NCBI GenBank assembly: GCA_934747965.1
Contig: CAKVHI010000001.1
Span: 65,703-129,702, forward strand
Reading direction: 5' to 3'
Origin: an uncultured Clostridia bacterium
GTDB taxonomy: Bacteria; Bacillota; Clostridia; Christensenellales; UBA1242
Length of the DNA stretch: 64,000 bases
Shown here: piece by piece, positions 1 through 64,000 of the stretch
Layout of the letters: each line of letters begins with the position of its first letter
How positions within the stretch are numbered: the first letter of the stretch is position 1
Translations under genes and position numbers: made by a program
Notes under the pieces: model-generated
The model's input: the letters and a program-made list of their open reading frames with translations, nothing else
The model's database searches: none
What the model was told of the DNA's origin: nothing

Positions 1-275
1 TAATTCCTAAAGTCGCAAATATATTTTTAATTTGTGGAATGATTGTTTTTGGATTAAGTTTTCTTGCAAGTTTAATAACTCTCCCAGTTGAATTTAACGC
101 AAGTAAGCGAGCAATTAAAACTTTGCAGAACAACAATATTTTAAGTGAAGAAGAGCTTTTAAAGGCAAAACAAGTTTTGAGTGCCGCAGCACTAACTTAT
201 GTTGCAAGTTTCTTATATAGTTTGTTAAATTTTCTAAGATTTGTTTTAATATTTGCAAAGAAAAATGATAAATAA
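1..275 (+). CDS. C-terminal end of a putative neutral zinc metallopeptidase (YugP / Zn_peptidase_2-like); 5' part lies outside the window
   Basis: The open frame runs into the window edge. The C-terminal string LPVEFNASKRAI...AAALTYVAS resembles the conserved tail of this family. A bidirectional hairpin terminator follows. Confidence 0.55.
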   Translation, partial: IPKVANIFLICGMIVFGLSFLASLITLPVEFNASKRAIKTLQNNNILSEEELLKAKQVLSAAALTYVASFLYSLLNFLRFVLIFAKKNDK

Positions 276-284
276 ATTACTAAA

Positions 285-322
285 CAAAAAAAGGTAACAT
301 TTTAAGATGTTACCTTTTTTAT
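285..322. terminator. Bidirectional rho-independent terminator between convergent genes
   Basis: AAGGTAACAT (291-300) and ATGTTACCTT (307-316) form a perfect 10-bp stem. An A-run lies on the left and a T-run on the right. Confidence 0.65.
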
Positions 323-324
323 CG

Positions 325-1599
325 TCATTTTTTTACCTTTTCTTTTTGTTTTTTGCATAAATTTTTTATTGATGAGAAAACAACTTTTAGCCCACCAATC
401 AGAATGAATGCAAAGAAAGTTAAAATTCTCCAAATAAGCATTGCCCAAGGGAATATTGGTTTTGCAAACCATTTTGCCATCAAATTGTCAAAACTTATTT
501 CCGCAAGACCAGACCCACCCGGAAGTGGCATTATGCCTGAACACAAGTCGCACAAAACTGCACCGCAGAAAATATCAAACCATCCAACATTTATGTTTGC
601 ACCGTTAAGCGGTAAGAATGCAAGATAAATGAAATATGTAATCAAATATATCGCACAATAACTAACAAGTGCCATTAAAAGTTGACAAATTATAACCCAT
701 GCACTTTTTGAAAAATCTTTCATACTTCGCTGATAATTTTTAACAAATTTTGCGACCTTGAAAAATGTTGTTTTATAATTTTTAATGATATGCATTTTAC
801 TTAACAATTTCAAAATTTTTATAATCAAAGCCGGTCCAACCCGCTTTGTTAAACTTAGCAACAATATTGTTAAAACAACAGTAATGTTTATTGCAAGAGC
901 AATAAAAGCAAGTGTTACAATAATCGGACTTGCAAGCAAAGGCTTTGTTAGTTGCGAAATCAAAACAACGAGCGAAATCAAAGAGAAAGCCGTCATGTGA
1001 AAAAATTGCTTTGCCAAAATGACTCCAGTTGCTTTACTTCCTGAAATATCTTTCTTCAAAAGATAAGAGATTTGAAAAGGTTGCCCGCCCACTGCAAACG
1101 GTGTTATTGAATCATAATATCTTCCAATTAAATGTGTGTTTAATGAAGTTATAAATCTTCGCTTTCCTGTTGTTCTTTTAATTAATTGATAAAATCTAAA
1201 AGTGTCAACTATTATTGCAAAGATAAACAGCCCTAATGCAACAAGCAAATATTGGTAAGCAATGTTTTCAAAGATTAACTCTCTTAAACTTTTGATTCCA
1301 CTTGTTAAACCATAATAAATAAAAACACCGGCAATAATAAAAACATTTAAGATTAACAAAATTATATTTATTATCTTTTTCTTTTTTTGATTGTGAAGTT
1401 TAACTTTCTCTTCGGCAATTTCAACATCTTCTTGAACATATTTTTTCATTAAGGAACAACTGAATGTTGTTTGAAAAATTTTGTCTTTAAGACAAGAATA
1501 TTTAACCAATTTGATATTCTTCAAAATACCCTTTTTCAGTTTCCTTTTTGTAAGCATGATTAAAATATACCAAAAATAAAATTTTTTGTCAACAAACAA
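325..1599 (-). CDS. Flippase-like / lysylphosphatidylglycerol-synthase TM-region family membrane protein (UPF0104)
   Basis: Polytopic membrane protein carrying GGQPFQISYLLKKDISGSKATGVILAKQF, typical of the LPG_synthase_TM family. The true start may be an internal Met (about 1557 or 1449). Confidence 0.55.
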   Translation of the reverse strand: MFVDKKFYFWYILIMLTKRKLKKGILKNIKLVKYSCLKDKIFQTTFSCSLMKKYVQEDVEIAEEKVKLHNQKKKKIINIILLILNVFIIAGVFIYYGLTSGIKSLRELIFENIAYQYLLVALGLFIFAIIVDTFRFYQLIKRTTGKRRFITSLNTHLIGRYYDSITPFAVGGQPFQISYLLKKDISGSKATGVILAKQFFHMTAFSLISLVVLISQLTKPLLASPIIVTLAFIALAINITVVLTILLLSLTKRVGPALIIKILKLLSKMHIIKNYKTTFFKVAKFVKNYQRSMKDFSKSAWVIICQLLMALVSYCAIYLITYFIYLAFLPLNGANINVGWFDIFCGAVLCDLCSGIMPLPGGSGLAEISFDNLMAKWFAKPIFPWAMLIWRILTFFAFILIGGLKVVFSSIKNLCKKQKEKVKK

Positions 1600-1658
1600 A
1601 TAGGTTTTAAATAAAAAAGCCTCAAAATATTGTATTATTTTAAGACTTTTTGTTTTTA

Positions 1659-3290
1659 TTATTTAAATAATTTTTCATAAGCAGTTTTGTTATAGTTAAT
1701 TGTTTTACCGCTTCTTAAATCTTTAATCAAAGAAGATTGATATTCACTATATGTGCTAGAATCTACAATCTCAAGCATTTTGTCAAACAAACTTTTATTT
1801 GTTCCTTCCATAACTTCTTTTTCATATAAATATGAAATAGTAACATTTTCAATATTTGCTAAAGAAATATCATTGTCAATCACACCAAGATTAAATATTA
1901 TGTGATAACCATAACTACCTAGCACTGGTTTGTCGTAAATAGAATATTTTTGTGAATTGTTTGTATAAAGTTCTCTGCTTGCAACAGCAAATTCTTTTAT
2001 CATTGTGTCTGCCACATTCGTATCTAAATTGATTGCGTAATATTGACTTTGACTGTTTATAGCGTTCAAAATTCCTTCATCATCATTATACATTTCAATA
2101 AATTCAATGAATTTTGCAACTTTTTCTTTGCCAGTTTCGCAATTTTTTAGTGCATTTTTAATTTCATCATAAACTTCTTGCACTGTTTTTTCTTGAGCAT
2201 TTTTATCTAGTTTATTTTTAACTTTAATTTCACTCGCAATTTTGTCAACTTTTTCTTTATATTGCTCTGGAGTGATTTGTCCAATACTTAGTTTTGTGTC
2301 TAATTCTTTAATTTGATTTGTTTGTTCATCAGAGTATTTTAGCAAAACATGTGAAACTTGGATATATCTTTCACCAAAAGGTTGATAATAAACTTCGCCT
2401 GCACCACTTGAAGTGTCTTGCATTTTTTTGTTATAAGCATCTTCATCTAAAGCATAAGTGAATGCACTTGATTTAACTAGTTCAATATATTTGTCTTTAA
2501 TTTTTTCAAAATCTATTTCCATGTTTTGTTCATAATCTTCTTGAAACATAGTCATATATTTGTTTTTTTCATATATTTTGTAAATTCTGTTTATTTCTTT
2601 TTCAAAAACTTCATTTTCATTAAGGTCTTTATATTCTTCTCTGCTCTTTTTAGTTTTGCTGATATATTTAGAGTAACCTCTTTGAGCCAAGCCTTCAATT
2701 CCATACTCATTCAAAGTAAATTCTATTAATTCAGTGTCAGATTCTTCTTCATTTTCTTTAACTCTTGAATATTCATATTCATTAGTTTGTGAATTAAATG
2801 TTCTTGTAACCTTTTTTTCGTATGGAGTGAATCTAGTAAGGGTTTCTTCTTCACTGGTTTCACTATTTGGAAGAGTTAAATTTTCATTTTTAACAATTTC
2901 ATCAACATAAGTTTTAACTTGACTGTTAACATAATCATAAACTTCTTTCCAAATTTCATTTTGTTTTGTTATTGAAAGTTCTCCAAATTTTTCTTTAGCC
3001 TTTTTCAAAACAAGTTCACGATTAATCAAATCTTCAAGAGTTTGTTTAACTGCTTGCTCTGCAGTGTAAGATTGTTGCTGAACATAATTATATCCAAAAC
3101 TGTTATAGCCAAGAATTAAATCTTCCATGCTTATTTTTATATCATCAACACTGGCAACAGTTTGACTTAAATATTTTGTGTTGTTTATTGTAACTAAACT
3201 GCACGCTGATAAAAGGCAGTTTACACCAAGCAAAAGTATAAGAGCGATTGCACATAGGATTTTTTTCACGATTTCCCCCTCGATTTGCAT
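1659..3290 (-). CDS. PrsA/SurA-like foldase lipoprotein (parvulin-type PPIase domain)
   Basis: Signal peptide with lipobox LLSAC. Parvulin-like strings are YIQVSHVLLKY and GYHIIFNLG. Confidence 0.5.
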   Translation of the reverse strand: MQIEGEIVKKILCAIALILLLGVNCLLSACSLVTINNTKYLSQTVASVDDIKISMEDLILGYNSFGYNYVQQQSYTAEQAVKQTLEDLINRELVLKKAKEKFGELSITKQNEIWKEVYDYVNSQVKTYVDEIVKNENLTLPNSETSEEETLTRFTPYEKKVTRTFNSQTNEYEYSRVKENEEESDTELIEFTLNEYGIEGLAQRGYSKYISKTKKSREEYKDLNENEVFEKEINRIYKIYEKNKYMTMFQEDYEQNMEIDFEKIKDKYIELVKSSAFTYALDEDAYNKKMQDTSSGAGEVYYQPFGERYIQVSHVLLKYSDEQTNQIKELDTKLSIGQITPEQYKEKVDKIASEIKVKNKLDKNAQEKTVQEVYDEIKNALKNCETGKEKVAKFIEFIEMYNDDEGILNAINSQSQYYAINLDTNVADTMIKEFAVASRELYTNNSQKYSIYDKPVLGSYGYHIIFNLGVIDNDISLANIENVTISYLYEKEVMEGTNKSLFDKMLEIVDSSTYSEYQSSLIKDLRSGKTINYNKTAYEKLFK

Positions 3291-3354
3291 TGCAGACAGT
3301 CTACAAGCATTATTGATTAATTATATAATAATTTAATTTTTTTTGCAAATATTT

Positions 3355-6300
3355 TTATGAATTTTGAAAAATATTAATTATTTGTTTTATTTTATCAATC
3401 ACTAAAGCATTCAAATTAACTTCAATTATTGGCAAAGACCTGAATTTTAAACTCAAAACACGCTTGTTTTTGCTTAAAATCTCAAGCATTTTTTCGTTGT
3501 CTACATTTGATTTGTCATAAAACTCTATAAAAGTTGTTTCGCTACCCACAACAATTCTTTTTGCCGAAAAGTTTTGCATAACATTTTTTAACACAGCAAT
3601 ATAGCATAAATTTTTTACTGAATTAGGCACCTGTCCGTATTTTTGCGAAAGCATATTTTCAAGTTCAAGTTCATCACTTAGATTTTTTAAATTAGAAATT
3701 TTTTCATAAACATCAAATCTTGATTCTTCATTTTCGATATAATTTTTAGGAATAAAGCAATCAAGTTTAACATCAATCTTAAGGTCTTTGTATTCTTGCG
3801 TTTTTATGCCTTTTAATTCACTTACTGCTTCTTTTAAAAGCCTGTTATACATATCTATTCCCACTTTTTCGATATGTCCACTCTGCTCTGCTCCAAAAAC
3901 CGAGCCTGCACCTCTGATTTCCAAATCACGCATTGCAATTTTAAAGCCACTACCTAAACTTGAAAATTCGCTTAAACATGCTAGTCTTTTATACCCTTCT
4001 TCGGTCAAAAGACGACTGTTTTCATAAGTAAAATATGCATAAGCTTCTATGTCACTTCTTCCAACACGACCCCGTAATTGATAAAGTTGGCTCAAACCAA
4101 GTTTATCAGCCGAAGTTATTATTATGGTGTTGGCTTTTGGAAGGTCAATACCATTTTCTATCAAAACAGTAGAAACTAAAATTTGGATTTCTTCATTATA
4201 AACTTTCATTATAACATTTTCTAGTGCTTTTTTATCCATTTGCCCATGAGCGATGCCCAAAGCCGTGTTTGGAAAATAATCTTGAATTGTTTGTGCAAAT
4301 TGATTTATTGATTCAACCCTGTTATAAACAATCAAAACTTGACCATTTCTTGCAATTTCCTTTTTTACAGCGTCTTTCACAAGAAGTGGCGAATATTCGC
4401 ACACAACGCTGTGAACAGGTATACGGTTTTTTGGCGGAGTGTCTATAATGCTAATATCCCTAACCCCAATTAAACTCATATTAAGCGTTCGAGGAATAGG
4501 GGTGGCAGACAATGTTATAACATCAATATTGTTTTTCAAATTTTTTATTTTTTCTTTATCTGAAACCCCAAAACGCTGTTCTTCATCAAGCACCAAAAGC
4601 CCTAAATCTTTAAAAACCACATCGTTCGACAAAAGTCTGTGCGTGCCACAAATCAAATCAATTTTGCCTGACTTTAATTTATCCAAAATTTCATTTGTTT
4701 CCTTTTTTGACTTAAATCTGTTTAAACATTCAACATTAACCATAAAACTTTTCATTCGAGCAAGACAGGTTTTGTAGTGTTGCTCACTCAAAATTGTTGT
4801 TGGGCACAAAAAAGCAACTTGTTTTCCAGATAATATTGCCTTGAAAATGGCACGCATTGCAACCTCAGTTTTACCATAACCAACATCGCCACAAACGAGC
4901 CTGTCCATAACCTTACCACTTTGCATATCTTTTTTAATGTCATCAACAGCCTTTTGTTGGTCAGGTGTAAGTGAAAAAGGAAAAGCGTTTTCAAATTCTT
5001 GCTGAACAATATCATCACTGTTAAAAGCAAAACCTTTTTGTTTGTTTCGTTTTGCATAAAGTTCAATCAAATTAAAAGCAAGTTCTTTTACTTTTGTTTT
5101 AACTTTTTGCTTTTCTTTGTTAAATTCATCACTGCCCAATTTGTTTAATTTTGGATTTTGACTTTCGCCAACATATTTAGAAATTAAATTTGCTTTTTCA
5201 CTTGGAAGATACAAAACATCATTGTTTGCAAACTCAAGTACTATATAGTCTTTTTCGACCGAATTAAATTCAATTTTTTCGATTTTTTTGCACAAACATA
5301 TACCAAAAGTGTCATGCACCACATAATCGCCAACTTTTGGTGTGAAAAAAACTTTTTTCAGTTTTTCTTCTTGATTTGTTAATTTTTTTGTGCCATAAAT
5401 GTTATAATTTCCAACAAAAATCACTTTGTCCTCAACAAAGTTTACACCATTCAAAACTTTGGAAACAAAAACATAATTTCCTTTTGCATTTATTTGATTA
5501 AGGCTTGTAATAACAGCAAAAATCAAATCATTTTGAGTCATAAACTCTTCAAGTTTAAGGGCTTTTTCATTGCTTTCAGCGCACAAAACAACAGTATAAT
5601 TTTGGTTGATAAGACCTTTGATGTCTTCAAGCAAAAAAGTAAAATTATTATTATAATTATTCACAAAACTTGACAAAAAACTGAAAACCATTTGGCTTGC
5701 AAAAATTTTATTACTTGTGTTTAAGTTCAAAAAAGCAAGTTGAGTGCAATTTGCTTTAAAAACATTTTCTTTTTTAACAACGCAATCTCGGTGCTCAGGC
5801 AAAATCCTTCCTTCAAAAATAAGAGAAGAAGTCGTTGACAAAAAATTCACATATTCATCATTAATGTTGTCTAACAAAAGTTTAGGTTCTAAAAATATAA
5901 CAACACCGTCATCAAGATAATCTAAAATTGAGCTATCGAAGCCATCCAAAAAAGGAAGAATAAAATTAGAGTTTATCTTGACTTTCGGACGGTTTTCAAT
6001 TTCTGAGAGCAAATTGTTCAAATTTTCTTTCTTTTCGTTAGACGAGTTTTTAATTTCATCCAAAATTGTTTCTTTTATTTTACTTTCAACTTTGTCGCTT
6101 TCATAATAAAAATTGCATGGACAAATCGTAATACTTTCTTCTTTTTTTAATTCATCATAAGTGTCAATCGAAAATTGCGATATTTTTTCAATCAAATTGT
6201 CAAAAAAACTTATTCTTAGTGGATTTTTATAATTTACAGCATAAACACTTATTATGTCCCCCCTAATCGTAAATTGCCCTGATTTTTCAAGTTCATCAAC

Positions 6301-6771
6301 TCTTTCATATCCCGAATTTAGCAAACTTTGTTTAAACTTTTCAAAATCAATTTCTGTATTAACATTAAGTGTTAAATAAAGTTTTGAAAACTCATTTTTG
6401 TTTATAACCTTTTGCATCAAAACTTTGCCTAAAACAATCAAAACATCAATTTGTTTTTCGTTAAGCAAAAAAAGAGCCTTTGTTAGGTTACGCATATCTT
6501 CTTCATCTTGAAAATAACTGAAAGAATAGTTTTCAATTTTTGATACTAAAACATATGTTTTAAGATTTAGGCTTTCAAGTTGAGCCGAATATTTGTAAGC
6601 AAGGTCTATGGAAGAAACAACCAAAATTTTTTGCTTGTTAATCATTTTAAGCAAAAATGAGATTTCATTAAAATTTAAACCAAAACAAGAGCAATCTTTA
6701 TTGCTCAAAACATTATTTACTAAATCGACATACTTACTTTCTTTATTTAATTTCTCTAAAACATTTATCAT
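3355..6771 (-). CDS. mfd: Transcription-repair coupling factor Mfd
   Basis: 1138 aa. SF2 helicase motifs GDVGYGKTEVA, DEEQRFG, TLSATPIPRT and GRVGRS, in the typical Mfd layout, with a 4-nt overlap with pth. Confidence 0.95.
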   Translation of the reverse strand: MINVLEKLNKESKYVDLVNNVLSNKDCSCFGLNFNEISFLLKMINKQKILVVSSIDLAYKYSAQLESLNLKTYVLVSKIENYSFSYFQDEEDMRNLTKALFLLNEKQIDVLIVLGKVLMQKVINKNEFSKLYLTLNVNTEIDFEKFKQSLLNSGYERVDELEKSGQFTIRGDIISVYAVNYKNPLRISFFDNLIEKISQFSIDTYDELKKEESITICPCNFYYESDKVESKIKETILDEIKNSSNEKKENLNNLLSEIENRPKVKINSNFILPFLDGFDSSILDYLDDGVVIFLEPKLLLDNINDEYVNFLSTTSSLIFEGRILPEHRDCVVKKENVFKANCTQLAFLNLNTSNKIFASQMVFSFLSSFVNNYNNNFTFLLEDIKGLINQNYTVVLCAESNEKALKLEEFMTQNDLIFAVITSLNQINAKGNYVFVSKVLNGVNFVEDKVIFVGNYNIYGTKKLTNQEEKLKKVFFTPKVGDYVVHDTFGICLCKKIEKIEFNSVEKDYIVLEFANNDVLYLPSEKANLISKYVGESQNPKLNKLGSDEFNKEKQKVKTKVKELAFNLIELYAKRNKQKGFAFNSDDIVQQEFENAFPFSLTPDQQKAVDDIKKDMQSGKVMDRLVCGDVGYGKTEVAMRAIFKAILSGKQVAFLCPTTILSEQHYKTCLARMKSFMVNVECLNRFKSKKETNEILDKLKSGKIDLICGTHRLLSNDVVFKDLGLLVLDEEQRFGVSDKEKIKNLKNNIDVITLSATPIPRTLNMSLIGVRDISIIDTPPKNRIPVHSVVCEYSPLLVKDAVKKEIARNGQVLIVYNRVESINQFAQTIQDYFPNTALGIAHGQMDKKALENVIMKVYNEEIQILVSTVLIENGIDLPKANTIIITSADKLGLSQLYQLRGRVGRSDIEAYAYFTYENSRLLTEEGYKRLACLSEFSSLGSGFKIAMRDLEIRGAGSVFGAEQSGHIEKVGIDMYNRLLKEAVSELKGIKTQEYKDLKIDVKLDCFIPKNYIENEESRFDVYEKISNLKNLSDELELENMLSQKYGQVPNSVKNLCYIAVLKNVMQNFSAKRIVVGSETTFIEFYDKSNVDNEKMLEILSKNKRVLSLKFRSLPIIEVNLNALVIDKIKQIINIFQNS

Positions 6772-7313
6772 AAACTTACATTATCAACTTGCCCATTTTT
6801 TGAAATAAATTCATCCAAAAAGTTGCAGGCTTTTTCAAAAACTTCATCAAAGTTTTGTTTTTTACATTTGCTTAAAACATAATTTATTAACGGGACATTA
6901 CTATTTTTATCTTTAATTCCAATTCTAAGCCTTTTAAAATTCTCACTGTTTATCATCCTAACAATATCTCTCATTCCGTTATGCGTTCCACTACTTCCCA
7001 TTTTGCGAAATCTTATTTCGCCGATAGGCAAATCATAGTCATCATAAATAACCAAAATGTCTTCAATCTTAGCGCCAAATTTATTAATAAAATTTTTAAC
7101 ACAAGTGCCACTGTTATTCATAAATGTTGTTGGTTTAACAAAAATAACTTTTTGCCCGTCAATATTTGTTTCACAAAAATTTCCGTTATATTTTGTTTTG
7201 TTCATCATCAAGCCTTTTTTTTCAAAAAATCTATCTAGGCACATAAACCCCATGTTGTGATAAGTAGATTCATATTCTTTTCCAAAATTACCAAGTCCAA
7301 AAATTAAAAGCAT
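6768..7313 (-). CDS. pth: Peptidyl-tRNA hydrolase
   Basis: LIFGLGNFGKEYESTYHNMGF, FVKPTTFMNNSG and SSGTHNGMRD are Pth signatures. Confidence 0.9.
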   Translation of the reverse strand: MLLIFGLGNFGKEYESTYHNMGFMCLDRFFEKKGLMMNKTKYNGNFCETNIDGQKVIFVKPTTFMNNSGTCVKNFINKFGAKIEDILVIYDDYDLPIGEIRFRKMGSSGTHNGMRDIVRMINSENFKRLRIGIKDKNSNVPLINYVLSKCKKQNFDEVFEKACNFLDEFISKNGQVDNVSL

Positions 7314-7321
7314 ACAGCCTC

Positions 7322-8170
7322 CTAAACAATTTTTTCATTTGAAATCATTTTATTTTCTTTGATTGTTTGATTTTTTATAACACTGTAATCTTCAATCACA
7401 CAGTTTTCAAGAATAACACTGTTTTTGATTATGCTGTTTTCAACGCAAACATTCTTTTCTAAGATAACTTTATTTAGGCAACAAGAATTTAATTTGCAGT
7501 TTTCTTTAACAACACTTTTTCCACAAATTTTTACATTCTCGCCAACAATTACCCCACTTTCTATATTAACAACAGCATCAACAGCACAAGAATCTGGGTC
7601 TAAAAACACAACACCTTTTGATTGATGATAACTTATTATCCTGCTCTTTAAAATTTTTAGTGCAACCGAAAAACTTTTTAAGTCAAAAACCTTAAAAAAG
7701 TCTTCTTCAAAGAAGTTTTGCTCCAAAGGATTATAAATCTTCTCCGTTTTTTTTAAATAATCAGTTTCAAACATAAACCCACGATTAAATTTCAAACTGC
7801 AAAGTTTTTTAATTAAAAAATAATCAATAATTTCATGCACAGTTTTTTTTGTTAATAATGGCGTATCTGAAAACAAAGTCAAAACATATTTTTTATTGTT
7901 TAAATTATGTTTTATAACATTTATAATATCATCTTTTGAATCAATATCAACTATTTTGGTTTCAAAATTTACGCAAGCATTTTTAATATAATCTATGCCT
8001 TTAACAGCAAACATTTCCAAACTAGAATAATCTTTTTCATAAGAAGGTTTTAAAATTAAAACTAAAATGTTGTTATAATCTTCTTCCAAACTAAGTTCGC
8101 CCAAAATTTTGGAAACCATATCATTTGTTTTTTCTTTCTCAGTAGTTTCTGTTTCTATAAAGTCTATCAT
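7322..8170 (-). CDS. GlmU-like protein: degenerate nucleotidyltransferase-like N-terminus plus left-handed beta-helix (hexapeptide) repeats
   Basis: The C-terminal half is made of I/V-x-x-N hexapeptide-like repeats. LTLFSDTPLL resembles the GlmU (L)YGDVPL segment. No G-x-G-T-R-M nucleotide-binding signature is visible near the N-terminus. Confidence 0.4.
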   Translation of the reverse strand: MIDFIETETTEKEKTNDMVSKILGELSLEEDYNNILVLILKPSYEKDYSSLEMFAVKGIDYIKNACVNFETKIVDIDSKDDIINVIKHNLNNKKYVLTLFSDTPLLTKKTVHEIIDYFLIKKLCSLKFNRGFMFETDYLKKTEKIYNPLEQNFFEEDFFKVFDLKSFSVALKILKSRIISYHQSKGVVFLDPDSCAVDAVVNIESGVIVGENVKICGKSVVKENCKLNSCCLNKVILEKNVCVENSIIKNSVILENCVIEDYSVIKNQTIKENKMISNEKIV

Positions 8171-8277
8171 AATTCCCCCTAAAAATTTTTATTTAAAATC
8201 ACATAAACTGATAAAAAATTTGAAATTAAACAGTTAATAATACTTATTATAAAACATAATAAAAAAAAGTCAAACGG

Positions 8278-8724
8278 TTAGCGTTTGTCTTTAAAAAAAT
8301 TTGTCAAAAGAAGCGAACATTCTTTTTCTTTTATACCTCCTTCAACATAGCATTTTGAATTAAAACCTTTTTCATTTAATTTTTCATAATTTTCAACTTG
8401 CATGCCATACTTTTTGTCGTATGCCCCAAAATATATCGCATCAATTCTGCTTGACAAGATTGCCCCATAACACATCAAACAAGGTTGTTTTGTAACATAT
8501 ATAGAAAGCCCGGATAAATTCCAAGTTTTTAATTTTTTTGACGCTTTTTTTATTGCAATAATTTCAGCATGATAAACAGCACAATGTTTTTTCTCTTTTC
8601 TGTTAAACGCTTTTGCAATAATTTTGTTATCCTTAACAATTATTGCTCCAACTGGCACTTCATCTTGTTTGTATGCCTTTTTTGCTAACTTTAAACAAAC
8701 ATCCATAAAATCTTCTTTTGTCAT
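8278..8724 (-). CDS. tadA: tRNA-specific adenosine deaminase
   Basis: The CDA-fold zinc motifs HAEIIAI and PCLMCYGAI; 148 aa. Confidence 0.85.
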   Translation of the reverse strand: MTKEDFMDVCLKLAKKAYKQDEVPVGAIIVKDNKIIAKAFNRKEKKHCAVYHAEIIAIKKASKKLKTWNLSGLSIYVTKQPCLMCYGAILSSRIDAIYFGAYDKKYGMQVENYEKLNEKGFNSKCYVEGGIKEKECSLLLTNFFKDKR

Positions 8725-9197
8725 TATTTGTGATATCCCTTGTTGTTTAATATTGTAAATGCTCTGTAAATTTGTTCAGAAAAAATAACTCTCATAAGTT
8801 GATGAGGAAAAGTTAATTTTGAAAAAGAAATTTTATATTCGCATTTTTCTTCAACCTCTCGACTTACACCATAACTTCCGCCGATAACAAAATTTAATTC
8901 ACTTATTCCATTAACTTGTTTGTTTTTTATAAACTCAGCTAATTCTTCACTTGAATATTCTTTCGCATTTATTGAAAGCAAAACATTATTCTTTTTTAGT
9001 TTTGAAATAATTAACTTTCCTTCTTCGGTTTTAATTTTTTCTATCTCACTTTTTGTTGGGCTTGCAAAATTAAATTCTTTAAGTTCAATAATATTAAAAT
9101 TACAAAATGCTTGCAATCTTTTGGAATATTCTTTCAAAGCATCCCTAAAAAAACTTTCTTTGATGTTTCCCACACAAATCAAATTTATAGTCATCAT
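8724..9197 (-). CDS. rlmH: 23S rRNA (pseudouridine1915-N3)-methyltransferase RlmH (SPOUT)
   Basis: The INLICVGNIK...LKEYSKRL start and the GGSYG/HQL strings are typical of RlmH. The start is placed at the internal MMTIN Met so that it abuts the upstream stop codon. Confidence 0.8.
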   Translation of the reverse strand: MMTINLICVGNIKESFFRDALKEYSKRLQAFCNFNIIELKEFNFASPTKSEIEKIKTEEGKLIISKLKKNNVLLSINAKEYSSEELAEFIKNKQVNGISELNFVIGGSYGVSREVEEKCEYKISFSKLTFPHQLMRVIFSEQIYRAFTILNNKGYHK

Positions 9198-10318
9198 AAA
9201 ACACCCCAAATGAATGTAAAAATGGTTATGATAGTTCCCAAAAACAAACTTGCAATCAGAAATATTTTATCAAGCAAAGCAAGTTTTTCTTTTGGATAAA
9301 TGTCTTGCAAAAACAATTCAGTCAAATTTTTTGGTTCAATAATATTTTCAAGAATAATAGGCTCTACATCGCCAATATAGTGCATCTCATTCACTTCTTC
9401 GCCCGACTCATAGTTGACAATATTTTTATTTAATTTTCCTTTTAATTTTAAAATAACATTTTTGAAGCTTTCAAAACTTGTTAATTTCAACAATTTCATG
9501 ATTAATCTTGCAAGTAAGAACAATAAAACACAAATGCCTACAATTATAAACAACAAACTGATTATGAAATTGTTTGAAATAAAGTTTGAAATTGCATCAT
9601 AAAAATTTCCTAAAAACCAATTATTGTTTGACGCAAAAGATAAGTATACATTAACAAAGTTGTTCACAAAATGAATTATAACTGCTGGCCAAATGCTTTT
9701 TCCAACAATAGAAACAAAACCGATTAATAACCCCAAAATTGACGCATAAAAAACTTGAACAATGTTAAGGTGCATAAGTCCAAAGCATATCGAGCTTATA
9801 ATCAATGCGTGCTTCACACTTATGCTGTTAAAAAGCCCACGCATTAAAAGTCCACGATGAATAAACTCTTCACACAAAGCGGGCAAAATTGCAACACAAA
9901 CAATATTAACAAAAAAACTTAATAGTGAATAATCTTGAGAAGTATTTCCGCTTGATGATTTATAGCCAAATGCATGAATAATTCCATTAAAAACTGAGCT
10001 TACAACGATGTTTAATAAAAATGCAATTAGGCCAATAAGAACACACAACAAAATAACTTTTCCATTAATTTTTTTGTATCCTAAGTTAGAAAAAGTTTCT
10101 TTAGGCTTTTTCTTAAACATAAGCATGTAAAACAAAAAAGGCACCAAAAACATAACAACCACTTGAATCAAAAAAGTTGAAATCAATTCTTGCCAAATTT
10201 CGCCAAGACCACTCAAAAAACCAAGTCCAAAAATAATTCTTATACCAACAAAAAGTACAAGAGAAATAAAATATATTAAGGTTATTCTAAAAAAATTTGA
10301 TTGTTTTTGCATATTCAC
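9194..10318 (-). CDS. CPBP family intramembrane glutamic endopeptidase (CAAX protease-like)
   Basis: A polytopic membrane protein with EEFIHRGLL, MHL and HFVNNF motifs. Confidence 0.75.
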   Translation of the reverse strand: MNMQKQSNFFRITLIYFISLVLFVGIRIIFGLGFLSGLGEIWQELISTFLIQVVVMFLVPFLFYMLMFKKKPKETFSNLGYKKINGKVILLCVLIGLIAFLLNIVVSSVFNGIIHAFGYKSSSGNTSQDYSLLSFFVNIVCVAILPALCEEFIHRGLLMRGLFNSISVKHALIISSICFGLMHLNIVQVFYASILGLLIGFVSIVGKSIWPAVIIHFVNNFVNVYLSFASNNNWFLGNFYDAISNFISNNFIISLLFIIVGICVLLFLLARLIMKLLKLTSFESFKNVILKLKGKLNKNIVNYESGEEVNEMHYIGDVEPIILENIIEPKNLTELFLQDIYPKEKLALLDKIFLIASLFLGTIITIFTFIWGVL

Positions 10319-11320
10319 CTAAAATTGAAAAATTACATTTAAAACCCACAACAAAACACCACAAACAAGGCTAATTAAAAGCCAATTTATTTTTTTTAAG
10401 CCATTATTTTTTTGCCAAGTTTTGATTTCATTTTGATTTTCAAAACTAATGTTTTTGCTTTCATTTTGTTTGTAAAGATTTGACTGTTTTGCGTTTATTG
10501 TTTCTGTTTTATGAGATTTACAACTAGCACTTTTTAGCCATTTTAAAAGATAAAAAATCATAAAAAGCCCAAACAAAAGCAATGTTACAGCCAAAATGAT
10601 ATAGTTTAAAGACAAGTATTTATAATCAAATAATAGTGGATTAATATAATTTATGATAAGCACAACACTATTATTAACAAAATGAACAAAAATACTTGCA
10701 AAAATGCTTTGAGTGTAAATGACTATAAAAGCCATAATAATTCCAAGAATAAATTGATAAATTGTTTGATGCAAACTTAAATGCATAAGCATGAACATCA
10801 AACTTGAAACCAAAACAGCTTTTGTTTCTCCTTTTTCTTTAAGGCCGTCTAGGATTAAACCTCTAAATAAAAGTTCTTCAGTTATCGGAGCAAAAATCCC
10901 CATAGCAAACAACAAATAAACAAAATTTAAAGGATTTGATATGTCTAGTGGCAAGGTCTGTTGTTTTATGCCAAGAGTTAATAAAAAACTGTCGTAAACA
11001 TTTATTATTGGGCTTATCAAAAACAAGCAACAAAAAGAAATTAAAAGCAAAATTATAATTTGCTTGAAATTTAAACTCTTATGTTTTATTGACTTAAAAG
11101 TCATTTTTTTATGCTTTGTTATTGCTAAATAAATTATTAAAAAAGAAATTTGACTTATAAGTGTTGCAACAATTTTGTAAGCCATTGAATTTTCAAGTTC
11201 GGTTGGTTTAATAAAAAATGACAAAATAATTATGAAAAAAATTGCCAAAATGTTCGGCAAAAACAATGCTAGCATAAAAGAAATTGCACTATCTTTTTGA
11301 TTATATTCGTTTTGCATCAT
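10319..11320 (-). CDS. CPBP family intramembrane glutamic endopeptidase, tandem paralog
   Basis: EELLFRGLI, MHLSLH and HFVNNS motifs. It directly abuts the previous CPBP gene. Confidence 0.75.
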   Translation of the reverse strand: MMQNEYNQKDSAISFMLALFLPNILAIFFIIILSFFIKPTELENSMAYKIVATLISQISFLIIYLAITKHKKMTFKSIKHKSLNFKQIIILLLISFCCLFLISPIINVYDSFLLTLGIKQQTLPLDISNPLNFVYLLFAMGIFAPITEELLFRGLILDGLKEKGETKAVLVSSLMFMLMHLSLHQTIYQFILGIIMAFIVIYTQSIFASIFVHFVNNSVVLIINYINPLLFDYKYLSLNYIILAVTLLLFGLFMIFYLLKWLKSASCKSHKTETINAKQSNLYKQNESKNISFENQNEIKTWQKNNGLKKINWLLISLVCGVLLWVLNVIFQF

Positions 11321-11352
11321 TTTATTATATCATTTTAACAATTATTTTCAAA

Positions 11353-12654
11353 CTAAATATTAATTTTATTTATTAATTTTACAATTTCACTTGTTATATA
11401 TTTTAATTGTAATTTGCTTTCTCCTTCAACCAAAATTCTAATCTTATTTTCCGTTCCACTCATCCTTACAATAATTCTTCCATCAAAATTTTGCTTAAGT
11501 TTGTTTACTAAGTTATTTAATTCTTCACTGTTTTTAATTCTAAGTTTATCTTTAACTTCTAAGTTTGTTGCAAGTTGAGGCATCAAAGTTACATTAAAAA
11601 GTTCTTTTAAGGTTTTGTTTTCTTTTTTCATAACTTCCATTATTTTTATTCCTGCCAAAATGCCGTCTCCTGTTGGTAAAATGTTTTTTATAATTATATG
11701 ACCACTTTGCTCTCCACCCAAAACACCACCAAGCTTGTTAAGTGTTTCAATAACAAACTTATCCCCAACATCACAACGCACAAAATTTATACCCTTTTGC
11801 TTAAGTTTTTTCTCTATTTTCAAGTTTGTTTGTGTTGTTCCAACAACAATATTATTTTTAAGCAAATTTTGCTTTTTAAAAGAATTTGTAAGAATATAAA
11901 CAATCGCATCGCCGTCCAAAACGTTTCCATTTTCATCAACACACAAAACTCTGTCAGCATCTCCATCAAAAGCAAGCCCCAAATTTGCATTCTCGGCTAA
12001 GACTATCTTTTTCAAGCCATCAAGATGCAAACTTCCACAATTTTCGTTAATTTCTCCATTTTTACAGTTGTTTATTGCAACAACTTCGGCACCCAGTTTA
12101 GAAAAAATTTTTGGTGCCAAACAAAAACTTGCACCATTTGCCAAATCAAGAACAACCTTGAGGCCATTGAGTCTAACATCAACATTGCTAATAATGTGGT
12201 CAACATATTTTTTTTGCAAATTTTCTTTAAATCTGTAACGCCCCAAACTAAAATTTGCAACACTACTGGCACCCAAAATATAACTTTCTATTTCTTGTTC
12301 AGTGCTTTCGCTAATCTTTTCTCCTTTTTCGTTAAAGATTTTAATTCCGTTATATTCTTTAGGATTATGTGAAGCCGAGATAACAACGCCATAATCATAA
12401 CCTAGTTTTGAAACCAAGCAAGAAACCACACTTGTTGGAGCAATGCCAATGTCATCAACAATTCCGCCATTTGAAATCGCACCACTCACAAGAGAAAACA
12501 AAATAAGGTCGTTGCTTGGTCGTGTATCTTTGCATATTAAAATTTTAGGGTTTTCTTTAATTTTTGTTAATGCTAAACCGCATTTAAAAGCAAGTTCTGT
12601 TGTTAAGTCTTTTCCAACAACTCCTCTAATTCCGTCTGTTCCAAAATAGACCAC
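11353..12654 (-). CDS. glmM: Phosphoglucosamine mutase
   Basis: FGTDGIRG, active-site ISASHNP, FDGDADR and GGEQSGH motifs. Confidence 0.9.
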   Translation of the reverse strand: MVYFGTDGIRGVVGKDLTTELAFKCGLALTKIKENPKILICKDTRPSNDLILFSLVSGAISNGGIVDDIGIAPTSVVSCLVSKLGYDYGVVISASHNPKEYNGIKIFNEKGEKISESTEQEIESYILGASSVANFSLGRYRFKENLQKKYVDHIISNVDVRLNGLKVVLDLANGASFCLAPKIFSKLGAEVVAINNCKNGEINENCGSLHLDGLKKIVLAENANLGLAFDGDADRVLCVDENGNVLDGDAIVYILTNSFKKQNLLKNNIVVGTTQTNLKIEKKLKQKGINFVRCDVGDKFVIETLNKLGGVLGGEQSGHIIIKNILPTGDGILAGIKIMEVMKKENKTLKELFNVTLMPQLATNLEVKDKLRIKNSEELNNLVNKLKQNFDGRIIVRMSGTENKIRILVEGESKLQLKYITSEIVKLINKINI

Positions 12655-13317
12655 TTATTTATCTTCCTTCTTTATATGAATCTTTTTTTCATCATCTTTG
12701 ATTTTAAGTTCTCTTTTGCTAATCACAAATTTGTTTGCTTCAATGTTTTTGTCGACTGTAGTCCCTGCAGCAATAAATGAATTGTCTCCAACACTCACGG
12801 GTGCAATCAAATTAGAATTACTGCCGATGAAACAATTTTTGCCAACAGTTGTTTTAAATTTTTCTTTACCATTATAGTTACAAAAAATCACACCACAACC
12901 AATATTTGTTTTTTCGCCAATTTCGCTGTCACCAATATAAGCCAAATGACACGCTTTTACGCCATTTTTTATCAAACTTTTTTTAATTTCAACAAAATTC
13001 CCTATTTTTGTATCATTCAGAATTTCAGCCTCTCTGAGTCTTGAAAACGGTCCTATTTGATTGAAAGAGCCTACTGATGAATTAACAAGATAACTAAAAC
13101 TGATTTTGTTGTTTTCGGAAATTTTGCAATCTTTTATAAAATTATTTCCTTCCAAAACGCAATTTTGACCTATAACTGTATTTCCTAATATGGTGTTGTT
13201 AGGATAAATTATTGTATTTTTACCAATTTTGCAAGTTTTGTCTATTATTGTTGAATTTGGATCTAAAATTTGAACACCAATACTTTTAAGATAATTTTCA
13301 AATTCTTTTTCTATCAT
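12655..13317 (-). CDS. Stand-alone GlmU C-terminal-type (GlcN-1-P) acetyltransferase, left-handed beta-helix
   Basis: [26 protein letters not shown]...[11 protein letters not shown]...[22 protein letters not shown]...[14 protein letters not shown] tracks the acetyltransferase domain of GlmU closely. The stop codon directly abuts the glmM start. Confidence 0.75.
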
Positions 13318-13496
13318 AAAAACTTTTATGTTTTAAAAATTAAAATTGTTAATTAAAAATTATTGGAAAGTGAAAAGAATAAGTTTTTTTAGTTAATTCA
13401 TAATGTTTGTTTGTGAAAAATTGATAACTATGTTATGATTATATATAGACAAATAAAAGAATATTAAAAATAATTATTCATAAAATAGATTATATT

Positions 13497-14480
13497 ATGA
13501 CAAACAAAGATGAGATTTTAAAAAAGGAAGAGGATGTTAAAAACAAAGAATTTAAAAATATAAACAAACTTGAACAAATCGAAATAAAAAAAGAAGAAAA
13601 TCTTGCAAAATTAAACGAAACTAATGTGAAACAAGGCAAAAACATTGAAATTGAAAGTTTTGTAACACTTGACAACACCACAAAAAAAGGTAAGATATTA
13701 AGATTTATAATTGTTTGTTTAGTTTTTTCCATGATTATTTTAGGAATCTATTTAGCCCTAAAATTTACCGGAACACTAGATAAACTTGAAAGCTTGGAAG
13801 ACATAAAAAAACTGATTTTGTCTGGCGGAAATTTTAGTTTGATTGTTTTTGTTATAATTCAATTTTTGCAAGTAACAATTCTTCCAATACCAGCATTTTT
13901 AACAACGGTTGCTGGCGCTATAATTTTTGGACCATTAATCACATTCATTTTAAGTTTCGTTTCAATTCTGCTTGGAAGTTTGTTTGCTTTTTGGCTTGGA
14001 CGAAAATTTGGAAAGCGTATTTTAATTTGGACAGTTGGAAAAGAAGATGCACAAAAATGGACCAAAAAATTAACGAATGGAAAATATGCCTTTTTTTTGA
14101 TGATGCTTTTCCCTGCCTTTCCTGATGACATCTTATGCATGGCGGCGGGCGTTACAAACATGAGTTGGAAATTTTTTACGATAACCAACCTAATCACAAG
14201 ACCAATAGGAATTTTCTGCATTTGTTATCTTGGAAGCGGAACACTTCTTCCGTATGAAGGGTATTATTTAATAGCTTGGGCTTTTATTCTGATTTTGCTA
14301 GTAACTTTGTTTGTTTTAAGCATAAAATATCAGGGCAAAATAGAAAAATTTGTTGACAAAATTAACAATAAAATTACAAAGAGAAATAAAGTTAAAAAAA
14401 CAATACCAAAAATAGAAAATTTGAATTTAAGCGATGGCGAAAACGAAAATGAAAGCACAAAAAATGAAGAAAAAAATTAA
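13497..14480 (+). CDS. TVP38/TMEM64 (DedA/SNARE-associated) family membrane protein
   Basis: VTILPIPAFLTTVAGAIIFGP and FPAFPDDILCMAAG motifs. It has a charged N-terminal extension, so the true start could be internal. Confidence 0.7.
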   Translation: MTNKDEILKKEEDVKNKEFKNINKLEQIEIKKEENLAKLNETNVKQGKNIEIESFVTLDNTTKKGKILRFIIVCLVFSMIILGIYLALKFTGTLDKLESLEDIKKLILSGGNFSLIVFVIIQFLQVTILPIPAFLTTVAGAIIFGPLITFILSFVSILLGSLFAFWLGRKFGKRILIWTVGKEDAQKWTKKLTNGKYAFFLMMLFPAFPDDILCMAAGVTNMSWKFFTITNLITRPIGIFCICYLGSGTLLPYEGYYLIAWAFILILLVTLFVLSIKYQGKIEKFVDKINNKITKRNKVKKTIPKIENLNLSDGENENESTKNEEKN

Positions 14481-14587
14481 TTTTGACTTTTTGATCGAAA
14501 AGCATGTTAAATTATGTCATCGTATTCGTTTTGCTAAAATATGATTTTTAAGTTGCAAAAAATAAAATTACAATATATAATCTTAAT

Positions 14588-15571
14588 ATGATTACATATT
14601 TAGTTACAGGTGGATTAGGATTTATTGGAAGCCACTACATTGATAGCATTATTGAGGACAAGAAAAATTTTGTTATAAACCTAGACAAACAGACATACTC
14701 AAGCAATATCGACAGATTTTTGTTTAACAAAAATTATAAGTTTGTTTTGGGCGATATTTGTGATGAAGAATTAGTTGAATCTATTTTTAAAAAATATGAC
14801 ATAGATTATGTTTTAAATTTCGCAGCTGAAAGTCATGTGGATAACAGTTATAACAATTTTTACACTTTTGTTAAAACTAATGTTTTGGGAACAGCAAATT
14901 TGCTCAGCATATCTCAAAAATATTGGAAAAACAAAAAAAATAAGCGTTTTATTCAAATTTCAACAGATGAAGTTTATGGACCTAACAAACAAGATAACGA
15001 GTTTTTTGAAACAGACGAAGTCAATCCAACTTCTCCTTACGCAACAACTAAAGCATCGGCTGAAATGCTTGTTAAAAATTTTGTTTTTAACTTTGACTTC
15101 CCTGCCATCATCACTCGAAGTTCAAATAATTTTGGAAGTTATCAACATAAAGAAAAATTAATTCCAAAAACCTTTTTAAGTTGCTATCAAAAATCGAAAA
15201 TTTCGCTATACAAAAACAGCAGGCTTCACAAAAGAAATTGGCTTTATGTTAAAGACAATGTTAATGCAATTAACCTTGTTTTGAAAAATGGAAATGTGGG
15301 CGAAATTTACAATATTTGTTCTGATGACGAGTTTACTAACCTTGATATGATTGAAAAAATTATTAACTATTGCAACGAAAATGTTGATGAAAATATAAGC
15401 AATAAATTAATAAAACTTGAAAACTCAAGACCTTTAGACGATGAAAGGTACAAAATAAATTGTGATAAAATAAAAAAACTTGGTTTTAGACAAACAGATT
15501 TTGAAAAAAATTTTAAACACACCTTAAACTTTTATAAAAACAATATTGATAATTTAGTAAACAGAAAATAA
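14588..15571 (+). CDS. dTDP-glucose 4,6-dehydratase-like NAD-dependent sugar dehydratase/epimerase
   Basis: Rossmann motif TGGLGFIGSH, ESHVDNS, and the catalytic Y-x3-K in YATTKASAE. Confidence 0.75.
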   Translation: MITYLVTGGLGFIGSHYIDSIIEDKKNFVINLDKQTYSSNIDRFLFNKNYKFVLGDICDEELVESIFKKYDIDYVLNFAAESHVDNSYNNFYTFVKTNVLGTANLLSISQKYWKNKKNKRFIQISTDEVYGPNKQDNEFFETDEVNPTSPYATTKASAEMLVKNFVFNFDFPAIITRSSNNFGSYQHKEKLIPKTFLSCYQKSKISLYKNSRLHKRNWLYVKDNVNAINLVLKNGNVGEIYNICSDDEFTNLDMIEKIINYCNENVDENISNKLIKLENSRPLDDERYKINCDKIKKLGFRQTDFEKNFKHTLNFYKNNIDNLVNRK

Positions 15572-15708
15572 TTTTAGATTTTTAAAAATTTCTTGCTAAA
15601 AAACTAATAAATAAAGCAAAATCACTTTTAAAAAAGTTATTAAAACTCACTTTTACAAAAATTAAAAAAATGGTTTTAATCATAAAGCATAAACAGGAGA
15701 AAAATTTT

Positions 15709-16080
15709 ATGAAAACTATACAAGACATTTTAAAGCAACTTGAAATTCTTAGCATAAAGTCAGATGATGACCATGTAACCATTACACTCCCTGTTTGTTT
15801 GTATATGAATTGGAATTGTGTAGAATTAATTATAAAGCCAACTGAAAAGGGGTATGTTATAACCGACACGGGTGATAATTTTAATAGGTTTAATAATGTT
15901 GCAAGTTATTACTACGACTTGTTTATAAAAAGTGGTAATCGCTTTTATGATATTCAGTTAGATAACGAAACTATTTTCAAGGAATATGAATTTAACTTTA
16001 GCATAATCGCTGCTCTTGATGAATTTATTAGATTTTTTGCAAACTTAGATGATTTTGTTTTGGATAATAATTTGTGCTAA
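15709..16080 (+). CDS. Hypothetical protein
   Basis: An ORF with an AGGAGA RBS 7-8 nt upstream of the ATG at 15709. No recognisable motif. Confidence 0.35.
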   Translation: MKTIQDILKQLEILSIKSDDDHVTITLPVCLYMNWNCVELIIKPTEKGYVITDTGDNFNRFNNVASYYYDLFIKSGNRFYDIQLDNETIFKEYEFNFSIIAALDEFIRFFANLDDFVLDNNLC

Positions 16081-16157
16081 AGACTACTAAAAAGATAAAA
16101 GATTTAAGCACTTTTTAATTTTTAAACTGCTCAAAAACTTTAATAATTTAATTAAGC

Positions 16158-16197
16158 AAAAAGGAGTTTTACGAAATGTATAACTCCTTTTTTTTGT
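16158..16197. terminator. Bidirectional terminator between convergent genes
   Basis: AAGGAGTT (16161-16168) pairs with AACTCCTT (16182-16189), followed by a T-run. Confidence 0.6.
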
Positions 16198-16235
16198 TAT
16201 AAGTTTAATCTTCATATTCTTTGCTTTATAATTAA

Positions 16236-17459
16236 TTATTTATTTTCGATTTTTAAATATGTTTTTTTACCTTTTTTGATTATATATTCATCTTTTTTGC
16301 TTAAAATTTTCTTAAAATCAGTTATTTTTTCATCATCAACCGTTATTCCACCTTGTTCTATCATGCGTCTTGCTTCGCCTTTGCTTGCAAACAATTTTGC
16401 ATCAAAAAGCAAGTCAACAATATTTATGTCATTTTCAATTTTAAGTTCAATTTTTGGCATATTTTCAAAATTTGCATTACTAAATATGTTGTTAGACATC
16501 TCTAACGCTTTGTCCGCCTCATCTTTTCCATGAACAAGTTTTGTTATTTCATAAGCCATAACTTTTTTTGCCTCTCGAATGTCGCCTGACAAATATTTTT
16601 TAATCTCATCAATCGAAAGTCGAGTTAAAAGTTTCATTGTTTTTTCAACATCACGATCATCAACATTATAAAAATATTGATAAAATTCAAAAGGAGTTGT
16701 TTTGTTTGGGTCTACCCACAAAGCACCTTTTTCTGTTTTACCCATTTTTACACCTTCGTAATTTGTAAGAAGTGGATGAGTAAAACCTTCAAGTGGTTTT
16801 TCAACCACGCCTTTTTTAAAGTTTAGTTTTCGAGTTAATTCCTTTCCTGCAACAATGTTTCCCCACTGGTCAGACCCTCCAAACTCAAGTGTGCAACCGT
16901 AAGTTTTGTTAAGATATGCAAAATCATACGCTTGCATAAGCATATAGCCCATTTCAAAGAATGTTAGCCCGCCGTCTTGAATTCGTTTTTGATATGCTTC
17001 ACTGGCAAGCATTTTGCTTACATTAAAATGAACACCAATATCACGCATAAAACTTACATAATCATATCCCCTAAACCATTCAGCATTATTAACAATTATT
17101 GCTTTGTTTTCACCTTCCAGGTCAACAAATCTTCCAATAATTTTTTTAATTGCGTCATAGTTATTATTAACAAATTCATCAGTAACCATTTTTCTCATCG
17201 TAGCTTTACCGCTTGGGTCGCCTATTTTTGCAGTTGCACCACCCAAAACAACAATAACTTTATGACCTGCTTCTTGCAAGTATCTTGCAATAATTAATGG
17301 AAAGCAATGCCCTATATGCAAACTATCGGCAGTTGGATCTATACCTACATACGCCGTTATAATTCCGTTAGTCAGCATCTTTTCAATTTCTTCCAAATTA
17401 GTTGCTTGATAAATGTATCCCCTTTCATTTAAAACCCTAAACAAATCTTTCCTATCCAT
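16236..17459 (-). CDS. tyrS: Tyrosine--tRNA ligase
   Basis: The class I HIGH motif (SLHIGH) and a KMSKS-like KMGKT. The C-terminal S4-like string is ASKGEARRMIEQGGI. The start is taken at MDRKDLF. Confidence 0.92.
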   Translation of the reverse strand: MDRKDLFRVLNERGYIYQATNLEEIEKMLTNGIITAYVGIDPTADSLHIGHCFPLIIARYLQEAGHKVIVVLGGATAKIGDPSGKATMRKMVTDEFVNNNYDAIKKIIGRFVDLEGENKAIIVNNAEWFRGYDYVSFMRDIGVHFNVSKMLASEAYQKRIQDGGLTFFEMGYMLMQAYDFAYLNKTYGCTLEFGGSDQWGNIVAGKELTRKLNFKKGVVEKPLEGFTHPLLTNYEGVKMGKTEKGALWVDPNKTTPFEFYQYFYNVDDRDVEKTMKLLTRLSIDEIKKYLSGDIREAKKVMAYEITKLVHGKDEADKALEMSNNIFSNANFENMPKIELKIENDINIVDLLFDAKLFASKGEARRMIEQGGITVDDEKITDFKKILSKKDEYIIKKGKKTYLKIENK

Positions 17460-17552
17460 ACAAACTCCTTTACAATCTATTTTTATTACCATTTTATTTA
17501 ACAAAATTAAATTCAAGTTTAACAAGACAATTTTTAAATAAAAATTTTTAAC

Positions 17553-17600
17553 AAAAAAGCCTTCTTGGTAGAAGGCATAAAAAACAAAAAACTTCTACCA
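17553..17600 (-). promoter_or_regulatory. Terminator/antiterminator attenuator in the tyrS leader (T-box-like 3' module)
   Basis: On the minus strand, GCCUUCU-ACCA-AGAAGGC followed by U6 forms the terminator. The upstream UGGUAGAAG (17592-17600) is complementary to the 5' arm CUUCUACCA, giving a mutually exclusive antiterminator that contains UGGU. Confidence 0.5.
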
Positions 17601-17658
17601 AATGCTAGAATTAAAAATTATAGTAATAATAGTAGTTTTGTTTAATCATAACATAATA

Positions 17659-17687
17659 ATATTAGCACACAAAAAAATCTTTGTCAA
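17659..17687 (-). promoter_or_regulatory. Sigma-70-type promoter upstream of the tyrS leader
   Basis: On the minus strand: TTGACA (17682-17687), a 17-nt spacer, then TAATAT (17659-17664). Confidence 0.45.
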
Positions 17688-17733
17688 ACAAAAATTTTTA
17701 TTTTTAAAAATTAAAGACATTAAAATTGTTAAG

Positions 17734-18621
17734 TTAGCTTTTTAAAAAATTTTCCAAAACAAACTCTTCTTCAAAATTAGGGATATATTCTTCAGTTTGT
17801 GAAGATTTTTCTTGAACATAAGCGTTGAAAAATCCAAGTTTTAGTGCATAGCAAACAACGCGTTTATATTCAATGTCTTTAACTTTATTTTTTAAAATCT
17901 CATGTTGTTTGGCTTTGTAACAAGGAGTGTATTGATTAAGCAAACTAATAATTGCACTATTTCCAAGCATATTATAAATTTCATCCAAAATTTTGCATGA
18001 ATCTGCACTCTCTTTTGGAAGCACAAGATGCCTAATTATTATACCCTTTTTCATTATCCCATTTTCTATAACATCTTTTGGAACAATTTCTCTTGCCTTT
18101 TTTAAACTTTTTTTGGCAAATTCAAAATAATCTTCTGCCCCTGAATATTCTTTTGATAAACTAGAAGAATAATATTTTAGGTCAAACAAAAAAATATCAA
18201 CATAGCCTTTCAGTCTTTCAATAGTTTCAGGTTTTTCATAACCGCTTGTGTTCCACACAACGGGAATTTTAGGCTTATAAATTTTTAACGCTTCAATAAT
18301 CTTGTCAGTATAATGCGTTGGTGTTACAAAATTTATATTATTCACACCTTTGCTTTCAAGTTTTTTGATAATCTCAACCAAATCTATAACAGAAATTTCT
18401 ACACCTTTCCCTTGGTGGCTTAATTGATAATTTTGACAAAACAAGCATTTTAGGTTGCATCCACTAAAAAATATGGCACCACTGCCGTTTTTTTCACATA
18501 TTATTGGCTCTTCAAACCTATGCACCATTGCTTTTTGAATTTTAAGTGTCTTTTGACCACAAAATCCAATATTTTTGTTTCTGTCTGCGTTACAATTTCT
18601 TGGACAAATATTACATAACAT
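17734..18621 (-). CDS. Radical SAM protein, PflX-like (putative glycyl-radical-enzyme activase family)
   Basis: An N-terminal CNICPRNCNADR...GFCG cluster and the radical SAM motif CNLKCLFCQN. The start is placed at MLCNICPR; the ORF itself extends to 18660. Confidence 0.7.
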   Translation of the reverse strand: MLCNICPRNCNADRNKNIGFCGQKTLKIQKAMVHRFEEPIICEKNGSGAIFFSGCNLKCLFCQNYQLSHQGKGVEISVIDLVEIIKKLESKGVNNINFVTPTHYTDKIIEALKIYKPKIPVVWNTSGYEKPETIERLKGYVDIFLFDLKYYSSSLSKEYSGAEDYFEFAKKSLKKAREIVPKDVIENGIMKKGIIIRHLVLPKESADSCKILDEIYNMLGNSAIISLLNQYTPCYKAKQHEILKNKVKDIEYKRVVCYALKLGFFNAYVQEKSSQTEEYIPNFEEEFVLENFLKS

Positions 18622-18763
18622 GATATAAATATAAAACTTTTTTTGAAATTTTGAAAGCATTTTTATGATTTTAAATTTTATTCTTTTGAAATTGTTTAAA
18701 ATTGTTTTTTAAATTAATCAAAATATGTTAAACTTTATAAAAATATAAAGAAAGGAATATGTT

Positions 18764-19546
18764 ATGAATAAAATAGTTGTTATAACTGGGGCTTCAAGTG
18801 GAATTGGATTATGCCTATACAATATGTATAAAGAAAAGGGCGATATTCCAATTTGTCTTGCAAGAACAAATGATTCAAATCTTGAAAATTTTTATGAATG
18901 TGATGTTACCAAAGAAGAAATGATAATTTCATGTTTTAAAGAAATTCAAAAAAAATATAAAAATATTGACATTTTGATTAACAATGCTGGCTTTGGAATT
19001 AGTGGTGCTGTTGAACTTGAAAATTCATCAACTGTCGAAAATATTATGAATGTTAATTTTATGGGTGCATTTTTGTGCTATAAATATGCCCTTCCTCTTA
19101 TGAGAAGTGGGGCCAGAATTGTGAACATAAGCTCGGTATGTGCACTTTTCCCAATAGCATACAGAGGCTTTTATTGTGCAAGCAAATCGGCTTTGTCTAG
19201 TTTAAGTTTTACAGAATATATGGAACTTAAAAAAAGCAATATAAAAGTTATCACAATTTGTCCGGGTCAAACTAAAAGCAATTTTAATAAAAATCGTGTT
19301 AGAAATTTAAGTACAAACGAAAGATATGGCACAACAATCTCTTCTGCTGCCGAAACATTAAAACACACCGAAGAAAAGCGTATGCCAACCGAATATGTTG
19401 CTAAAGTTATTTTAAAGCAAACTTACAAAAAAAATCCAAAGCCTATGAAAATTGTTGGCTTTAAATATAAATTTTTCTATTTTGCTTACAGGCTTTTACC
19501 TTTAAGAGTGTTTTTAAATCTAACTCACAAATTTTTAGGTAAATAA
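18764..19546 (+). CDS. Short-chain dehydrogenase/reductase (SDR)
   Basis: TGASSGIG, NNAG, and the catalytic Y-x3-K in YCASKSA. Confidence 0.8.
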   Translation: MNKIVVITGASSGIGLCLYNMYKEKGDIPICLARTNDSNLENFYECDVTKEEMIISCFKEIQKKYKNIDILINNAGFGISGAVELENSSTVENIMNVNFMGAFLCYKYALPLMRSGARIVNISSVCALFPIAYRGFYCASKSALSSLSFTEYMELKKSNIKVITICPGQTKSNFNKNRVRNLSTNERYGTTISSAAETLKHTEEKRMPTEYVAKVILKQTYKKNPKPMKIVGFKYKFFYFAYRLLPLRVFLNLTHKFLGK

Positions 19547-19621
19547 ACTTTAAAAAGATTTTAGTAAACTTATTAATAAAAAATTATTTGAATTAATAAA
19601 AATATATGTAAGAGGTGAAAA

Positions 19622-20107
19622 ATGAGAATTTGTAATTCAGAAGCAATGAAAATGATAAAAAGTTTAGAGGCAGATTTGTCTAATATAAAATTAAATGAAA
19701 CCTATAACACAGCAATTTCTTACAAGGAAGGCGAAGAAAAGACAAAAGTAAATTATGATTATGAGTTAACCCGAAGTGAAATTGCAACTATAAACAAAAA
19801 AATCAGGGATATTAAACACGCACTTGCCGTTGCAAACAGCACATATATAATAGATGATTTCAACATTACAATCGGCGAAGCATTAATTTATTTGGCACAA
19901 CTAAACAATGAGTATAATATTGTTTCTCAACTTGCGGGCAGAAACAAACTTACAAGAAGAATAACAGCAAATGGCGTTTTGGAATATACTGAATGCACTT
20001 ATGACCCAGAAAAAGCAAAGCAAGACCAAAAAGAGATTTATTTAAAAATCGGAAAATTGCAAGTTGCTATTGACAGAGCAAATCTAAATTGTTTTATTGA
20101 AATATAA
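19622..20107 (+). CDS. Hypothetical helical protein (possibly DIP1984/septicolysin-like)
   Basis: An ORF with a GAGGTG RBS. The family assignment rests only on overall pattern and is weak. Confidence 0.35.
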   Translation: MRICNSEAMKMIKSLEADLSNIKLNETYNTAISYKEGEEKTKVNYDYELTRSEIATINKKIRDIKHALAVANSTYIIDDFNITIGEALIYLAQLNNEYNIVSQLAGRNKLTRRITANGVLEYTECTYDPEKAKQDQKEIYLKIGKLQVAIDRANLNCFIEI

Positions 20108-20365
20108 AACTTTTCCCTCAATTTAGATTTTATTATTAAGTATTGTTTGGGTTATTGTTTAAGAAAGAACAAGGTTTATGCTTATTTCTTATCCTTTTAT
20201 TAGTTAATGTTTATTGTTAATAAAAATCAAAGATATAAAGTTATCTAGCCAATCATTCTGAATTGTAAAAACTTTATGAATAAAGCTTGCTTTAATCATA
20301 GCGAAGAAGTATCGGGTTATAATCGCCTTAAAAGAATTTAACTTATAGATTTTCTATAAGTTTTT

Positions 20366-21577
20366 TTATTCATCTTTTTTTTCTAAACCCGGTTTATCAA
20401 AACTTGTTGCTATTTTTGGATCTAACAAATTATTTGCCTTAAATAGTGCTTTTTTGTTCATTTTTTTATTAATTTCGTAAACTACTTTGTCTACATCATC
20501 TTTTTCCTGCTTTGTTTTGAAAATTGATGATGTCAAAATTCCCGAATCAAAATTTGAAACTTTTAGTCCTAATTGCCTTACTGGATATTGTGGGAAAAAT
20601 TCATAAAATGTTTTTAGTGCCTTGTTTTCAATCACAACAGAATTTCGAGTTGGATATTCAAAACTAACTTGTTTAGAAAATTTTGTTAAATCTTTATACT
20701 TTGCATATACCTTTAAAGTTTTTGCTTCATTAAGATTATACTTTATCATTCTTTTAACGATACTTTCAGCCAAAATAGAAAAACCCAATTCTAAATCTTG
20801 CTTTTTTGACAAATCTTTATAAAAAGTTGTGCTATTGCCTACACTTTTTGGTTTTATATAATTAGAATACAATTCAACTTCTCGTTTATCAAGACCACTG
20901 GCGTAGGCCTTCAAATCTCTGCCAATCTTTCCAAGCAACTTATTAATAAATTCTTCATCTATATTTGCCAAATCTCCTATTGTGTTAATATTACATTTTT
21001 TCAATCTAATTTCTAGGCGCTTTCCCACCCCTATCATTTTTGAAACATCAAGTTTCCAAATTTTTTGTTTAAAATTCGATTCAGTAACCACGCTTATTGC
21101 ATCTGGTTTTTTAAACTCACTTGCAATTTTTGCAAATGTTTTGTTAAAACTTATGCCAATAGACAAAGTTAAATTTAATTTTTGCTTAACTTCGTTTTTT
21201 ATTTTTTCAGCAATGCAAACACTTGACCCAAAAATTTTTGAATTAGTAACATCTAAATAGCACTCATCTATTGAAAATGGCTCTACTTTATCGGTATATT
21301 TCAAATAAATTTCTCTAACTTTTTTTGAATAATAATTATAAAGTTCAAAGTTGCATTCTTTAATAATAATTTTGGGGCATTTCTGTTTTGCTTCAAAAAC
21401 AATATCTCCAACTTTAACTCCATAATCTTTTGCCATATAATTGCAAGCAATAACAACGCCCTTTCGGTCCTCCACACTTCCGCTTACTGCAACGGGTTTA
21501 TTCTTTAATGTTTCATCTCTTGCAGTTTCACAACTAGCATAAAAATTATTCAAATCACACAAAAAAATCTCTCTCAC
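20366..21577 (-). CDS. dinB: DNA polymerase IV (Y-family)
   Basis: CDLNNFYASCE, SIDECYLDVT and the GVGKR HhH region. Confidence 0.9.
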   Translation of the reverse strand: MREIFLCDLNNFYASCETARDETLKNKPVAVSGSVEDRKGVVIACNYMAKDYGVKVGDIVFEAKQKCPKIIIKECNFELYNYYSKKVREIYLKYTDKVEPFSIDECYLDVTNSKIFGSSVCIAEKIKNEVKQKLNLTLSIGISFNKTFAKIASEFKKPDAISVVTESNFKQKIWKLDVSKMIGVGKRLEIRLKKCNINTIGDLANIDEEFINKLLGKIGRDLKAYASGLDKREVELYSNYIKPKSVGNSTTFYKDLSKKQDLELGFSILAESIVKRMIKYNLNEAKTLKVYAKYKDLTKFSKQVSFEYPTRNSVVIENKALKTFYEFFPQYPVRQLGLKVSNFDSGILTSSIFKTKQEKDDVDKVVYEINKKMNKKALFKANNLLDPKIATSFDKPGLEKKDE

Positions 21578-21671
21578 AATTTTATTTTATGAATATAACT
21601 TTTAATTATTTATGTTTCCATATTATCACAAAATTTTATTTCAAAAAATATTATGATATAAGGAGTTTTTT

Positions 21672-22400
21672 ATGCCTAAAAATAATTATTGCGACATTTC
21701 TGATTTTTTACATTTTGGAAAGTTTGTTAAAAGCGACAAGCATAATTTGAAACTAACCGGTCCAACAGGTCCGACTGGTCCAACTGGTCCTTGCGGGGCA
21801 ACTGGTCCTTGCGGAGATAGTGGAATTGACGGGAAAATTGGCCCTATGGGTCCAACCGGTCCAAAAGGTGAAACAGGCGCCACGGGCGAACAAGGCTTAA
21901 TTGGTCCAACTGGTCCCATGGGTCCAACTGGACCTACGGGTCCTGTTGGAGCAACTGGTCCTGCTGGAATTAAAGGCGAAACTGGAGCCACAGGTGAAGC
22001 GGGCAAGATTTCTAATTTGAATGCTACAATTCTTAATATGGCAAGCCAAAATATTTCAACAGGCACTCCGATTTCGATGTTAAAAACTTTAACAAACAAT
22101 GGACTTAAAATTGATAACACATCAATAACTATTCCCGAAAGTGGAACATATCTTGTAACTTTTTATGTAAATCGAGCAACAAACGCAGCTGGAACAGACG
22201 GAATTGCTCTTGCGATTGACGGAGAAATAGACCAAAACACAGCACGACCTTTAAGCGAATCTTCAACCTCTAGCGGACAATTCGTAATGAATTTGTCGCA
22301 AAATAACTCTATTTCTCTCATTCCCGTTATCATGAATGCCACAAAAATTGAAGCAAATGGTGGACCGGGAGCCACTCTGACGGTCATAAAAATTTCATAA
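21672..22400 (+). CDS. Collagen-like triple-helix repeat protein with a globular C-terminal domain (BclA-like layout)
   Basis: About 30 uninterrupted G-X-Y triplets ([17 protein letters not shown]...[10 protein letters not shown]), followed by a ~130-aa non-repetitive domain. Confidence 0.8.
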
Positions 22401-23001
22401 ATTATATTTTAGTCAAAGATATTTCTTTGACTTTTTTAAGTCTTTATTTTGAAATTCTATCCACAATAATTCTAAAAAGAACTTGAAGAAAACCAAAAAT
22501 TTGCAAATTTGATAAAACTAGACGGTTCATCCTTTAATATCGCAAAAGTTTAACAAAATACCCTTCTGAACTTTGGCAAAAACAAGACATTGAAGCAAGC
22601 ACAGGTAAAACTGCAACACAAATTGCAGACTTTATATTTAAAAATAAGATTAAATTTAAAAAAATCTCTTAAAAGAGTTTTTTTAATTATATTTTATCTT
22701 ATCAAAAACAACTTCACAAAAATATCTAACACGGAAACATAAAAATTTATGCCAGAATTAGCAACAAAAACAAAGCAAAGCAAAGTTTTTTCAATTTTAA
22801 CACAAACATAAATTAATATTTGTGAATTATAAAAAAAGTTTGACAATATTCAATTTTTCATTTATACTATTTTCGTTTTAAACTTAATACAATTTTAACA
22901 GTAAATTTTGCACATTAATATGTAAAACACACAAACTAATAAAAATTTACTCAGCCAAACAACAAAATTAAACTCAATCTAAAAGACTATCTAATAAATC
23001 T

Positions 23002-23039
23002 GCTGGTGTGGCTCAGCGGTAGAGCACCACCTTGGTAAG
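23002..23039 (+). pseudogene. 5' half of a disrupted tRNA-Thr gene (acceptor 5' strand GCTGGTG through the anticodon loop TTGGTAA)
   Basis: gctggtgtggctcagcggtagagcaccaccttggtaag aligns with the first 38 nt of the complete tRNA 100 bp downstream. Similarity stops abruptly after TTGGTAAG. Confidence 0.8.
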
Positions 23040-23101
23040 ATTTGAAATGCCTAAAATTACCGACTTAAAAACTTTATAAATTAGCCTATTTTTATAGATA
23101 T

Positions 23102-23176
23102 GCTACTGTGGCTCAGCGGTAGAGCACTGCCTTGGTAAGGCAGGGGTCACGGGTCCGATTCCCGTCAGTAGCTCCA
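23102..23176 (+). tRNA. tRNA-Thr (anticodon GGT), complete, CCA encoded
   Basis: A hand-folded cloverleaf. Acceptor GCTACTG/CAGTAGC; D arm GCTC-AGCGGTA-GAGC; anticodon arm CTGCC-TTGGTAA-GGCAG; T arm ACGGG-TCCGATT-CCCGT. A hairpin terminator follows. Confidence 0.85.
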
Positions 23177-23305
23177 CTTATTAAAAATCGCTAAAACCCT
23201 TTATTTTCCTAGGGTTTTGGCGATTTTTTTTCTCATTTTTTAACAAAATTTTTTAGGTAAAAAAATATTTGCTGTCAATTTTTGGTGCAATTGCTGTCAA
23301 ATTAT

Positions 23306-24673
23306 TTACATCTCAAAATCTTTTTCTTTTCTTCTGCGTTTGCGTTCTTGCAATTTTTCAAGTTCACGAATTTGGCGTTCTATTTCTTCATCAGATAATT
23401 CATCATCAATTTCTTGTTCAACTTCTCGCTCTTGTTCATGCTCTTGGATTTTGGTGTTTAATCTATCGGTGGCTTCTCTTACATATTCACTATTAACCGA
23501 GTTGTAGACAGTGATTGTAGTTTTCACATCACGGTGTCCTAAAAGTTGTTGAATTACTTTCGGGTTTTCATTCATTTCAAAAAGCATATTTGAGAAAGTA
23601 TGACGAAGTCCGTGAAAGTGAATGTGGTATTTATTTAGTCCGTTTCTTCGTTTAAACCTATCAAAGATTACCCTTGTGCCATAATAAGTTCTATAACTTC
23701 CATTATCATTAGCAAATACAAATGAAGTCGGTGCAGTTAAAATTGCTGTTACATTTGGATTAGTTTCTTGTCTTTTACTTTGTTTTTCTTTCCATCGTTT
23801 TAAGGTTTCTAGGACAATATCCGTAACAGGAATATCTCTAACACTACAAGCAGTTTTCGTGTCACCAATAACAGTTGTGCGGTCTTTAACATTGCCTTGC
23901 TCATCAAACTTTAAAGTTTGAGTAATTGCTCTTTCAATTTTTATTGTCTTATTTGCAAAGTCAATGTTTTTCCATTTAAGTGACAGAGCTTCACCAATAC
24001 GAAGCCCAGCAAACATTAAAGTAATGCAAAGTGGTTTGATAAAGTTTGCTTCATCTTTATTTAATGCATCTAAAAATTTATCTCTTATTTCAGGTGGCAA
24101 GGCTTTATATCTTTCATCACCATCTTCTTCATAGACATTTCTTTTGCCTTTAACCTTTACTTTCAAAGTTGGGTTGGTGTATATCCATTTATTTTCAATG
24201 GAATACTCAAAAAATTGATTTAATAAATGTTTACACTTCTTTATGGTGTCCACGCTATAACCTTGGTCTAAAAGAATATTTACGAATTTTTGAATTGTGT
24301 AATTGTCAATTTCATAGACTTTCATTTTGCCGATATGTGGAACAATATGCAACTTAAAGTTTCTAATATTACCTTCAAAAGTTCGTGGACTTACAGTGCT
24401 TTTTTTGAATGTCATAAGATATTCAAACATCATTTTTTCAAGGTTGCTATTTTCAACAAGTCCGTAAGAATTGCTTTTAACTCTACCACTTATTTCAGAT
24501 AATTTTTTAGCAACTTCAGCTTGTGTTTTTCCATAAATTGTTTTTCTAATAATCTTGCCGTTTTCATCATAGCCCATAGTTAAGGCTCCGCCCCAACGAC
24601 CATCGCTTCTTTGAAATATTGAGCCTTCGTTGTTGGCTCTGCGAGTTTTGCTTACAACTTTCTTTCTAGCCAT
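23306..24673 (-). CDS. int: Tyrosine recombinase / phage-type integrase
   Basis: AGLRIGE, HGLRHTF and LLGHRDVKTTITVY (catalytic Tyr). It also has an unusual ~60-aa highly charged E/R/K-rich C-terminal tail. Confidence 0.9.
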   Translation of the reverse strand: MARKKVVSKTRRANNEGSIFQRSDGRWGGALTMGYDENGKIIRKTIYGKTQAEVAKKLSEISGRVKSNSYGLVENSNLEKMMFEYLMTFKKSTVSPRTFEGNIRNFKLHIVPHIGKMKVYEIDNYTIQKFVNILLDQGYSVDTIKKCKHLLNQFFEYSIENKWIYTNPTLKVKVKGKRNVYEEDGDERYKALPPEIRDKFLDALNKDEANFIKPLCITLMFAGLRIGEALSLKWKNIDFANKTIKIERAITQTLKFDEQGNVKDRTTVIGDTKTACSVRDIPVTDIVLETLKRWKEKQSKRQETNPNVTAILTAPTSFVFANDNGSYRTYYGTRVIFDRFKRRNGLNKYHIHFHGLRHTFSNMLFEMNENPKVIQQLLGHRDVKTTITVYNSVNSEYVREATDRLNTKIQEHEQEREVEQEIDDELSDEEIERQIRELEKLQERKRRRKEKDFEM

Positions 24674-24929
24674 TTTGCACCTCGCTTTGGTTGTTGTTTA
24701 GTGTGAGCCAAGTAACAAAATTTAGCACACTCACAACTTGTCGTTTGCCAACTTTGGTTGTTGGGAAAGATTTGCTTCTAAGCAAGTTCCTAACATTATC
24801 TCTGCCAAGTCCAGTAATTTTGATAAGGTCTTCGCAATCCAAAAAATCTTTGTTGTATTTAGTTGAAATTCGGTCAACTTCCGATTGTATTAAGTTGTTT
24901 AAATTTAGATTTGTATTGTTTAAATTCAT
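24666..24929 (-). CDS. xis: Excisionase-type HTH DNA-binding protein
   Basis: An 87-aa protein with an 8-nt overlap with int. The HTH string is LIKITGLGRDNVRNLLRSKSFPTTKVGKRQVV. Confidence 0.6.
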   Translation of the reverse strand: MNLNNTNLNLNNLIQSEVDRISTKYNKDFLDCEDLIKITGLGRDNVRNLLRSKSFPTTKVGKRQVVSVLNFVTWLTLNNNQSEVQNG

Positions 24930-25220
24930 AGTTTAATTTTCCTTTCATAGTTTAAATTTAACTCCTTTCTAAAACATATTTTTTATCTCTTTCTAAATCT
25001 AAATTTATTAAAATCTATTCGCATCGAGCGTAATAGAAGTAGCAACTTTGTTGCCAGTAAGAAGTGTTGGGTATCCCAACAGCTTCCAAAAATGACGAGT
25101 AAACATAGTAAATTTAAGTGTATCAGTTAAAAGTGCCGATTTTATCGGGCTTTTACGCACTAAATTTAGTAATTGTTTCTCGCTTATGCTCTATACTAAA
25201 TATCTACCTAAAATGCTATT

Positions 25221-25682
25221 CTACATCTCAAAATCACTAGATAAATAGCCTTCATCAATGAGTGTTTTAATTCGCATTTCTTCCAGCTTTCTCATATAGT
25301 CCTGAAAACACTTAATTGCTTCGTATTCACACTTTGAATTTAGGTACATACAATGTTCAAGTTCTTTCCAAAGTTTGTCTTTTTGCATTCGCTTTTGGAC
25401 TACATATTTTGCGTTAAGTTTTAATCTTTCAATCTCTTGACCTTTCAAACTTTTAGCACTTTCAATCACCAAATTCCCAAGCCTGCGATACAAGTCTTTT
25501 GTATATTTTTCACTCAGATTTTGTTGTGGTTTTGGGGCGCCATTTCGCTTGCAGTAACTATCTACCAATTTTTGTTTTTCTTCCACAAGGTCATCAAAAT
25601 CATTTTTGTAAATACTAATATCAACATTATGGGAGATAATATAGTTTGAAATGTTGTCAATATTTGGTTTGATTTTTTGCAT
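25221..25682 (-). CDS. Hypothetical protein (island mob module)
   Basis: An ORF in an operon-like arrangement, with a hairpin plus T-run downstream at about 25136-25160. No recognised motifs. Confidence 0.4.
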   Translation of the reverse strand: MQKIKPNIDNISNYIISHNVDISIYKNDFDDLVEEKQKLVDSYCKRNGAPKPQQNLSEKYTKDLYRRLGNLVIESAKSLKGQEIERLKLNAKYVVQKRMQKDKLWKELEHCMYLNSKCEYEAIKCFQDYMRKLEEMRIKTLIDEGYLSSDFEM

Positions 25683-25709
25683 ATTATCGCAGTCGTAAAA
25701 TGTGTGTCC

Positions 25710-26420
25710 TTACTCTGGAAATTGATTTGCTAAATCTAGTAGCATTTGCTTTAATTTAAGCCCAGAAACATCGTTTAATCGCCCTTTAACACTCTTAGTT
25801 AGTCTTAACCTTATTTCTTTCTCACGAGCCTTAAAATCGGTTGCAGAGAGTTCAATATTGGCTTTCAAAAAATCCATTGCATTGTTTGAAATATAGCCAC
25901 GAGAAAAATGCTTTTCTTTGTTTTTCATTCGCTGTGGTTCTTTCTCAAAAAACAACAAATGAATATGTCTATTGTCAGTATTCTCGTGTAGTCCAGCAAA
26001 CCACTCTATATTGTCGGGATTTAGTCCAGCCCGTTTGAAATATCTTGGCAGTTCGCTTTTTACAAGTTCGTAAGCTTGTTCATAACAGCCACACCATTTC
26101 TTGCCAAAGTTTTCTTCAAAGGAAATAATGCCGGACCAAATAACCGATTTAGTTTCTCTTAAATTCTTTCTAAAATCTGCAATTTGTTCTTTGCTCATAA
26201 GTCCATTTTGGTTAAAGATTCCACTAGACTTTGTGCTGTTGTTTGAATACTCAACAAAGTCCAATTTTTCCAAATCTTTAATGCCAGTAGCAACATATTT
26301 TAGGTAGTCGTCATACTTGTTAGATGAGTAATAATTTCGCTTGTCTTGATTGGTTTTGTCTTTGTAGTTAGGCAAAAAGAACTCTTGTTTGTAAACCACA
26401 TTTGGAACTTTATCTAACAT
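25710..26420 (-). CDS. MobL-like relaxase (short form)
   Basis: The histidine triad-like LHENTDNRHIHLLFFE (H-x-D/E...H-x-H) and SGIFNQNGLMS / VIWSGIISFEE resemble Firmicutes MobL relaxases. Confidence 0.5.
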   Translation of the reverse strand: MLDKVPNVVYKQEFFLPNYKDKTNQDKRNYYSSNKYDDYLKYVATGIKDLEKLDFVEYSNNSTKSSGIFNQNGLMSKEQIADFRKNLRETKSVIWSGIISFEENFGKKWCGCYEQAYELVKSELPRYFKRAGLNPDNIEWFAGLHENTDNRHIHLLFFEKEPQRMKNKEKHFSRGYISNNAMDFLKANIELSATDFKAREKEIRLRLTKSVKGRLNDVSGLKLKQMLLDLANQFPE

Positions 26421-26871
26421 CTATTAGCTCCCTTAAAATCCTATCTCGTTCGGTGTCAATTCCATTTTCATCTAGTGGTTCATATTTCCATCCTTGCGAG
26501 TAAGCGTTTAGATTTATAGGGCTTTGTTTGTTGAGTAGTTTAGTGATTAAATTAAGCAGTGCTTGATTTATTCTCACATTTGCATTAGTATCCACAAAGT
26601 CCATTTTTTGGTTTGCAGATATGGTTGTGAGTTTGTCGTTTATCTCTTGCAAACTTTTTCTAATCTCGCTGAAATTTATGCTTTGGTTGAGTACATTATC
26701 TCCAAGCATTTTGTCAGCACCAAGCAAAGCAAAATATTTTATAGCGTCATTTAGGCTATCAAACTTGTCCTTAAACTTTTCAAGCGCTCGCTTAAAAATC
26801 TCATACTCATCTTGACTGTAAACTCTAATCATATATTGAGTTTTCAAATCTTTTGTTTTAATTCTAGCCAT
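26410..26871 (-). CDS. Hypothetical protein, possible relaxosome accessory (RHH-like N-terminus)
   Basis: An 11-nt overlap with the relaxase gene. The N-terminal TQYMIRVYSQDEYEIFKRALEKF looks like a ribbon-helix-helix beta strand plus helix. Confidence 0.3.
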   Translation of the reverse strand: MARIKTKDLKTQYMIRVYSQDEYEIFKRALEKFKDKFDSLNDAIKYFALLGADKMLGDNVLNQSINFSEIRKSLQEINDKLTTISANQKMDFVDTNANVRINQALLNLITKLLNKQSPINLNAYSQGWKYEPLDENGIDTERDRILRELIDVR

Positions 26872-27165
26872 TTTAGCCTCCTAATTATTTTCTAGTCTTT
26901 CTACATCTCTTTCTATTTCTAATTAAAGGGGCAATGATTGTTTTTGTTTGCTTTTACATTTTTAAAATCCTCCTTTTGTTTGAATTTACTTACACGAAAA
27001 AATACCTATCGGGGTAATAGGCAATATTTCGTTTTATCTCTTTCTACTAAATTTTTAATAAGAAAAAAACAATCTTGTAGTTCTGCAAACCAGTTTTCTT
27101 TCTTTATTAAATTTTCTTTCTTTATCTAACAAAACAAGAAAATATATATTTTTATTATTATATAT

Positions 27166-27209
27166 AAGAGTGGGGACGAACTCATTTAAGAGTGGGGACG
27201 AACTCATTT
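27166..27209. repeat. Perfect tandem duplication, 2 x 22 bp (AAGAGTGGGGACGAACTCATTT)
   Basis: Read directly: 27166-27187 is identical to 27188-27209. It is flanked by three copies of TTTGTTAGA(T/G) at 27124-27133 (reverse complement), 27213-27222 and 27272-27280. Confidence 0.9.
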
Positions 27210-27417
27210 TTCTTTGTTAGATATAAAAGTGTGTTTAGGTTGCTGACTTGAAAAAATTGCATTATTTTTTCTTTGTTAGAGATATTGCGGGAGCAAAGAA
27301 AAAGAACTATCTTTTGACAGTTCTTTGCTAATATATTTAGCTCCTACATATATAAGGACATTTTAAAGTGAAAAATTAAGTATCTTTTTTGAAAAATTTA
27401 TAAATTTTTTATTTTTT

Positions 27418-28167
27418 TTATTTTATTATTAATTGATTGCCTTTTCCTTCCAAATCAGTAATAAAATTATCTACCATTTTTAAGACTTGCACAACATTTC
27501 CTTTAAAGTTCTTTAAGTTTTCAAAATGTGCTTCAATGCCATAATCAGCAAAGGTTTTATTTGTTTGTTTTATCCAATTATCATCAAGGTTAGAATAATC
27601 TATTTGTTTGGATAATTGTTCTCTAATGCTCATATTTGATTTGGTCATAATGCTGTGGGTTATTGCTTTTCTTATTTCTTTTATAAGATTTTTAACTTCA
27701 TTTAAGTCAATAGAAAGCATTCCTTTTTGTCTTACTTCTCGCAAATAGGCATTAAACAGATATTCAGCTTCAGATTGAAATTTATCATAAAAGGAAGATT
27801 GAGAAAATATTTCGTTGTTACATAGTATTGTTCGATAATTGTATATAATTTTTTCAAGCCTTTGATTTATTGCACTTGAGCTAATATTAAAATTTTTAGC
27901 AATAAGATTTTGTTTTATACCGGAAAGATATTGACACAAAATCAACTTGTCTTGTCCTTGCAATTTTGCCAAGCTTTCTTTCAAAATTTGTTTATCTATC
28001 TTTGCCACCATTTGGTCAACAATATCCATATTTTCATGCAATGAATGTTCGTTTAAATATCTTTCCAAATAGTCTTGACTTTGCCCACCTTGGATAGTAG
28101 AAAAATTAACTTCATGTCTTCTAATTTTTCTTTCTAAACTTTCTTCTTTGATTTCTTTTTCTCCCAT
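27418..28167 (-). CDS. HTH protein with a sigma-70 region-4-like segment
   Basis: LILCQYLSGIKQNLIAKNFNISSSAINQRLEKI. It has its own extended -10 (TGGTATAAT, reverse complement at 28186-28194) and an AGAGGT RBS before MGEKE. Confidence 0.5.
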   Translation of the reverse strand: MGEKEIKEESLERKIRRHEVNFSTIQGGQSQDYLERYLNEHSLHENMDIVDQMVAKIDKQILKESLAKLQGQDKLILCQYLSGIKQNLIAKNFNISSSAINQRLEKIIYNYRTILCNNEIFSQSSFYDKFQSEAEYLFNAYLREVRQKGMLSIDLNEVKNLIKEIRKAITHSIMTKSNMSIREQLSKQIDYSNLDDNWIKQTNKTFADYGIEAHFENLKNFKGNVVQVLKMVDNFITDLEGKGNQLIIK

Positions 28168-28271
28168 ATTGATACCTCTAAATTCATTATACCATAAATT
28201 AATCAAAAGCATTGGGGTTTTAGCATAAAATTATAAAAACACTCAATCGTTTAAAATTGAGTGTTTGCTAT

Positions 28272-30179
28272 TTAATTAGATTTCATTTCTAATTGATGAG
28301 GTTCTTTTAAAGCTCTATCAATTATATTTTCAGTACTTATATTATCATAATGTTCTCTTAAAGAATCTCTTAATTTAAATAATCTGTTTCTAGATGTCTC
28401 TATTAATTGGCCAAATGTTACAGCGAAAATCCGACCACTTGATGTTTCTTTTTTAGCATCGATATCTCCAAGTGTATTGCCGACAACATAAGCTGTAATT
28501 TCTGCATCTTTATGTAATACTGCACTTTTTTTAATTTGTCTAACATAATATTCTACTTGTGCAACTTCTTCTGGAGTAATTTCAAACCCTCCACGTTTAA
28601 CTTCAATTATTAGGATTTGATCTGGTTTCATTAATTTAGCATCACTGTCCATTTTATCAGAACACACTGCTTTTAATGAATATTTTTTTAAACAAACAAT
28701 ATCAGGTCTCTTTTTAGAATTTTCTATTTCGGTTAAATCATAATCTTCATCTTTAAACAATTCTTTCACAACCGTTGAAAGTGTTTTATTTGATGTAAAC
28801 ATTGGAGAATCAAACTCGGCACCAAATAGCCATCTTGAATTTAAAATAATTGGGTGGATAGTATGTAACTCATCTATAGTTTTATCTTCTCCTAATCTTT
28901 CAAGTGTCTCAATTACAACAATTCTTTTATCAATTTCATCTAAAACAGTTGCAATATCCTCAATCGTCCATTCATTAAGTATATCCGATAATTTGTTTAA
29001 AGAATCTTCTTCCATCGAATTTAATTGTTGAAGAAGTCTTTCTCCGTTTTTTGATTTTTCAATTTTTGCAAAAGTTTCAACTGCAAGTTTCAAAAATTCC
29101 GGATTTATGACTGGATTTTGTTCAGTAATTTCTTCAAGAAATTTAGATATGTCACGTTTGCCAGAAATACTTAAACCTTCAACTTCATCACGTACACCTT
29201 TAATAATATCATATTGTACGGATTCAATTTGGTCTTTCATAATCATTTTAATCAATTTATTGATATATGGTTCTAATCTATCAAAAAAGTTATTAGTAGT
29301 ATCATTATTATAAAATCCTGACCAATCTGGCAAAATGAATTCTTCTATATCATCCGATTTTATAACAATTGTGTATTTTTTAGCTAATCTTAACCTACCA
29401 TCTATAAATTGAATATTATTATAAGACCAAGATGGACTACCGACTAAACGATTACTAACCCAAAAAGCAAGTCCATGTTGCTGATTTTTAATTGCTGTTT
29501 TTGTTGAGTCAATCATTATAATTTTTAAATTGTATTTATTTAACAATGTTATTTCTTCTTGATAAACAATTCCTTTATGCTCCATCAAATCTATTTGATT
29601 TCCATTAAGTTTTACTGAAAATTGTGGGTCATACAAAAATCGTACGGATAAAATTTCCTTAATTTGTTCAAAATCAGGTACATGTCTGCTAATTTCAGTA
29701 CTTATTTTTGTACCATGTCCTTTTTTCTCGCTTATTTGATGCTCCGTAATTTTATATGGAGCATCTCCTTCACTTATTTCGATTTTATATTTATTTAATA
29801 TACCATCTTTCCAAGTTTCAACAAAATAATAATCTGAGAAACAAAGCATACCATGTCTACCAATTCCGTTTCTTCCATAAGGTTTGCGAATTGTTTTGTC
29901 GTCAGCATTTGGGAATACTACATTATCACCTTGTTGTTTTCTGCGATTATAGTTTAAAGTCATCCATCTAGCACGAAATTCTTCATCAGTCATTCCAGTC
30001 CCATCGTCTTCAATAGAAATTGTTTGTCCTATTTCATATGGGATTCTAATATCAACATTATAGGCTCCAGCATCCCATGAATTTGAAATAAACTCTGTTA
30101 AAGCAATATCAGGAATAGATGTGATATTTTTATGATTTCTAAACAAATATCCTTGTTCAAATCTTATTCCATTACTCAT
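28272..30179 (-). CDS. GHKL (MORC/HATPase_c_3-like) ATPase fused to a C-terminal PD-(D/E)xK nuclease-like domain
   Basis: GHKL N-box EFISNSWDAGA, G1 box EDDGTGM and G2 box GRNGIGRHG. The C-terminus has WLFGAEF ... RPDIVCL ... ILIIEVKRGG (D...E-x-K), reminiscent of Shedu/DUF4263-type nuclease domains. Confidence 0.7.
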   Translation of the reverse strand: MSNGIRFEQGYLFRNHKNITSIPDIALTEFISNSWDAGAYNVDIRIPYEIGQTISIEDDGTGMTDEEFRARWMTLNYNRRKQQGDNVVFPNADDKTIRKPYGRNGIGRHGMLCFSDYYFVETWKDGILNKYKIEISEGDAPYKITEHQISEKKGHGTKISTEISRHVPDFEQIKEILSVRFLYDPQFSVKLNGNQIDLMEHKGIVYQEEITLLNKYNLKIIMIDSTKTAIKNQQHGLAFWVSNRLVGSPSWSYNNIQFIDGRLRLAKKYTIVIKSDDIEEFILPDWSGFYNNDTTNNFFDRLEPYINKLIKMIMKDQIESVQYDIIKGVRDEVEGLSISGKRDISKFLEEITEQNPVINPEFLKLAVETFAKIEKSKNGERLLQQLNSMEEDSLNKLSDILNEWTIEDIATVLDEIDKRIVVIETLERLGEDKTIDELHTIHPIILNSRWLFGAEFDSPMFTSNKTLSTVVKELFKDEDYDLTEIENSKKRPDIVCLKKYSLKAVCSDKMDSDAKLMKPDQILIIEVKRGGFEITPEEVAQVEYYVRQIKKSAVLHKDAEITAYVVGNTLGDIDAKKETSSGRIFAVTFGQLIETSRNRLFKLRDSLREHYDNISTENIIDRALKEPHQLEMKSN

Positions 30180-30194
30180 TTAAAATCCTCCATA

Positions 30195-33100
30195 CTATTT
30201 TGTTTTTGATTTATTAACTCTATCATTAAATTTTTCTACAAATTTGTTAATTATATAATTTTGCATTTCATGAGAAATCTCAAGTTCCTTGAAAAGAAAT
30301 GCATCAATCCTTTTATGATGATCTGTTTCTAACTCTTCGGTAGCATTTAATACTTTTATATCTGAAGTTTCTATCATTAATTTTTTTATCTCTTCAACAT
30401 TATTAAATTCAAAATATATAGGAAATTGTTTTAAATCCACAGCTTCCGCTTTTAACATTCCTCCACCAAGGCTTTTTCTTCCAGACATCTCTCTTATCAA
30501 CCAAAATAATGTAGAATTCATAAATATCCATAAGTTTGGTAGATATTTGTCTTGATTTAAATATATATCTACACAACTAGCAGAATATCCTTTGTTTGAA
30601 TTAATTGAGCAGAAATGTTTTCCTCCAACACCTCGTGGTAAAATTAAACTAGGCTTGTTTCTTTTTGTTTTAATTTCGTCAAAAACTTTAATCCCATTTT
30701 GATTAATTTGTTTAACTTGTTCTCCACTTAGTTTTTCATTAGACAATATATATGTTTTAGTTGTCTTCCAATCATAAAAACCACTTTCATCAACGTTTAG
30801 ATATGGTATTAAATTTTCTTTAGTTATAAATTTTGGGATGTCTGTGATTACATAGTCTTTGGTTATATTAAGACCTTGTCCTATCTTTAACCAATTAACT
30901 TCATTCTCTTTTTTACCGACTTTGTTTAGGGATTGCATTAAATTTAGAAATTCAATATCTGAATTAAACAAAAATCCCCATTTATTATTTGTTATCAAAT
31001 CACTATCTTTACTAAATTTCTTTATTGTAGCATCTTCATTTATTTCATTGGAATTATTTTCTACTGGGAAATGATAGTCTATAAAACTTTTATGGCAACG
31101 GGCAAAAACCACATCTTTTTTGCAGCCCTTGTTTCCTTCAAAAAAAGTTATTACTGTATTAATATTTGCCGATTCAAAAGCTTTGAAATCACTATCAATA
31201 ATTGCCAACACATTCGTCATATTTAACAAAAATTGTTGAAATTTAGCACCATATTCAGTGTCCAACCAAGAATTTTGAGTAATAAATGCATTTATTCCGT
31301 CTGGTTTTATCATTCGCAAACTTAATTCATAGAAATAAATTAACAAATCTGAACCACGTGTAATTAAATCAAACTTTTTGCCATATCTTTGTTTTAGTTG
31401 TTTTTGTAAAATATCCTTTTCCCAATCCGGAAAATTACTATTCCTTGCCTCTAAATATGGTGGATTCCCTATAACAATATCGAAACCATCTTTTACGCCA
31501 AACATCCAGTCTGCATCAAACCAATTCGTGGATTCATTTTCAAATGGTTTCCAAGAAGATAATTGTTGGTATCTAACAGAAGCTTGCTTTTGGTAATTTG
31601 CAATTGTATTCAAAAGCATATCTTGCTGAATGTCTTTAAATTCTAATTTCAATTCCGTCCTGCGATCACTTTCAGCATTAAAATATTCATCTCTAACTGC
31701 TTTTAAACGATTAATATGATCTTCATTTTCAAATAAGGACATTTGTGAATTTTCCTCAAGGCCAATTAATGAATTAGCTATAATAAATTTAAAATCCAAA
31801 TTTGGGAGTGGGTTAATGCCTCGGTTATATTCTTCATCTTTTACTTTTTCTTCAATTACCAATGATAGGAAACATCTTAATCTTGAAATTTCAACAGCTA
31901 TTGGTTGAATATCTATACCAAAAATTGAATTCTGAATTACACTCAATTTTCTTATGTAATTTAATGACCCATCATTAAATTTCTTTTCAAATTCTTTTTT
32001 CAATAGGATGCTTACATTTTCAGTTGCTTTGTCGAACCACAAATCTGCATTTGGGTCAACTTCTTGTAATATATAAACAATTTTTTGAAGCATGCCAATA
32101 GGGAAGGCTCCAGAACCACAAGCAGGATCTAATATGGTAACATTATATAAAGCATTTATTATTCTCTTCTTTTCAGATAAATCAAAGGTTGCAATAGTGT
32201 CATCTTCCTTACCATAACTGATTAATGCTTTTAACCTTAATTGGTCAATACCAGACTCCTTTTTTAAATATTCACAAAGGCTTGTATCAACCATATAATC
32301 AACAATATCTCTTGGCGTATAAAAACTGCCAGTGCTCTTTTTTGCGTTTTCTCCAGTCTCAGGGTTAATCTCTGCGAGTAAATTTTCAAAAATTCTGCCA
32401 AGCATTTCAGGATCAATAGATAATTCAATATCATATGAAGTATTTTCATCAACGGTAAAGTTATACTGATTTAATACTTCATAAAATTGTTTAAACCAAT
32501 CATTTGGAATTGTTACGAGTCCGTATTGACCACATTGAGTGAGTTTATCGTATCTATATAAATCATCATTGTGGGGGCTAAACAAGCCACCATTCAAATA
32601 AGGAATTTGTTTATATTCATTGCCAATATATTTGTCTTTACGTTTTTCTTGTTTTGTATTTAACAACTCAAAAAATAATGGTTCTAGTATCTTGTGATAA
32701 TAATTGTCTTGATTATTAATTTCATCAATTGTTAAGTACTTTTCTGGAATTAAAGGAATTCCGTTTTCACTCTTTTTTTCTTTTAAAAACCAACAAAATG
32801 TTATCCTTCCTATAAGTCTAACAGCAAATTCTGCATATTTTTTCTGATCAATCACTCCATGCAAATTAAGTTGTTTATCAAATTTTTTACCATCTCTTTC
32901 ACCACCAACTAATTTACTATAACACAGTGCGATTTCATTATAAAATTGTTTATTAACTACTTCAACCGAAAATCTTTCAATTAATTCTTCAAGATTATTT
33001 ACTTTTCCTTTTTCAATTAAAAATTTATAGGCTGTCTTAGTTTTAGTTCCAAAACCCAAACTATAAGAAAATCTTCTAGGATTAGACAAAACTCTGACAA

Positions 33101-33464
33101 TTTTATTTCCGTCATATTCATATTTACTCGTTAACAAGGAAATACGATAATTCATTTCATCAGGATTTACAAAAGAAACTAAAGCATTATCTATGCGAAA
33201 ACTTCTCAAAATTTTAAACATTTCTTGAGTAATTGCAACTCTTTTGTTTTTTGAACCCTCTTTTAAATATACTTCGAAAACAGTTAAATTGCAAAGAGAA
33301 GATTCTCCAAGTTGTTTTACGGATTGAAATATTCCATTATTAAAGTGCACATCATGTTTAGAATTTGCAAAATCAGGTAACAAGAGTTCATTTACTAAGT
33401 AAATGAAATTGTCTAAATGATATTCATGTTTTAATATTTCTTCAGCATCTTTAATTGATATCAT
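30195..33464 (-). CDS. Large N6-adenine DNA methyltransferase (Eco57I / PglX-like gamma-class)
   Basis: FYTPRDIVDYMV, SAM motif LDPACGSGAFP and catalytic motif VIGNPPYLEA. It has long N- and C-terminal extensions (1089 aa). Confidence 0.85.
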   Translation of the reverse strand: MISIKDAEEILKHEYHLDNFIYLVNELLLPDFANSKHDVHFNNGIFQSVKQLGESSLCNLTVFEVYLKEGSKNKRVAITQEMFKILRSFRIDNALVSFVNPDEMNYRISLLTSKYEYDGNKIVRVLSNPRRFSYSLGFGTKTKTAYKFLIEKGKVNNLEELIERFSVEVVNKQFYNEIALCYSKLVGGERDGKKFDKQLNLHGVIDQKKYAEFAVRLIGRITFCWFLKEKKSENGIPLIPEKYLTIDEINNQDNYYHKILEPLFFELLNTKQEKRKDKYIGNEYKQIPYLNGGLFSPHNDDLYRYDKLTQCGQYGLVTIPNDWFKQFYEVLNQYNFTVDENTSYDIELSIDPEMLGRIFENLLAEINPETGENAKKSTGSFYTPRDIVDYMVDTSLCEYLKKESGIDQLRLKALISYGKEDDTIATFDLSEKKRIINALYNVTILDPACGSGAFPIGMLQKIVYILQEVDPNADLWFDKATENVSILLKKEFEKKFNDGSLNYIRKLSVIQNSIFGIDIQPIAVEISRLRCFLSLVIEEKVKDEEYNRGINPLPNLDFKFIIANSLIGLEENSQMSLFENEDHINRLKAVRDEYFNAESDRRTELKLEFKDIQQDMLLNTIANYQKQASVRYQQLSSWKPFENESTNWFDADWMFGVKDGFDIVIGNPPYLEARNSNFPDWEKDILQKQLKQRYGKKFDLITRGSDLLIYFYELSLRMIKPDGINAFITQNSWLDTEYGAKFQQFLLNMTNVLAIIDSDFKAFESANINTVITFFEGNKGCKKDVVFARCHKSFIDYHFPVENNSNEINEDATIKKFSKDSDLITNNKWGFLFNSDIEFLNLMQSLNKVGKKENEVNWLKIGQGLNITKDYVITDIPKFITKENLIPYLNVDESGFYDWKTTKTYILSNEKLSGEQVKQINQNGIKVFDEIKTKRNKPSLILPRGVGGKHFCSINSNKGYSASCVDIYLNQDKYLPNLWIFMNSTLFWLIREMSGRKSLGGGMLKAEAVDLKQFPIYFEFNNVEEIKKLMIETSDIKVLNATEELETDHHKRIDAFLFKELEISHEMQNYIINKFVEKFNDRVNKSKTK

Positions 33465-36400
33465 TTCTTAAATCCTCCGTAAACATAATAATTTCTGATT
33501 GTGCGTCTATACTTTCAACTTTTTCTTTTATTTGAACAATATAATGGACAGGTATTTTCGATTTCAAATCATCAATTATTTCTTTTATATTATTTTTTCT
33601 TATAGTTAATTTTGATAAATACTTTAATTCGCCATCACTCAAATCATCATATGTTTTAATAACATCAAGCAAATCAGATAAATAATCCTTTTCACTTGGA
33701 CAAACCACTTTTAATTGTTCCAAATTGTCTATTGCCGTGCCTTTTCTTTTATCTAAACGAATTTTAGGATAAGGCTTTCTTATTTCGTCACGTAATATTG
33801 CAAATTTTTTATCTAGATTTTCATCATACTCATAGCTCGGTTCGTCTTGCTTAGCTTTAAAAAGTCTTAAAACTCTTTCAGGGGCAACTATTTCTGCTCT
33901 GTTTTCATAAGGGTGAGCAATAGCAAATAATGCAGTATTTCCTCTTTTTGCAAAAGATATTGCACATGGTTCTGGCTGATTTTTTCTTACAATTCTTGCT
34001 CTTTCAGGAATTTTAAGAGTTTCATCTATGAATGTTGTGTTGTGTTTGATTGAATTATAAATATTTTTAAAATCATTATCCCAACTTTTCTCATTGTTTT
34101 CAGCATTCGCTTCATCATATTGAGATTTGAAATAACTTTGTAAAGTTTCATCAGGTGTCAATGTTCTTGTATCGCTACCAACAATATTGTTTATCAAAAA
34201 CATTTTTAAAGTAGAAATACCTTTGATTAGTGTATTCTGTTCACCAATGTCTGTTGGAAAAAGATTAAATATAAATATTTTATCGAACATCTTTCTGTTA
34301 ATACGATTGATACGACCAATTCTTTGAACAACTCTTGTTGGATTGTATGGAATATCATAGTTGATAATAACACCAGCTCTATTCAGGTTGAAACCTTCAC
34401 TCAAAGCATCTGTAGCAACAATTATATCGTAATCATTCAATTGTTCACCTTGTTTATAAGAAGCATCAAAATTTTGTTTTACAATATTTCTATCAATCTT
34501 AGATGAACCACCAGTATATATTAGAACTCTATAATTATCATCTTCAAGACGCTGTTTTACATATTCTGCAGTATCCGCAAAAGTAGAGAAAATAACAATT
34601 TTACGATTTTTATTTTCTTTTAATAGATAATTTATTTTTCTGCTGATTTCATTGTATTTTGGGTCTTCACCAACTTCTTCAGTAGCAAACCATTCATGAT
34701 AAATTCCTTTAAGTAAATCAATATCACTTTCAATTGCATGAATAAAATCTTCTTTAAACAATTCTCTAGGGATTGGAATAGCTTTTTTCTTGATTTTATC
34801 CACATCGATTGGTTCATTATCTATGCTATTGATTTCTTCAAGGGTTTCCATTATTTCGTCATCGTTTGGGTCTGATAAATATCCACTTTTCTTAATTGGG
34901 ACATATCCTTTAGCCCACCATTTTTTAATGTTTTCATAAGAACTAAATAAACTTGTCAATGTTGATTTAAATGCTGCTTTAGAACTTTCGAAACGCATAA
35001 CAAGTAATCTTTTAATAAATTTAGCAAGGTTGCCTTGGAATAACTGAATGTTCATTTCACCGAACAATTCACCATACTTTTTATTAAATTCTTGTGGATT
35101 AATCAAGTAAGCAGATGGATTATATCTGGCACAGATAAATTGATTACTTAGTTTATCTAATGTAGATAAATATAATTGCCTAATTTCTCCTAAATCATAT
35201 TCAACAAGTTCTGGGCCTACAACTTCAGGAAATTGAATGTTTTGCATTTTTAAATCTTCTGCATATTCTTTAACTTCCTGCAAATCAAGTCTAGAACGTC
35301 TAACAATTACAGGGTCTATTAATATTCTTAGTTCTTCACTTAATTTATCTAATTCTTTCTTTATTGCTGCTGTAAGATTTTTCTTACCTTCTTTTTCTAA
35401 CTTATTATATTTAGCAATTAATTCATGAAATCTTACGCCTAAGTTATCAACAGAATTTAAAGTTGACCTACTTGGAGTTTGGAATAACTTAATCAAAGCA
35501 AATAAATCTTGTGGTCTATTGTTATATGGCGTAGCAGTTAAAAGAATGACTTTGTTTTCTGCATTAGAACGTGTTAATTGGTGCAACCATTGATAGCTAT
35601 CGCTTAATTCGTTTCTATATCTATGAGCTTCATCAATTATGTATAAAATAGGGTCTGGGTCAGTAGCATACTGTCTATACAATTCTTCCATTCTACCGCT
35701 ACTACAAACTTTTACACCACGCAGTCCAAAGTCTTGTTGATATTCATTCCATTGGTCAACAAGGTGTGGTGGAGCAATAATAACCGTTTTCCTCAAATTT
35801 AAGTTATAAGCAATTGCAGAAGCAATAACAGATTTACCAAGACCAACGACATCGGCAACAATTACACCATTATTTTTGTTAATACAATCAACACCATATT
35901 TAATAGCATCTAATTGATATTTTAAATTAGAGAACTTGCCATTGGTTATCTCTGTTGGAGCAATAATATTACTTTTGTCTAATGAGTTATAAAGTTCAAA
36001 TAAAATACGAATGAAGATATGGTATGGACTTGGTTGAGCAAAGACCCATAATTTCTTTTTAAGTTCATTTTCAAATTCTTTATTCCCATCTTTAATGCAA
36101 ATATCGATAGATTTACTATCGTTCCATAACTGCTCAAAACTTCCCATATATTCTTCATATTTACTGTTGTCGCTAAATCTTTCATTCATCTCGCCTTGTC
36201 CAAGCAATCCATTGTATGTAAAGTTAGATGAACCTGTAAACACAACACCCTTCTGGTCGCCAAAGCAAGAATATTCTGGCTTATTAGTTAGAATATATGC
36301 CTTAGCATGATTTTGAGTTGCAGTTAATCTTATTTCAAGAGAACCATCCTTAATTTTACTCAAAAACATTTTAAAAACTTGTTGGCTATCGGTAGAGTCA

Positions 36401-36744
36401 AATTCTTCTGATAATGCAGATTTATTAAATAAGTTTATAAAACTTTCCACATAAGAGTTTTTCTTTTGTGAATTATTTAATTTACTGTAACCTCTAACAG
36501 CATATGTTTCCAACAACTCATCTGGACTATCTTTTACCGCATTACATAAATCTTGTATTGCATTCGGATCAATAGTATTGCCAACCAAAATTCTAATCTT
36601 CTTGTCTTTTAATTCATCAGCAAGTGCATTAAATCCAGAAAAATAGAAGAATGCTGTTAATATATCTACACTTTCAGCTTGTTTTAAAGAATTTTTCAAA
36701 GATTCCAGCATTGTTTTGTTTTTATTATCTATTATAGATGCCAT
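33451..36744 (-). CDS. PLD-family (single HKD) nuclease domain fused to an SNF2-family helicase
   Basis: N-terminal HKD motif NHAKAYIL...TGSSNFT. Helicase motifs DVVGLGKS (I), IIDEAHRYRN (II), LLTATPYNN (III) and QRIGRINR (VI). Confidence 0.85.
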   Translation of the reverse strand: MASIIDNKNKTMLESLKNSLKQAESVDILTAFFYFSGFNALADELKDKKIRILVGNTIDPNAIQDLCNAVKDSPDELLETYAVRGYSKLNNSQKKNSYVESFINLFNKSALSEEFDSTDSQQVFKMFLSKIKDGSLEIRLTATQNHAKAYILTNKPEYSCFGDQKGVVFTGSSNFTYNGLLGQGEMNERFSDNSKYEEYMGSFEQLWNDSKSIDICIKDGNKEFENELKKKLWVFAQPSPYHIFIRILFELYNSLDKSNIIAPTEITNGKFSNLKYQLDAIKYGVDCINKNNGVIVADVVGLGKSVIASAIAYNLNLRKTVIIAPPHLVDQWNEYQQDFGLRGVKVCSSGRMEELYRQYATDPDPILYIIDEAHRYRNELSDSYQWLHQLTRSNAENKVILLTATPYNNRPQDLFALIKLFQTPSRSTLNSVDNLGVRFHELIAKYNKLEKEGKKNLTAAIKKELDKLSEELRILIDPVIVRRSRLDLQEVKEYAEDLKMQNIQFPEVVGPELVEYDLGEIRQLYLSTLDKLSNQFICARYNPSAYLINPQEFNKKYGELFGEMNIQLFQGNLAKFIKRLLVMRFESSKAAFKSTLTSLFSSYENIKKWWAKGYVPIKKSGYLSDPNDDEIMETLEEINSIDNEPIDVDKIKKKAIPIPRELFKEDFIHAIESDIDLLKGIYHEWFATEEVGEDPKYNEISRKINYLLKENKNRKIVIFSTFADTAEYVKQRLEDDNYRVLIYTGGSSKIDRNIVKQNFDASYKQGEQLNDYDIIVATDALSEGFNLNRAGVIINYDIPYNPTRVVQRIGRINRINRKMFDKIFIFNLFPTDIGEQNTLIKGISTLKMFLINNIVGSDTRTLTPDETLQSYFKSQYDEANAENNEKSWDNDFKNIYNSIKHNTTFIDETLKIPERARIVRKNQPEPCAISFAKRGNTALFAIAHPYENRAEIVAPERVLRLFKAKQDEPSYEYDENLDKKFAILRDEIRKPYPKIRLDKRKGTAIDNLEQLKVVCPSEKDYLSDLLDVIKTYDDLSDGELKYLSKLTIRKNNIKEIIDDLKSKIPVHYIVQIKEKVESIDAQSEIIMFTEDLRNDIN

Positions 36745-36814
36745 AATTATCTCCTATTTTCAATCATTATAACACATAATTATTATAATTTATATATAAT
36801 AATTAAAATTTTTC

Positions 36815-37537
36815 TTAATCTTCCAACACAACCACATTCACTTTATGTGAATAGGTAGTGCAAGCGTCTATGGCTATCATATTTTTTGTTATGAAAGGTT
36901 CAAAATTGGCCTTATCTCCAAATTCTTCGTATTCGTCTGGATTTTGTTCGTGCCATAATGCAGAACAATGCCAATGTCCACAAACTATTGTTTTGTTTGG
37001 TTCGTAGATTTCATATCTATACATTTCTACTGGGTTTATCCAGCGAGCCTTTTCCCAACGTTCTTTTCTTGCTGTTCGCCAATCACTATCATACAAATAG
37101 CAATTTTCAATAATTGGTATCCAGCCGTGAACGAATATGTAATGTTTTGTTTCGTAGTAATCAATACACATATCTAGAACTTCTTGGAGTCTAGTTTCTT
37201 TTGGTATCTTTTTAAGGTCAAATTCACTTATTTGCCACTCTGGATACAAATCAACAATTGTTTGTGCTGTTCCATTACAAATGTCGCCATAATCACTTGA
37301 ATTTCTTTCAATCATTTGTTCCATCAAGTCTTCGTGATTGCCACGAATAAGAATTACTTTATCTTTGTGTTTTAGAACAAAATCTATAATTTCTTTTGGT
37401 TGGTTTCCTCTATCGAACAAGTCGCCACAAAGAATTATTTTGTGTTCAGGATTGCTTATATCAAATCCTTTTTCTTTTAATGCTGACTGCCATTCATCAT
37501 AAAATCCATGAATGTCGCCAGATACAAAATATTTCAT
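36815..37537 (-). CDS. Calcineurin-like metallophosphoesterase (Ser/Thr phosphatase-like)
   Basis: GDIHG, GDLFDRG, GNHE and GHWH motifs. Confidence 0.8.
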   Translation of the reverse strand: MKYFVSGDIHGFYDEWQSALKEKGFDISNPEHKIILCGDLFDRGNQPKEIIDFVLKHKDKVILIRGNHEDLMEQMIERNSSDYGDICNGTAQTIVDLYPEWQISEFDLKKIPKETRLQEVLDMCIDYYETKHYIFVHGWIPIIENCYLYDSDWRTARKERWEKARWINPVEMYRYEIYEPNKTIVCGHWHCSALWHEQNPDEYEEFGDKANFEPFITKNMIAIDACTTYSHKVNVVVLED

Positions 37538-37551
37538 AAAAACCTCTAATT

Positions 37552-38418
37552 TTAAACTGACTGTAATTTTTTTGTTATCTCAATAAAAAATTCTTTACTC
37601 CACAAATCAAGTTTTGTTTTATCTTTTATGAAAGGCAAAACATCTTGTTTTGCTTGCTCTATATCTAGATTTTCAAATCTTTCGTTTAGTAATGCTTTTA
37701 AATTATCAATAGTTAAATCATAATTTTCATTAATAAACTTTGACTGAACCAACTTTGCTTTCAAATTTTCCAAATTCACTTTTGCACCGATTGACAAAAA
37801 GAAAATATAATCGTAAAAATCTCTACCTTTCACTCTTGATTTCCAATTCCTGCAAAGGCAAGCATGAATTTTACCTGCAAATAATGATTGCAAATCGTAT
37901 AATCTTACTTGATAAGGAGAAGGCAACAGTCCAAACTTGGTTTCATAAGTTGCACCAGTTGGTGGGTTAATGTCCACTTCAAACTTAATTCGTATAGCTT
38001 CTTCTTTATTGATAAATTTAGAATCTTCACTATCTTCATAGAAAGATAAAATATGTTCTTTTGTGTTACCCTTTAAGAATGCAGATTTTATATTGGAATC
38101 AACAGATTTAATTTTCTCTGTCACATTGAAATTTAAGCCAAGTGATTTTGTCTCGTTTTCAATATATTGAAAATATTTGGTTAAATCAAAATCTGGATTT
38201 TGTGTTATTAATGAAAAATCTAAATCTTCACTAAATCTATCCAATCCATAAAATATTCTTAGTGCAGTTCCACCATAAAATGCTGCTTCTTTAAAAAATC
38301 CACCACGAGATAGTCCACAAAGAACGATTTCTTGAACAATTTCTTTTATGGCATTCTTCTTATCTTCGATATTGTTAATTTGATATTTTGATAACATCTG
38401 GCTTAATACTTGTTGCAT
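37552..38418 (-). CDS. abiEii: AbiEii/AbiGii-family nucleotidyltransferase toxin (type IV TA)
   Basis: FYGGTALRIFYGLDRFSEDLDFS, and a position immediately after an AbiEi-like gene. Confidence 0.8.
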   Translation of the reverse strand: MQQVLSQMLSKYQINNIEDKKNAIKEIVQEIVLCGLSRGGFFKEAAFYGGTALRIFYGLDRFSEDLDFSLITQNPDFDLTKYFQYIENETKSLGLNFNVTEKIKSVDSNIKSAFLKGNTKEHILSFYEDSEDSKFINKEEAIRIKFEVDINPPTGATYETKFGLLPSPYQVRLYDLQSLFAGKIHACLCRNWKSRVKGRDFYDYIFFLSIGAKVNLENLKAKLVQSKFINENYDLTIDNLKALLNERFENLDIEQAKQDVLPFIKDKTKLDLWSKEFFIEITKKLQSV

Positions 38419-38419
38419 T

Positions 38420-39007
38420 TTACTTTTCTCCTTTAATAAATTTTACAAGTAAATTTAAGTTTGTTGAGTGATATAGTGGCGCAAGTTTTAAAATGTCTTG
38501 CTTGTTTAATTCGTTAAACTTGTCTTCATCTATTCTTAAATCTTCAAATAGCAATCTTTCTAAATCTTTAATAGTTTTCACGGGAGATATAGTATAAAGT
38601 TTATCGCAAAGCGCTTTTTCTGCTGTTGCCATTTGATATGAATATTCTTCATCTTGAAAAGCAAGGACTCCCAAACTAAATACCGCTTTAGGAACATCTC
38701 TATAAATAAAAGTTCCAAAACTATTTGTATATGTCTTAATTTTTTTCTTATTGTAGGTTGCACATGTAAATGTGTTGTAAACCGCTTCGGGAATTAATCC
38801 TTGCTGATACAAAACATAATCAAAGGATAAATAAGATGGCCCATAAATAAATTGTGCAAGTCTTGAACCATTAGTATTTGGATTGGTTTCATAAATTCCT
38901 TTAACCAAAGGAAATAATTTTCCTTGTATTACATCTCTATTTATTTTTGCTATTGGATTTGAATAATTAGCATATTGTTCTTTTAATTGTTGAGTTGTGA
39001 CTATCAT
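38420..39007 (-). CDS. abiEi: AbiEi-family antitoxin / transcriptional regulator
   Basis: The N-terminal winged-helix-like region ending LVKGIYE and its pairing with abiEii. The start is taken at MIVTTQQL, preceded by GGAGGG. Confidence 0.7.
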   Translation of the reverse strand: MIVTTQQLKEQYANYSNPIAKINRDVIQGKLFPLVKGIYETNPNTNGSRLAQFIYGPSYLSFDYVLYQQGLIPEAVYNTFTCATYNKKKIKTYTNSFGTFIYRDVPKAVFSLGVLAFQDEEYSYQMATAEKALCDKLYTISPVKTIKDLERLLFEDLRIDEDKFNELNKQDILKLAPLYHSTNLNLLVKFIKGEK

Positions 39008-39014
39008 ATATTCC

Positions 39015-39114
39015 CTCCAGATAATGCAATTATATAATATTATCTGGAGAAAATCAACCAATTTCACGATATTTTCTCCAAATAATGCAGTAAAAGTGCA
39101 TTTTCTGGAGAAAA
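39015..39114. promoter_or_regulatory. Two palindromes built from four copies of TCTCCARAWAAT upstream of abiEi (candidate operator)
   Basis: IR1 is CTCCAGATAAT (39015-39025) against ATTATCTGGAG (39039-49). IR2 is TTTTCTCCAAATAATGCA (39072-89) against TGCATTTTCTGGAGAAAA (39097-114), with 2 mismatches. Confidence 0.5.
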
Positions 39115-39338
39115 TATGGTTTTGTAAAAAATCAATTCACATAGTTTAATGATATAAACTTAACTGGCTTCAACAAATTTTATATCATTGCAATGATACA
39201 GTTTCTCAAAAAGCATATAAATTTGGGATAATTTATAAGCACACTGAAAAACTTTCAAACTTTCACTAGCAAAGTATTAGATATTTTTAGGCGATTTTAG
39301 ACAGGTTTAAAAAGACATAAATGTTGAGAAAAGTGCGT

Positions 39339-39737
39339 GTAGGTACATGTAGGTACATAGGTTTGAAATGGTTATGTACCTAATAAGAAAAATACTAGCG
39401 ATTTTGCTAGTATTTTAGGCAATTGTAGGAGATAGGATTGAAGTTTTTTAAAAATATTTTTAAGTTGGTAAGGCAGGGGTCACGGGTCCGATTCCCGTCA
39501 CCAGCTCCATTAAATAAAAGTCGCTAAAACGCCGATAAATAAAGGCTTTTAGCAATTTTTTTATTTGCAAATTTTTAGAGCACGACTCTCTTCAAAAAAT
39601 ACATTAGGTACACAAAATTGTCATTTTAGGTACACAAAAATCGCATAAAAAAAGACCGAAAATTGAACTTGCCAACTTTCGGTCTAATTCTCTCTAAAAC
39701 TGCCCAAAACTACTACGTTAGGTACATTTAGGTACAC
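39339..39737. repeat. Seven copies of TAGGTACA(Y) flanking the tRNA 3' fragment
   Basis: Copies at 39339-48 and 39349-58 (tandem), 39374-82 (inverted), 39605-13, 39627-35, 39719-27 and 39729-37. Confidence 0.85.
39465..39509 (+). pseudogene. 3' half of the disrupted tRNA-Thr (anticodon loop to CCA), right island junction
   Basis: Positions 39465-39500 are identical over 36 nt to 23132-23167 of the complete tRNA. They are followed by the acceptor 3' strand CACCAGC, which pairs with GCTGGTG at 23002, and then a hairpin terminator. Confidence 0.8.
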
Positions 39738-39747
39738 GATTTTATTG

Positions 39748-40002
39748 TTATTGTAAGATTTTCATTTTTATAATTAATTTATTTATTATATCTGGATATT
39801 GAGCAAGTTTACTAAATGGATCATTGATTAAAGATTGAACACGTTGAGTATCTGATTTTATGTAAATTGCCAAATCATCAATAGATATTTTTCTCACTGG
39901 TTCAATTGTGTTTATAACATGTAACATTATTCCTTGTCCGTAAGCATCAGATAAAAGATAATCTATTAATTTTTTTATATCAGTTTGTTCAATATCATTC
40001 AA
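39748..40002 (-). CDS. Hypothetical protein
   Basis: ORF only. It lies in a region of apparent remnants. Confidence 0.25.
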   Translation of the reverse strand: MNDIEQTDIKKLIDYLLSDAYGQGIMLHVINTIEPVRKISIDDLAIYIKSDTQRVQSLINDPFSKLAQYPDIINKLIIKMKILQ

Positions 40003-40384
40003 GAATTCCCCATATTTGCTATTTTTTAATGATATACTTTCATTAGCATAGTAATTCTCTCTTAATTTTTCTTTCCCATAATATTTTTTAATAAAATATT
40101 ATTGGTCTTCTTAAATATTAATAACAATGCAACTAATACAGGATACCAATAAAGATATTCAACTTGTTCTCCTTGTTGTTTTTTTTCATTACATATTAAG
40201 TTAAGCTCTAGACATAATCTGTTATAATATTGCGAACTTGACACTTTTGCAATAGTTAAAATTTGCAAGAGTTAGAAAGATTAGTTAATGAATAAACTTA
40301 AACAAAGAATAAAGTTTGTTTGACAATATATAGACAATATATATATAATTTTAGTATAAAACAAAATCACAAAGGAGAAATATT

Positions 40385-40963
40385 ATGCAGAAAATTACAG
40401 AAAGTAAAATGTTTGAATTGAAAAATAAATATTTAGAATGTTTTGACGAAAGTCACAATGCTGACAATGTGCTGTGTTCTGATACTAAATTGGTAATTAT
40501 TGGAACAATTACGCCCAAAAACTTTGATTACTTTTATTGTGCCCCAAGAAATAAAATCTTCGGATATATTGATGAGGTTGTCGGTTCTAATTTGAAAGAA
40601 TTAAAAATAAAACTAAATGCTTCAAAAAATGAAAGTGAAAAACAAAAAATAATTGTTGATATTAAAAATATTTTAACTGATAATAAAATAGCTTTTGTTG
40701 ATGCTATGAAATATGTAATTAGAGATAAAGATAAAATAAATAGTCATGATGATACAGCAATTAAATATTACTCCATTGATGAAAATACATTAAATATGAT
40801 TAATGATTATTCAATTATTATTTGCAATAGTAGATTATCTCAAGAAATAGTTTCAAAAATATTTAATATTAATAAAAATGAATTAACCTATATTCCCCAA
40901 AGAGGAAAAGATTCTACAAAATTAAATTGGTTAAATGGAATTAAAGAAAAATTAATTAAATAA
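40385..40963 (+). CDS. UDG-superfamily-like protein (deoxyinosine/uracil DNA glycosylase-like)
   Basis: AGGAGA RBS. LVIIGTITPKNFDYFYCAPRNKIFGY resembles the (G)S-x-P...YY-x-x-x-x-N-x-FW motif of family-6-like UDGs, and IAFVDAM...SHDDTAI resembles the second motif. A by-eye call only. Confidence 0.4.
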   Translation: MQKITESKMFELKNKYLECFDESHNADNVLCSDTKLVIIGTITPKNFDYFYCAPRNKIFGYIDEVVGSNLKELKIKLNASKNESEKQKIIVDIKNILTDNKIAFVDAMKYVIRDKDKINSHDDTAIKYYSIDENTLNMINDYSIIICNSRLSQEIVSKIFNINKNELTYIPQRGKDSTKLNWLNGIKEKLIK

Positions 40964-41070
40964 CTTACAACTGTATAATTGTATTTAAATAATTGTCACA
41001 TTTTTGAAAATTTAGTTTAATTAATTAAAAAAACAATATGAACAGGGACTAATAGATTCCGCAAATTTAC

Positions 41071-41223
41071 TTAAAAACTAACTTTACTAAAATTTCCCCA
41101 TTTAGCATATTCTATTGCTTTTTGCAGTTCTCTCGCAAGCCAATATTCACTACCATCATCTCGTTTGCGTTTTATATCTTCAAAAGATTTGTATTCACTT
41201 GAAACAATTTCATTTTCTAACAT
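41071..41223 (-). pseudogene. Truncated DinD / Bro-N-like N-terminal fragment (50 codons)
   Basis: The translation MLENEIVSSEYKSFEDIKRKRDDGSEYWLARELQKAIEYAKWGNFSKVSF* matches the N-terminal pattern of DNA-damage-inducible protein D, then stops. Confidence 0.4.
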
Positions 41224-41376
41224 ATCTTTCCCCTTATGTTGATTATAACATAAACATCATCTTTTTGTATTTCAATTTCTATAAATATTTGCATTTACTT
41301 TCGTGTTTTGGTTTTCGCCACTTAAAAATTTAATTTCGTGTATCCTATTGTTCGTATGCACTGTAGTTCTAACTGA

Positions 41377-41790
41377 CTTTATAGGATCAATTTTCTTTTC
41401 AAAAAGTCATTTTCGCTTGTAAATGACGATTTGGGCAACGATTTATCTTACTCTAACTCTATTATAAACAACTTTGTTTTTGAAAATGAGTATTGTGATA
41501 TTCAATCTTTTAAGGTTGATATGTGCTACATATAAGATAATTTGGCCACCAACAATGGCGGTTTTGGTATTTATCTTTATTCTTCAAAAGAAATGCCGTA
41601 TTTAATGAATAACTCTCAAAAAACAAACGGTGGTTTTGACGAAATTCGTACTGAAAGCACAATTGTAAAAGATAGTTACAATTCTACAAGTTTAAACAAT
41701 ACTATCGTTATAACTAGAAGTATTAAGGCTAGGTATGCTATTCACGATACTAGTGTAAACGGTAATTTTATAAGTGATAACAAACTCTAA
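41377..41790 (+). pseudogene. Remnant of a beta-helix (PMP-like repeat) surface protein with an in-frame stop
   Basis: One frame reads ...IINNFVFENEYCDIQSFKVDMCYI*DNLATNNGGFGIYLYSS..., with TAA at 41533-35. There is no ATG start. NNGGFGIY resembles the GGAIF/GSAVYM repeats of the 1522-aa protein. Confidence 0.35.
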
Positions 41791-41950
41791 TGGTGTTTTT
41801 AGCAAATATTTTAATTTATGTAGACTACAAGTTAATTTTAACATAGGAGGTTTTTCTTTATCAAAGTAAACTGCTTTTGAACCACGGGACTATCCCGTGG
41901 TTTTCTGTAACAAAAAGACGAAATATTATCTACTCCGTCTTTCAAATTTT

Positions 41951-42445
41951 TTACTCTTTTGATTTTTTTACATATTCATTTATATATTCTTTCATTTTAC
42001 CTGTTCTTTCATGGTCAAAAACATATTTCGTTCTTGGTTTAACAAAATTTGATGAGCCACGCTTTTCATCTCTATATCTTGGAATAAGTTGTATGTGATA
42101 ATGATTATTTGCACCATCACACATTGTACAAACATACACCCTTTCACAACAATAAATTTGTTTTAAAGCAATCATAAATTGTTTTGCAAATCTTACAATT
42201 TTTTCATTAAGTTTGTCAGGAGCCTCGCTCATGTCGTGATAATGTGTTTGACTTATAATTGACATGTGTCCTTTTGATCTCGGATTTGCAACAAATAAAC
42301 AATCAATATCTTTATCTTCATAAATTCTCAACTCGCTATCATTACCATAAACTCCACCATTTGTTTCTCTATTTAAACAAGTGGGACATATACCCATATC
42401 GACCAATTCACCTACGGGTAGTTTTAATAATTCTTCCGTTGTCAT
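41951..42445 (-). CDS. HIT (histidine triad) family protein
   Basis: The H-x-H-x-H-x-x motif NNHYHIQLIPR. Confidence 0.75.
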   Translation of the reverse strand: MTTEELLKLPVGELVDMGICPTCLNRETNGGVYGNDSELRIYEDKDIDCLFVANPRSKGHMSIISQTHYHDMSEAPDKLNEKIVRFAKQFMIALKQIYCCERVYVCTMCDGANNHYHIQLIPRYRDEKRGSSNFVKPRTKYVFDHERTGKMKEYINEYVKKSKE

Positions 42446-42638
42446 AAACTCTCCTTAAAGGAATTATACAAAATAATTTTTTCTTATACAAGTAAAAATT
42501 CAAAAAAATTTTGACAATCAATTAGTGTGAGCATAACACAGTCTTTTCTTGATAAACATTTAAACTCTCTTTAAAAGTAAGATTTTTAGCAACCTTATTT
42601 GCTTTAAACCACAAAATATGATATATTAATACCATGAT

Positions 42639-44627
42639 ATGAAAAAATATCTAAACCAATCAAGAACAAAGATTTTTGCTGTTTTTGCAATGCTAATGTT
42701 ACTTTTAACATGTTTTACTATGATACCTAAACATGTTATTGTTTTTGCTGATACATTATCAAACACGACCACTCTTACAACATTAAGCATAGATGAGATT
42801 GCACAAAAAGAAAAGTATAACAGTTGCGATTATGATATCGTTACGCCAAATCTTGACCAAGAAAGCACAGATATTTGTTGGGCTTATGCAACCGCAAGTG
42901 CATCTGAAACATCAATTTTAAAAGACAAGTTGGATAATAACACGAAAGACACTTTGCATTTTTCTCCAACACAAATTGCATACAGAACACACAATAGAGA
43001 TAAAGATCCACTTAATAATACCGACGGCGTTTATTCAAACGATAAATGGAATGTAACTGGAAGTTCTTATAACACATTTTTGATGTTATCCCAATGGTGT
43101 GCCCCAGTGGCTGGGAATATTACCCATAAAGCTGATGCCTATGAAAACAGTTTATATAGACTGCTAGATGCAGAACAAATCGACTTATACTCTACCGGTT
43201 TATCTAGGATAAGCGAAATAAAGCGGGCAATTGCTAAATATGGTGCTGTAACGGGATCATATTATAATGCTCGAGAAGTAAATTACTATAACACAAAAGG
43301 CGAAACACGTAACGGAATTTCTCATGCTATGACTATAGTTGGGTGGGACGACACAATTCCATCAAATAATTTTCAACCAAATATTGCAAGCCAAAATGGT
43401 GGTTGGATAATTAAAAACAGTTATAATTCCCTTCCTTACTTTTATCTTTCTTATGACAGTAGTGTTGGCAATGTTTGTGGGTTTAGATATGCAAGCAAAT
43501 CTGAATTTGACTTTAACTATTTTTACGATAATGTATCTGATGCCCCAATGCGAAGTGAAAGTAATTCAAAATGCGTTTCAAATGTGTTTATGGCAAAGAA
43601 AAGTAATAACACTCATAACGAATATATAAAAGCAGTGAATGTGGCAACGTATGGGTATAACTTAACATGTAAAGTTCAAGTTTACACAAATTTAACCAAC
43701 CCAAAAAATCCCGAAAGCGGAACGCTAAGCGCTTTTGGCGAGCGAAAATTAGATTATGGCGGATATCACACAATTATGCTAGAAAATTTAGCAAAAATTG
43801 AGAATGGCACATATTATTCTGTTGTCGTGAGCATTAGTAGTAATAGCGGTGGAAGTGCATACATTTTATATTCTCTCAATTCAAGCGAAAACACACATTA
43901 CAAATCTTCTTATGGTTGGAATAGTATAGGTTATGCTGGAAGAATAAAAGCCTACACAGTTTTAAAAGAAAAGAAAGAAATCGAACATAAAACTGATATT
44001 TCTATTGCTCAACATAGCGACACTCCTCCTGTTCCTTTTACTGGTCAAGAACTTTACCCACAAGTAAATTTAACTTTAAATTCACAAACACTGATTAAAG
44101 ATATTGACTACAATATTTCCTATAAAAACAACAAAAATGTCGGGACCGCTGAAATTGAAATTAACGGAATCGGAAATTACACTGGAAGTCTAACCCTGCA
44201 ATTTGAAATTTTACCAATTGATGTTCCAACAAAGCCTAATAGTCAAATAAAAATTTCCAATAATGCAACAACTCTGTCTGATATTAGCCTTCCTGCTGGT
44301 TGGCTATGGAAAAATCCGAATTTAATAGTTAAAAATTTAACAAGTGCAATTGCAATTTATGTTGGTGAAAACAAAGACAACTACAAAAATACAACTATGA
44401 CAATATCTCTGCAAAAAGAACCTATTGACGCAAATCCTGATAATTCAAATAACAATAACAATGATAATTCAGATGATATAATTCTAGTTAAGCCATATAT
44501 TATTTCTATAATAGTAGTTTCAGTTGTTGTCGGATTGATTTTAATATTTTCAGCTTTTCTGCTTATCATAAAAATTCAAAAAAAGAAAAAAATTAAACAT
44601 CGCAAAAATATATCAAAACTCAGGTAA
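42639..44627 (+). CDS. Secreted, C-terminally membrane-anchored papain-like (C1 family) cysteine peptidase
   Basis: A signal peptide and the catalytic-region strings QESTDICWAYATASASE (Q...C), HAMTIVGWDD (H) and GGWIIKNSY (N). The C-terminus has Ig-like segments, an N/D-rich linker, a TM helix and a K/R tail. Confidence 0.75.
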   Translation: MKKYLNQSRTKIFAVFAMLMLLLTCFTMIPKHVIVFADTLSNTTTLTTLSIDEIAQKEKYNSCDYDIVTPNLDQESTDICWAYATASASETSILKDKLDNNTKDTLHFSPTQIAYRTHNRDKDPLNNTDGVYSNDKWNVTGSSYNTFLMLSQWCAPVAGNITHKADAYENSLYRLLDAEQIDLYSTGLSRISEIKRAIAKYGAVTGSYYNAREVNYYNTKGETRNGISHAMTIVGWDDTIPSNNFQPNIASQNGGWIIKNSYNSLPYFYLSYDSSVGNVCGFRYASKSEFDFNYFYDNVSDAPMRSESNSKCVSNVFMAKKSNNTHNEYIKAVNVATYGYNLTCKVQVYTNLTNPKNPESGTLSAFGERKLDYGGYHTIMLENLAKIENGTYYSVVVSISSNSGGSAYILYSLNSSENTHYKSSYGWNSIGYAGRIKAYTVLKEKKEIEHKTDISIAQHSDTPPVPFTGQELYPQVNLTLNSQTLIKDIDYNISYKNNKNVGTAEIEINGIGNYTGSLTLQFEILPIDVPTKPNSQIKISNNATTLSDISLPAGWLWKNPNLIVKNLTSAIAIYVGENKDNYKNTTMTISLQKEPIDANPDNSNNNNNDNSDDIILVKPYIISIIVVSVVVGLILIFSAFLLIIKIQKKKKIKHRKNISKLR

Positions 44628-44725
44628 TACTTGAGTTTTTTTATAAAAAAAGAAGAATTATAACTAACTCCCCTTTTTTTGAAATTTAAGTTAAATTTAT
44701 TCTAATTTATTATATTATCATACAC

Positions 44726-47700
44726 TCAAACGCGTTTGTTATTTGACTTTTTTTTCTTTTTTAATTTAGAAAAAAACAATACTCCTAACACAATTAAAAC
44801 AATTCCACCCACACCAATTGATAATATTAAAACTGCACCTTTTTTCTTCCAATCTTGCGAGTTGTTGACCGAATCTAATGTAACATTCTTTTCTTGTTTT
44901 ACAAATTTCTCGTAAGTAAATTCCGCAGTATAAATTAAAATTTTTTTATCTTCATTTGTTTGATGTGTTATTGTTTTTGTTTGAACAGTTTCTGTATGTT
45001 TCCCACCACATTCACAATAACCGATTGCGGTACATGTTGAATTATCTTCACTCCATGTATATGTAATTTCTTGATTGTATAAATGGTTGCGAATTTTTAT
45101 TAAATTGTCTGCAAAAACCTTACACAATGTTTGAGTTTTAATGTATTGAACACCAACAAATTGAAAATTTGAAAGATCTATAATTAACGACTTTTCAATA
45201 TAAATATCTTCACTGAGCACAACATCATCTTTTAAAATTATTTTATCACCACTATCGGCGCAATTTATAGCTTGAAATAAGTTTGAAAAATAAATTTCCT
45301 TTTCACCATTCTTAATTACTGCTTTTGCAGATGTTTTTTCTCCAATTTTTATATTATTCCCATCGACATACAAAAGTTTATCAGTCACTTTTATTGATTT
45401 TAGAACTTTATATATCAATTCATCATCTTCACAAATGGCAACAATTGTATCATTTGAAGTATCTTCCATTTTAATATTTAATGTTTTGTTTAAAAGCGGT
45501 CCTGCAATATAAATTTTTTTATCTCTTGGCAAGTAAACTTCTTCAATCTCCTCAAAATCTGCAATATTTACTTTTGCGCTACCGTTCAAATAAATACTCG
45601 ACCCAACAACTGCATAATTGTTTCTAAATTTCCCACCATTAATATCGAGTTTTCCGTTTGAAACCCAAAACACGCCGCCCTTCAAATTTGCAAGATTGTT
45701 TTCAAATGTGCCACCATTTACTAAGCAAGTCGAAGAATTGTCAACACAAAACACCGATGTGTTGTTTTTTGTGGTCCCACTATTGCCTGAAAAAACTCCA
45801 CTATCAATAATTAAACTTGAATTATCTCGCATATAAACTGCAGAACCAAATGTATATGAATAACAATCTCGAATTGTAGTATTAGACAAAGTTGCTTTTG
45901 CTTGTCCACCCAAAAAGATTGCACCACCAGCATTTTGTGCATTAGCAGAATAATTATTAAAATTATTCCTTAATACACAATCCTCCAATCCAAGTTGCGA
46001 TTTATCACTCATTTTAATTAGTGAACTTGTAGCACAAATTCCGTTATTTACCATTCCACGACCTAAAACAGAATTGATGTCGCCATCCCAAATTGCTCCG
46101 CCATCAATTATTAAATCTTTAAGCACCAAACTTCCGCTACCCTTTACCATAAATATTGCAGATAAAAACTCGCTTTTTCGTTTCAAAAGATGATTGTTCC
46201 CATTGATTGTAATTTTCTTTGATATATTGTATTCAGAAGACACCTCAATGTCTTTTAAGAGTTCAATTGTCCCAACAGCATCAATGCTTTTAATCGCATC
46301 GTCAAGTGACAAATAATAATTTTCTCCGACTAAGGCAACACTATCACTAACATCTATAACTTTGACTGTAAAATTTGTTACATGTATTTCATTATACTTG
46401 ATAGTTATTTCTTTTGTCCCAATTTGAGTAAATATAATATTCTCTAATGTCAATAATTCATTTGGTATAATAGCAAAAGTATTGTCTTGAAAATTTATTT
46501 TTACCTTCAAACCTTTATAGTTTATCTTTTGATCTTTTACATAAACTATTTGATTTGGTAAATCTTCTATTCCTATCCCAGTTATTTGTTTGTTTTTCAT
46601 TGTTGTATCTTCAAAAAATTCTAGCAATCTCGCAGAACAAAAGCCACCAACAGTGTTCGCTCCAACAACTTTGATATATTGTCCATAAACAGGCACAAAA
46701 GTTAAAGATTTCTTTGTGTTATTATTCCCCCAACCATTTACACTTGTTGCCAATGTCCAATTTTCCCCATCTTGACTTACATACACATTGCAAGCAAGCA
46801 TTGTTCCATTTCCGCCAACAGGAGTGTAATCTAATCCGCTAATATATTTGCTATTATCTAGTTTTACCACAATAAACCTATCAGTGTCACCACCACTCCA
46901 TTTTGTGTGCCAACGGGTGGATAGTTTACCGTCAATAGCATACTTTGCATAGTCATTTCGAGAAGGCTCTTCGCTTGAGTAGTCACATAATTGTAGTGAA
47001 TAGATTGGTATATAATTCCTTATTGAATTATAATTGTTAGTAAATTCAAATGTCGTGACACTTCCTTCTAATATTAGTCCATATCTTTTATAGCGAACAT
47101 AAACTTTTTTTTCATCCATAAAGACACTTTCTTCGCTCAAATCTTGCCATGTGACCATATCCAACGAAAATTCAACATTGGTAAAATTTCCAAAAAATCT
47201 ATTTTCGTTATCATTCGCTTCTAAATTAGCGATTTTAACGCCATCTAAAATATCAATTTTGAATGCTTTTTTAAGGTCAATTACCGTTCCCCACCCTTCA
47301 AGCCATATATAAATATCATCGGTGCTTGATATTTTATCTAACTCACTTGCTGTAAATTCGTGTGTGATATTATCTTGTGATGTAAAGAGAGAGTTACTCC
47401 AAGTTACTCCAGCATCAATGCTATATTTATACCTAACATTGGAATAATTTGAATTAAATACCAGTTTATTTTTGTTTTCTCCATCAAAGGCAAATGTGGC
47501 AAGTTTTTCTTCTTCGACCAAACCAAGAAGATATTTTGCTTCTTGAACACAAGGACCTGTTTGAGCAATTAGTTTTTTTCCATCTTCATCACTATCCACA
47601 TTTGTGGCTTTTTGCAATGCCATGTTGTCTATATTTCTCACTTTCGCAAGTTGAATTATAGATGAGTCAGTATTGCGAACTATTAATTCCTTTTCAATTA

Positions 47701-49294
47701 ATGCAATTAACTCATGCATAGGAAGCGGAAAACAATACATATTTTGTGCAATTTCTTCCGCCAGACTTGCTAACTCTGTATCGTCTTTGTTTGTGTTAAT
47801 ATATAATTTGATAAGCTCATACCACCCATCTAAGTGATATGGCATTATAGACAAAGCATATCTAAATAATTCTTCTTGTTTTGCCTCGTTAGTTGCACTT
47901 TTAAGACTTAATACGAGTTCTGCTTTTTCATAACTTTCTTGATTATCCAGCGCAGTTGTGGCTAAAAGAATATATGTGCCGTTATAATTTGTAACTTGCT
48001 CACTGCCTATTGTTCCCCAATCACACATCATACGATTGTTGCCATGTCCAACAGTATCTTCATTCATCCATGATTTTGTCCACCCGAAAATATCGTTATC
48101 AATTGTCCAAATTGTTTTCCCATTTGCATCTTTGTTATACACAAAAAATGCTGCATGGTCTGGTTGCCTTATGTAATGAGATGGAACTCCAAATGCAGAA
48201 GCAAAATTTGTGCCAAGATATGAGATTCCCCAGCAAATTTGACTACCTTCCATAGCCATCCATAAACGAGGAGTTGTGGTTAAGTGAACACCAAATTGTT
48301 CAAGCATATACTTTTGATTGTAATTTTCAAAATTTTCTTCTTTATAATATCCTTTTGCTTCATAGTTCCAATCTCTGCCATATTTAATATGTGAATGTGG
48401 CGAATAAACATTTGGGTATTTAATAACCGAATTATTTCCTAAATATTTTATTGTTGCATACGCATTAAGCCAATATATTTCCTCACTATTGATACGAGAA
48501 CTCATAAGATATCTCATTTCTTCAACACAGAGATTTTCAAAAATATCATATCTCAAATGATAGTCATCTGCAAGATAAGTATATTTAAATGCCTCATATC
48601 TTGCAACTGGGTCAAGAATATCTGACGAGTTTACCCAGCCATAAACATCTTTTGCATTGCTTAAAGCAATTGAAATCATCATTGTGCGATAAACATCTCC
48701 ACGATTTCTTGTTGAGCCTGTTTCTGGAGCAAATAATTTTGTTGTGTCATTCAAATCTGCACTATGTTCCTTATATAACCTTGTCAAAACTTTTAGTGCA
48801 TTTATATAGTTGCCCCCATTTGGAATTCCGCCCGTCACAAAATCTTTTAAGGCAGTGCTATCATTGATAAGCCAATTCAACATTTGTTGGCGTTCTTGTT
48901 TATCCTCACCACTTAGGAACTCATTTTTTAATTTATCATAACCTATTGTATCAACAAATTTACGCTGCATAAGTTCCAATGTATAATTTTCTAAAATTTC
49001 CTGTGTTGTTTTGTCTGCAAAAATCCTGTCATAATATTCAACAGATTTAATTAAATCTTCACTTTCAAAAGTGTATCCCGCTAAAAATAGTTCACCAGCC
49101 CTTGATGTCGAATAATAGTCGATGGTTTTAATCGAACTATCAGCATAAACTTTTGTCCTATTTTTACAAAGAAAATATATGCCTGTTCCAAAAATTGAAA
49201 AAACTAAAAAAAACAAAATAAATGTCTCAAAAATTCTTTTACTTAATGTTTTATCCCCTTGCATATAGGTCCCCAAATTATAGATAAATTTCAT
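44726..49294 (-). CDS. Giant surface protein: N-terminal TM/signal anchor, F5/8 type C (discoidin)-like domain, right-handed beta-helix repeats, C-terminal TM anchor
   Basis: NDYAKYAIDGKLSTRWHTKW (discoidin-like) and the repeats GGAIFLGG / GSAVYM / GGVFWV / GSSIYL. The C-terminal hydrophobic helix is followed by KLKKKKKSNNKRV. The start may be the Met at 49264. Confidence 0.6.
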   Translation of the reverse strand: MKFIYNLGTYMQGDKTLSKRIFETFILFFLVFSIFGTGIYFLCKNRTKVYADSSIKTIDYYSTSRAGELFLAGYTFESEDLIKSVEYYDRIFADKTTQEILENYTLELMQRKFVDTIGYDKLKNEFLSGEDKQERQQMLNWLINDSTALKDFVTGGIPNGGNYINALKVLTRLYKEHSADLNDTTKLFAPETGSTRNRGDVYRTMMISIALSNAKDVYGWVNSSDILDPVARYEAFKYTYLADDYHLRYDIFENLCVEEMRYLMSSRINSEEIYWLNAYATIKYLGNNSVIKYPNVYSPHSHIKYGRDWNYEAKGYYKEENFENYNQKYMLEQFGVHLTTTPRLWMAMEGSQICWGISYLGTNFASAFGVPSHYIRQPDHAAFFVYNKDANGKTIWTIDNDIFGWTKSWMNEDTVGHGNNRMMCDWGTIGSEQVTNYNGTYILLATTALDNQESYEKAELVLSLKSATNEAKQEELFRYALSIMPYHLDGWYELIKLYINTNKDDTELASLAEEIAQNMYCFPLPMHELIALIEKELIVRNTDSSIIQLAKVRNIDNMALQKATNVDSDEDGKKLIAQTGPCVQEAKYLLGLVEEEKLATFAFDGENKNKLVFNSNYSNVRYKYSIDAGVTWSNSLFTSQDNITHEFTASELDKISSTDDIYIWLEGWGTVIDLKKAFKIDILDGVKIANLEANDNENRFFGNFTNVEFSLDMVTWQDLSEESVFMDEKKVYVRYKRYGLILEGSVTTFEFTNNYNSIRNYIPIYSLQLCDYSSEEPSRNDYAKYAIDGKLSTRWHTKWSGGDTDRFIVVKLDNSKYISGLDYTPVGGNGTMLACNVYVSQDGENWTLATSVNGWGNNNTKKSLTFVPVYGQYIKVVGANTVGGFCSARLLEFFEDTTMKNKQITGIGIEDLPNQIVYVKDQKINYKGLKVKINFQDNTFAIIPNELLTLENIIFTQIGTKEITIKYNEIHVTNFTVKVIDVSDSVALVGENYYLSLDDAIKSIDAVGTIELLKDIEVSSEYNISKKITINGNNHLLKRKSEFLSAIFMVKGSGSLVLKDLIIDGGAIWDGDINSVLGRGMVNNGICATSSLIKMSDKSQLGLEDCVLRNNFNNYSANAQNAGGAIFLGGQAKATLSNTTIRDCYSYTFGSAVYMRDNSSLIIDSGVFSGNSGTTKNNTSVFCVDNSSTCLVNGGTFENNLANLKGGVFWVSNGKLDINGGKFRNNYAVVGSSIYLNGSAKVNIADFEEIEEVYLPRDKKIYIAGPLLNKTLNIKMEDTSNDTIVAICEDDELIYKVLKSIKVTDKLLYVDGNNIKIGEKTSAKAVIKNGEKEIYFSNLFQAINCADSGDKIILKDDVVLSEDIYIEKSLIIDLSNFQFVGVQYIKTQTLCKVFADNLIKIRNHLYNQEITYTWSEDNSTCTAIGYCECGGKHTETVQTKTITHQTNEDKKILIYTAEFTYEKFVKQEKNVTLDSVNNSQDWKKKGAVLILSIGVGGIVLIVLGVLFFSKLKKKKKSNNKRV

Positions 49295-49654
49295 ACTTAA
49301 AAATACAAGAAAAAAAGAAAAAAGTCAATACATACTCCATAATTTTTAAATCTGTCAAGAAATTTTCTTTATCTTATATCGCTCAAAAAGGATTAGAAAA
49401 TTTATTTTCATCGCTTATTGAACTCGAAGACAATAAATACAATATGGAGGGATTGAAGAAACTAAAAGCGATATCATTGTAAAGAAACCAATTAAAAACA
49501 TTTTTTATATAATCGTAGTTGGGACAATTTTCCTATAAACACCTTTAATGCAAAAATAAAAGAACCGGACATTATAATGCAGTTCCTCTTGGCGGAGAGT
49601 TTGTAACGTAAAACGAATTTTTCTATCTAAATAGTTACATAAAGTAAAATAATA

Positions 49655-49663
49655 TGCTATAAT
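49655..49663 (+). promoter_or_regulatory. Extended -10 promoter element for the HNH endonuclease gene
   Basis: TGCTATAAT lies 22 nt upstream of the AAAGGAG RBS and the ATG at 49685. Confidence 0.4.
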
Positions 49664-49684
49664 TATACTCAAAGGAGTTAAATT

Positions 49685-50767
49685 ATGGCAACAAAAAGAA
49701 GTGTTAAAAATCAAAAATATGAAAATTATTGGAAATTAACCTTGGAATATTCTGATATATTTGGAGAACAATTTAATAACGTTCTTCAAATTATGGTTGA
49801 TTTTATTGATACATATAAACTATATGAAAATGAATTAACAAAAGAATTATATAGTAGGTTACAAGAAAAGGTATATCATGTATATCCTAAAGCAGATATG
49901 GGTTCCACTCGAAAATCGCTTAATCAATTTGTAAAATTGGGCTTTATTGAACCTCAATTAAAAGGATATCATAAATTAACTAAACAATTTATAAAAGAAA
50001 CCAATAAAGAGAAAAAACAAGATTTATTTTCAAGAATCGTATATGAAAATTCTAAATTTAATTCCGCAATAACAGAATTTGATAATATAAGACAAGTCAA
50101 TTTTCTTATAAAAACATTAGCATATAGTGGACCGTTGAATGAAGAAGATTTATGTGCATTAATATCTTTAAAGGATATATCAAATATCGGAAAGGGTTTT
50201 TTAACTAGAGAAGAATTAGAGACACAAAAAAGATTTGTTTTAGCAACAGGTTTTGATGATAGAAAATATAATCAAAAAAGGTATCTTTATGGTATAGCTA
50301 AAAGATTAACAGGAGTGTTTTGCAGAAATAGAATTTTATCATTAGATTCAGATAATCTTCCTGACACTGAAGAATTAAAAAGTAGAGACCCTTATTTACA
50401 TTCTCTATATAAGAAAGCATTAAAAGATGAAGCAAAGACAATTTTTGGAAAAGTTGTTTGTGATTTTGAACAAATTGAACATACATCTTATGTCGCTTCC
50501 CATATTAAACCATTCCATGAAAGTTCACCCGAAGAACAATACAATGTAAATAATGGTTTTCTATTCTCAAGGGATATAGATATCTTATTTGATAAATTTG
50601 ATTTAACTTTTGATACAAACGGAATTCCTATATGGGGTAAAAGAGTATCAAAAGAACTTCAAGACAAATATAAAAATTATAAAATAGACAACCGGTTGCT
50701 TAATCCAGAACGATTAGAATTCCTTAAAATACATAATAGTAAGTTTTATGAAAAAAATAAGAGTTAA
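49685..50767 (+). CDS. HNH-family restriction endonuclease (putative type II/IIS R subunit)
   Basis: The C-terminal HNH_2-like motif SHIKPFHES...NVNNGFLFSRDIDILFDKF. It is convergent with two DNA methyltransferase genes. Confidence 0.65.
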   Translation: MATKRSVKNQKYENYWKLTLEYSDIFGEQFNNVLQIMVDFIDTYKLYENELTKELYSRLQEKVYHVYPKADMGSTRKSLNQFVKLGFIEPQLKGYHKLTKQFIKETNKEKKQDLFSRIVYENSKFNSAITEFDNIRQVNFLIKTLAYSGPLNEEDLCALISLKDISNIGKGFLTREELETQKRFVLATGFDDRKYNQKRYLYGIAKRLTGVFCRNRILSLDSDNLPDTEELKSRDPYLHSLYKKALKDEAKTIFGKVVCDFEQIEHTSYVASHIKPFHESSPEEQYNVNNGFLFSRDIDILFDKFDLTFDTNGIPIWGKRVSKELQDKYKNYKIDNRLLNPERLEFLKIHNSKFYEKNKS

Positions 50768-50773
50768 TAACTC

Positions 50774-51784
50774 TTATTTTTTTGTCTTCAATATTAGTAA
50801 TTGCTCTATTGTTGTATTTTTATTTATTTTATTAGTTACTTTATATTGGTGCTCTTTTTCAAAAATTTTTGTTTCTCCGAATACTTGAATAGCTTGTTCA
50901 ATTTCTTGTATAGATGGAGATGTTTTATTATTCAAACTTATGACTATATAATCTGTTTTCGGGACACATTCTTTGATAAGTTTTACGAAATTATCAAGAA
51001 ACTTTTCATTTTGCGATAGATTTATATAATTAATTTCTTTATTAAAAATTTTATCGTATATTCCATAAAACTCGCCATATTTGTTCATTGTTTTAGGATA
51101 AGGTGGATCCATATAAATTATATCTACATTATTTTTAAGTGTTTTAATAAAATCATACGAATCCATGTGATAACTTTTGTTATTCTTAGTATTATCAAAA
51201 ATACTTTGATTGTAATTTTCTAAATCAGCAATCATTAAACTTTCAAAAGATTTATTATGATATGCTCTTTTTCTTCCATATTTTTCATAACTATATTTTT
51301 CATCTCTTAATTTTTGTATTTGATTCCATGGAACATTCATTCTTGAATATGGAAGTTTTCTAATCATGGATCTTCTGATAAGAGCAAGAAATAATGATTT
51401 TTGATAATCCTTTAATTTTTCAGATATTATTATTAATTTTGCCAGTTCCTCGACTTCATAATCATAGTAAAGAATGTTTGTTAAGTATTTAGATATTTCA
51501 TTGTATTTTTTAGAAATTTCATTGTCTGAAATTTTTATATCAAAAACATCTTTATTTAGAGTGTCTTTCGAATTTTCTATTATTGCTTTGCTTAAGATAT
51601 AATTGCTATATAAACAATCGTTAGAAATAACTGAAAAATGTTGTTTTTTAAGTGCATAAGACACAGATGAACCACCAGAAAACAAATCAACAACAGTTCC
51701 AGTTTTAATCGGCATGTTTGAAATAATCCAATCAACTAACTTTGATTTATTTCCAATATAATTGATTTTAGGATAATTTACCAT
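50774..51784 (-). CDS. D12-class (Dam-like) N6-adenine DNA methyltransferase
   Basis: NYIGNKSKLVDWI, DLFSGGSSV and the catalytic motif MDPPYPKT. Confidence 0.8.
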   Translation of the reverse strand: MVNYPKINYIGNKSKLVDWIISNMPIKTGTVVDLFSGGSSVSYALKKQHFSVISNDCLYSNYILSKAIIENSKDTLNKDVFDIKISDNEISKKYNEISKYLTNILYYDYEVEELAKLIIISEKLKDYQKSLFLALIRRSMIRKLPYSRMNVPWNQIQKLRDEKYSYEKYGRKRAYHNKSFESLMIADLENYNQSIFDNTKNNKSYHMDSYDFIKTLKNNVDIIYMDPPYPKTMNKYGEFYGIYDKIFNKEINYINLSQNEKFLDNFVKLIKECVPKTDYIVISLNNKTSPSIQEIEQAIQVFGETKIFEKEHQYKVTNKINKNTTIEQLLILKTKK

Positions 51785-52766
51785 TTAAAGCCTCCTTTAT
51801 TTTTAGTGCTAATTCATATGCAAGATTTGGTGGTACCGCATTCCCAATTGCTTGTTGTATTTTACCATTATTCCCAACAAAAGTAAAGTTATCTGGGAAT
51901 GTTTGAATTCGTGCCAATTCTCTGTTTGTCAATGCTCTATTTTGATTGTAGTGAAAAACTTTTCTCATGTCTCCTGTTATGCATATAGAAGGTTTTTTAC
52001 TATTATATCTTATATATTTTCTCGCATCTCCAGATTTGGGCCTTATTTCTAATGGAATGTCGTTTCTATCTCCGCCGTCTTTAACGTATTGCATTTTTTC
52101 AAGCATTTGTTTTGAATGATTCATTGCTGAATGATTTGGAATTAAACTTTTCTCTCCACTTTTTAGGGGAGGTAAATCTCCGATAGCTTCTTCTATGCTA
52201 ATAAATTTATTATTTTCAATTGGAAACTCAAAATTATTTTTATCTTTTGCTCCAACTAGAACAATTCGTCTTCTTTCTTGCGGAACATTGTAAAATTTAC
52301 TATTCAAAACTTTATGCTTAATTTCATATCCCAATTTTTTAAATTCTTCTTTTATTATTTCTAATGTTTTGCCCTTATTATGCTTTTCCATAGCTGCAAC
52401 ATTTTCTAATAAAAACATTTTGGGTTGAATAATTTTTACAAAACGAACAAATTCTTTAAATAAGTTGTTCCTTGGGTCATCAATAAAAGTTCTTCCTATG
52501 TTCCCAGCAATTGAGAACCCTTGGCATGGAGGCCCTCCAATAATTATATCTACTTTAGTATCTCCAATTATTGACCTAATCTCGCTTTCATCTATTTCTT
52601 TAATGTCCTTACATAGCATTCTATGATTTTTAAAATTAAGAGAATAATTTTCAGCAAACACTTTATCATATTCTACAGCAAATAAATTTTGGAATCCAGC
52701 ATTATTAAACCCTAAACTTAACCCCCCAACACCTGCAAATAAATCAATATAATTTAATTTACCCAT
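51768..52766 (-). CDS. DNA (cytosine-5)-methyltransferase
   Basis: DLFAGVGGLSLGF (I), GGPPCQGFS (IV), LLENV (VI), QERRR (VIII) and AIGNAVPP (X). The start is taken at MGKLNYIDLF. Confidence 0.9.
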   Translation of the reverse strand: MGKLNYIDLFAGVGGLSLGFNNAGFQNLFAVEYDKVFAENYSLNFKNHRMLCKDIKEIDESEIRSIIGDTKVDIIIGGPPCQGFSIAGNIGRTFIDDPRNNLFKEFVRFVKIIQPKMFLLENVAAMEKHNKGKTLEIIKEEFKKLGYEIKHKVLNSKFYNVPQERRRIVLVGAKDKNNFEFPIENNKFISIEEAIGDLPPLKSGEKSLIPNHSAMNHSKQMLEKMQYVKDGGDRNDIPLEIRPKSGDARKYIRYNSKKPSICITGDMRKVFHYNQNRALTNRELARIQTFPDNFTFVGNNGKIQQAIGNAVPPNLAYELALKIKEALNGKLS

Positions 52767-52989
52767 TGTCTGCTCCTTTTTCTTCAAATTCCATAATTTC
52801 ACTAGGTTGGCATTTTAAATAACTACATAATTTACCAATTGTGTCGGTTGTAACACTTTTATTTGTTCCAAGATTTGCAAGTGTTGCACTGGATATTCCT
52901 GTTTCATTGATTATATCTTTTATTTTAATCTTTCGTCTTTTGATATAATCATAAAATTTATAATACACAATCAAAATATGATCCTCCAA
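52759..52989 (-). CDS. Small XRE-type HTH protein heading the methylase operon (possible controller protein)
   Basis: IKDIINETGISSATLANLGTNKSVTTDTIGKLCSYL. The gene has an 8-nt overlap with the m5C methylase start. The true start is probably a TTG/GTG a few codons inside the ORF, after the GGAGGA RBS. Confidence 0.65.
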   Translation of the reverse strand: MEDHILIVYYKFYDYIKRRKIKIKDIINETGISSATLANLGTNKSVTTDTIGKLCSYLKCQPSEIMEFEEKGADNG

Positions 52990-53131
52990 ATATAGATATT
53001 TTTATTATAGCATAAAAATTTAGAAATGTAAATGATTATGTTGATTTTTTTAGAAAACTTTAGAAATATAAAGTTTAAAACTTTGTATTTGAAGGCGTAT
53101 GTTAGTATTTCAGTCTAAATTGGCATTTAAA

Positions 53132-53189
53132 CGTGTGCTTGTCTTGATACAAGTCGGTGTCGCTTCGCTCTACCGAAGACAAGTACACG
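53132..53189. repeat. Long imperfect inverted repeat (14-bp arms, 30-nt spacer containing a second short stem)
   Basis: CGTGTGCTTGTCTT (53132-45) pairs with AAGACAAGTACACG (53176-89), with a single G/T position. The inner pair is TCGGT/ACCGA. There is no adjoining T-run. Confidence 0.8.
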
Positions 53190-53203
53190 AACACAAAAAC
53201 AAT

Positions 53204-53239
53204 TAAACAATACAAACAAAATAAACAATACAAACAAAA
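53204..53239. repeat. Perfect tandem duplication, 2 x 18 bp (TAAACAATACAAACAAAA)
   Basis: Read directly: 53204-53221 is identical to 53222-53239. Confidence 0.9.
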
Positions 53240-53295
53240 TTAACTACAAAAAGAGAAAAACGACTAAACAAAAATACATTTCTCTTGAACAAACA

Positions 53296-53595
53296 TTGTC
53301 GAGTGAAAAAGAGGTTTGCGCGCAGGCTTATCGCAAAACCTCTTTTTTTTACCACTCGGCAAATTGTATTGTAATTTGTTTTCAAATTTCAATATTGTTG
53401 CTTTATAAAATTTATATATTCCTACGAAAGCCATTTTTCAAATACATAACCAACAAATTAGAAAGCCAAATTTTAGAGTATTATTACAATGGGGTTGAAG
53501 TAAAACTTATTGCTGAATTTTTAGGAGTAAGTACTGACATTATTTACAAACGTAGAAGAAAATTCAAAGATAGATATTTAGCATATTGCATATAA
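53296..53595 (+). CDS. Small sigma-70 region-4-like HTH protein (possibly truncated; conjugative-transposon regulator-like)
   Basis: ESQILEYYYNGVEVKLIAEFLGVSTDIIYKRRRKFKDRY. The N-terminal part of the ORF looks non-genic. A hairpin terminator lies at 53606-53632. Confidence 0.4.
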   Translation: MSSEKEVCAQAYRKTSFFYHSANCIVICFQISILLLYKIYIFLRKPFFKYITNKLESQILEYYYNGVEVKLIAEFLGVSTDIIYKRRRKFKDRYLAYCI

Positions 53596-54056
53596 CCTAA
53601 CAAACAGAGTGTGTAAAAAGCACTCTTTTTTGTTTAAGAAATATTAAGTAAAGACAAGTTTAGTTTGGGTAAATGCTAAGAAAGGTTATGTTTTATATTG
53701 GTAAAGTATAGGTTTAGTTACTGGTAATTCTAAAAAATGTTTCTTAAAATGTTTTTAGTGTATCACGCGGAAACAAGTTTGAGTTAAAAAATATCAAACT
53801 CAATCAAAAATCAGGCATGTAACTATCATTAAGCTAGCAAGTGATGTCATTCCTTTATTCAAATTTCCTAGATACACTAAAAATGAATTAAAAAAGGCAA
53901 TGCAAAATGACAATAAGATTTTAGTTATAGATTAGAGTGGCGAATAAAAAAGCCCAAAGCCCGACTAGGGGTTAGTACTAGTAGATTGCATTTTATGGCA
54001 TAGAGAAATTTCTCAATCTTTTTAATTCCAAATTTACAAAAAGGAGTTAAAAATTA

Positions 54057-54611
54057 TGCAAAAACTAAAACTTGAATTTGAAAACGAACTAGATTTAACA
54101 CTGCTAGACAACGAATTTTTTGTTGCAATGTTAAATCAGATTATGTTGTTCAAAAAATGCGAGGTGCAGTATGGACTATCCCAAAACTAAAATATATTAT
54201 GATGGTAGTCATTTTATTGGAATACCACCTGAAAAACAAATATGGAAGAAATGAAAAAATACAAAATCAAAACAAAAAAAAGAAACGCAAGAAAAAGTTA
54301 AAGAGTTATACAAATCTGAAACTGGGACAAAGAAAGAAAAAACTGAAAAAGTGATTGAAAAGATAAATGAAGAAATTAAGGATGAAGAAAAAGCGAAAGA
54401 GATTGTTAAAGCAACTTTAGAAAAGGAAAAGAGAAATAAAATTATTAGACTTACGAGATTGTATAGGAAAATTGGCCTGCAACAATGGACACACTTTTGC
54501 ACTTTTACTTATGACGGAAATAAACTAACCGAAGAAGAATTTAGAAATAAACTACTTACTTGTTTAAGGCATTTATCTCATAGAAAAGGCTGGAAATATA
54601 TTGGAGTATAA
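54057..54611 (+). pseudogene. Frameshifted and 3'-truncated replication-initiator-like gene
   Basis: Three consecutive frames read MQKLKLEFENE..., MDYPKTKIYYDGSHFIGIPPEKQIWKK* and ...LQQWTHFCTFTYDGNKLTEEEF...KGWKYIGV*. HFCTFTYD resembles RCR/HUH motif 1 (FxTLTY). No downstream HUH motif is present. Confidence 0.4.
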
Positions 54612-55277
54612 AAATTAAGAGAAATAGTTTTAAAAAATCCGACAACAGACATACCGACCGATGCCATTGGAGTTTATCTTCAATTACCAAACTTTGCTAA
54701 TCAATATAGTTTTGATGTTGATAACAAAAAAATCTCTTTTTCTAAAACCATTGGTGAAATGATAAATCAAGAAAATTCAGGGTTAAATAATATGTTGTTG
54801 ATACCAGGTGTGTATAAGTATTTTGAAGAAATTGGTTATGCAACTTCTTTTAAAAGAGCAAAGTATATGTTGACTCCAGATATGTTTTCAAGAATTTATA
54901 AAGGTGCTTTGGGTGAAGCTGTTGGTGAGTTTATATTAAGAAATAGGAATATACAACTTGAAAGGATTCGAGATGTAACTCGATATGAAAAATTTGATTT
55001 TTATGTTAAAAATACATATATAGATTTTAAAAATTTCTCAGGATATATGGACTTGCAAAGGAATGTCGAGGTGGAGAAAATTAAAAATAAACTAAAAGAG
55101 TGTAATGGGAAAAATGCTGTAATAATTAATATTTTGAAGCCAAAAGATACAAATCCAGAAATGTATATAGATAATATTGATGGAAATGTTGTAATAATTC
55201 CATATTTATATGACATTGAAAAACAAGAATTCAATAACAAAGCATTAATATTATTAAAAAAATTAATTGATTTATAA
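54612..55277 (+). pseudogene. C-terminal remnant of a PD-(D/E)xK-like protein (ATG-initiated ORF 54759..55277)
   Basis: The frame is open from 54612 with no upstream ATG. GALGEAVGEF...EKFDFYVKNTYIDFKNF looks like an E...D...D-x-K nuclease core. Confidence 0.3.
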
Positions 55278-55380
55278 ACTTTATTTAAAATTAAGCAACA
55301 AAAAAGTCACGACTAACTCGTGACTTTTTTTAGACAGTTTAATTAAATATTCATCTATTTTCAATGACTGCTCAGGTTTC

Positions 55381-56865
55381 TTATATGAAAATGCTGATAT
55401 TCCTAGCAATTATCTCAGTTTTACACTTTGTTATATATTTTTTTACATATTCTCGTTTCGCCACCAAATCAAAAGATTTATATTCAACATTATAAGGATT
55501 TTCCAAATATATTTCAATATTTTGGTCATCAATAAAAATTTTCTTCACCAAGCAATACGCAAAATTGATTCCATTAAGTGTAAGTGATTTTTGAAAGAAT
55601 TTTCTAATATATGGTTTTGTATGTCTAATATTGTCCTTATTATTTTCCAAATATATAATCGCTTTTAGTTCCCTTATTCTATTTTCTAACACTTTAATTC
55701 TATCGTTGGTTGTTTCAGTGTATATTCCATTTTCAACAGCTTTAACTAAATTATTCAAAGATACCTCACATCTTTGTTTTTCGTATTCACTAGATTTTAC
55801 CAAATTTATATTTTTCTTTTGTTTATTTTTATTTAATAAAGTCATGGCGACAGTTTCAATATTTGTTTCATCTAAAATGAAAGACTTAATAAAAGAAGTT
55901 AAATAATCTTCTAAAATATTTTTTCTGTATGTTATTGCGTCGCAAGTATGATGTCTCTGTCTTTGAGAACATTTGTAATATCTATGAACTTTGTTGCCTT
56001 TTGAAGTTCCACTATCTGCAAAATATACACTGCCACAATTTTTACAAAATATCTTGCCTTTATAGTGATATGGTTCTAAATCACTTTTTCCATATCTATT
56101 CAATTCCAAAATTCTATTTGCTTTTACATATATTGCTTTGTCTATAATTGGTGGATAAACATCACAATAATATTCACCCTTGCACAAATACTTACCTGTG
56201 TAATATTCTTGCTTTAAAATATGATACACATGTTTTTCGTTAAATTTTTGATTACTTTTATACAATACTTTTTTCTTGTTTAATTTTTTGGCAATGTCTT
56301 TGCCAATAGTTCCCAAAGAATATTCTTTAAAAACAAATTTAACTATTTTCGCTTCTTCTTCATTCACTTCAAGTTTATGATTTATATTGTTATATCCATA
56401 AGGACGAACTCCGCCTTGATAATTACCTTTAAGTCTAGTTTCTCGCATACCTCGTTTAACTTTTTGAGATAATTCGGCAGAGTAGTATTGATTAAGTCCC
56501 TCAAGTAAACTCTCTAAAATAATTTCCTCAGGTGTGTCAGGGATATTTTCCATAGCTGAAATTACACTAATACCTTTATCTCTCAAACTTTTCTTGTGAA
56601 TGACCGACTCGTATTTATTTCTACTAAATCTATCAAATTTATACACCAAAACATAGTCCCATTTCTTATTGTTGCTATCCTTTAACATTTTCTTAAAGTC
56701 GGGTCGGTTGTCTGTCGTTCCAGAAATTGCTCTGTCTATGTAATTACCCACAATTTTTATGTCGTGTTTTTCAGCGTACTCATTACAAACTCTTAGTTGT
56801 CCTTCAATACTTTGTTCTGTTTGGTTGTCGCAAGAATATCTTGCATAAATTACTGCATTCTTCAT
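55381..56865 (-). CDS. Large serine recombinase (resolvase/invertase N-domain + recombinase domain + zinc ribbon)
   Basis: AVIYARYSCDNQ (catalytic Ser), DRFSRN, and the zinc ribbon CKNCGS...YYKCS; 494 aa. Confidence 0.9.
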   Translation of the reverse strand: MKNAVIYARYSCDNQTEQSIEGQLRVCNEYAEKHDIKIVGNYIDRAISGTTDNRPDFKKMLKDSNNKKWDYVLVYKFDRFSRNKYESVIHKKSLRDKGISVISAMENIPDTPEEIILESLLEGLNQYYSAELSQKVKRGMRETRLKGNYQGGVRPYGYNNINHKLEVNEEEAKIVKFVFKEYSLGTIGKDIAKKLNKKKVLYKSNQKFNEKHVYHILKQEYYTGKYLCKGEYYCDVYPPIIDKAIYVKANRILELNRYGKSDLEPYHYKGKIFCKNCGSVYFADSGTSKGNKVHRYYKCSQRQRHHTCDAITYRKNILEDYLTSFIKSFILDETNIETVAMTLLNKNKQKKNINLVKSSEYEKQRCEVSLNNLVKAVENGIYTETTNDRIKVLENRIRELKAIIYLENNKDNIRHTKPYIRKFFQKSLTLNGINFAYCLVKKIFIDDQNIEIYLENPYNVEYKSFDLVAKREYVKKYITKCKTEIIARNISIFI

Positions 56866-56974
56866 TTGTTATTTCTCCTCATATAATATTTAGGTGTAAA
56901 AAACCTAAAAAAATTATATTATTTTCAAACAAAACAATAAAATAATTTAAAATATTCCATTTTTATTTAATCTA

Positions 56975-56983
56975 TGATATAAT
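56975..56983 (+). promoter_or_regulatory. Extended -10 promoter element for the pAgo operon
   Basis: TGATATAAT (TATAAT at 56978-83), then the GAGGTG RBS (56990-95) and the ATG at 57000. Confidence 0.45.
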
Positions 56984-56999
56984 ATATTTGAGGTGTGGT

Positions 57000-58979
57000 A
57001 TGAATGGTACATTTTTAAATTTTTTGGAAATTTTTATTGATAAAGATGAGTTTGAAATTTCAGCTTGTGATTATGTAGATAAAAATTGGTATAATAATCT
57101 GAAGAATACATATAATAATTTGCAATTTTTAAAAGATAGTGAAAACTCATTAGTATATGTATGGGCAAAAGATTTTTCATCATCAATATATTTAGGAAAT
57201 AATAAAATAAAGAAAGTTATAGTTTCAAAATATAAAAATGCAAATCTTATAGCACGCATCATAGAATGCTGCATAAATAATTTGTTTAGACAAAACAATT
57301 ATCACACATACCTAGAAAAATATTCTTCATCCAATATTGTAGTTAATAATAAACAACTTTTCTTAGGAAATAAAGACTTGCTTGTAAATAGGTCAATTAG
57401 TTTTAACATATCGTTTGTGAATATAAATCAAGAAATAAAATTTTACATAGTTTTAGACACAAGACTAAATAAAAAATTTTTAATTGGAGCAAACGAAGCA
57501 ATCAAGAAAGGAATTAATATAGAACAACGATGGATAAAAGATGATAAAATCATAGCAAATGAACATTCTATTTTAAGATATTTACAAAACAAGGGTTTGG
57601 AAAAAGAATTCACTAGCCTTATTAAAGAACAAACATCTGAGAATATGTCTTACAAAGTTATTAAAAAAACTTTAAATTTTATAAAAGATAATTTACAAAA
57701 CAAGAAATTGAATTCTTTTTCAATTTCGTTCAGTAATTTAACAAATTTGCCATATAGTTCATCATTTTTTAATATAGAGCAATTGCAATCACCCAAACGA
57801 TATTTTTTTGAAGATAAGCCACAAATGGACAATCGATTTTATCAAAATAATCTTAAAGATTTAAAGCCAACTTCTTATGGCTCTTTAAATCAAAAAATTA
57901 AAATAGCAGTTATTGTTCCGGCATCATATTTAGGAATTACCGAAGAATTTTTACTAAAATTGAAGAATAATATCAAGTTATTAATGCATATTCCAGATAT
58001 TGACTATGAGATATTAAAATGTTTTTCTAATAGTTATGATGATTATAAAAAAGCACTAGATGACAATATCAACTCATTGAACAATGTACAAATGGCGATT
58101 ATAATTGTGTCAGAAGAAATGAAATCTTTAAAAGTTCAAGAATCTCCTTACTTCTATTGTAAAGCTAAATTTTTAGGAAGAGGAATTTCAACTCAAGAAA
58201 TAAGAGTGGAAAGTATCAAAAGATTAAATGATTTTATTTTGAATAATATAACTCTTAATATTTATGCAAAAATAGGAGGAACACCTTGGACTATTGAGTC
58301 AATAGGTGGAATAAAAGATGAATATATTTTTGGAATTTCCTCATCATCAGATTTCGATAAAACTAAAATAATAGGATTTGCTAATGTATTTAACTATTCT
58401 GGGGCATATTGTACTGGTGATTGTACATCATTATGCAATGTTTCAGAATACAAATCGAATTTCAAGTGCATCATAAAAAAACAGATGGATCAAATAATTA
58501 AATCTGAATCAAAACAAGTAAGATTAATATTTCATTTGTTTAAGTCGCCTTCAAATGATATAGAAATTGCTGCATTACAAGAAATTATTAACGAGTATAA
58601 AGATATTGATATTGACTATTGTTTTATCAAAGCAAGTTTTATACATAATTATCGTTTATTTGAAAACGAGGGTTTGGACAATGTTAAATCTGGCAAATGC
58701 ATATTTATTAGTAATAATCAAGCACTCGTTTCATTTACAAAAAATATACCGGCTTATATTGTTGTGGATAAGCGCTCGACATTTAATGATTTGTATTATA
58801 TATGTAAACAAATATATTATTTTTCTCACCTATCCGTGAGAGGATTTAAACCATCATATAAATCTGTAACACTATTATACCCGCAATTAATGATGAGATT
58901 ATTAGTGAAATTAAAAGAAATTCCTGGCTGGGATTACGACTCTTTAAAATCAATCGAGGATAAATTATGGTTTGTATAA
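57000..58979 (+). CDS. Prokaryotic Argonaute (MID + PIWI with a ~300-aa N-terminal region), apparently catalytically inactive
   Basis: MID 5'-end pocket pattern Y-K-Q-K in SPYFYCKAKFLGRGISTQEIRVESIKRL; PIWI signature LNIYAKIGGTPWTI; C-terminal DKLWFV. GISSS occupies the place of the G-x-D-V catalytic strand and HLFK the place of R-D-G. Confidence 0.8.
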   Translation: MNGTFLNFLEIFIDKDEFEISACDYVDKNWYNNLKNTYNNLQFLKDSENSLVYVWAKDFSSSIYLGNNKIKKVIVSKYKNANLIARIIECCINNLFRQNNYHTYLEKYSSSNIVVNNKQLFLGNKDLLVNRSISFNISFVNINQEIKFYIVLDTRLNKKFLIGANEAIKKGINIEQRWIKDDKIIANEHSILRYLQNKGLEKEFTSLIKEQTSENMSYKVIKKTLNFIKDNLQNKKLNSFSISFSNLTNLPYSSSFFNIEQLQSPKRYFFEDKPQMDNRFYQNNLKDLKPTSYGSLNQKIKIAVIVPASYLGITEEFLLKLKNNIKLLMHIPDIDYEILKCFSNSYDDYKKALDDNINSLNNVQMAIIIVSEEMKSLKVQESPYFYCKAKFLGRGISTQEIRVESIKRLNDFILNNITLNIYAKIGGTPWTIESIGGIKDEYIFGISSSSDFDKTKIIGFANVFNYSGAYCTGDCTSLCNVSEYKSNFKCIIKKQMDQIIKSESKQVRLIFHLFKSPSNDIEIAALQEIINEYKDIDIDYCFIKASFIHNYRLFENEGLDNVKSGKCIFISNNQALVSFTKNIPAYIVVDKRSTFNDLYYICKQIYYFSHLSVRGFKPSYKSVTLLYPQLMMRLLVKLKEIPGWDYDSLKSIEDKLWFV

Positions 58980-60007
58980 TAGAATTAGTTAAAAAGTTGC
59001 GGGATAGTCTATTGTGTCAAACAAATATTGATACTGTTTTCTATTTGTTTTATAATAAAAAAGAACCAACCGAAATTCCATTTATTAGCAATCAAAATGA
59101 TTTAATATCTCGAATTGCATTTAAAGGATATTCTAAAGAAGTGGATGAAGCTTTTAATGTAAATACTATAGATTCAGGTCATACACAAAATAATTATTGC
59201 AACAAATTTATACAATGTATAGGAATAAGACTTTATACTAATGCAAATTACGAAATAATATTATCTGATTTTAAGAGATTTGATATAAAGAGAAAATATG
59301 TTATGGCTCAAATATTTCCTCATTTACTTGACGAGTTGATGAAAGTTTTATTAGATGACAATACCATTGAAGCATCTTTTATTAAATTGCTTGTATGTAA
59401 AGAGACAGACTCATCAAAGATTCAAAAATTAGAATATGATTATATAATTTCGGCAAGCAATACGGATATAATAGACTTAATAATATTAGAGAATTATATA
59501 AAATTATATGGGTTCTCTTCTTTAGTAAATTATGATCAAAAGTCTCTTATTATAGATATACTAAAAAATTTTTCAAATAGCATAAAGCATATTACAAAAG
59601 ACAGAATGAAAGGAAAATCGCTTTTTGAAATACGAGATGAATATGATGTTCAAGATATATTGTATACAATTATTCAATCCATATTCCCTAAATGTGAAAA
59701 AGAAGATCCTTGTTCAAAAGATCCACAAGGATTGTCTCATAGAATTGATTTGGTATTACATGATTTAGGTATTTATATTGAAGTCAAAATGATAAAGGAT
59801 CAAGACAAAGATAAAGTTAAAAATTTTAAACATCAAATTGAAGAAGATATAGTAGGATATTCGGTAAATAAAGATTTAAAGCATTTGATTTTTTTTACAT
59901 ATGATCCGAATGGATATGTGGATAATGAACAACATTTTAAAGAAAGTCAATCGGAAGTGAAAAATAATGGAATAACATATTCTGTTGATAAAGTATACCA
60001 AAAATAA
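58967..60007 (+). CDS. pAgo-associated protein with a C-terminal PD-(D/E)xK nuclease motif
   Basis: A 13-nt overlap with the pAgo stop. EIRDEYDVQDILYTII...HRIDLVLHDLGIYIEVKMIK (E...D...E-x-K). The N-terminal ~200 aa are unrecognised. Confidence 0.6.
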   Translation: MVCIIELVKKLRDSLLCQTNIDTVFYLFYNKKEPTEIPFISNQNDLISRIAFKGYSKEVDEAFNVNTIDSGHTQNNYCNKFIQCIGIRLYTNANYEIILSDFKRFDIKRKYVMAQIFPHLLDELMKVLLDDNTIEASFIKLLVCKETDSSKIQKLEYDYIISASNTDIIDLIILENYIKLYGFSSLVNYDQKSLIIDILKNFSNSIKHITKDRMKGKSLFEIRDEYDVQDILYTIIQSIFPKCEKEDPCSKDPQGLSHRIDLVLHDLGIYIEVKMIKDQDKDKVKNFKHQIEEDIVGYSVNKDLKHLIFFTYDPNGYVDNEQHFKESQSEVKNNGITYSVDKVYQK

Positions 60008-60110
60008 TTATGGCTTTTATTAGGTATCATCCATCGAATAAGTAAATGAATAATATAAAAATTCTATAATGGCATTGGAGAAATAATGACGCAATCTGAA
60101 AAAATATGTA

Positions 60111-60755
60111 ATGAAATTGGCTCAAGATTTTTTTGCAAAGATTTTTGTTTACGAAAATCTAAAATATTTTAATGAAAGTAATAATAAAGTCGAGTTGTGC
60201 GATGGTTTATTTGAATATGCTGGTACTTATATCGCCTTGCAAATAAAAGAACGAAATAAAACAAATTGTTTAAATGATGATTTGTGGTTGGAAAATACAG
60301 TATATAAGTCCGCCGTTTCGCAAATTGAGGAAACGATAAAAGGAATACAGAATAATAATGTTTGTGTTAACGATTTATATCATCAACCAGTAGAACTAAA
60401 TAAAGATTATTTAATATATGCCGTAATTATTTTTGATAATCAAAATATAAAACAATATAAAAAAGTAGTAGAATGTAGTAATTGTAAAATTAATATTTTT
60501 TCACTATCTGATTATAAAATAATGATGGAGACAATAATGCATCCATATGACATTTTGGGCTATCTTTATCAAAGATTGAATATTGGAGTACCTTCCTTAT
60601 TTATAGGTGAAGGAAATTTAACTACTGTAATTTCTAAAATTTCAACTGAAGAAGATTTCGCCAACAGTTTTGCAATATTTCTTGATAATGAATCTAAAAA
60701 TTCAAGACATGATGCATTAAAATTAATGGCTTTAATAAATACAAGACAAATTTGA
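60111..60755 (+). CDS. Putative second PD-(D/E)xK-like protein of the pAgo operon
   Basis: ELCDGLFEYAGTYIALQIKERNK (D...Q-x-K) near the N-terminus. A better RBS and ATG lie at 60086 in another frame (see findings). Confidence 0.4.
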   Translation: MKLAQDFFAKIFVYENLKYFNESNNKVELCDGLFEYAGTYIALQIKERNKTNCLNDDLWLENTVYKSAVSQIEETIKGIQNNNVCVNDLYHQPVELNKDYLIYAVIIFDNQNIKQYKKVVECSNCKINIFSLSDYKIMMETIMHPYDILGYLYQRLNIGVPSLFIGEGNLTTVISKISTEEDFANSFAIFLDNESKNSRHDALKLMALINTRQI

Positions 60756-61201
60756 TTAAAAGTACACCTAATTATAAAGAAATATTAAAAATTTTGCAAT
60801 TATTAAAACCAGAGTGTGCTGCTGATTTTATGGAAAGATTTTGGTATGCATGGAAACAATCTTGCGAAAATAAATTTGACTTATCAAAAAATATTTTGCA
60901 CGTAACTGATAAGAACGAAAGAATAGGAATAACTTTTTTCTCAGTTGGAACAAAACCTTTTGATAATTTAAGATACTACGAAATATTATGCGATGCTAAA
61001 CAATTGCAACATAAACTTGATATTGTCTTAATAATTGGTTTTATAGGTGCAATGAATAATACTTGTCAAATTGATTGGATATATTTTAAAAAAGATTTTA
61101 TAGATGATATAAATGTACTTAATTTTTATAATGAAATAAATATGTTTAACGGAATTGATCGAGAGAATTATGAAGATTTAGCAAAAAAACTTTTAAACTA
61201 A
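60752..61201 (+). CDS. Hypothetical protein, fourth gene of the pAgo operon
   Basis: A TTG start overlaps the upstream stop by 4 nt. No recognisable motif. A terminator follows. Confidence 0.35.
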   Translation: MIKSTPNYKEILKILQLLKPECAADFMERFWYAWKQSCENKFDLSKNILHVTDKNERIGITFFSVGTKPFDNLRYYEILCDAKQLQHKLDIVLIIGFIGAMNNTCQIDWIYFKKDFIDDINVLNFYNEINMFNGIDRENYEDLAKKLLN

Positions 61202-61318
61202 TTACACGATATCTCCTTATATATTGCTTTTGTTTGTGTCTTTGTAGCATAGTTTTCGTATAAATCAACGGAATAAAATATTGCTTAAGCATTTAAAAAT
61301 ATCTAAATAAATCTCATA

Positions 61319-61349
61319 AGACTAGGTTTTACAACCTGGTCTTTTTTTT
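61319..61349 (+). terminator. Rho-independent terminator after the pAgo operon
   Basis: AGACTAGGTT (61319-28) pairs with AACCTGGTCT (61333-42), with one G-U pair, followed by T8. Confidence 0.65.
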
Positions 61350-61486
61350 GTGTCTAATTGATTTCAAAGACAATTTTTTATTCTTTTTCGTTGATTTCTA
61401 CAACTTGTATGAAAGGAATATTATTTTTGCCAAACAATGCTACTTTGCCCCTGCCAAAAGGCGAAATATATAAGGAGGTTTAAAGT

Positions 61487-61744
61487 ATGAAAACAGAAGA
61501 AAACGAAATCAAAAACTACTACTTACAAGAGTTTTCTCTATTTGATGGTGAGTATGATGTTACATTTAACATTTTAGATGTAAACACCGACAAAATGACT
61601 ATCACTGTTGCAGTTACCAAAGCTGGAAAGATTTATGTAACTGAATACGACTTGAAAAGAGATAGAGAGCAAGATTTGTATTTTCAATATGGCATAGAAA
61701 ATACACAAGTTAATGTAAATGATTTTGAAACTATTGAAGATTAA
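61487..61744 (+). CDS. Hypothetical small acidic protein (ICE leading region)
   Basis: An AAGGAGG RBS and an 85-aa ORF. Confidence 0.45.
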   Translation: MKTEENEIKNYYLQEFSLFDGEYDVTFNILDVNTDKMTITVAVTKAGKIYVTEYDLKRDREQDLYFQYGIENTQVNVNDFETIED

Positions 61745-61767
61745 TAATAAACAAAGGAGAAGATAAA

Positions 61768-62310
61768 ATGAGTAATATTAGTATTGTAATTGGTTCTTGG
61801 GGTTCATACAATGAATGTAATGAAAGAGCTTTAGGAAGCAAATGGTTAGATTTAGAAGATTTTGATACTTATGAAGAAATCGAAGATGAACTAACAAAAC
61901 AAGGTTTTGAACTTGATGGCATTGATGAAGAACTTTTTATACAAGACATTGATGGTATTGAAGCAGAAGATATGAATTGTGATTATATCCATCCAAAAGA
62001 TTTATTTGAATTATTAACAGAAGCAGATGTTATTAGTAATGACTACAATTACGAAATGATGTCTGCTTTTTTAGAAGTTCGCACTTGGGAAGATTTTAAA
62101 AATAGATTTAATAATTGTGGCTCAAACTGGCGTGATGATATCTACTTATACAAAGATACAGATTGGTACGACTTAGAATACAACTTAATGCACGAATGCT
62201 ATCAAATACCAGATTATTTAGACAACTATATTGACTATGAAAGATATGCTAATGATTTAAGATATGATGGTTTTGAAGAATATAGTGAAGGAATTATTGA
62301 AATTAGATAA
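61768..62310 (+). CDS. ardA: ArdA-family antirestriction protein
   Basis: A highly acidic protein. The C-terminal YLDNYIDYERYANDLRYDGFEEYSEGIIEI parallels the conserved ArdA tail (Tn916 Orf18-like). Confidence 0.8.
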   Translation: MSNISIVIGSWGSYNECNERALGSKWLDLEDFDTYEEIEDELTKQGFELDGIDEELFIQDIDGIEAEDMNCDYIHPKDLFELLTEADVISNDYNYEMMSAFLEVRTWEDFKNRFNNCGSNWRDDIYLYKDTDWYDLEYNLMHECYQIPDYLDNYIDYERYANDLRYDGFEEYSEGIIEIR

Positions 62311-62366
62311 GGAGAAAAAATATGAATACAACAAAAATTGAGAGAAAAGAAAAAGCTTAGGAGATT

Positions 62367-62752
62367 ATGAAACAATTAGATATTTATACACCATATGTTA
62401 AAGGTTTTAAGAAAACAACGATGTATGTTTCTTTGAAGGCTTTGGTGGTTTTTGGGCTTGGCAAGATGAAGAATTGCAAAACAAAATTAAGAAACTTGAA
62501 GAAAAATATAACTGCACTATTTATGCAATTACCCACGAATTTACAGAGTTTGGAGAGTTAAATGATTTCTTGCTTGTAACAGATTACAAAGAAGAATGGG
62601 ATAACTTGGTTGAAAAATATCAAGGAAAAAATGATGATACAAATATCATTTACGCTTTGGCATATGTTTGGAACAAAGATGATGACTCTTGCTCTGAATT
62701 TGGAACTATTTGTTTACAAAGTTTTGGTGGTGGTATAAGGAGGTTTGCATAA
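62367..62752 (+). pseudogene. Small ICE protein split by a frameshift at an A4 run
   Basis: Frame A reads MKQLDIYTPYVKGFKKTT.... Frame B has no ATG and continues ENNDVCFFEGFGGFWAWQDEELQNKIKKLEEKY.... The frames switch near 62411-62415. Confidence 0.4.
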
Positions 62753-63021
62753 TGGATAAATTAGAAGAATTAAAAAGATATATAGACTATGAATTTTCAT
62801 CTGGTTGTTACACTGTAGAATTTATTAAAGGTGGAACTGAAAACAAATATGTATATATTTCAATTAGTGATGTTAGGTATTTTAGCAATGACTGGTATAA
62901 TCATATCTTGATTAGAACAGCAAAAAACGAAGTAGATTACAAAGGTGGTTTTAACCACTACACCACACTAGATAGACTTGAAGGTGATGTTTGTAAACTA
63001 CTCAACGAACTACCATTTTAG
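62752..63021 (+). CDS. Hypothetical protein (ICE leading region)
   Basis: An AAGGAGG RBS with the ATG overlapping the upstream stop (TAATG). Confidence 0.45.
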   Translation: MDKLEELKRYIDYEFSSGCYTVEFIKGGTENKYVYISISDVRYFSNDWYNHILIRTAKNEVDYKGGFNHYTTLDRLEGDVCKLLNELPF

Positions 63022-63031
63022 GAGAAATTAT

Positions 63032-63358
63032 ATGATTAAATTAAACTTAGAAACTAAAACAAAAGAACAAGAACTCATTAAGCAATATTTAGAAGAAAAT
63101 GTTAGTGAAACTTTGGCAAGCAAAATAAACAATGGTGTTAAGTTGATTAAGGAAAATAAAACCTTAATCAACAAAAAGACATTGCAAGGGTTTATGAACT
63201 ATGCCAATCAAGAAGCAAGGAAACTTGCTGAAAAAGGTGCAAATTGTGCTTGTATTGAAGATAAAGTTGTATATGGTTGGGCTATTCATTATTTTGAAGA
63301 AGATAGTTTAGAAGGCAATCTTTACAATGAAGATGGAACTGATATCCAGATGTTGTAG
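63032..63358 (+). CDS. PcfK-like / AcrIIA9-family-like protein
   Basis: An AGGAGA RBS. KQYLEENVSETLASKINNG...ARKLAEKGANCACIEDKVVYGWAIHYFEEDS follows the PcfK-like pattern (..YL.E.A....a......A.k........ed.vYGwA.HY..ED). Confidence 0.45.
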   Translation: MIKLNLETKTKEQELIKQYLEENVSETLASKINNGVKLIKENKTLINKKTLQGFMNYANQEARKLAEKGANCACIEDKVVYGWAIHYFEEDSLEGNLYNEDGTDIQML

Positions 63359-63681
63359 TTTTAACAAGACTTGGAGATTTTTATGAAGCATTTAATGAAA
63401 ATGCAGAAAGAATAGCAAAAGTTTTAGATTTGGTGCTTGCAAGTCGTGATGTTGGGCTAGAAAACAAGGTTGCACTTGCTGGCTTTCCTATTCACATAAA
63501 AGAAAAATATTTAGAAAAATTACAAAAGTATTACACTGTTTTAATTATTGAAAATGGAAAAATGAATTTCTATGAAAAACAAGAACTAAAACAACAAATA
63601 GATACAAACAACCAAACCTTTGATAAATATTTACTAAAAACTATTGCATCGTTATTAGATGGAAAGGTGGTGATCAAATGA
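63343..63681 (+). CDS. Stand-alone MutS domain I (mismatch-binding domain)-like ORF without a canonical start
   Basis: YPDVVVLTRLGDFYEAFNENAERIAKVLDLVLASRD...VALAGFPIHIKEKYLEKL parallels the MutS N-terminal domain (GDFYE.F..DA...L...LT.R...MAGIP). The frame opens at 63343 immediately after a stop. The first ATG-like start is TTG at 63430. Confidence 0.5.
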   Translation, partial: YPDVVVLTRLGDFYEAFNENAERIAKVLDLVLASRDVGLENKVALAGFPIHIKEKYLEKLQKYYTVLIIENGKMNFYEKQELKQQIDTNNQTFDKYLLKTIASLLDGKVVIK

Positions 63682-64000
63682 TTGAAATTAAAGATATAAA
63701 ACCTATATCAAAAATGATGTTAAATAGAATTAAAATGTTAGATGAAAAACTAAACCCAAAACTTAGTGGAAATACTAGATTTTATACTTATTTTACTAAG
63801 TTTAAGAATGAGTTATGTTCAGTAACTGTTGCAGTTAGAAATTACTATAAAAAATGGTTTTGCAAGCAAGTTGTTGTTCATGGCATTCACACAGATAGAG
63901 TTTATTTACAAGATATTGGAATAACTATGGGATTTTTTAGAGATGGTTGGTTTCGGGAAGGCATCTCAAAATGGTCAACTTGGGTTGATTATGATTGGGG
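63678..64000 (+). CDS. Hypothetical protein, 3' end outside the window
   Basis: The ATG overlaps the upstream stop (ATGA), and the frame stays open to the window edge. Confidence 0.35.
   Translation, partial: MIEIKDIKPISKMMLNRIKMLDEKLNPKLSGNTRFYTYFTKFKNELCSVTVAVRNYYKKWFCKQVVVHGIHTDRVYLQDIGITMGFFRDGWFREGISKWSTWVDYDW

Follow-up and report, generated by a model that had tools for sequence, protein, structure and literature searches.

A mobilizable island that very probably replaces the tRNA-Thr(GGU) gene it splits with a complete tRNA of its own

The window, a stretch of 64,000 nucleotides from an uncultured Clostridia bacterium, carries three pieces of tRNA-Thr, which the initial annotation had located correctly and which are collated with the other features of the locus in Table 1. 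The orphan 5' half reads GCTGGTG TG GCTC AGCGGTA GAGC A CCACC TTGGTAAG, with the acceptor strand GCTGGTG, the anticodon-stem strand CCACC and, at its end, the loop TTGGTAA plus G. An intact tRNA (tRNA_A) seen 13 times in relatives has an identical 5' half. Exactly 100 bp past its start begins the complete tRNA-Thr(GGU) (tRNA_B), which was called by ARAGORN, scored 68.7 bits with the Rfam tRNA model (gathering score 29) and is the sole tRNA-Thr(GGU) in the whole 984-kb assembly. The terminator hairpin of tRNA_B is conserved in the left-arm alignment of relatives and was not flagged by a simple terminator scan. The displaced 3' half reads TTGGTAAG GCAGG...CACCAGC TCCA, followed by a hairpin. Both orphan halves break at the shared anticodon loop TTGGTAA, and the common core measures 8 bp in the window and 10 bp in canonical copies. 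The acceptor strands of the two halves (GCTGGTG/CACCAGC) pair 7/7, the anticodon-stem strands (CCACC/GGCAG) 3/5 with two mismatches, and the right fragment is identical to 23132–23167 over 36 nt, all as first described. The displaced half is a mosaic, its anticodon-stem strand GGCAG being of the allele B type and its acceptor strand CACCAGC of the allele A type. A chance origin of the tRNA fragments is excluded; tRNA words of 20 and 23 nt were found at these places alone (0 expected from shuffles), and nhmmer matched the 5' half with an E-value of 4e-11 and the 3' half with one of 2e-14.

Table 1. Positions of the features of the split tRNA-Thr(GGU) locus within the window.
Feature	Position	Strand	Remarks
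Resident sigma-70-like promoter	22840..22868	+	TTGACA-17-TATACT; consensus scan, 11/12 matches
Orphan tRNA-Thr 5' half, allele A	23002..23039	+	chromosome-side half of attL
Spacer B, 62 nt, from crossover core to the element's tRNA	23040..23101	+	element DNA
Complete tRNA-Thr(GGU) B, element-borne	23102..23176	+	GCTACTG / CTGCC-GGCAG / CAGTAGC, CCA encoded
Terminator hairpin of tRNA_B, then T run	23187..23232	+	sequence inspection
Two TTGCTGTCA(A) arm-type repeats, element-side (P') arm	23269..23300	+	
Tyrosine integrase, 455 aa, apparently intact	23306..24673	-	Phage_integrase 1.3e-26, SAM-like and central domains
87-aa ORF overlapping the integrase start	24666..24929	-	conserved backbone
MobL-family relaxase gene, interrupted	25221..26420	-	one in-frame stop, codon 237 (25710-25712)
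Remaining backbone: 153-aa ORF, structured intergenic region, 264-aa ORF	26410..28212	-	
Cargo: GHKL-type ATPase, Eco57I/IIG-like N6-adenine methyltransferase, PLD(HKD)-SNF2 helicase	28272..36744	-	
Cargo: metallophosphoesterase and AbiEii/AbiEi toxin-antitoxin (abortive infection) pair	36815..39067	-	
Right (P) arm	39258..39464	+	three TAGGTACA repeats (39340, 39350, 39375 inverted), ACTAGCG..GCTAGT hairpin
Displaced 3' half of the target tRNA, mosaic	39465..39509	+	begins TTGGTAAG
A module downstream of the displaced tRNA	39510..39737	+	terminator, two TAGGTACA, hairpin, two more TAGGTACA

The integrase gene had been said to begin 130 bp beyond tRNA_B; the distance stands, but the point reached is the stop codon and not the start, since the gene lies on the minus strand with its stop codon facing the tRNA, so that tRNA and integrase converge. 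The integrase is 98% identical to those of L035–L039, and it is the only one of its family in the genome. For the 87-aa ORF only weak PHROG matches of unknown function were obtained, and a role as excisionase or regulator is a guess. The N-terminal part of the MobL relaxase is 97% identical to an intact 399-aa homologue in G008, and for the 264-aa ORF a sigma-factor-like match was obtained, though a faint one. Other elements of the same integrase clade cease to be similar at about 28170 (L037 matches 23302–28168 of the window at 89%, with the same endpoint in L038 and L091). The first cargo block, for which the best PADLOC match was C3a139 'HKD+Snf2' with REase_MTase_IIG also found, is regarded as a candidate for a restriction-like defence triad. 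Over 27552–38586, the window is 99.96% identical to an independent assembly (L120). The AbiE genes were matched by the AbiEii (8.8e-109) and AbiEi (7.6e-59) profiles, and no virion or lysis genes were detected in the island in Pfam or PHROG scans.

The resident promoter precedes the orphan 5' half by 134 nt, and no comparable promoter was found in spacer B by the consensus scan. Among relatives, the outermost orphan has a promoter of at least 10/12 matches within 100 nt upstream in 11 of 50 arrays, as against 0 of 64 spacers. Judged from the consensus scan, the promoter in the window probably drives the entire orphan-spacer-tRNA transcript.

The arrangement recurs widely. One to three orphan 5' halves lie upstream in 53 of the 70 tRNA-Thr(GGU) genes that adjoin integrase homologues in the fetched loci; intact TTGGTAA forms the end of every orphan (76/76) and the start of every distal 3' half (23/23), and the orphan period is 100 +/- 1 bp in 51 of 71 cases. 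In an unbiased pattern scan, the junction turned up within the family in 80 of 201 genomes, covering 32 of 58 genera (1 control hit), and in only 6 of 145 genomes from other families of the order. The unit composed of spacer (gatttgaaatgcc...), tRNA GCTACTG..CAGTAGC, terminator, TTGCTGTCAA repeats and integrase co-travels in many genomes behind different orphan halves, which bears out the earlier suggestion that a whole replacement tRNA lies just inside the left end; in the comparison with homologous islands that had been proposed as a check, the internal tRNA travels with the integrase. Spacer B with tRNA_B occurs, among others, in G001, G003, G019, G045, G068, G084, G102, G126, G148, G187, G210, L037, L038, L054 and L095. 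The spacers form unrelated families, and each family goes with a single tRNA allele and a single integrase arm type. In four relatives (L022/G018, L037, L049, L051), the inner orphan and the distal 3' half pair 7/7 and 5/5, and the internal tRNA is different; the rejoined halves of G018 and L037 give the intact tRNA_A described above. An uninterrupted tRNA_A reading GCTGGTG...CCACC TTGGTAAG GTGGG, the kind of gene for which a search had been proposed, adjoins dinB in the same-genus G005, and a split arrangement lacking island genes was found in none of the related genomes examined. Units also occur in either order, 5h(B)-spB-5h(B)-spA-tRNA_A in L095 and 5h(B)-spA-5h(A)-spB-tRNA_B in L037 (5h, 5' half; sp, spacer), and one AbiE-bearing right arm is joined to tRNA_B, to tRNA_A and to a decayed 3' half in three different samples. 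L075, where a full tRNA_A is accompanied by a distal 3' half but by no orphan, represents the classical 3'-half-carrying form within the same integrase family.

The anatomy and recurrence of the locus, the cleanly split tRNAs of relatives and the joint variation of arm motif and integrase are matters of observation, and the region 23040–39464 is very probably a mobilizable island, now a decayed composite, that splits tRNA-Thr(GGU) and replaces its target with its own complete tRNA. A 16.4-kb integrative mobilizable island with tyrosine integrase, MobL relaxase and defence cargo would have inserted into the resident tRNA-Thr(GGU) gene, the site-specific recombination taking place within the anticodon loop TTGGTAA (7 nt). 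Its attP would have had no tRNA 3' part adjoining the core, so the target would stay split, with its 5' half kept at the left and its 3' half moved 16.4 kb away. The loss would be offset by the complete tRNA-Thr(GGU) lying 62 nt inside attL in the orientation of the target and convergent with the integrase, and this tRNA would probably be transcribed from the resident tRNA promoter (promoter capture). With the same anticodon loop, the incoming tRNA would offer a landing site for the next element; hence islands would nest and orphan 5' halves would accumulate at a 100-bp period. For a still mobile island the circular junction would read ...TTTTTAAG-TTGGTAAG-ATTTGAAATG...; neither an excision product nor a circular junction nor an empty site was observed for this particular island, and scanning a metagenome for an attP-type junction gave no match.

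The two arms of the island differ in origin. In relatives, the P' arm carries four TTGCTGTCA copies plus a hairpin, and by alignment a 106-bp deletion in the window took the hairpin (the integrase terminator) and two repeat copies. The canonical right arm of the window's integrase clade (TTGCTGTCA x2 + ..tagaacccgacc) is absent from the window, and the right arm present appears to be that of elements with a different integrase clade. The A module, which has a terminator hairpin for the minus strand at 39647–39684 between its two TAGGTACA pairs, matches in architecture an intact element-side arm in the alignment of relatives; it appears to be what is left of such an arm from an older element that introduced tRNA_A and whose integrase is gone. 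L084 and L086 possess tRNA_A, six TAGGTACA copies and an integrase 60% identical to that of the window. In the integrase tree the TTGCTGTCA clade has SH-aLRT support of 100, and the arm motif tracks the integrase clade (14 label changes on the tree versus 25.3 in shuffles, a value reached in 0/200); L054, with a TTGCTGTCA left arm and a TAGGTACA right arm, is an exception. From this co-variation the repeats are regarded as putative arm sites. The left end and the backbone to about 28170 would then belong to the TTGCTGTCA-arm integrase clade, the cargo and right arm appear to derive from a TAGGTACA-arm element, and the target tRNA_A with the following 228 bp would be left over from a TAGGTACA-arm element that is older still. 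The successive events considered in the initial annotation are supported by these arms, which carry repeats of two integrase clades, with an arm of the older family downstream of the right half. With half of its left arm sites deleted and a stop codon in its relaxase gene, the island is probably fixed by now. The composite history requires two deletions and one conversion; the order of events at the locus is one that we infer, and alternative orders fit too.

The GGCAG/CACCAGC mosaic seems best explained by an exchange between A- and B-type tRNA copies, through either homologous recombination or gene conversion; gene conversion had been raised as an option at the outset. At the same junction, the same-genus G007 has TTGGTAAtGTGGGGG-CACGGG at 95–98% identity with the GTGG type kept, the two changes in the window fragment are exactly the B-type bases, and further A/B chimeras exist. 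Alternatively, the mosaic may not stem from conversion after insertion: the right-hand element may have landed in a target that already read GGCAG, be it tRNA_B or a self-consistent A' allele, and a crossover in the shared T-arm stretch (25 nt) would then have joined it to the A-type acceptor and the A module. This is conceivable but doubtful. A self-consistent A' tRNA (GCTGGTG/CTGCC/GGCAG/CACCAGC) exists in L080, a full-length hybrid with GGCAG and CACCAGC in G008, and GGCAG after a homologous arm in L107; in L126, the same arm family is already joined to the GGCAG...CAGTAGC half of tRNA_B, so that the patch could predate the present arrangement. Against it, however, the left orphan reads CCACC and not CTGCC, and G007 has the same arm-core junction and flanks with a GTGG-type fragment (2 changes from allele A, 4 from GGCAG).

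The whole locus could also be read as a classical island, in which tRNA_B is the regenerated target (host 5' part plus island 3' part), the 36-bp repeats 23132–23167 and 39465–39500 are attL and attR, and the 5' half upstream is a scar of older, unrelated origin. The window halves fail to rebuild a consistent tRNA because their anticodon stem pairs only 3/5, and the 36-bp direct repeats with the matching GGCAG/CTGCC fit the anticodon stem better; 3'-half-carrying forms do exist in the integrase family (L075), and the hybrid tRNA of G008 (GCTACTG..GGCAG..CACCAGC) would be the required target. This reading is nevertheless very unlikely: CACCAGC pairs 5/7 with GCTACTG of tRNA_B but 7/7 with the orphan, every orphan breaks exactly at the loop, the right arm is foreign to the resident integrase, and the 5' half of tRNA_B and its spacer travel with the element behind different orphans in many genomes and are therefore not host DNA. 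That the island is a single intact element, still mobile, whose integrase uses heterologous arms and whose TAGGTACA repeats are operators, for instance for an abiE-side regulator, is unlikely as well. The full-length integrase ORF, the operator-like arrangement TAGGTACAT-G-TAGGTACAT ... ATGTACCTA and the same pairing of arms in L054 would agree with it, but 14 elements from the sister clade of integrases have TAGGTACA clusters between tRNA and integrase, such clusters also occupy both arms of L075, and in the window 106 bp of the element's own arm are missing and the relaxase is broken. Hardly credible is an origin of the orphan halves from local tandem duplication (replication slippage in the promoter-proximal region of the tRNA) unrelated to integration. 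The regular 100-bp period, the identical neighbouring halves in G012 and, for G128, two near-identical neighbouring spacers would suit it, whereas orphans are usually unlike the tRNA beside them and correspond to distal 3' halves at kilobase distances, all breaks fall at the loop, and each of the unrelated spacer families is tied to one tRNA allele and integrase arm type.

Replacement of a split target by an element-borne tRNA resembles the tRNA-dependent lysogeny of actinobacteriophages (Fionnbharth/K4, Cluster L, Cain, Gaia, BrutonGaster and others; Guerrero-Bustamante & Hatfull 2024, PMC10865867, where the Lactobacillus johnsonii prophage Lj965 is also mentioned). These phages have a tyrosine integrase and an attB in a tRNA gene, and the tRNA is not rebuilt because attP and attB share only 8–17 bp (PMC10865867). 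The islands are alike in all three respects, and in both cases close relatives with a classical 3'-half attP coexist (Boilgate versus Fionnbharth among the phages, L075 versus the cassette forms among the islands). The carrier here, however, is a mobilizable island that encodes a MobL relaxase and defence functions, serial re-targeting would lead to 100-bp orphan ladders and nested or composite islands, and the hosts are gut Clostridia of one family, with genomes of ~1 Mb, whose islands are known here from sequence alone. Fionnbharth has its tRNA away from attP with its own promoter (PMC10865867), whereas the island tRNA lies 62 nt from the core, is co-oriented with the target and is apparently promoter-less. 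With classical tRNA-targeting islands and prophages (Islander definition, anticodon-loop 'A' sublocation; PMC4383910) the island shares a tyrosine integrase, the anticodon-loop crossover, a position between a tRNA gene and a co-oriented 3' fragment, and tandem and nested arrays at one tDNA; it differs in that its attP would contain no gene-restoring 3' fragment, that the functional tRNA appears to be wholly element DNA and that an extra 5' fragment lies outside the island. Firmicutes IMEs with MobL-type relaxases likewise combine a backbone of integrase, small ORF and relaxase with variable cargo and no conjugation channel genes, but here the integration module includes a complete tRNA, and the window copy has a relaxase pseudogene and mismatched arms.

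The mechanism is already known from phages (PMC10865867); here it would operate in non-phage islands. An Islander-type search would set the left boundary of the window island ~92 bp too far in. In this organism, a foreign tRNA would have become the host's only tRNA-Thr(GGU), and the carriage of replacement tRNAs would appear to be routine for the non-phage islands of this family.

The three tRNA pieces described in the initial annotation were found exactly as reported and are collated with the other features of the locus in the table below. When they were checked with ARAGORN and Rfam, the middle piece alone was called as a tRNA (Rfam, 68.7 bits). It is the sole tRNA-Thr(GGU) of the assembly (984 kb, 29% G+C, 10 contigs), in which ACT and ACC codons together account for 25 per 1000 codons. 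The window contains no further copy of the tRNA words, and chance alone would be expected to produce none. The integrase gene had been stated to begin 130 bp past this tRNA; because it is located on the minus strand, its stop codon is found there instead. The attB site overlaps the host tRNA gene, with both tRNA-Thr(GGU) halves flanking the island. The core common to the two junctions is TTGGTAAG (8 bp), or CCTTGGTAAG (10 bp) in canonical copies, and is followed at attL by a spacer unrelated to the tRNA 3′ half. The displaced target type (GCTGGTG..CACCAGC) is denoted here as tRNA_A or allele A and the island's own type (GCTACTG..CAGTAGC) as tRNA_B or allele B, the spacers preceding them as spA and spB, and displaced 5′ halves lacking their 3′ halves as orphans, 5h(A) and 5h(B). 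Both alleles carry the T-loop TCCGATT, with C at position 55, where U (pseudouridine-55) is near-universal in tRNA; a canonical TTCAAGT or TTCGAAT T-loop occurs in other tRNA-Thr alleles of the host family. The C55 allele is presumably functional, because it is the sole tRNA-Thr(GGU) of many genomes.

Features of the split tRNA-Thr locus and its surroundings (window coordinates)
Feature	Position	Strand	Remarks
Collagen-repeat protein	21672-22400		BclA C-terminal domain; between dinB and the tRNA locus
Sigma-70-like promoter	22840-22868		upstream of the orphan
Orphan tRNA-Thr 5′ half, 38 nt	23002-23039	+	GCTGGTG...CCACC TTGGTAAG
Spacer motif AACT(T/G)AATA(T)	23078-23087		
Complete tRNA-Thr(GGU)	23102-23176	+	GCTACTG...CTGCC TTGGTAA GGCAG...CAGTAGC TCCA
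T-loops with C55	23150-23162, 39483-39495		alleles B and A
Integrase	23306-24673	−	
MobL stop, codon 237	25710-25712		in frame
Three-gene module	28272-36744		GHKL ATPase, IIG-like m6A methyltransferase, PLD(HKD)-SNF2 helicase
Right arm	39258-39464		three TAGGTACA
Displaced tRNA 3′ half, 45 nt	39465-39509	+	TTGGTAAG GCAGG...CACCAGC TCCA
A module, 228 bp	39510-39737		terminator, two TAGGTACA, minus-strand terminator hairpin, two TAGGTACA
Mobile/defence-rich region	49685-60007		HNH endonuclease, Dam-class and C5 methyltransferases
Large serine recombinase	55381-56865		
DpnII/MboI-like endonuclease	58967-60007		

The proposal that a whole replacement tRNA is carried by the element was supported: the tRNA travels with the element, and clean splits were found in relatives. 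In the related genome G018, a 4.1-kb element lies between tRNA halves that pair 7/7 and 5/5; it encodes an integrase and a fused R-M gene as well as a divergent tRNA-Thr of its own. The same clean split was seen at three loci with integrase homologues (L037, L049 and L051), the integrase of L037 being 98% identical to that of the window. The rejoined halves of G018 and of L037 each gave exactly allele A, which is intact 13 times elsewhere. A search for the uninterrupted GCTGGTG..CACCAGC tRNA, as had been suggested, located it at the syntenic site of G005 (same genus), where unsplit allele A adjoins a homologue of the dinB gene that flanks the window locus. At the level of sequence, these clean cases prove the split-and-replace reading. 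In a classical tRNA-restoring island the 3′ part of the gene is given by the island and the 5′ part by the host; in the window, by contrast, the 5′ half of the functional tRNA and the 62-nt spacer belong to the element and are conserved behind different orphans, and it is the orphan, not the functional tRNA, with which the acceptor strand of the displaced 3′ half pairs.

Relatives were first searched with the joined flanks of the window locus, and ladders of 5′ halves upstream of a complete tRNA-Thr(GGU) were obtained from many genomes. Eighty loci with integrase homologues, from gut MAGs labelled Christensenella sp., Clostridia bacterium, Ca. Caccovivens and Ca. Onthoplasma, were then fetched, and tRNA halves were mapped by profile HMMs. 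Within these loci, at least one orphan 5′ half was present upstream of 53 of the 70 complete tRNA-Thr(GGU) genes (one, n=38; two, n=12; three, n=3), and a tRNA-Thr(GGU) accompanies the integrase in 53 or more loci. Intact TTGGTAA terminates 76/76 orphans and opens 23/23 distal 3′ halves, and the start-to-start period was 100±1 nt in 51/71 cases. An integrase-independent pattern scan (core, 40–70 nt, tRNA-Thr 5′ end) detected the junction in 80/201 genomes and 32/58 genera of the host family and in 6/145 genomes of other families of the order; the reversed pattern, used as a control, gave one match in the host family. Split-and-replace is the rule for one integrase family and occurs in about 40% of the sampled host-family genomes. 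The longest ladders comprise four or five core–spacer–tRNA-start junctions in series with differing spacer families (G158:C4:43409-43973, G178:C11:28461-28845 and G041:C37:25-396, all in relatives' genomes). Otherwise unrelated spacer families, for example those of the window, L022, L021 and G012, have in common the motif AACT(T/G)AATA(T), located about 30–40 nt past the core or immediately before the tRNA start. In some cases it is too near the tRNA for a −10 box; it could serve as a signal for processing or for protein binding near the core.

The attP sequence was deduced from the junctions of integrated copies. In the proposed mechanism, its core would consist of the 7-nt anticodon loop and one or two flanking bases in common, followed on the element side by the 62-nt spacer, a complete tRNA in the orientation of the target, a terminator, repeated 9–10-mers and a convergent integrase. 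The target tRNA would stay split, with the element's own tRNA taking over; the same loop in the incoming tRNA would make it the next target and so give rise to nesting and ladders. The circular attP-type junction of canonical copies would read ...tagaacccgacc-TTGGTAAG-atttgaaatgcc..., followed by complete tRNA_B. When metagenomes were scanned for an attP or tandem junction, defined as a core preceded by any base other than C and followed by spB, 0 matches were obtained; a relaxed attP pattern gave five loci, all attL-type. The incoming tRNA would probably be read from the resident promoter. A consensus scan found no promoter reaching 9 of 12 in the 62-nt spacer of the window and none reaching 10 of 12 in any of 64 spacers; 11 of 50 arrays have a strong promoter upstream of their outermost orphan, and the window's orphan is preceded by a sigma-70-like promoter.

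Cassettes consisting of spA+tRNA_A and of spB+tRNA_B take turns displacing each other, the order being 5h(B)-spB-5h(B)-spA-tRNA_A in the locus L095 and 5h(B)-spA-5h(A)-spB-tRNA_B in L037. Tandem duplication as the origin of the orphans was rejected, since they match distal 3′ halves and the spacers are allele-specific. An AbiE-bearing right end, ...ggcacaagtttggagcaaaggttcgtgtg-TTGGTAAG, was joined to three different 3′ halves in metagenome contigs from three samples (L126, L121 and L125, i.e. ERZ28564035, ERZ28613912 and ERZ28614237): one half belongs to a tRNA_B accompanied by TTGCTGTCAA arm sites, another to tRNA_A together with its module, and the third is truncated/decayed. This end therefore lands in whichever tRNA-Thr(GGU) allele is resident, which fits a requirement of little beyond the anticodon loop. 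An older eroded orphan with spA upstream of 23002 was considered and dropped, the local alignment score being reached by 96/500 shuffles.

The 3′ fragment of the window differs from allele A, which reads GGTGG, at exactly two positions; the resulting GGCAG patch gives 36-nt identity to tRNA_B with an acceptor that is still A-type. An assembly artefact at this junction was rejected by reasoning, since only 8–9 nt are common to the right arm and the tRNA at the joint; it is also countered by the island interior (27552-38586), which is 99.96% identical to an independent metagenome assembly, and by G007 (same genus), which confirmed the junction itself. Arm, junction and outer flank are common to G007 and the window at 95–98% identity, and the G007 junction reads TTGGTAAtGTGGGGG-CACGGG, which differs from allele A by two changes and from GGCAG by four. 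Two random hits are a far less likely cause of the patch than a templated event, whether gene conversion or a crossover within the shared 25-nt T-arm stretch; this event may have occurred either before or after the present arrangement arose. Chimeras of alleles A and B are common in the host family: an A 5′ half is joined to a B 3′ half in L036, and a B 5′ half to GGCAG and an A acceptor in the genome G008, while L126 has a hybrid terminator; a self-consistent A′ allele also exists. The L036 chimera (CAAGAO010000029.1, 11601-11675) pairs at 5/7 in the acceptor stem and 3/5 in the anticodon stem, and is followed by a B-type arm and an integrase 98% identical to that of the window; no other tRNA-Thr(GGU) was found in the portion of its contig that was fetched. 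The chimera could have arisen either by classical-type integration via a right-arm–core–3′-half site or by deletion between two loops, and its function as a tRNA is doubtful.

The short repeats beside the tRNA co-vary with the integrase. Three or four copies of TTGCTGTCA follow the tRNA for every integrase at least 72% identical to that of the window, and TAGGTACA, TAGGTGCA, AGGTGTCA or other motifs accompany more distant integrases. The TTGCTGTCA group, window included, forms one clade on the integrase tree (SH-aLRT 100), and the arm-motif labels require 14 changes on this tree versus 25.3 after shuffling, 14 being reached in 0/200 shuffles. The single exception to the arm–integrase rule is L054 (CAKVOD010000004.1), whose mosaic runs in the opposite direction from that of the window: tRNA_B with a left arm of four TTGCTGTCA is combined with an integrase of the TAGGTACA clade and a right arm with TAGGTACA.

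Canonical right arms of the window's integrase clade contain two TTGCTGTCA and end in ...tagaacccgacc-TTGGTAAG; neither such an arm nor a remnant was found inside the island, the right arm of which is of the family associated with the other clade. From the left arm, 106 bp are missing, with which the terminator hairpin of the integrase and two of the four repeats have been lost, and similarity to other elements of the window's clade stops sharply at about 28170. The odd junctions are attributed to this mismatch of arms, integrase and cargo side in a composite. The A module has the architecture of an intact left arm, recurs in G007, G008 and G018, where its repeats are lineage-specific, and precedes an integrase of the other clade in the loci L084 and L086; the target tRNA_A therefore came with an older element itself. 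No second integrase of the window's family was found in the genome, nor did tblastn with five integrases reveal a remnant of one at 39740-44000, to the right of the A module. As the most economical history we infer that tRNA_A was entered by a TAGGTACA-type element bearing the defence/AbiE cargo, that the tRNA of this element then became the target of a TTGCTGTCA-type element, that the inner junctions were lost through deletions together with the second integrase, and that decay followed by arm deletion and the MobL stop; other orders of events are possible. The island is a decayed composite, probably fixed and immobile, and the circle of this copy (...TTTTTAAG-TTGGTAAG-ATTTGAAATG...) would accordingly be expected to be absent.

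All genes between the tRNA halves are on the minus strand, the order from the left being integrase, an 87-aa ORF, MobL relaxase, ORFs of 153 and 264 aa, and cargo (GHKL ATPase, IIG-like N6-adenine methyltransferase, PLD-SNF2 helicase, metallophosphoesterase and AbiEii/AbiEi). The integrase matched Pfam Phage_integrase (1.3e-26), SAM-like and central domains, and PHROG 1 integrase (7.7e-65). The relaxase gene is interrupted by one in-frame stop; apart from this, it is 97% identical to the homologue in G008, which is intact and 399 aa long. The stop reflects either a sequencing error or an inactivation that took place very recently. Gene and domain annotation identified integrase and relaxase and no T4SS genes in the island, and no oriT was identified there. 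No capsid, tail, terminase or lysis genes were found in 23040-39464; the island is a defence island, putatively mobilizable, and not a prophage. The best PADLOC match of the three-gene module was the candidate system C3a139 ‘HKD+Snf2’, with weaker similarities to DrmD, DrmMI and PglX; the module matches no canonical defence system. Mobile and defence genes are also abundant to the right of the locus. For the collagen-repeat gene to its left, no DNA match was found in G005.

The closest known system is tRNA-dependent lysogeny, in which a tyrosine integrase uses an 8–17 bp core in a tRNA gene that is not reconstructed, a cognate tRNA being carried on the element; it has been demonstrated by experiment, in actinobacteriophages only (Guerrero-Bustamante & Hatfull 2024, PMC10865867). 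The window island likewise has an adjoining tyrosine integrase, a tRNA attB, a short core and its own complete tRNA, and classical relatives occur within the same integrase family in both cases. In contrast, the carrier here is a non-phage, putatively mobilizable island in a host of a different phylum, operating like the phage system but without being lysogeny; its tRNA lies 62 nt from the core and is apparently served by the promoter of the target; and islands re-target serially, giving 100-bp ladders and composite islands. No report of split-and-replace in islands, IMEs or ICEs was found in a literature search of incomplete coverage.

A mechanism known from actinobacteriophages is thus extended to non-phage defence islands of uncultured gut Clostridia. 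Tools relying on a tRNA gene plus a 3′ fragment will misplace the left boundary of such islands and overlook the foreign origin of the live tRNA; the orphan ladders offer a relative chronology of invasions. The compact core–spacer–tRNA–integrase module, needing only the universal tRNA-Thr(GGU) anticodon loop, is a candidate tool for broad-host integration in untractable Firmicutes. In the window, a gene captured from an element, within a decayed and probably immobile composite island, provides the host with its only tRNA-Thr(GGU). More tentatively, and at somewhat less than even probability, the tRNA-Thr(GGU) locus of this gut Clostridia family with genomes of about 1 Mb may be a self-renewing landing pad combined with a hostage system. 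Each arriving island would then destroy the resident tRNA-Thr(GGU), be it chromosomal or that of an earlier island, and install its promoter-less copy behind the resident promoter. The sole tRNA-Thr(GGU) would always be element-owned, so that loss of the newest island, unless by precise excision, would cost the host this tRNA. Rival islands would oust each other's integration modules and accrete cargo, the 100-bp ladders would be a readable record of invasion order, and the tRNA allele of the host would evolve by serial mobile-element replacement and not by descent.

Follow-up and report, generated by a model that had tools for sequence, protein, structure and literature searches.

Three close-set genes on the minus strand of a 64,000-nucleotide stretch of DNA from an uncultured Clostridia bacterium (hereafter the window) encode an HKD-SNF2 protein, an adenine methyltransferase and a GHKL ATPase-nuclease. 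The question raised by this 8.5-kb block is whether the three genes act as a single methylation-marked defence system, as an earlier note on this DNA had proposed, or whether separate units have come to lie side by side. Based on a comparison of about 190 related loci, we consider it likely that the block combines two separate defence units on one transcript: a pair that resembles restriction-modification (R-M) systems, and a GHKL-nuclease.

Gene content and packing of the block

33451..36744, minus strand: HKD(PLD)-SNF2 nuclease-translocase, core gene 1 (ORF of 1097 aa; hereafter the helicase)
30195..33464, minus strand: gamma-class N6-adenine DNA methyltransferase, core gene 2 (ORF of 1089 aa; hereafter the methylase)
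28272..30179, minus strand: GHKL ATPase-nuclease, predicted independent rider (ORF of 635 aa)
28237..28266, minus strand: intrinsic-terminator-like hairpin (12-bp stem and T-run, 6 nt past the GHKL stop)

The ORF coordinates bear out the close packing described earlier: helicase and methylase overlap by 14 nt, a gap of 15 nt separates the methylase from the GHKL gene, and 70 nt lie between an upstream metallophosphoesterase gene and the helicase start. All motifs that had been quoted for the three proteins were read directly in the translations. The ORFs are real genes rather than chance ORFs, because full-length homologues are numerous (hundreds to thousands each for the helicase and the GHKL protein, and 26 recovered for the methylase next to a helicase) and catalytic residues are conserved in all three.

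The hairpin is the first terminator-like one on the minus strand since position 39389, and the GHKL gene is therefore probably co-transcribed with the pair. Co-expression is likely as well, because the 15-nt gap contains a GGAGG ribosome-binding site and a single terminator follows the GHKL gene. A promoter scan yielded 73 sites, compared to 76.9 in shuffled sequence; given this lack of an excess, an internal promoter is not claimed.

The surrounding mobile element

23102-23176, plus strand: tRNA-Thr (ARAGORN)
23132-23197: attL repeat (repeat D1)
23306-24673, minus strand: tyrosine integrase (Phage_integrase, 1.3e-26)
25710-26420 and 25221-25682, minus strand: MobL-type relaxase, split in two ORFs (Pfam MobL, profile positions 2-202 and 263-377)
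27418..28212, minus strand: 264-aa HTH protein (TIGR02937, E 7.9e-6, below cut-off)
36815..37537, minus strand: calcineurin-like metallophosphoesterase (Pfam Metallophos, 8.7e-16)
37552-38418, minus strand: AbiEii (PADLOC 8.8e-109, 361.2 bits)
38420-39067, minus strand: AbiEi (PADLOC 7.6e-59, 196.6 bits)
39465..39530, plus strand: attR, a 66-nt direct repeat (91%) of the tRNA-Thr 3' half

By its annotated ends and genes, the whole block, together with AbiE, is part of a 16.3-kb integrative element in tRNA-Thr that, judging from its gene content, is or was mobilizable. AbiEi (antitoxin) and AbiEii (nucleotidyltransferase) are adjacent genes and constitute a toxin-antitoxin or abortive-infection pair. 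Their position upstream on the same strand, along with the metallophosphoesterase, had already been recognized and is corroborated by PADLOC and Pfam. No other locus has the metallophosphoesterase upstream of the helicase, save for a partial copy (65% of the length) in locus L027, and by this comparison it is flanking cargo outside the core. As to the downstream gene, described earlier as a sigma-r4-like HTH gene with its own promoter sequence, TGGTATAAT is indeed present upstream of it, but the sigma-70 region-4-like match is weak and below cut-off. A 50%-identical homologue is found at the same position in loci L017 and L018 only, and the protein probably belongs to the element backbone or acts as a regulator.

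A conserved helicase-methylase pair

36124-36693 (aa 18-207), minus strand: PLD domain of the helicase (Pfam PLDc_2)
34249-35925 (aa ~274-832), minus strand: SF2/SNF2 motor of the helicase (Pfam SNF2-rel_dom and Helicase_C)
31425-33464 (aa 1-~680), minus strand: conserved N-terminal region and catalytic domain of the methylase
30198-31424 (aa ~681-1089), minus strand: variable C-terminal target-recognition region (TRD) of the methylase

The helicase matches PLDc_2, SNF2-rel_dom and Helicase_C in Pfam, and its translation contains H146-x-K148, GSSNFT, GLGKS, DEAH and QRIGR, in agreement with the initial description of a single-HKD PLD nuclease domain fused to an SNF2 motor. These motifs are kept across 45 homologues. 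The C-terminal ~260 aa are likewise conserved, yet without any family match, and a PDB sequence search returned generic matches only (RapA and CHD). The top PADLOC match is 'HKD+Snf2' C3a139 (4.8e-40, over aa 1-841), followed by DrmD. C3a139 is only the label of a cluster from work that surveyed accessory genes of type III CRISPR systems (PMC6546367), and it was rejected as a system name.

The methylase matches Eco57I (3.6e-30), N6_Mtase, MmeI_Mtase and, weakly, MmeI_hel in Pfam. Motif I (DPACGSG) precedes NPPY, the order of gamma-class enzymes, and the earlier assignment as a 1089-aa gamma-class adenine methyltransferase stands. The alignment of 27 homologues, in which DPACGSG and NPPY are invariant and the segment past NPPY is unalignable, establishes that the predicted protein belongs to the gamma-class N6-adenine enzymes, and that its catalytic core is conserved while its C-terminal TRD can be swapped. 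Type IIG (MmeI-like) enzymes have an N-terminal PD-(D/E)xK nuclease domain fused to the methylase. No MmeI-type nuclease domain is detected by Pfam, even at E<=1, and the alignment to PADLOC REase_MTase_IIG (5.5e-82) begins at aa 163, equivalent to profile position 200; the first 160 aa have no domain assignment. Matches in a PDB sequence search are again generic (TaqI and BseCI).

The helicase-anchored set comprises 47 loci from GTDB species genomes (55-96% identity), namely Clostridia, Saccharibacteria, Elusimicrobia and one methanogen. The methylase is located directly 3' of the helicase in 37 of the 37 loci with room, which confirms the pair as a genuine conserved methylation-linked module, and in 30 of 31 loci the two genes still overlap at stop and start, by 14 nt in most. 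The pair also recurs, at about 80% identity, in many clusters from gut metagenomes. None of the 47 loci contains the GHKL gene. The position past the methylase is occupied elsewhere by a type IIG enzyme, PDC-M46A/B, PDC-S02, OLD-TOPRIM with UvrD (Gabija-like) or a KAP NTPase, as well as by unknown genes (a 787-aa gene; genes of 204 and 491 aa). Among helicase relatives in the 89-92% identity range, P0129 carries the unrelated 787-aa gene where the GHKL gene would sit; the contig of P0124 ends inside the methylase and its slot is unreadable.

Across the compared loci, the position after the methylase is thus a variable, exchange-prone slot. Since the GHKL gene does not co-occur and this slot is variable, the core is, on comparative evidence, a two-gene ATP-dependent R-M-like system that consists of an HKD-SNF2 protein and an m6A methylase of the gamma class whose C-terminal TRD varies. 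Neither PADLOC nor NCBIfam has a name for the pair, and the literature searched contains neither an experimental study of it nor a named two-gene system of HKD-SNF2 and Eco57I-type proteins. The proposal of an undescribed, compact, methylation-marked system is supported for the helicase-methylase pair, but not for the three genes as one system.

The pair might instead serve a purpose other than restriction, either as an epigenetic or phase-variable regulator or as an anti-restriction or DNA-repair module of a mobile element. Its nuclease activity is a prediction, the 'D' position of HKD is not conserved as Asp (motif HAKAYILT), and the pair is carried by mobile elements. We regard such a role as unlikely. 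Conservation of H146, K148 and GSSNFT extends over 45 sequences, and the exchange of TRDs is what R-M arms races typically produce. DrmD, BrxH and type IIG/PglX are the nearest profiles, and the pair consistently lies within defence islands (AbiE, Fic, Kiwa, Gabija-like, PDCs).

The GHKL ATPase-nuclease

~29310-30110, minus strand: GHKL ATPase and middle domain
28335-28874 (aa 436-615), minus strand: putative nuclease region

The third gene had been read as a GHKL ATPase with a C-terminal RPDIV...IIEVKRGG, and both the Pfam match (HATPase_c_3, aa 24-149, 2.5e-19) and the translation (E29/N33, DDGTGM, GRNGIGRHG, RPDIV, IIEVKRGG) support this. The protein consists of a GHKL ATPase, a middle (S5-like) domain, a helical linker and a C-terminal PD-(D/E)xK-type nuclease. 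Conserved among 116 cluster representatives are E29, N33, DxGxG, GRNGxGRH, HGT, E437, D493, E526, K528, Q541 and Y545. An AF2 model matches Hsp90/TRAP1, MORC and GyrB in Foldseek; the full-length search is swamped by the GHKL module, and the nuclease fold is not readable from it. The model of the C-terminal domain alone is poor (pLDDT 53.5), and its matches to McrC, BbvCI, FokI and Mus81 are non-significant (E>=0.08) and at most suggestive. The PD-(D/E)xK fold is therefore putative, as it derives from motifs, weak HSDR_N_2/Cas4 matches and these Foldseek matches. Searched against the PDB, the family profile retrieves Hsp90 and MutL only, and the C-terminal profiles A2 and A3 retrieve nothing meaningful and no Shedu match.

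The best NCBIfam match is BbrUII/HgiDII (NF050001, 1e-29, 103.6 bits) and the PADLOC match is REase_II. Nucleases of the BbrUII/HgiDII family likewise contain GHKL and are about 650 aa long, and the GHKL gene directly adjoins the methylase, so that it might encode the cognate type II restriction endonuclease of this methylase, with HKD-SNF2 as an accessory. However, the score is far under the family cut-off (550), most GHKL homologues at 37-82% identity lack a nearby methylase, relatives of the protein have no conserved cognate one, and outside one lineage the methylase is always found with the helicase and never with the GHKL gene. We consider this assignment highly improbable.

The GHKL-anchored set comprises 86 loci, 41 of which have >=3.5 kb of upstream sequence; neither helicase nor methylase is found in any of these 41. 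The family is mostly solitary and its contexts are unrelated, including serine recombinases (23 of 99 loci), an HD-domain gene, DUF1016, a phage-like element and Ti/Rhizobium plasmids. No conserved partner was found, and the sigma-like gene follows the GHKL gene in L017 and L018 only. DNA homology with loci L020 and L043 stops at window positions 30195/30180, that is, at the methylase stop, whereas loci L011 and L015 share 28281-30190 only, the GHKL ORF. Solitary contexts and breakpoints at ORF borders favour an independent Shedu-like rider, a possibility that the earlier note had mentioned. Judging from these comparisons, the GHKL gene landed in the exchange-prone slot directly behind the methylase.

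One system or two units

Joint occurrence of the three genes across genomes, set beforehand as the test of a single triad system, is absent outside one close lineage (L017-L019, 78.6% nucleotide identity), and the homology ends at gene borders; the triad as one system is not borne out. As a single system, the methylase would mark self, the HKD-SNF2 protein would scan, and the GHKL-nuclease would be a dedicated or back-up effector, with the slot gene being interchangeable. The operon-like packing, the shared terminator and the persistence of the triad in L017-L019 are consistent with this, and in every locus the post-methylase gene is close-packed and defence-like. The presence of GHKL ATPases alongside SF2 helicases in R-M operons has been predicted (PMC2292703), and auxiliary effectors have been suggested for BREX-related systems (PMC12839542). 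Against it stand the zero co-occurrence in 47 and 41 anchored loci, the fact that the slot genes of other loci are known systems or candidates complete in themselves (type IIG, Gabija-like, PDC-M46), the mostly solitary GHKL family, and VcSduA, which shares the architecture and works alone (PMC12137116). We give the single system little weight. Equally doubtful is a variant in which the pair is a self-marking 'platform' that licenses interchangeable slot effectors (GHKL here; PDC-M46, type IIG, Gabija-like and the 787-aa unknown elsewhere). If true, the three genes would work together as one modular system of a new kind instead of lying side by side.

We note that the conservation of the triad across about 21% nucleotide divergence in L017-L019 counts against two separate units. 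Together with the likely co-expression it makes functional cross-talk between GHKL protein and pair conceivable.

For two separate units, we infer methylation, translocation and cleavage by the encoded proteins from homology. In the first unit, the methylase would recognise a short asymmetric site and mark host DNA; at unmodified sites it would recruit or license the HKD-SNF2 protein, whose SNF2 motor would translocate on dsDNA with ATP. The single HKD half-site would need a second copy to form an active nuclease, so that DNA would be cut once two complexes dimerise or collide, in the manner of type ISP and type III enzymes. The second unit would be a self-sufficient single-gene defence of the paraMORC3 or GHKL-Shedu kind, in which the GHKL protein may act as an ATP-gated dimeric clamp and the C-terminal nuclease would cut invader DNA.

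The pair is widespread across phyla, and would be the most compact ATP-dependent R-M layout with an HKD nuclease. The hypervariable TRDs of its methylase could be a source of new specificities for m6A. The slot lends itself naturally to "guilt-by-embedding": several PADLOC candidates and some unknowns already occupy it, which makes it a cheap place to seek new defence genes. The locus also cautions that close operon packing alone is a poor criterion for a multi-gene defence system.

Comparison with known systems

Type ISP (LlaGI, LlaBIII) and type III (EcoP15I) enzymes are ATP-dependent R-M systems that combine a nuclease, an SF2 motor and an m6A methylase with its own target recognition. The pair has the same parts list and would work as a split enzyme of either kind. 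Its methylase is Eco57I-like and gamma-class and carries its TRD at the C-terminus, a layout shared with type ISP and type IIG enzymes, and its gene order and translational coupling resemble type III res/mod. In contrast, type ISP enzymes are single polypeptides, whereas the pair consists of two overlapping ORFs; the type ISP and III nuclease is PD-(D/E)xK/Mrr rather than a single N-terminal HKD/PLD domain; the motor of the pair is SNF2-type, unlike type ISP and III (type III Res is a ResIII helicase); and type III Mod is beta-class (N6_N4_Mtase), not gamma-class (Eco57I/N6_Mtase).

As anticipated earlier, no named system fits the pair: DrmA/DrmB, PglZ/BrxC and DUF499/DUF3780 are all absent according to PADLOC, Pfam and NCBIfam. 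DISARM class 1 consists of DrmD (SNF2), DrmMI (m6A methylase) and the core proteins DrmA (a helicase) and DrmB, with or without DrmC (PLD). Like it, the block contains PLD, SNF2 and m6A methylase, and DrmD is the best named profile for the helicase (NCBIfam 2.2e-46; PADLOC 8.4e-38), with a score of 158.7 bits for NF038317 against a cut-off of 610. The methylase weakly matches DrmMI. No DrmB/DUF1998 is found among the island genes (PADLOC, Pfam, NCBIfam), DrmA is matched in the island by nothing but the SF2 C-domain of the HKD-SNF2 protein, and DrmC is a separate PLD protein, whereas the PLD domain of the pair is fused to SNF2. For BREX, which has a PglZ phosphatase, a BrxC ATPase and PglX as its methylase, neither PglZ nor BrxC is found in the island (PADLOC, Pfam), and the methylase reaches 64.8 bits for BREX_1_MTaseX (cut-off 500).

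Type-2 BREX-related systems ('BR', formerly Hma) have a core of a DUF499 ATPase (HmaC) and DUF3780 (PMC12839542; PMC8565338; PMC11232893), with a DUF1156-type methylase. Their effector joins an N-terminal HKD endoDNase to a Swi2/Snf2 helicase; they also contain an N6-methylase and often have unrelated defence genes embedded or adjacent, and the pair resembles them in all these respects. However, DUF499, DUF3780 and a DUF1156-type methylase are found neither in the island of the window nor as conserved neighbours across the 47 loci. PADLOC Hma (helicase-methylase-ATPase) was rejected, as Hma is DUF499/DUF1156-based and HmaA matches the helicase C-domain only.

ExK, QxxxY and RPD motifs are present in the GHKL protein. 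Neither this protein nor any of 12 close homologues matches Pfam SduA_C/DUF4263 (PF14082), even at E<=10, and PADLOC gives no SduA match; one remote family representative matches SduA_C at E=0.011, below cut-off. GHKL-type Shedu is class 1D (bioRxiv 10.1101/2023.08.10.552793). VcSduA (Shedu type 1D) likewise combines GHKL with PD-(D/E)xK and confers protection on its own, and E27A and K557A abolish defence (PMC12137116); the catalytic Glu is residue 29 here versus 27, and the nuclease Lys 528 versus 557. ParaMORC3 proteins (Iyer, Abhiman & Aravind 2008), which combine GHKL, an S5/middle domain and a C-terminal RE-fold nuclease of E-D-ExK pattern, are often encoded by stand-alone genes (PMC2292703). 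Set against the description of paraMORC3, the GHKL protein shows the GHKL motifs, E437, D493 and E526-x-K528 (116 representatives), although paraMORC3 was described mainly in Proteobacteria and Bacteroidetes and the clade of the GHKL protein comes mainly from Bacillota gut metagenomes. With VcSduA, compared by description only, and paraMORC3, the protein shares architecture and length, the Hsp90/MORC-like middle domain and the E-D-ExK pattern, as well as a stand-alone, laterally mobile gene. Through this clade, the recently validated class of GHKL-Shedu/paraMORC3 proteins would extend to Bacillota of the gut and to their mobile elements.

Co-occurrence of the three genes

Three minus-strand genes have to be distinguished:

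33451-36744, minus strand: gene 1, HKD-SNF2 helicase, 1097 aa; Pfam PLDc_2, SNF2-rel_dom, Helicase_C
30195-33464, minus strand: gene 2, gamma-class m6A methylase, 1089 aa; Pfam Eco57I, N6_Mtase, MmeI_Mtase
28272-30179, minus strand: gene 3, GHKL ATPase-nuclease, 635 aa; Pfam HATPase_c_3

The reading frames are as the earlier note described them, with a 14-nt overlap of genes 1 and 2 and a 15-nt gap between genes 2 and 3 (ORF coordinates), and all motifs quoted for the three proteins are found in the translations. The AbiEi/AbiEii and metallophosphoesterase genes reported upstream were recovered as well (PADLOC, Pfam), the latter separated from the helicase gene by 70 nt. For the 264-aa gene downstream, TGGTATAAT is indeed located upstream of the gene; its likeness to sigma-r4 is weak.

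With each GTDB species represented by a single genome, a scan yielded 47 helicase loci (55-96% identity) from Clostridia, Christensenellaceae, Saccharibacteria, Elusimicrobiaceae and one Methanimicrococcus MAG. A methylase homologue lies directly behind the helicase in 37 of the 37 loci with enough downstream sequence, and no GHKL gene is present at any of the 47. The overlap of helicase stop and methylase start is retained in 30 of 31 loci, mostly with 14 nt, else with 4, 11 or 17 nt. The proposed methylation-linked pair of helicase and methylase is real, widespread and uncharacterised. Two close helicase relatives (P0129 and P0124, 89-92% identity) were also found without a GHKL gene, the contig of P0124 stopping within the methylase, short of the position directly behind it, here called the slot; in P0129 the slot is taken by an unrelated 787-aa gene, with an integrase and Kiwa next in line. 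The helicases of L053 (Methanimicrococcus MAG) and L038 (Elusimicrobiaceae MAG) are 75-79% identical to the window protein, which would indicate either very recent cross-domain transfer or mis-binned contigs.

At 50% identity and E<=1e-30 the GHKL family comprises 369 clusters and is thus large. Its members are solitary in several contexts, namely beside serine recombinases and an HD-domain gene, beside DUF1016, in a phage-like element, near a type I R-M system, and adjoining a different SNF2 and N6_N4 methylase pair. Metagenome and viral scans gave 86 GHKL loci, and the 41 with at least 3.5 kb of upstream sequence contain neither the helicase nor the methylase. The most frequent neighbour is a large serine recombinase (23/99 loci): the GHKL gene directly follows one or more of these in L001-L004, L067-L071 and others, and in 8 loci itself precedes an HD/HD_assoc (dGTPase-like) gene. 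This arrangement suggests that the GHKL-nuclease gene is typical end-of-element cargo. Plasmid homologues in Rhizobium and Agrobacterium (31% identity) are annotated just as 'ATP-binding protein'. In L011-L013 a homologue with 82% identity stands alone; its contig, perhaps a large element of phage or plasmid type, also carries a fused Rpb2/Rpb1-like RNA-polymerase gene and encodes ADP-ribosylglycohydrolase, Macro and FtsK_gamma proteins.

The breakpoints of DNA homology to the window are exact. In L020 and L043 homology stops at 30195/30180, the methylase stop, and in L011 and L015 it is confined to 28281-30190, the GHKL ORF. The whole 8.5 kb is common only to L017-L019, the lineage closest by GHKL (78.6% nucleotide identity), where the upstream gene differs from that of the window and encodes Fic. 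Given both surveys, these breakpoints and the single exception, the triad fails the co-occurrence test that the pair strongly passes. The three genes, read earlier as one module, are thus no unit, and the locus survey favours the other option raised at the time, the GHKL gene as an independent rider. Some functional coupling of the GHKL gene with the pair is still conceivable, mainly on account of their likely co-transcription: the sole minus-strand terminator between 39389 and 27326 follows the GHKL stop by 6 nt, and a common transcript is therefore predicted.

The mobile element

The att repeats, integrase, Xis-like gene and relaxase identify an integrative mobilizable element, whose cargo comprises AbiE, the phosphoesterase, the pair and the GHKL gene:

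23102-39530: integrative mobilizable element, 16.3 kb, in tRNA-Thr
23102-23176: tRNA-Thr (ARAGORN)
23132-23197 and 39465-39530: att direct repeat, 66 nt, 91%, copying the 3' half of the tRNA-Thr and bounding the element
23306-24673: tyrosine integrase
24666-24929: HTH_17 Xis-like gene
25710-26420 and 25221-25682: MobL relaxase in two ORFs, probably a frameshifted pseudogene

Several repeats accompany these genes. A stretch of 46 nt (22994-23039), 100 nt upstream of the tRNA-Thr, is 87% identical to the tRNA 5' part (23094-23139) and may be a second or degenerate copy; ARAGORN calls no tRNA gene there. The stretch that separates the genes on the relaxase side from the sigma-like gene has a 22-nt tandem direct repeat in perfect register (ATATAAGAGTGGGGACGAACTC, two copies, 95%; 27162-27205), which may serve as an oriT or bind a regulator. 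Two related 47-nt copies (77%) at and just upstream of the AbiEi start (39008-39115), each holding the inverted repeat TCTCCAGATAAT...ATTATCTGGAGA, would fit a putative AbiEi autoregulation operator.

Neighbours of the pair

The slot is occupied by different genes in different loci:

L020, L027: complete type IIG enzyme and 198-aa gene
L043, L036: PDC-M46A/B
L036: PDC-S02
L029, L063: OLD-TOPRIM and UvrD, a Gabija-like pair
L044: KAP NTPase

Genes without known family also occur in the slot. Among them are a tightly packed 787-aa gene in L160-L162 (16343-18706) and tightly packed 204-aa and 491-aa genes in L049 (16622-18715), all without Pfam or PADLOC match and, by position, candidate new defence genes. 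The downstream slot is therefore useful for discovery. The genes upstream of the helicase vary likewise (Fic in 10 loci, Schlafen/AlbA_2, AAA_14-DUF4143, AbiE, Abi_2). A Fic/DOC-domain gene, the pair's most frequent neighbour albeit far from universal, lies directly or closely upstream in about 10 loci of both Clostridia and Saccharibacteria, including L018, L032, L036, L048, L051, L054 and L158. The varying neighbours match the 'embedded defence genes' pattern known for Hma, BREX, DISARM and type I R-M systems.

Anatomy and proposed action of the pair

Across 45 helicases, H146, K148, GSSNFT, GLGKS, DEAH and QRIGR are conserved, as are the C-terminal ~260 aa, which match no family. Comparison of 27 methylases shows a conserved part, residues 1-680, which contains DPACGSG and NPPY; the remainder, residues 681-1089, cannot be aligned between lineages and hence behaves, as far as the alignments tell, as a swappable target-recognition domain. 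Pfam finds no MmeI-type nuclease domain at the methylase N-terminus, whose first 160 aa have no family match.

A model of the pair can be based on what is established for type ISP, III and IIG enzymes and for Nuc, BfiI and other HKD nucleases. The methylase would read a short site and mark self DNA, and the SNF2 motor would translocate away from unmodified sites. As a lone HKD half-site would need a second copy, cleavage would come after dimerisation or collision.

Comparison with known systems

In an AF2 model of the GHKL protein (pLDDT 73), the ATPase and middle domains match Hsp90/TRAP1, MORC2/3 and GyrB. Among 116 cluster representatives, the ATP-binding motifs (E29, N33, DxGxG, GRNGxGRH, HGT) and a C-terminal pattern E437...RPD493...E526-x-K528...Q541xxxY545 are conserved. 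These motifs aside, a C-terminal PD-(D/E)xK fold is faintly suggested by HSDR_N_2 matches in 10 of 12 homologues (best E 0.0035) and Cas4 at 0.037; Foldseek matches to McrC, BbvCI and FokI, obtained with a poor model as query, are non-significant. The same architecture is found in paraMORC3 of Iyer et al., a GHKL-S5 protein with an RE-fold nuclease (E-D-ExK) that often stands alone (PMC2292703), in the GHKL-type Shedu 1D listed by Gu et al. (bioRxiv 10.1101/2023.08.10.552793), and in V. cholerae VcSduA, a validated single-gene defence whose E27A and K557A mutants lose protection (PMC12137116). Profile searches detect no SduA_C in the window protein, and in one remote GHKL relative only (E=0.011). 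On its domain architecture, the GHKL gene can be placed as a newcomer with the paraMORC3/GHKL-Shedu kind, as a putative member where Shedu in the formal sense is meant.

In PADLOC the helicase best matches 'HKD+Snf2' (C3a139) and DrmD, the methylase REase_MTase_IIG and PglX, and the GHKL protein a profile of type II REases. NCBIfam scores are far below the cut-offs for DrmD (158.7, cut-off 610), PglX (64.8, cut-off 500) and BbrUII/HgiDII (103.6, cut-off 550), respectively. C3a139 is the name of a cluster, not of a system, and comes from a survey of genes accessory to type III CRISPR (PMC6546367). The PADLOC system 'Hma' (helicase, methylase, ATPase) is similar in name but based on a DUF499 ATPase and a DUF1156 methylase, and has since been reclassified among 'BREX-related' systems (PMC12839542). 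BREX-related type 2 shares an HKD-Swi2/Snf2 helicase like gene 1 but also requires DUF499 and DUF3780 (PMC12839542); Pfam and PADLOC scans find no Hma/BREX-related partner genes at the window locus. The earlier view that no named system fits is upheld: judged by these profiles, neither pair nor triad is a named system, and the pair, itself new, is a variant of known ATP-dependent R-M-like systems.

Follow-up and report, generated by a model that had tools for sequence, protein, structure and literature searches.

A predicted two-gene BPAN defence cassette adjoining an unrelated, probably inactivated gene in an ICE-like element

SPARDA and the short prokaryotic Argonaute (pAgo) systems with DREN/DUF4365-APAZ partners rely on an inactive Argonaute whose guide-target sensing leads to collateral DNA cleavage by a PD-(D/E)xK DNase and to abortive infection. 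The short pAgos of these systems have neither an N nor a PAZ region, and their effector partners bear an APAZ domain. Most work on RsAgo, the long-B protein of Rhodobacter sphaeroides (PDB 5awh/6d8p), has treated it as an RNA-guided DNA binder that acts alone. An inactive PIWI domain and a shortened PAZ are typical of long-B pAgos, for which a YK motif is canonical (PMC6299218). The pairing of a long-B pAgo with the nuclease bAgaN was named BPAN in 2023 (Song et al. 2023, PMC10620215), and the structure of the E. coli representative, EcBPAN, is PDB 23wq (Liu et al. 2026, PMC13535254). RNA-guided DNA recognition leading to collateral DNase activity and abortive infection has been described for EcBPAN alone (PMC10620215, PMC13535254).

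The locus analyzed here lies within a 64,000-nt stretch of DNA (the window) and, as first proposed, is cargo, with a large serine recombinase on one side and an ArdA/PcfK-type leading region on the other. The host is a Clostridia-like bacterium of the gut with low G+C, and the element that carries the locus is ICE-like. The original prediction described a promoter-to-terminator unit of four genes that was assignable to no described pAgo subtype and might form a guide-triggered multi-effector system. Genes 1 and 2, however, are assigned to the already named BPAN subtype, and positions 56948-60007 are interpreted, at a probability of about 0.88, as a self-contained two-gene BPAN defence cassette that would act as EcBPAN does and that abuts an unrelated, inactivated gene, X375 (Table 1). 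As predicted from sequence, the cassette comprises a promoter, a long-B pAgo gene and a translationally coupled bAgaN gene. The two-gene kind was known already; this copy differs from close relatives in the loss of the terminator.

Table 1. Features of the locus, in window coordinates.
Feature	Position	Strand	Basis
Promoter element, extended -10 (TGaTATAAT), of the BPAN cassette	56975..56983	+	Read directly
RBS GAGGTG of the pAgo gene	56990-56995	+	Read directly, ahead of ATG 57000
Long-B prokaryotic Argonaute, 659 aa, predicted catalytically inactive	57000..58979	+	Profile, PDB and AF2 matches
bAgaN nuclease gene (predicted)	58967..60007	+	DpnII-MboI and Aga_Helical-REase profiles, EcbAgaN alignment
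Junction spacer between two unrelated modules	60008..60085	+	blastn blocks stop at 60007 and resume at 60086
Disrupted copy of X375 (probable pseudogene)	60086..61201	+	Single-protein relatives, mapped indels
Terminator-like intrinsic hairpin and T-run	61318..61349	+	Sequence scan; within the block homologous to L001-L004

The Argonaute and its nuclease partner

Four same-strand ORFs are present (56988/57000-58979, 58967-60007, 60111-60755 and 60752-61201), in which the motifs NIYAKIGGTPWTI, GISSS, HLFK, LWFV, RIDL...EVK and ELCD...LQIK can be seen. The product of the first is assigned to the long-B pAgos by profile, PDB-sequence and structure matches, the best of which (pAgo_II, EcAgo, RsAgo) are all of this class. 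PADLOC profile PDLC02395 covers it at 1-656 of 656 positions (E 1.2e-171), and it also matches PADLOC pAgo_II, a 'Class II' label taken here to mean long-B (E 4.4e-84); the Pfam Piwi model did not reach E ≤ 1. EcAgo (23wq, E 3.6e-33) and RsAgo (E 2e-25) are the top PDB sequence matches, and in Foldseek the best structural match to the AF2 model is RsAgo, aligned along the whole protein (E 7.8e-31). Profile, model and alignments agree on a long architecture of N-terminal lobe, MID and PIWI, with MID-PIWI aligning to both EcAgo and RsAgo. The PAZ region is, as usual for long-B proteins, a short one, and its model is of low confidence, pLDDT falling below 50 at residues 248-296 between the N and MID domains. 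Translation from ATG 57000 yields the same length as in all close relatives, a fit that led to rejection of TTG 56988 as the start.

The MID domain carries a YKQK pocket (Y384/K388/Q399/K424) that is invariant in the alignment of relatives, lines up with the PY..K, TQ and YAK motifs of RsAgo, and agrees with the YK motif that is canonical for long-B proteins. The EcAgo tetrad positions G492/Q568/D700 (PMC13535254) align with S447/F514/Q629, giving S/F/Q here against G/Q/D there, and none of these three columns holds an Asp in this pAgo or in any of 12 relatives; E483, an acidic residue, is retained beside the glutamate-finger position. The PIWI domain therefore lacks the DEDX catalytic tetrad, and gene 1 is predicted to encode a MID-PIWI Argonaute unable to slice, as originally proposed. 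An inactive PIWI is common to this protein, EcAgo and RsAgo, and with RsAgo it also shares the YKQK 5'-phosphate pocket and the shortened PAZ.

From its sequence, the gene 2 product is identified as bAgaN, the og_15 / Helical-REase type of PD-(D/E)xK nuclease partner, which bears out the earlier reading of a nuclease with a non-catalytic N-terminal domain. It matches Pfam DpnII-MboI (E 1.8e-27) and PADLOC Aga_Helical-REase (E 1.2e-23), and its best PDB sequence match is EcbAgaN (23wq, E 9.3e-6), with RIDL and EVK aligned. The C-terminal PD-(D/E)xK domain contains D261-x10-E272-V273-K274, a spacing identical to that of EcbAgaN D298/E309-K311, which is essential in the E. coli protein (PMC13535254). 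No profile recognised the N-terminal domain, which the family name describes as helical and which is helical in EcbAgaN.

As in EcBPAN, the two proteins are encoded by a simple operon in which the pAgo gene comes first and the nuclease gene second, and the effector has two domains, an N-terminal one and a PD-(D/E)xK one. The likeness is remote, pAgo aligning over MID-PIWI only and bAgaN over the nuclease domain only. Differences from EcBPAN include a pAgo of 659 rather than 731 aa, a Clostridia-like host, an ICE-like carrier, and a cassette terminator lost relative to close relatives. Compared with the SPARDA-type short pAgo systems, the same logic from sensing to collateral DNase is proposed by analogy, but here a full-length pAgo, with no APAZ match among the PADLOC profiles, is paired with a Helical-REase-type partner.

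The sequences show directly which families the two proteins belong to, that their motifs are conserved and their genes syntenic, where the modules end, and that X375 is frameshifted. The type of guide, the way the complex assembles, the collateral cleavage of DNA and abortive infection as the outcome are carried over from the E. coli system. By that analogy, the dead pAgo would load 5'-phosphorylated small guide RNAs into its YKQK MID pocket and recognise complementary invader DNA of plasmid or phage. Once loaded with guide and target, it would recruit dimers of bAgaN, which are auto-inhibited until then, by way of the bAgaN N-terminal domains, and the resulting higher-order assembly would turn on the D-EVK PD-(D/E)xK nuclease domains. 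Indiscriminate DNA degradation might then kill or arrest the invaded cell, in the manner of abortive infection or of plasmid exclusion. The system may differ from EcBPAN in its guide preference and stoichiometry, since the pAgo is some 70 aa shorter than EcAgo and its N-MID region is poorly modelled.

Synteny and module boundaries

The pairing of the two genes is conserved well beyond this locus. bAgaN lies directly 3' of pAgo in all five close or medium relatives (5/5), the order and the 13-nt overlap of the two ORFs recur in relatives that are 78, 71, 68, 37 and 32% identical, and a bAgaN-like ORF directly follows pAgo in 61 of 80 genome loci. In comparison with RsAgo, the presence of a conserved bAgaN gene that overlaps the pAgo gene suggests that the output here is activation of an effector. 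Co-occurrence of all four genes was also checked, and X375 stands beside pAgo relatives in 0 of 85 distinct loci (0/80 genome, 0/5 metagenome), and no pAgo was found near X375 in five other settings.

DNA homology divides the locus in the same place. The blastn block of the cassette (56948-60007) stops exactly at the bAgaN stop codon, and a second block, shared with L001-L004 and assigned to the mobile element, runs from the X375 ATG to 61744. By this homology the BPAN cassette and the X375 module are inherited independently and meet at a unique 78-nt spacer. The cassette would have landed beside the serine recombinase of the ICE-like element, directly upstream of X375. Both ends of the proposed transcription unit exist as sequence elements, though they belong to different modules. 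A generic promoter scan finds no more sites than chance would give in DNA of 29% G+C (51 sites against 51.8 expected). What speaks for the promoter at 56975 is conservation, its T-TG-n-TATAAT columns being unchanged when it is aligned with the related cassettes L011, L012 and L013 (70-76% DNA identity). The hairpin at 61318-61343 (11 bp, 4 G-C pairs, followed by the T-run) is assigned by homology to the mobile-element module and not to the cassette.

In the relatives, bAgaN is followed by a GC hairpin and T-run terminator in the alignment of downstream regions, with a tRNA-Arg coming after it in L012 and L013. A scan of the spacer found no terminator-like site, the sole one downstream being that at 61318, and this cassette copy has lost the terminator present in close relatives. 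Transcripts may therefore read through to 61318, and the cassette may be co-transcribed with the X375 fragments. The spacer also holds TATAAT (60066-60071) and GGAG (60076-60079) ahead of ATG 60086.

Close spacing on one strand, the terminator-free gap between genes 2 and 3, and a conserved E..D..QxK in gene 3 on a PD-(D/E)xK-like predicted fold would suit a single guide-triggered system in which genes 3 and 4 act with pAgo and its nuclease. Yet relatives would terminate transcription directly after bAgaN, X375 and pAgo do not occur together at the 85 loci or in the five other settings, the two modules have separate DNA homologies, and genes 3 and 4 derive from one gene with two frameshifts, whose RBS-linked start yields a 28-aa stub. 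With the pair belonging to a named subtype, one frameshifted gene in place of two and no X375 synteny, the multi-effector four-gene proposal is left unsupported and is considered extremely improbable.

The disrupted X375 gene

Relatives of X375 are single proteins of ~375 aa (340-396 aa), and one of them, P0002, aligns to gene 3 at 75% and to gene 4 at 78% identity. Although the four ORFs and their overlaps are real, genes 3 and 4 are accordingly fragments of one frameshifted gene, and the 4-nt overlap is a by-product of the frameshift. Mapping against L001 places the first indel at 60142, where one T has been gained (+1), and the second at 60735, where 4 nt have been lost. Reading from the true ATG (60086), the pieces are a 28-aa N-terminal stub (60086-60172) and the two ORFs at 60111-60755 and 60752-61201, and this copy is a probable pseudogene.

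Whether the 214- and 149-aa fragments could still work, as the two halves of a nuclease-like protein for defence or exclusion that is independent of BPAN and expressed by read-through and coupling, was also considered. Neither long ORF is interrupted and each keeps 75-78% identity with intact relatives, the catalytic-looking D39/Q52/K54 equivalents (ELCD...LQIK) are kept in the 214-aa ORF, and the 4-nt overlap could permit coupling. The first frameshift, however, cuts off the native start with its RBS, and also E5 of helix 1, a residue that hardly varies, from the rest of the protein, ATG 60111 has no evident RBS, all other family members are single chains, and a conserved split at this position is not in evidence, so that this explanation is judged very unlikely.

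Assembly or sequencing error, with an X375 that is really intact yet still unrelated to BPAN, is rated very unlikely. The first indel does sit in a T-run, and the three records with this sequence may come from one sample. The same sequence occurs in contigs L009 and L010. Nevertheless, an ENA contig agrees with the window at 100% identity for 8.3 kb and a Logan contig does so for 5.5 kb, frameshifts included; the second indel is a 4-nt deletion and no homopolymer slip; and the adjoining pAgo and bAgaN genes are intact despite being equally A+T-rich and homopolymer-rich. The k141 name of the ENA contig suggests a short-read assembly.

The N-terminal domain of X375 is predicted to be PD-(D/E)xK-like. 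Its AF2 model (pLDDT 83) has the order alpha-beta-beta-beta-alpha-beta, and conservation in a diverse set of 71 members extends to E5, E36, D39, Q52 and K54. Foldseek gave weak matches, the best at E 2.8e-3, to Cas4, McrC and Hjc, and a profile search against PDB sequences found nothing. Among the 71 members, none gave a match at curated threshold, the weak ones being to PDC-M29B (9/71), SduA_C (2/71) and NERD (1/71). X375 resembles NERD, Shedu SduA_C and the PADLOC candidate PDC-M29B through weak minority matches and a predicted PD-(D/E)xK-like core. It differs from them in the Gln of Q52-x-K54, where (D/E)xK usually has Asp or Glu, in an extra C-terminal alpha/beta domain of ~150 aa, and in standing alone at the edges of integrative elements.

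Argonaute and nuclease genes of the cassette

Genes 1 and 2, which encode a prokaryotic Argonaute (pAgo) and the nuclease bAgaN, are a BPAN system, and the locus is a divergent yet regular BPAN cassette. Such systems, composed of an inactive long-B pAgo and bAgaN, were named in a study that showed them to recognise DNA with RNA guides, to degrade DNA collaterally and to act by abortive infection (PMC10620215), and an activated complex has been described as 8:8 (PMC13535254). The original prediction of a four-gene operon not assignable to any described pAgo subtype thus gives way, since genes 1 and 2 fit an already named one.

The MID/PIWI Argonaute identity of gene 1 is backed by profile, structural-database and fold matches. 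The PADLOC pAgo profile PDLC02395 spans the protein end to end (1-656/656, E 1.2e-171), the PADLOC Class II pAgo profile matches it at E 4.4e-84, and the closest solved structures by sequence are EcAgo of the E. coli BPAN complex EcBPAN (PDB 23wq, E 3.6e-33), RsAgo (E 2e-25) and AfAgo. An AlphaFold model (mean pLDDT 70) aligned over its full length to RsAgo (Foldseek E 7.8e-31). A Pfam search of gene 1 returned no Piwi or MID match at E <= 1; as an argument against an Argonaute this is rejected in view of the overwhelming PADLOC, PDB and fold matches and of the precomputed PF02171 (Piwi) matches recorded on close relatives. Because these relatives are all 659-661 aa long with a start codon equivalent to ATG 57000, the gene is taken as 57000-58979.

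The Y-K-Q-K pattern noticed in MID corresponds to the 5′-phosphate pocket Y384, K388, Q399 and K424, invariant in 12 relatives. The by-eye call of an inactive PIWI domain was likewise correct: S447, F514 and Q629 align with tetrad residues G492, Q568 and D700 of EcAgo (PMC13535254), and Asp is absent from these columns in every one of the 12 relatives aligned. Long-B pAgos are all inactive, with a usually shortened PAZ and a YK motif that is almost always present (PMC6299218); the PAZ-poor appearance of gene 1, earlier counted as unusual, is therefore typical of them.

Gene 2 matches Pfam DpnII-MboI (E 1.8e-27), the PADLOC Aga_Helical-REase Class II profile (E 1.2e-23) and EcbAgaN, the nuclease of PDB 23wq (E 9.3e-6). 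Its predicted E...D...EVK core is borne out by the DpnII-MboI match and by alignment of D261-x10-E272-V273-K274 with the essential EcbAgaN residues D298/E309-V310-K311 (PMC13535254). The N-terminal region of ~200 aa ahead of this core, noted as unrecognised, is the positional counterpart of the bAgaN N-terminal domain, which in EcBPAN holds the dimer auto-inhibited and contacts the pAgo (PMC13535254). By homology with EcBPAN, the inactive pAgo loaded with guide RNA would detect invader DNA and would then recruit and de-repress bAgaN, whose collateral DNase activity would lead to abortive infection.

Features of the locus and its surroundings, and partner genes beside pAgo relatives in other fetched loci (L numbers; single partners are paired with coordinates in the order listed)
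Feature	Coordinates	Strand	Remarks
Large serine recombinase	55381-56865	minus	494 aa; Resolvase + Recombinase + Zn_ribbon_recom; upstream of cassette
Extended -10 TGaTATAAT	56975-56983		followed by GAGGTG, then ATG 57000
Gene 1 (pAgo) ORF	56988 (TTG) or 57000 (ATG)-58979	same as genes 2-4	
Gene 2 (bAgaN) ORF	58967-60007	same as genes 1, 3, 4	
Gene 3 ORF	60111-60755	same as genes 1, 2, 4	214-aa product
Gene 4 ORF	60752-61201	same as genes 1-3	149-aa product
Terminator-like hairpin	61318-61343		11 bp, plus T-run
ArdA	61768-62310		downstream of cassette
PcfK-like gene	62978-63358		downstream of cassette
SEFIR/TIR effector partner	L047 7242-8630		Tundrisphaera plasmid pTA3_3
CHAT protease-like effector partner	L087 7371-8717		Pyrinomonadaceae MAG
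DpnII-MboI fused to PNP_UDP_1 phosphorylase	L073 7386-9539		Deltaproteobacteria MAG
383-390-aa partners	L038 7806-8975; L041 8016-9170; L044 8010-9161; L045 3261-4409		Bacteroidota

The signals noted earlier are present in the sequence, as are the ORF overlaps of 13 nt (genes 1/2) and 4 nt (genes 3/4). The extended -10 is kept in all four cassettes compared. A generic promoter scan performed at chance level (51 sites versus 51.8 expected in shuffles) and was uninformative, so conservation was used as promoter evidence instead. The hairpin and T-run at the 3′ end of the region constitute the only terminator-like site in 56000-62500. The window has 28.7% G+C; the pAgo cassette is at about 25%, and so is the gene downstream of it.

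The split X375 gene

Alignment with intact relatives shows that genes 3 and 4 are a single frameshifted gene of a family referred to here as X375. Most homologues of gene 3 have 373-375 aa; the closest intact relative, P0002, spans gene 3 at 75% identity and, with its residues 224-372, gene 4 at 78%. Relative to the intact gene of locus L001, the stretch 60086-61204 has gained one T at 60142 and lost 4 nt at 60735, and it carries two in-frame 3-nt indels besides. The true start is ATG 60086, preceded by GGAG and encoding MTQSEKICNEIGSRFFCKDF as in relatives; the frame opened there is lost after 28 codons. The 4-nt overlap is accordingly a frameshift artefact, and neighbouring same-strand ORFs overlapping in this way can be halves of one frameshifted gene.

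Sequencing error and programmed frameshifting are both unlikely causes of the split: an ENA contig and a Logan contig match the window at 100% identity, frameshifts included, one indel is a 4-nt deletion, and the T-run comprises just 5 T. Given this identity, and since the second indel is not a homopolymer slip, the lesions are taken as real. Judged from its sequence, the X375 copy in the window appears to be inactivated. Elsewhere, a 59% identical relative in a JGI metagenome (L103 3272-4416) is likewise broken into a pair of overlapping ORFs, with the break elsewhere, near residues 50-70, which hints at frequent pseudogenisation in the family or at a contig error.

An exhaustive profile search yielded 383 X375 cluster representatives at E <= 0.001, as a rule single-chain proteins 340-396 aa in length. 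Nothing exceeded curated thresholds in Pfam, PADLOC or NCBIfam, and a profile search of PDB sequences gave no match. The ELCD...LQIK motif read in gene 3 is real: 71 diverse members show no variation at D39, K54, W68, Y160 and R164, and almost none at E5, E36, Q52 and R56. P0002 gave a good AlphaFold model (pLDDT 83, pTM 0.81), in which the N-terminal domain is alpha-beta-beta-beta-alpha-beta and a further domain is alpha/beta. Foldseek returned weak matches, all PD-(D/E)xK-type (Cas4 SSO0001, E 2.8e-3; McrC; ACE1; Hjc), and weak matches to SduA_C, NERD and the PADLOC candidate PDC-M29B turn up in a few members. X375 probably represents nuclease-like cargo of mobile elements; this uncharacterised family, which comprises at least 383 sequence clusters and occurs at integrative-element edges, may merit its own study.

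Independence of the cassette and X375

The pAgo/bAgaN cassette and X375 are independent modules. Comparison by blastn with the fetched loci revealed two clean homology blocks separated by a unique 78-nt spacer: 56948-60007 matches the pAgo cassettes of L011-L015, beginning 50 nt ahead of the ATG and ending precisely at the bAgaN stop, and 60086-61744 matches the X375 loci L001-L004, beginning at the X375 ATG and taking in the small gene that comes next. The 60008-60085 junction found no match in JGI metagenomes. Behind each of the pAgo relatives at 78, 71, 68, 37 and 32% identity comes a DpnII-MboI gene, again overlapping by 13 nt, with unrelated genes beyond it.

Among 80 loci with pAgo relatives from species-representative genomes, a bAgaN-like ORF lies directly downstream on the same strand in 61, and X375 relatives occur within 6 kb in none. 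Conversely, five other X375 settings (L001-4, L005-8, L018-20, L021-22 and L103) contain neither pAgo nor bAgaN, and are integrative-element edges, by integrases or PcfJ/PcfK-type leading-region genes. A single-protein metagenome scan contributed one extra X375 locus, L103, again without pAgo, and two viral-contig scans found no further ones. Co-occurrence of genes 3 and 4 with pAgo elsewhere is thus contradicted, two nuclease partners for the pAgo are rejected on this synteny, and the guide-triggered multi-effector reading is unsupported, the locus being a BPAN cassette beside an unrelated frameshifted gene. Supposed extra components of defence systems need synteny testing of this kind.

Directly 3′ of the bAgaN stop codon, L011, L012 and L013 share a conserved GC hairpin and T-run, followed in L012 and L013 by a tRNA-Arg(CCT) gene; the window lacks this hairpin and T-run. 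Loss of the terminator might, in spite of the frameshifts and of the missing synteny in other loci, couple the BPAN transcript to the X375 remnants, whose 214-aa and 149-aa products would be recruited to modulate or extend the BPAN response; the outcome would be a pAgo system of three or four components, specific to this lineage and of very recent origin. In a milder form, intact X375 would by itself be a novel nuclease-type factor, encoded by one gene, that serves in defence or exclusion and marks integrative-element edges. This proposal, its milder form included, is very improbable.

For new biology the locus has little consequence. Among BPAN cassettes it is a divergent, compact (659-aa) addition, hosted by a Clostridia-like gut bacterium of low G+C and borne on an ICE-like element, and it shows that cassettes of this type move as promoter-to-terminator two-gene units set beside recombinases.

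Mobile-element setting and partners in related loci

The predicted setting as cargo on an ICE is right, with the serine recombinase upstream and the ArdA and PcfK-like genes downstream; PcfJ, GmrSD and DNA methylases lie just past the window end. Recombinases also adjoin related cassettes: L011-L013 have tyrosine integrases and L017 has a small resolvase. In L012 (8845-8956) and L013 (9994-10107) the cassette ends in its own hairpin/T-run abutting the tRNA-Arg(CCT) gene, and a tyrosine integrase stands just upstream of the pAgo, which places these cassettes at the tRNA-proximal end of integrated islands. X375 itself occupies the extreme edge of integrative elements in L005 (8001-9862) and L018 (6001-8554), beside one or two tyrosine integrases; a 244-aa ORF that lies 3 nt downstream of it in L005-L008 may be a partner.

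A few kb upstream of the recombinase, a restriction-modification-like cluster (49685-52802) comprises an HNH_2 endonuclease gene (plus) beside D12-class adenine and C5 cytosine methyltransferases (minus). Two small plus-strand ORFs (86 and 172 aa; 54351-55277) with no Pfam match lie between the upstream region and the recombinase. Just 3′ of the window, past the leading-region genes, contig L009 (9800-15054), which carries the same sequence, encodes a GmrSD_N protein, a 491-aa protein of no assigned family and two C5 DNA methylases, a content indicating an element rich in defence and anti-defence cargo.

Two pAgo-like proteins of 577-582 aa (P0033, P0034), 38% identical to the window pAgo over about two thirds of the latter's length, carry a precomputed PF00078 (reverse transcriptase) match, which may mark a real fusion or be spurious. 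In Bacteroidota, pAgo relatives that are full length and 25-29% identical overlap a downstream partner gene whose product matches neither Pfam nor the bAgaN profile built here, and may be a divergent or different effector. In some long-B pAgo relatives the overlapping partner downstream ends in a C-terminal effector other than a plain REase; the TIR and CHAT partners have the N-terminal motif NLDEVFAAWLL in common, which suggests a single adaptor domain with exchanged effectors.
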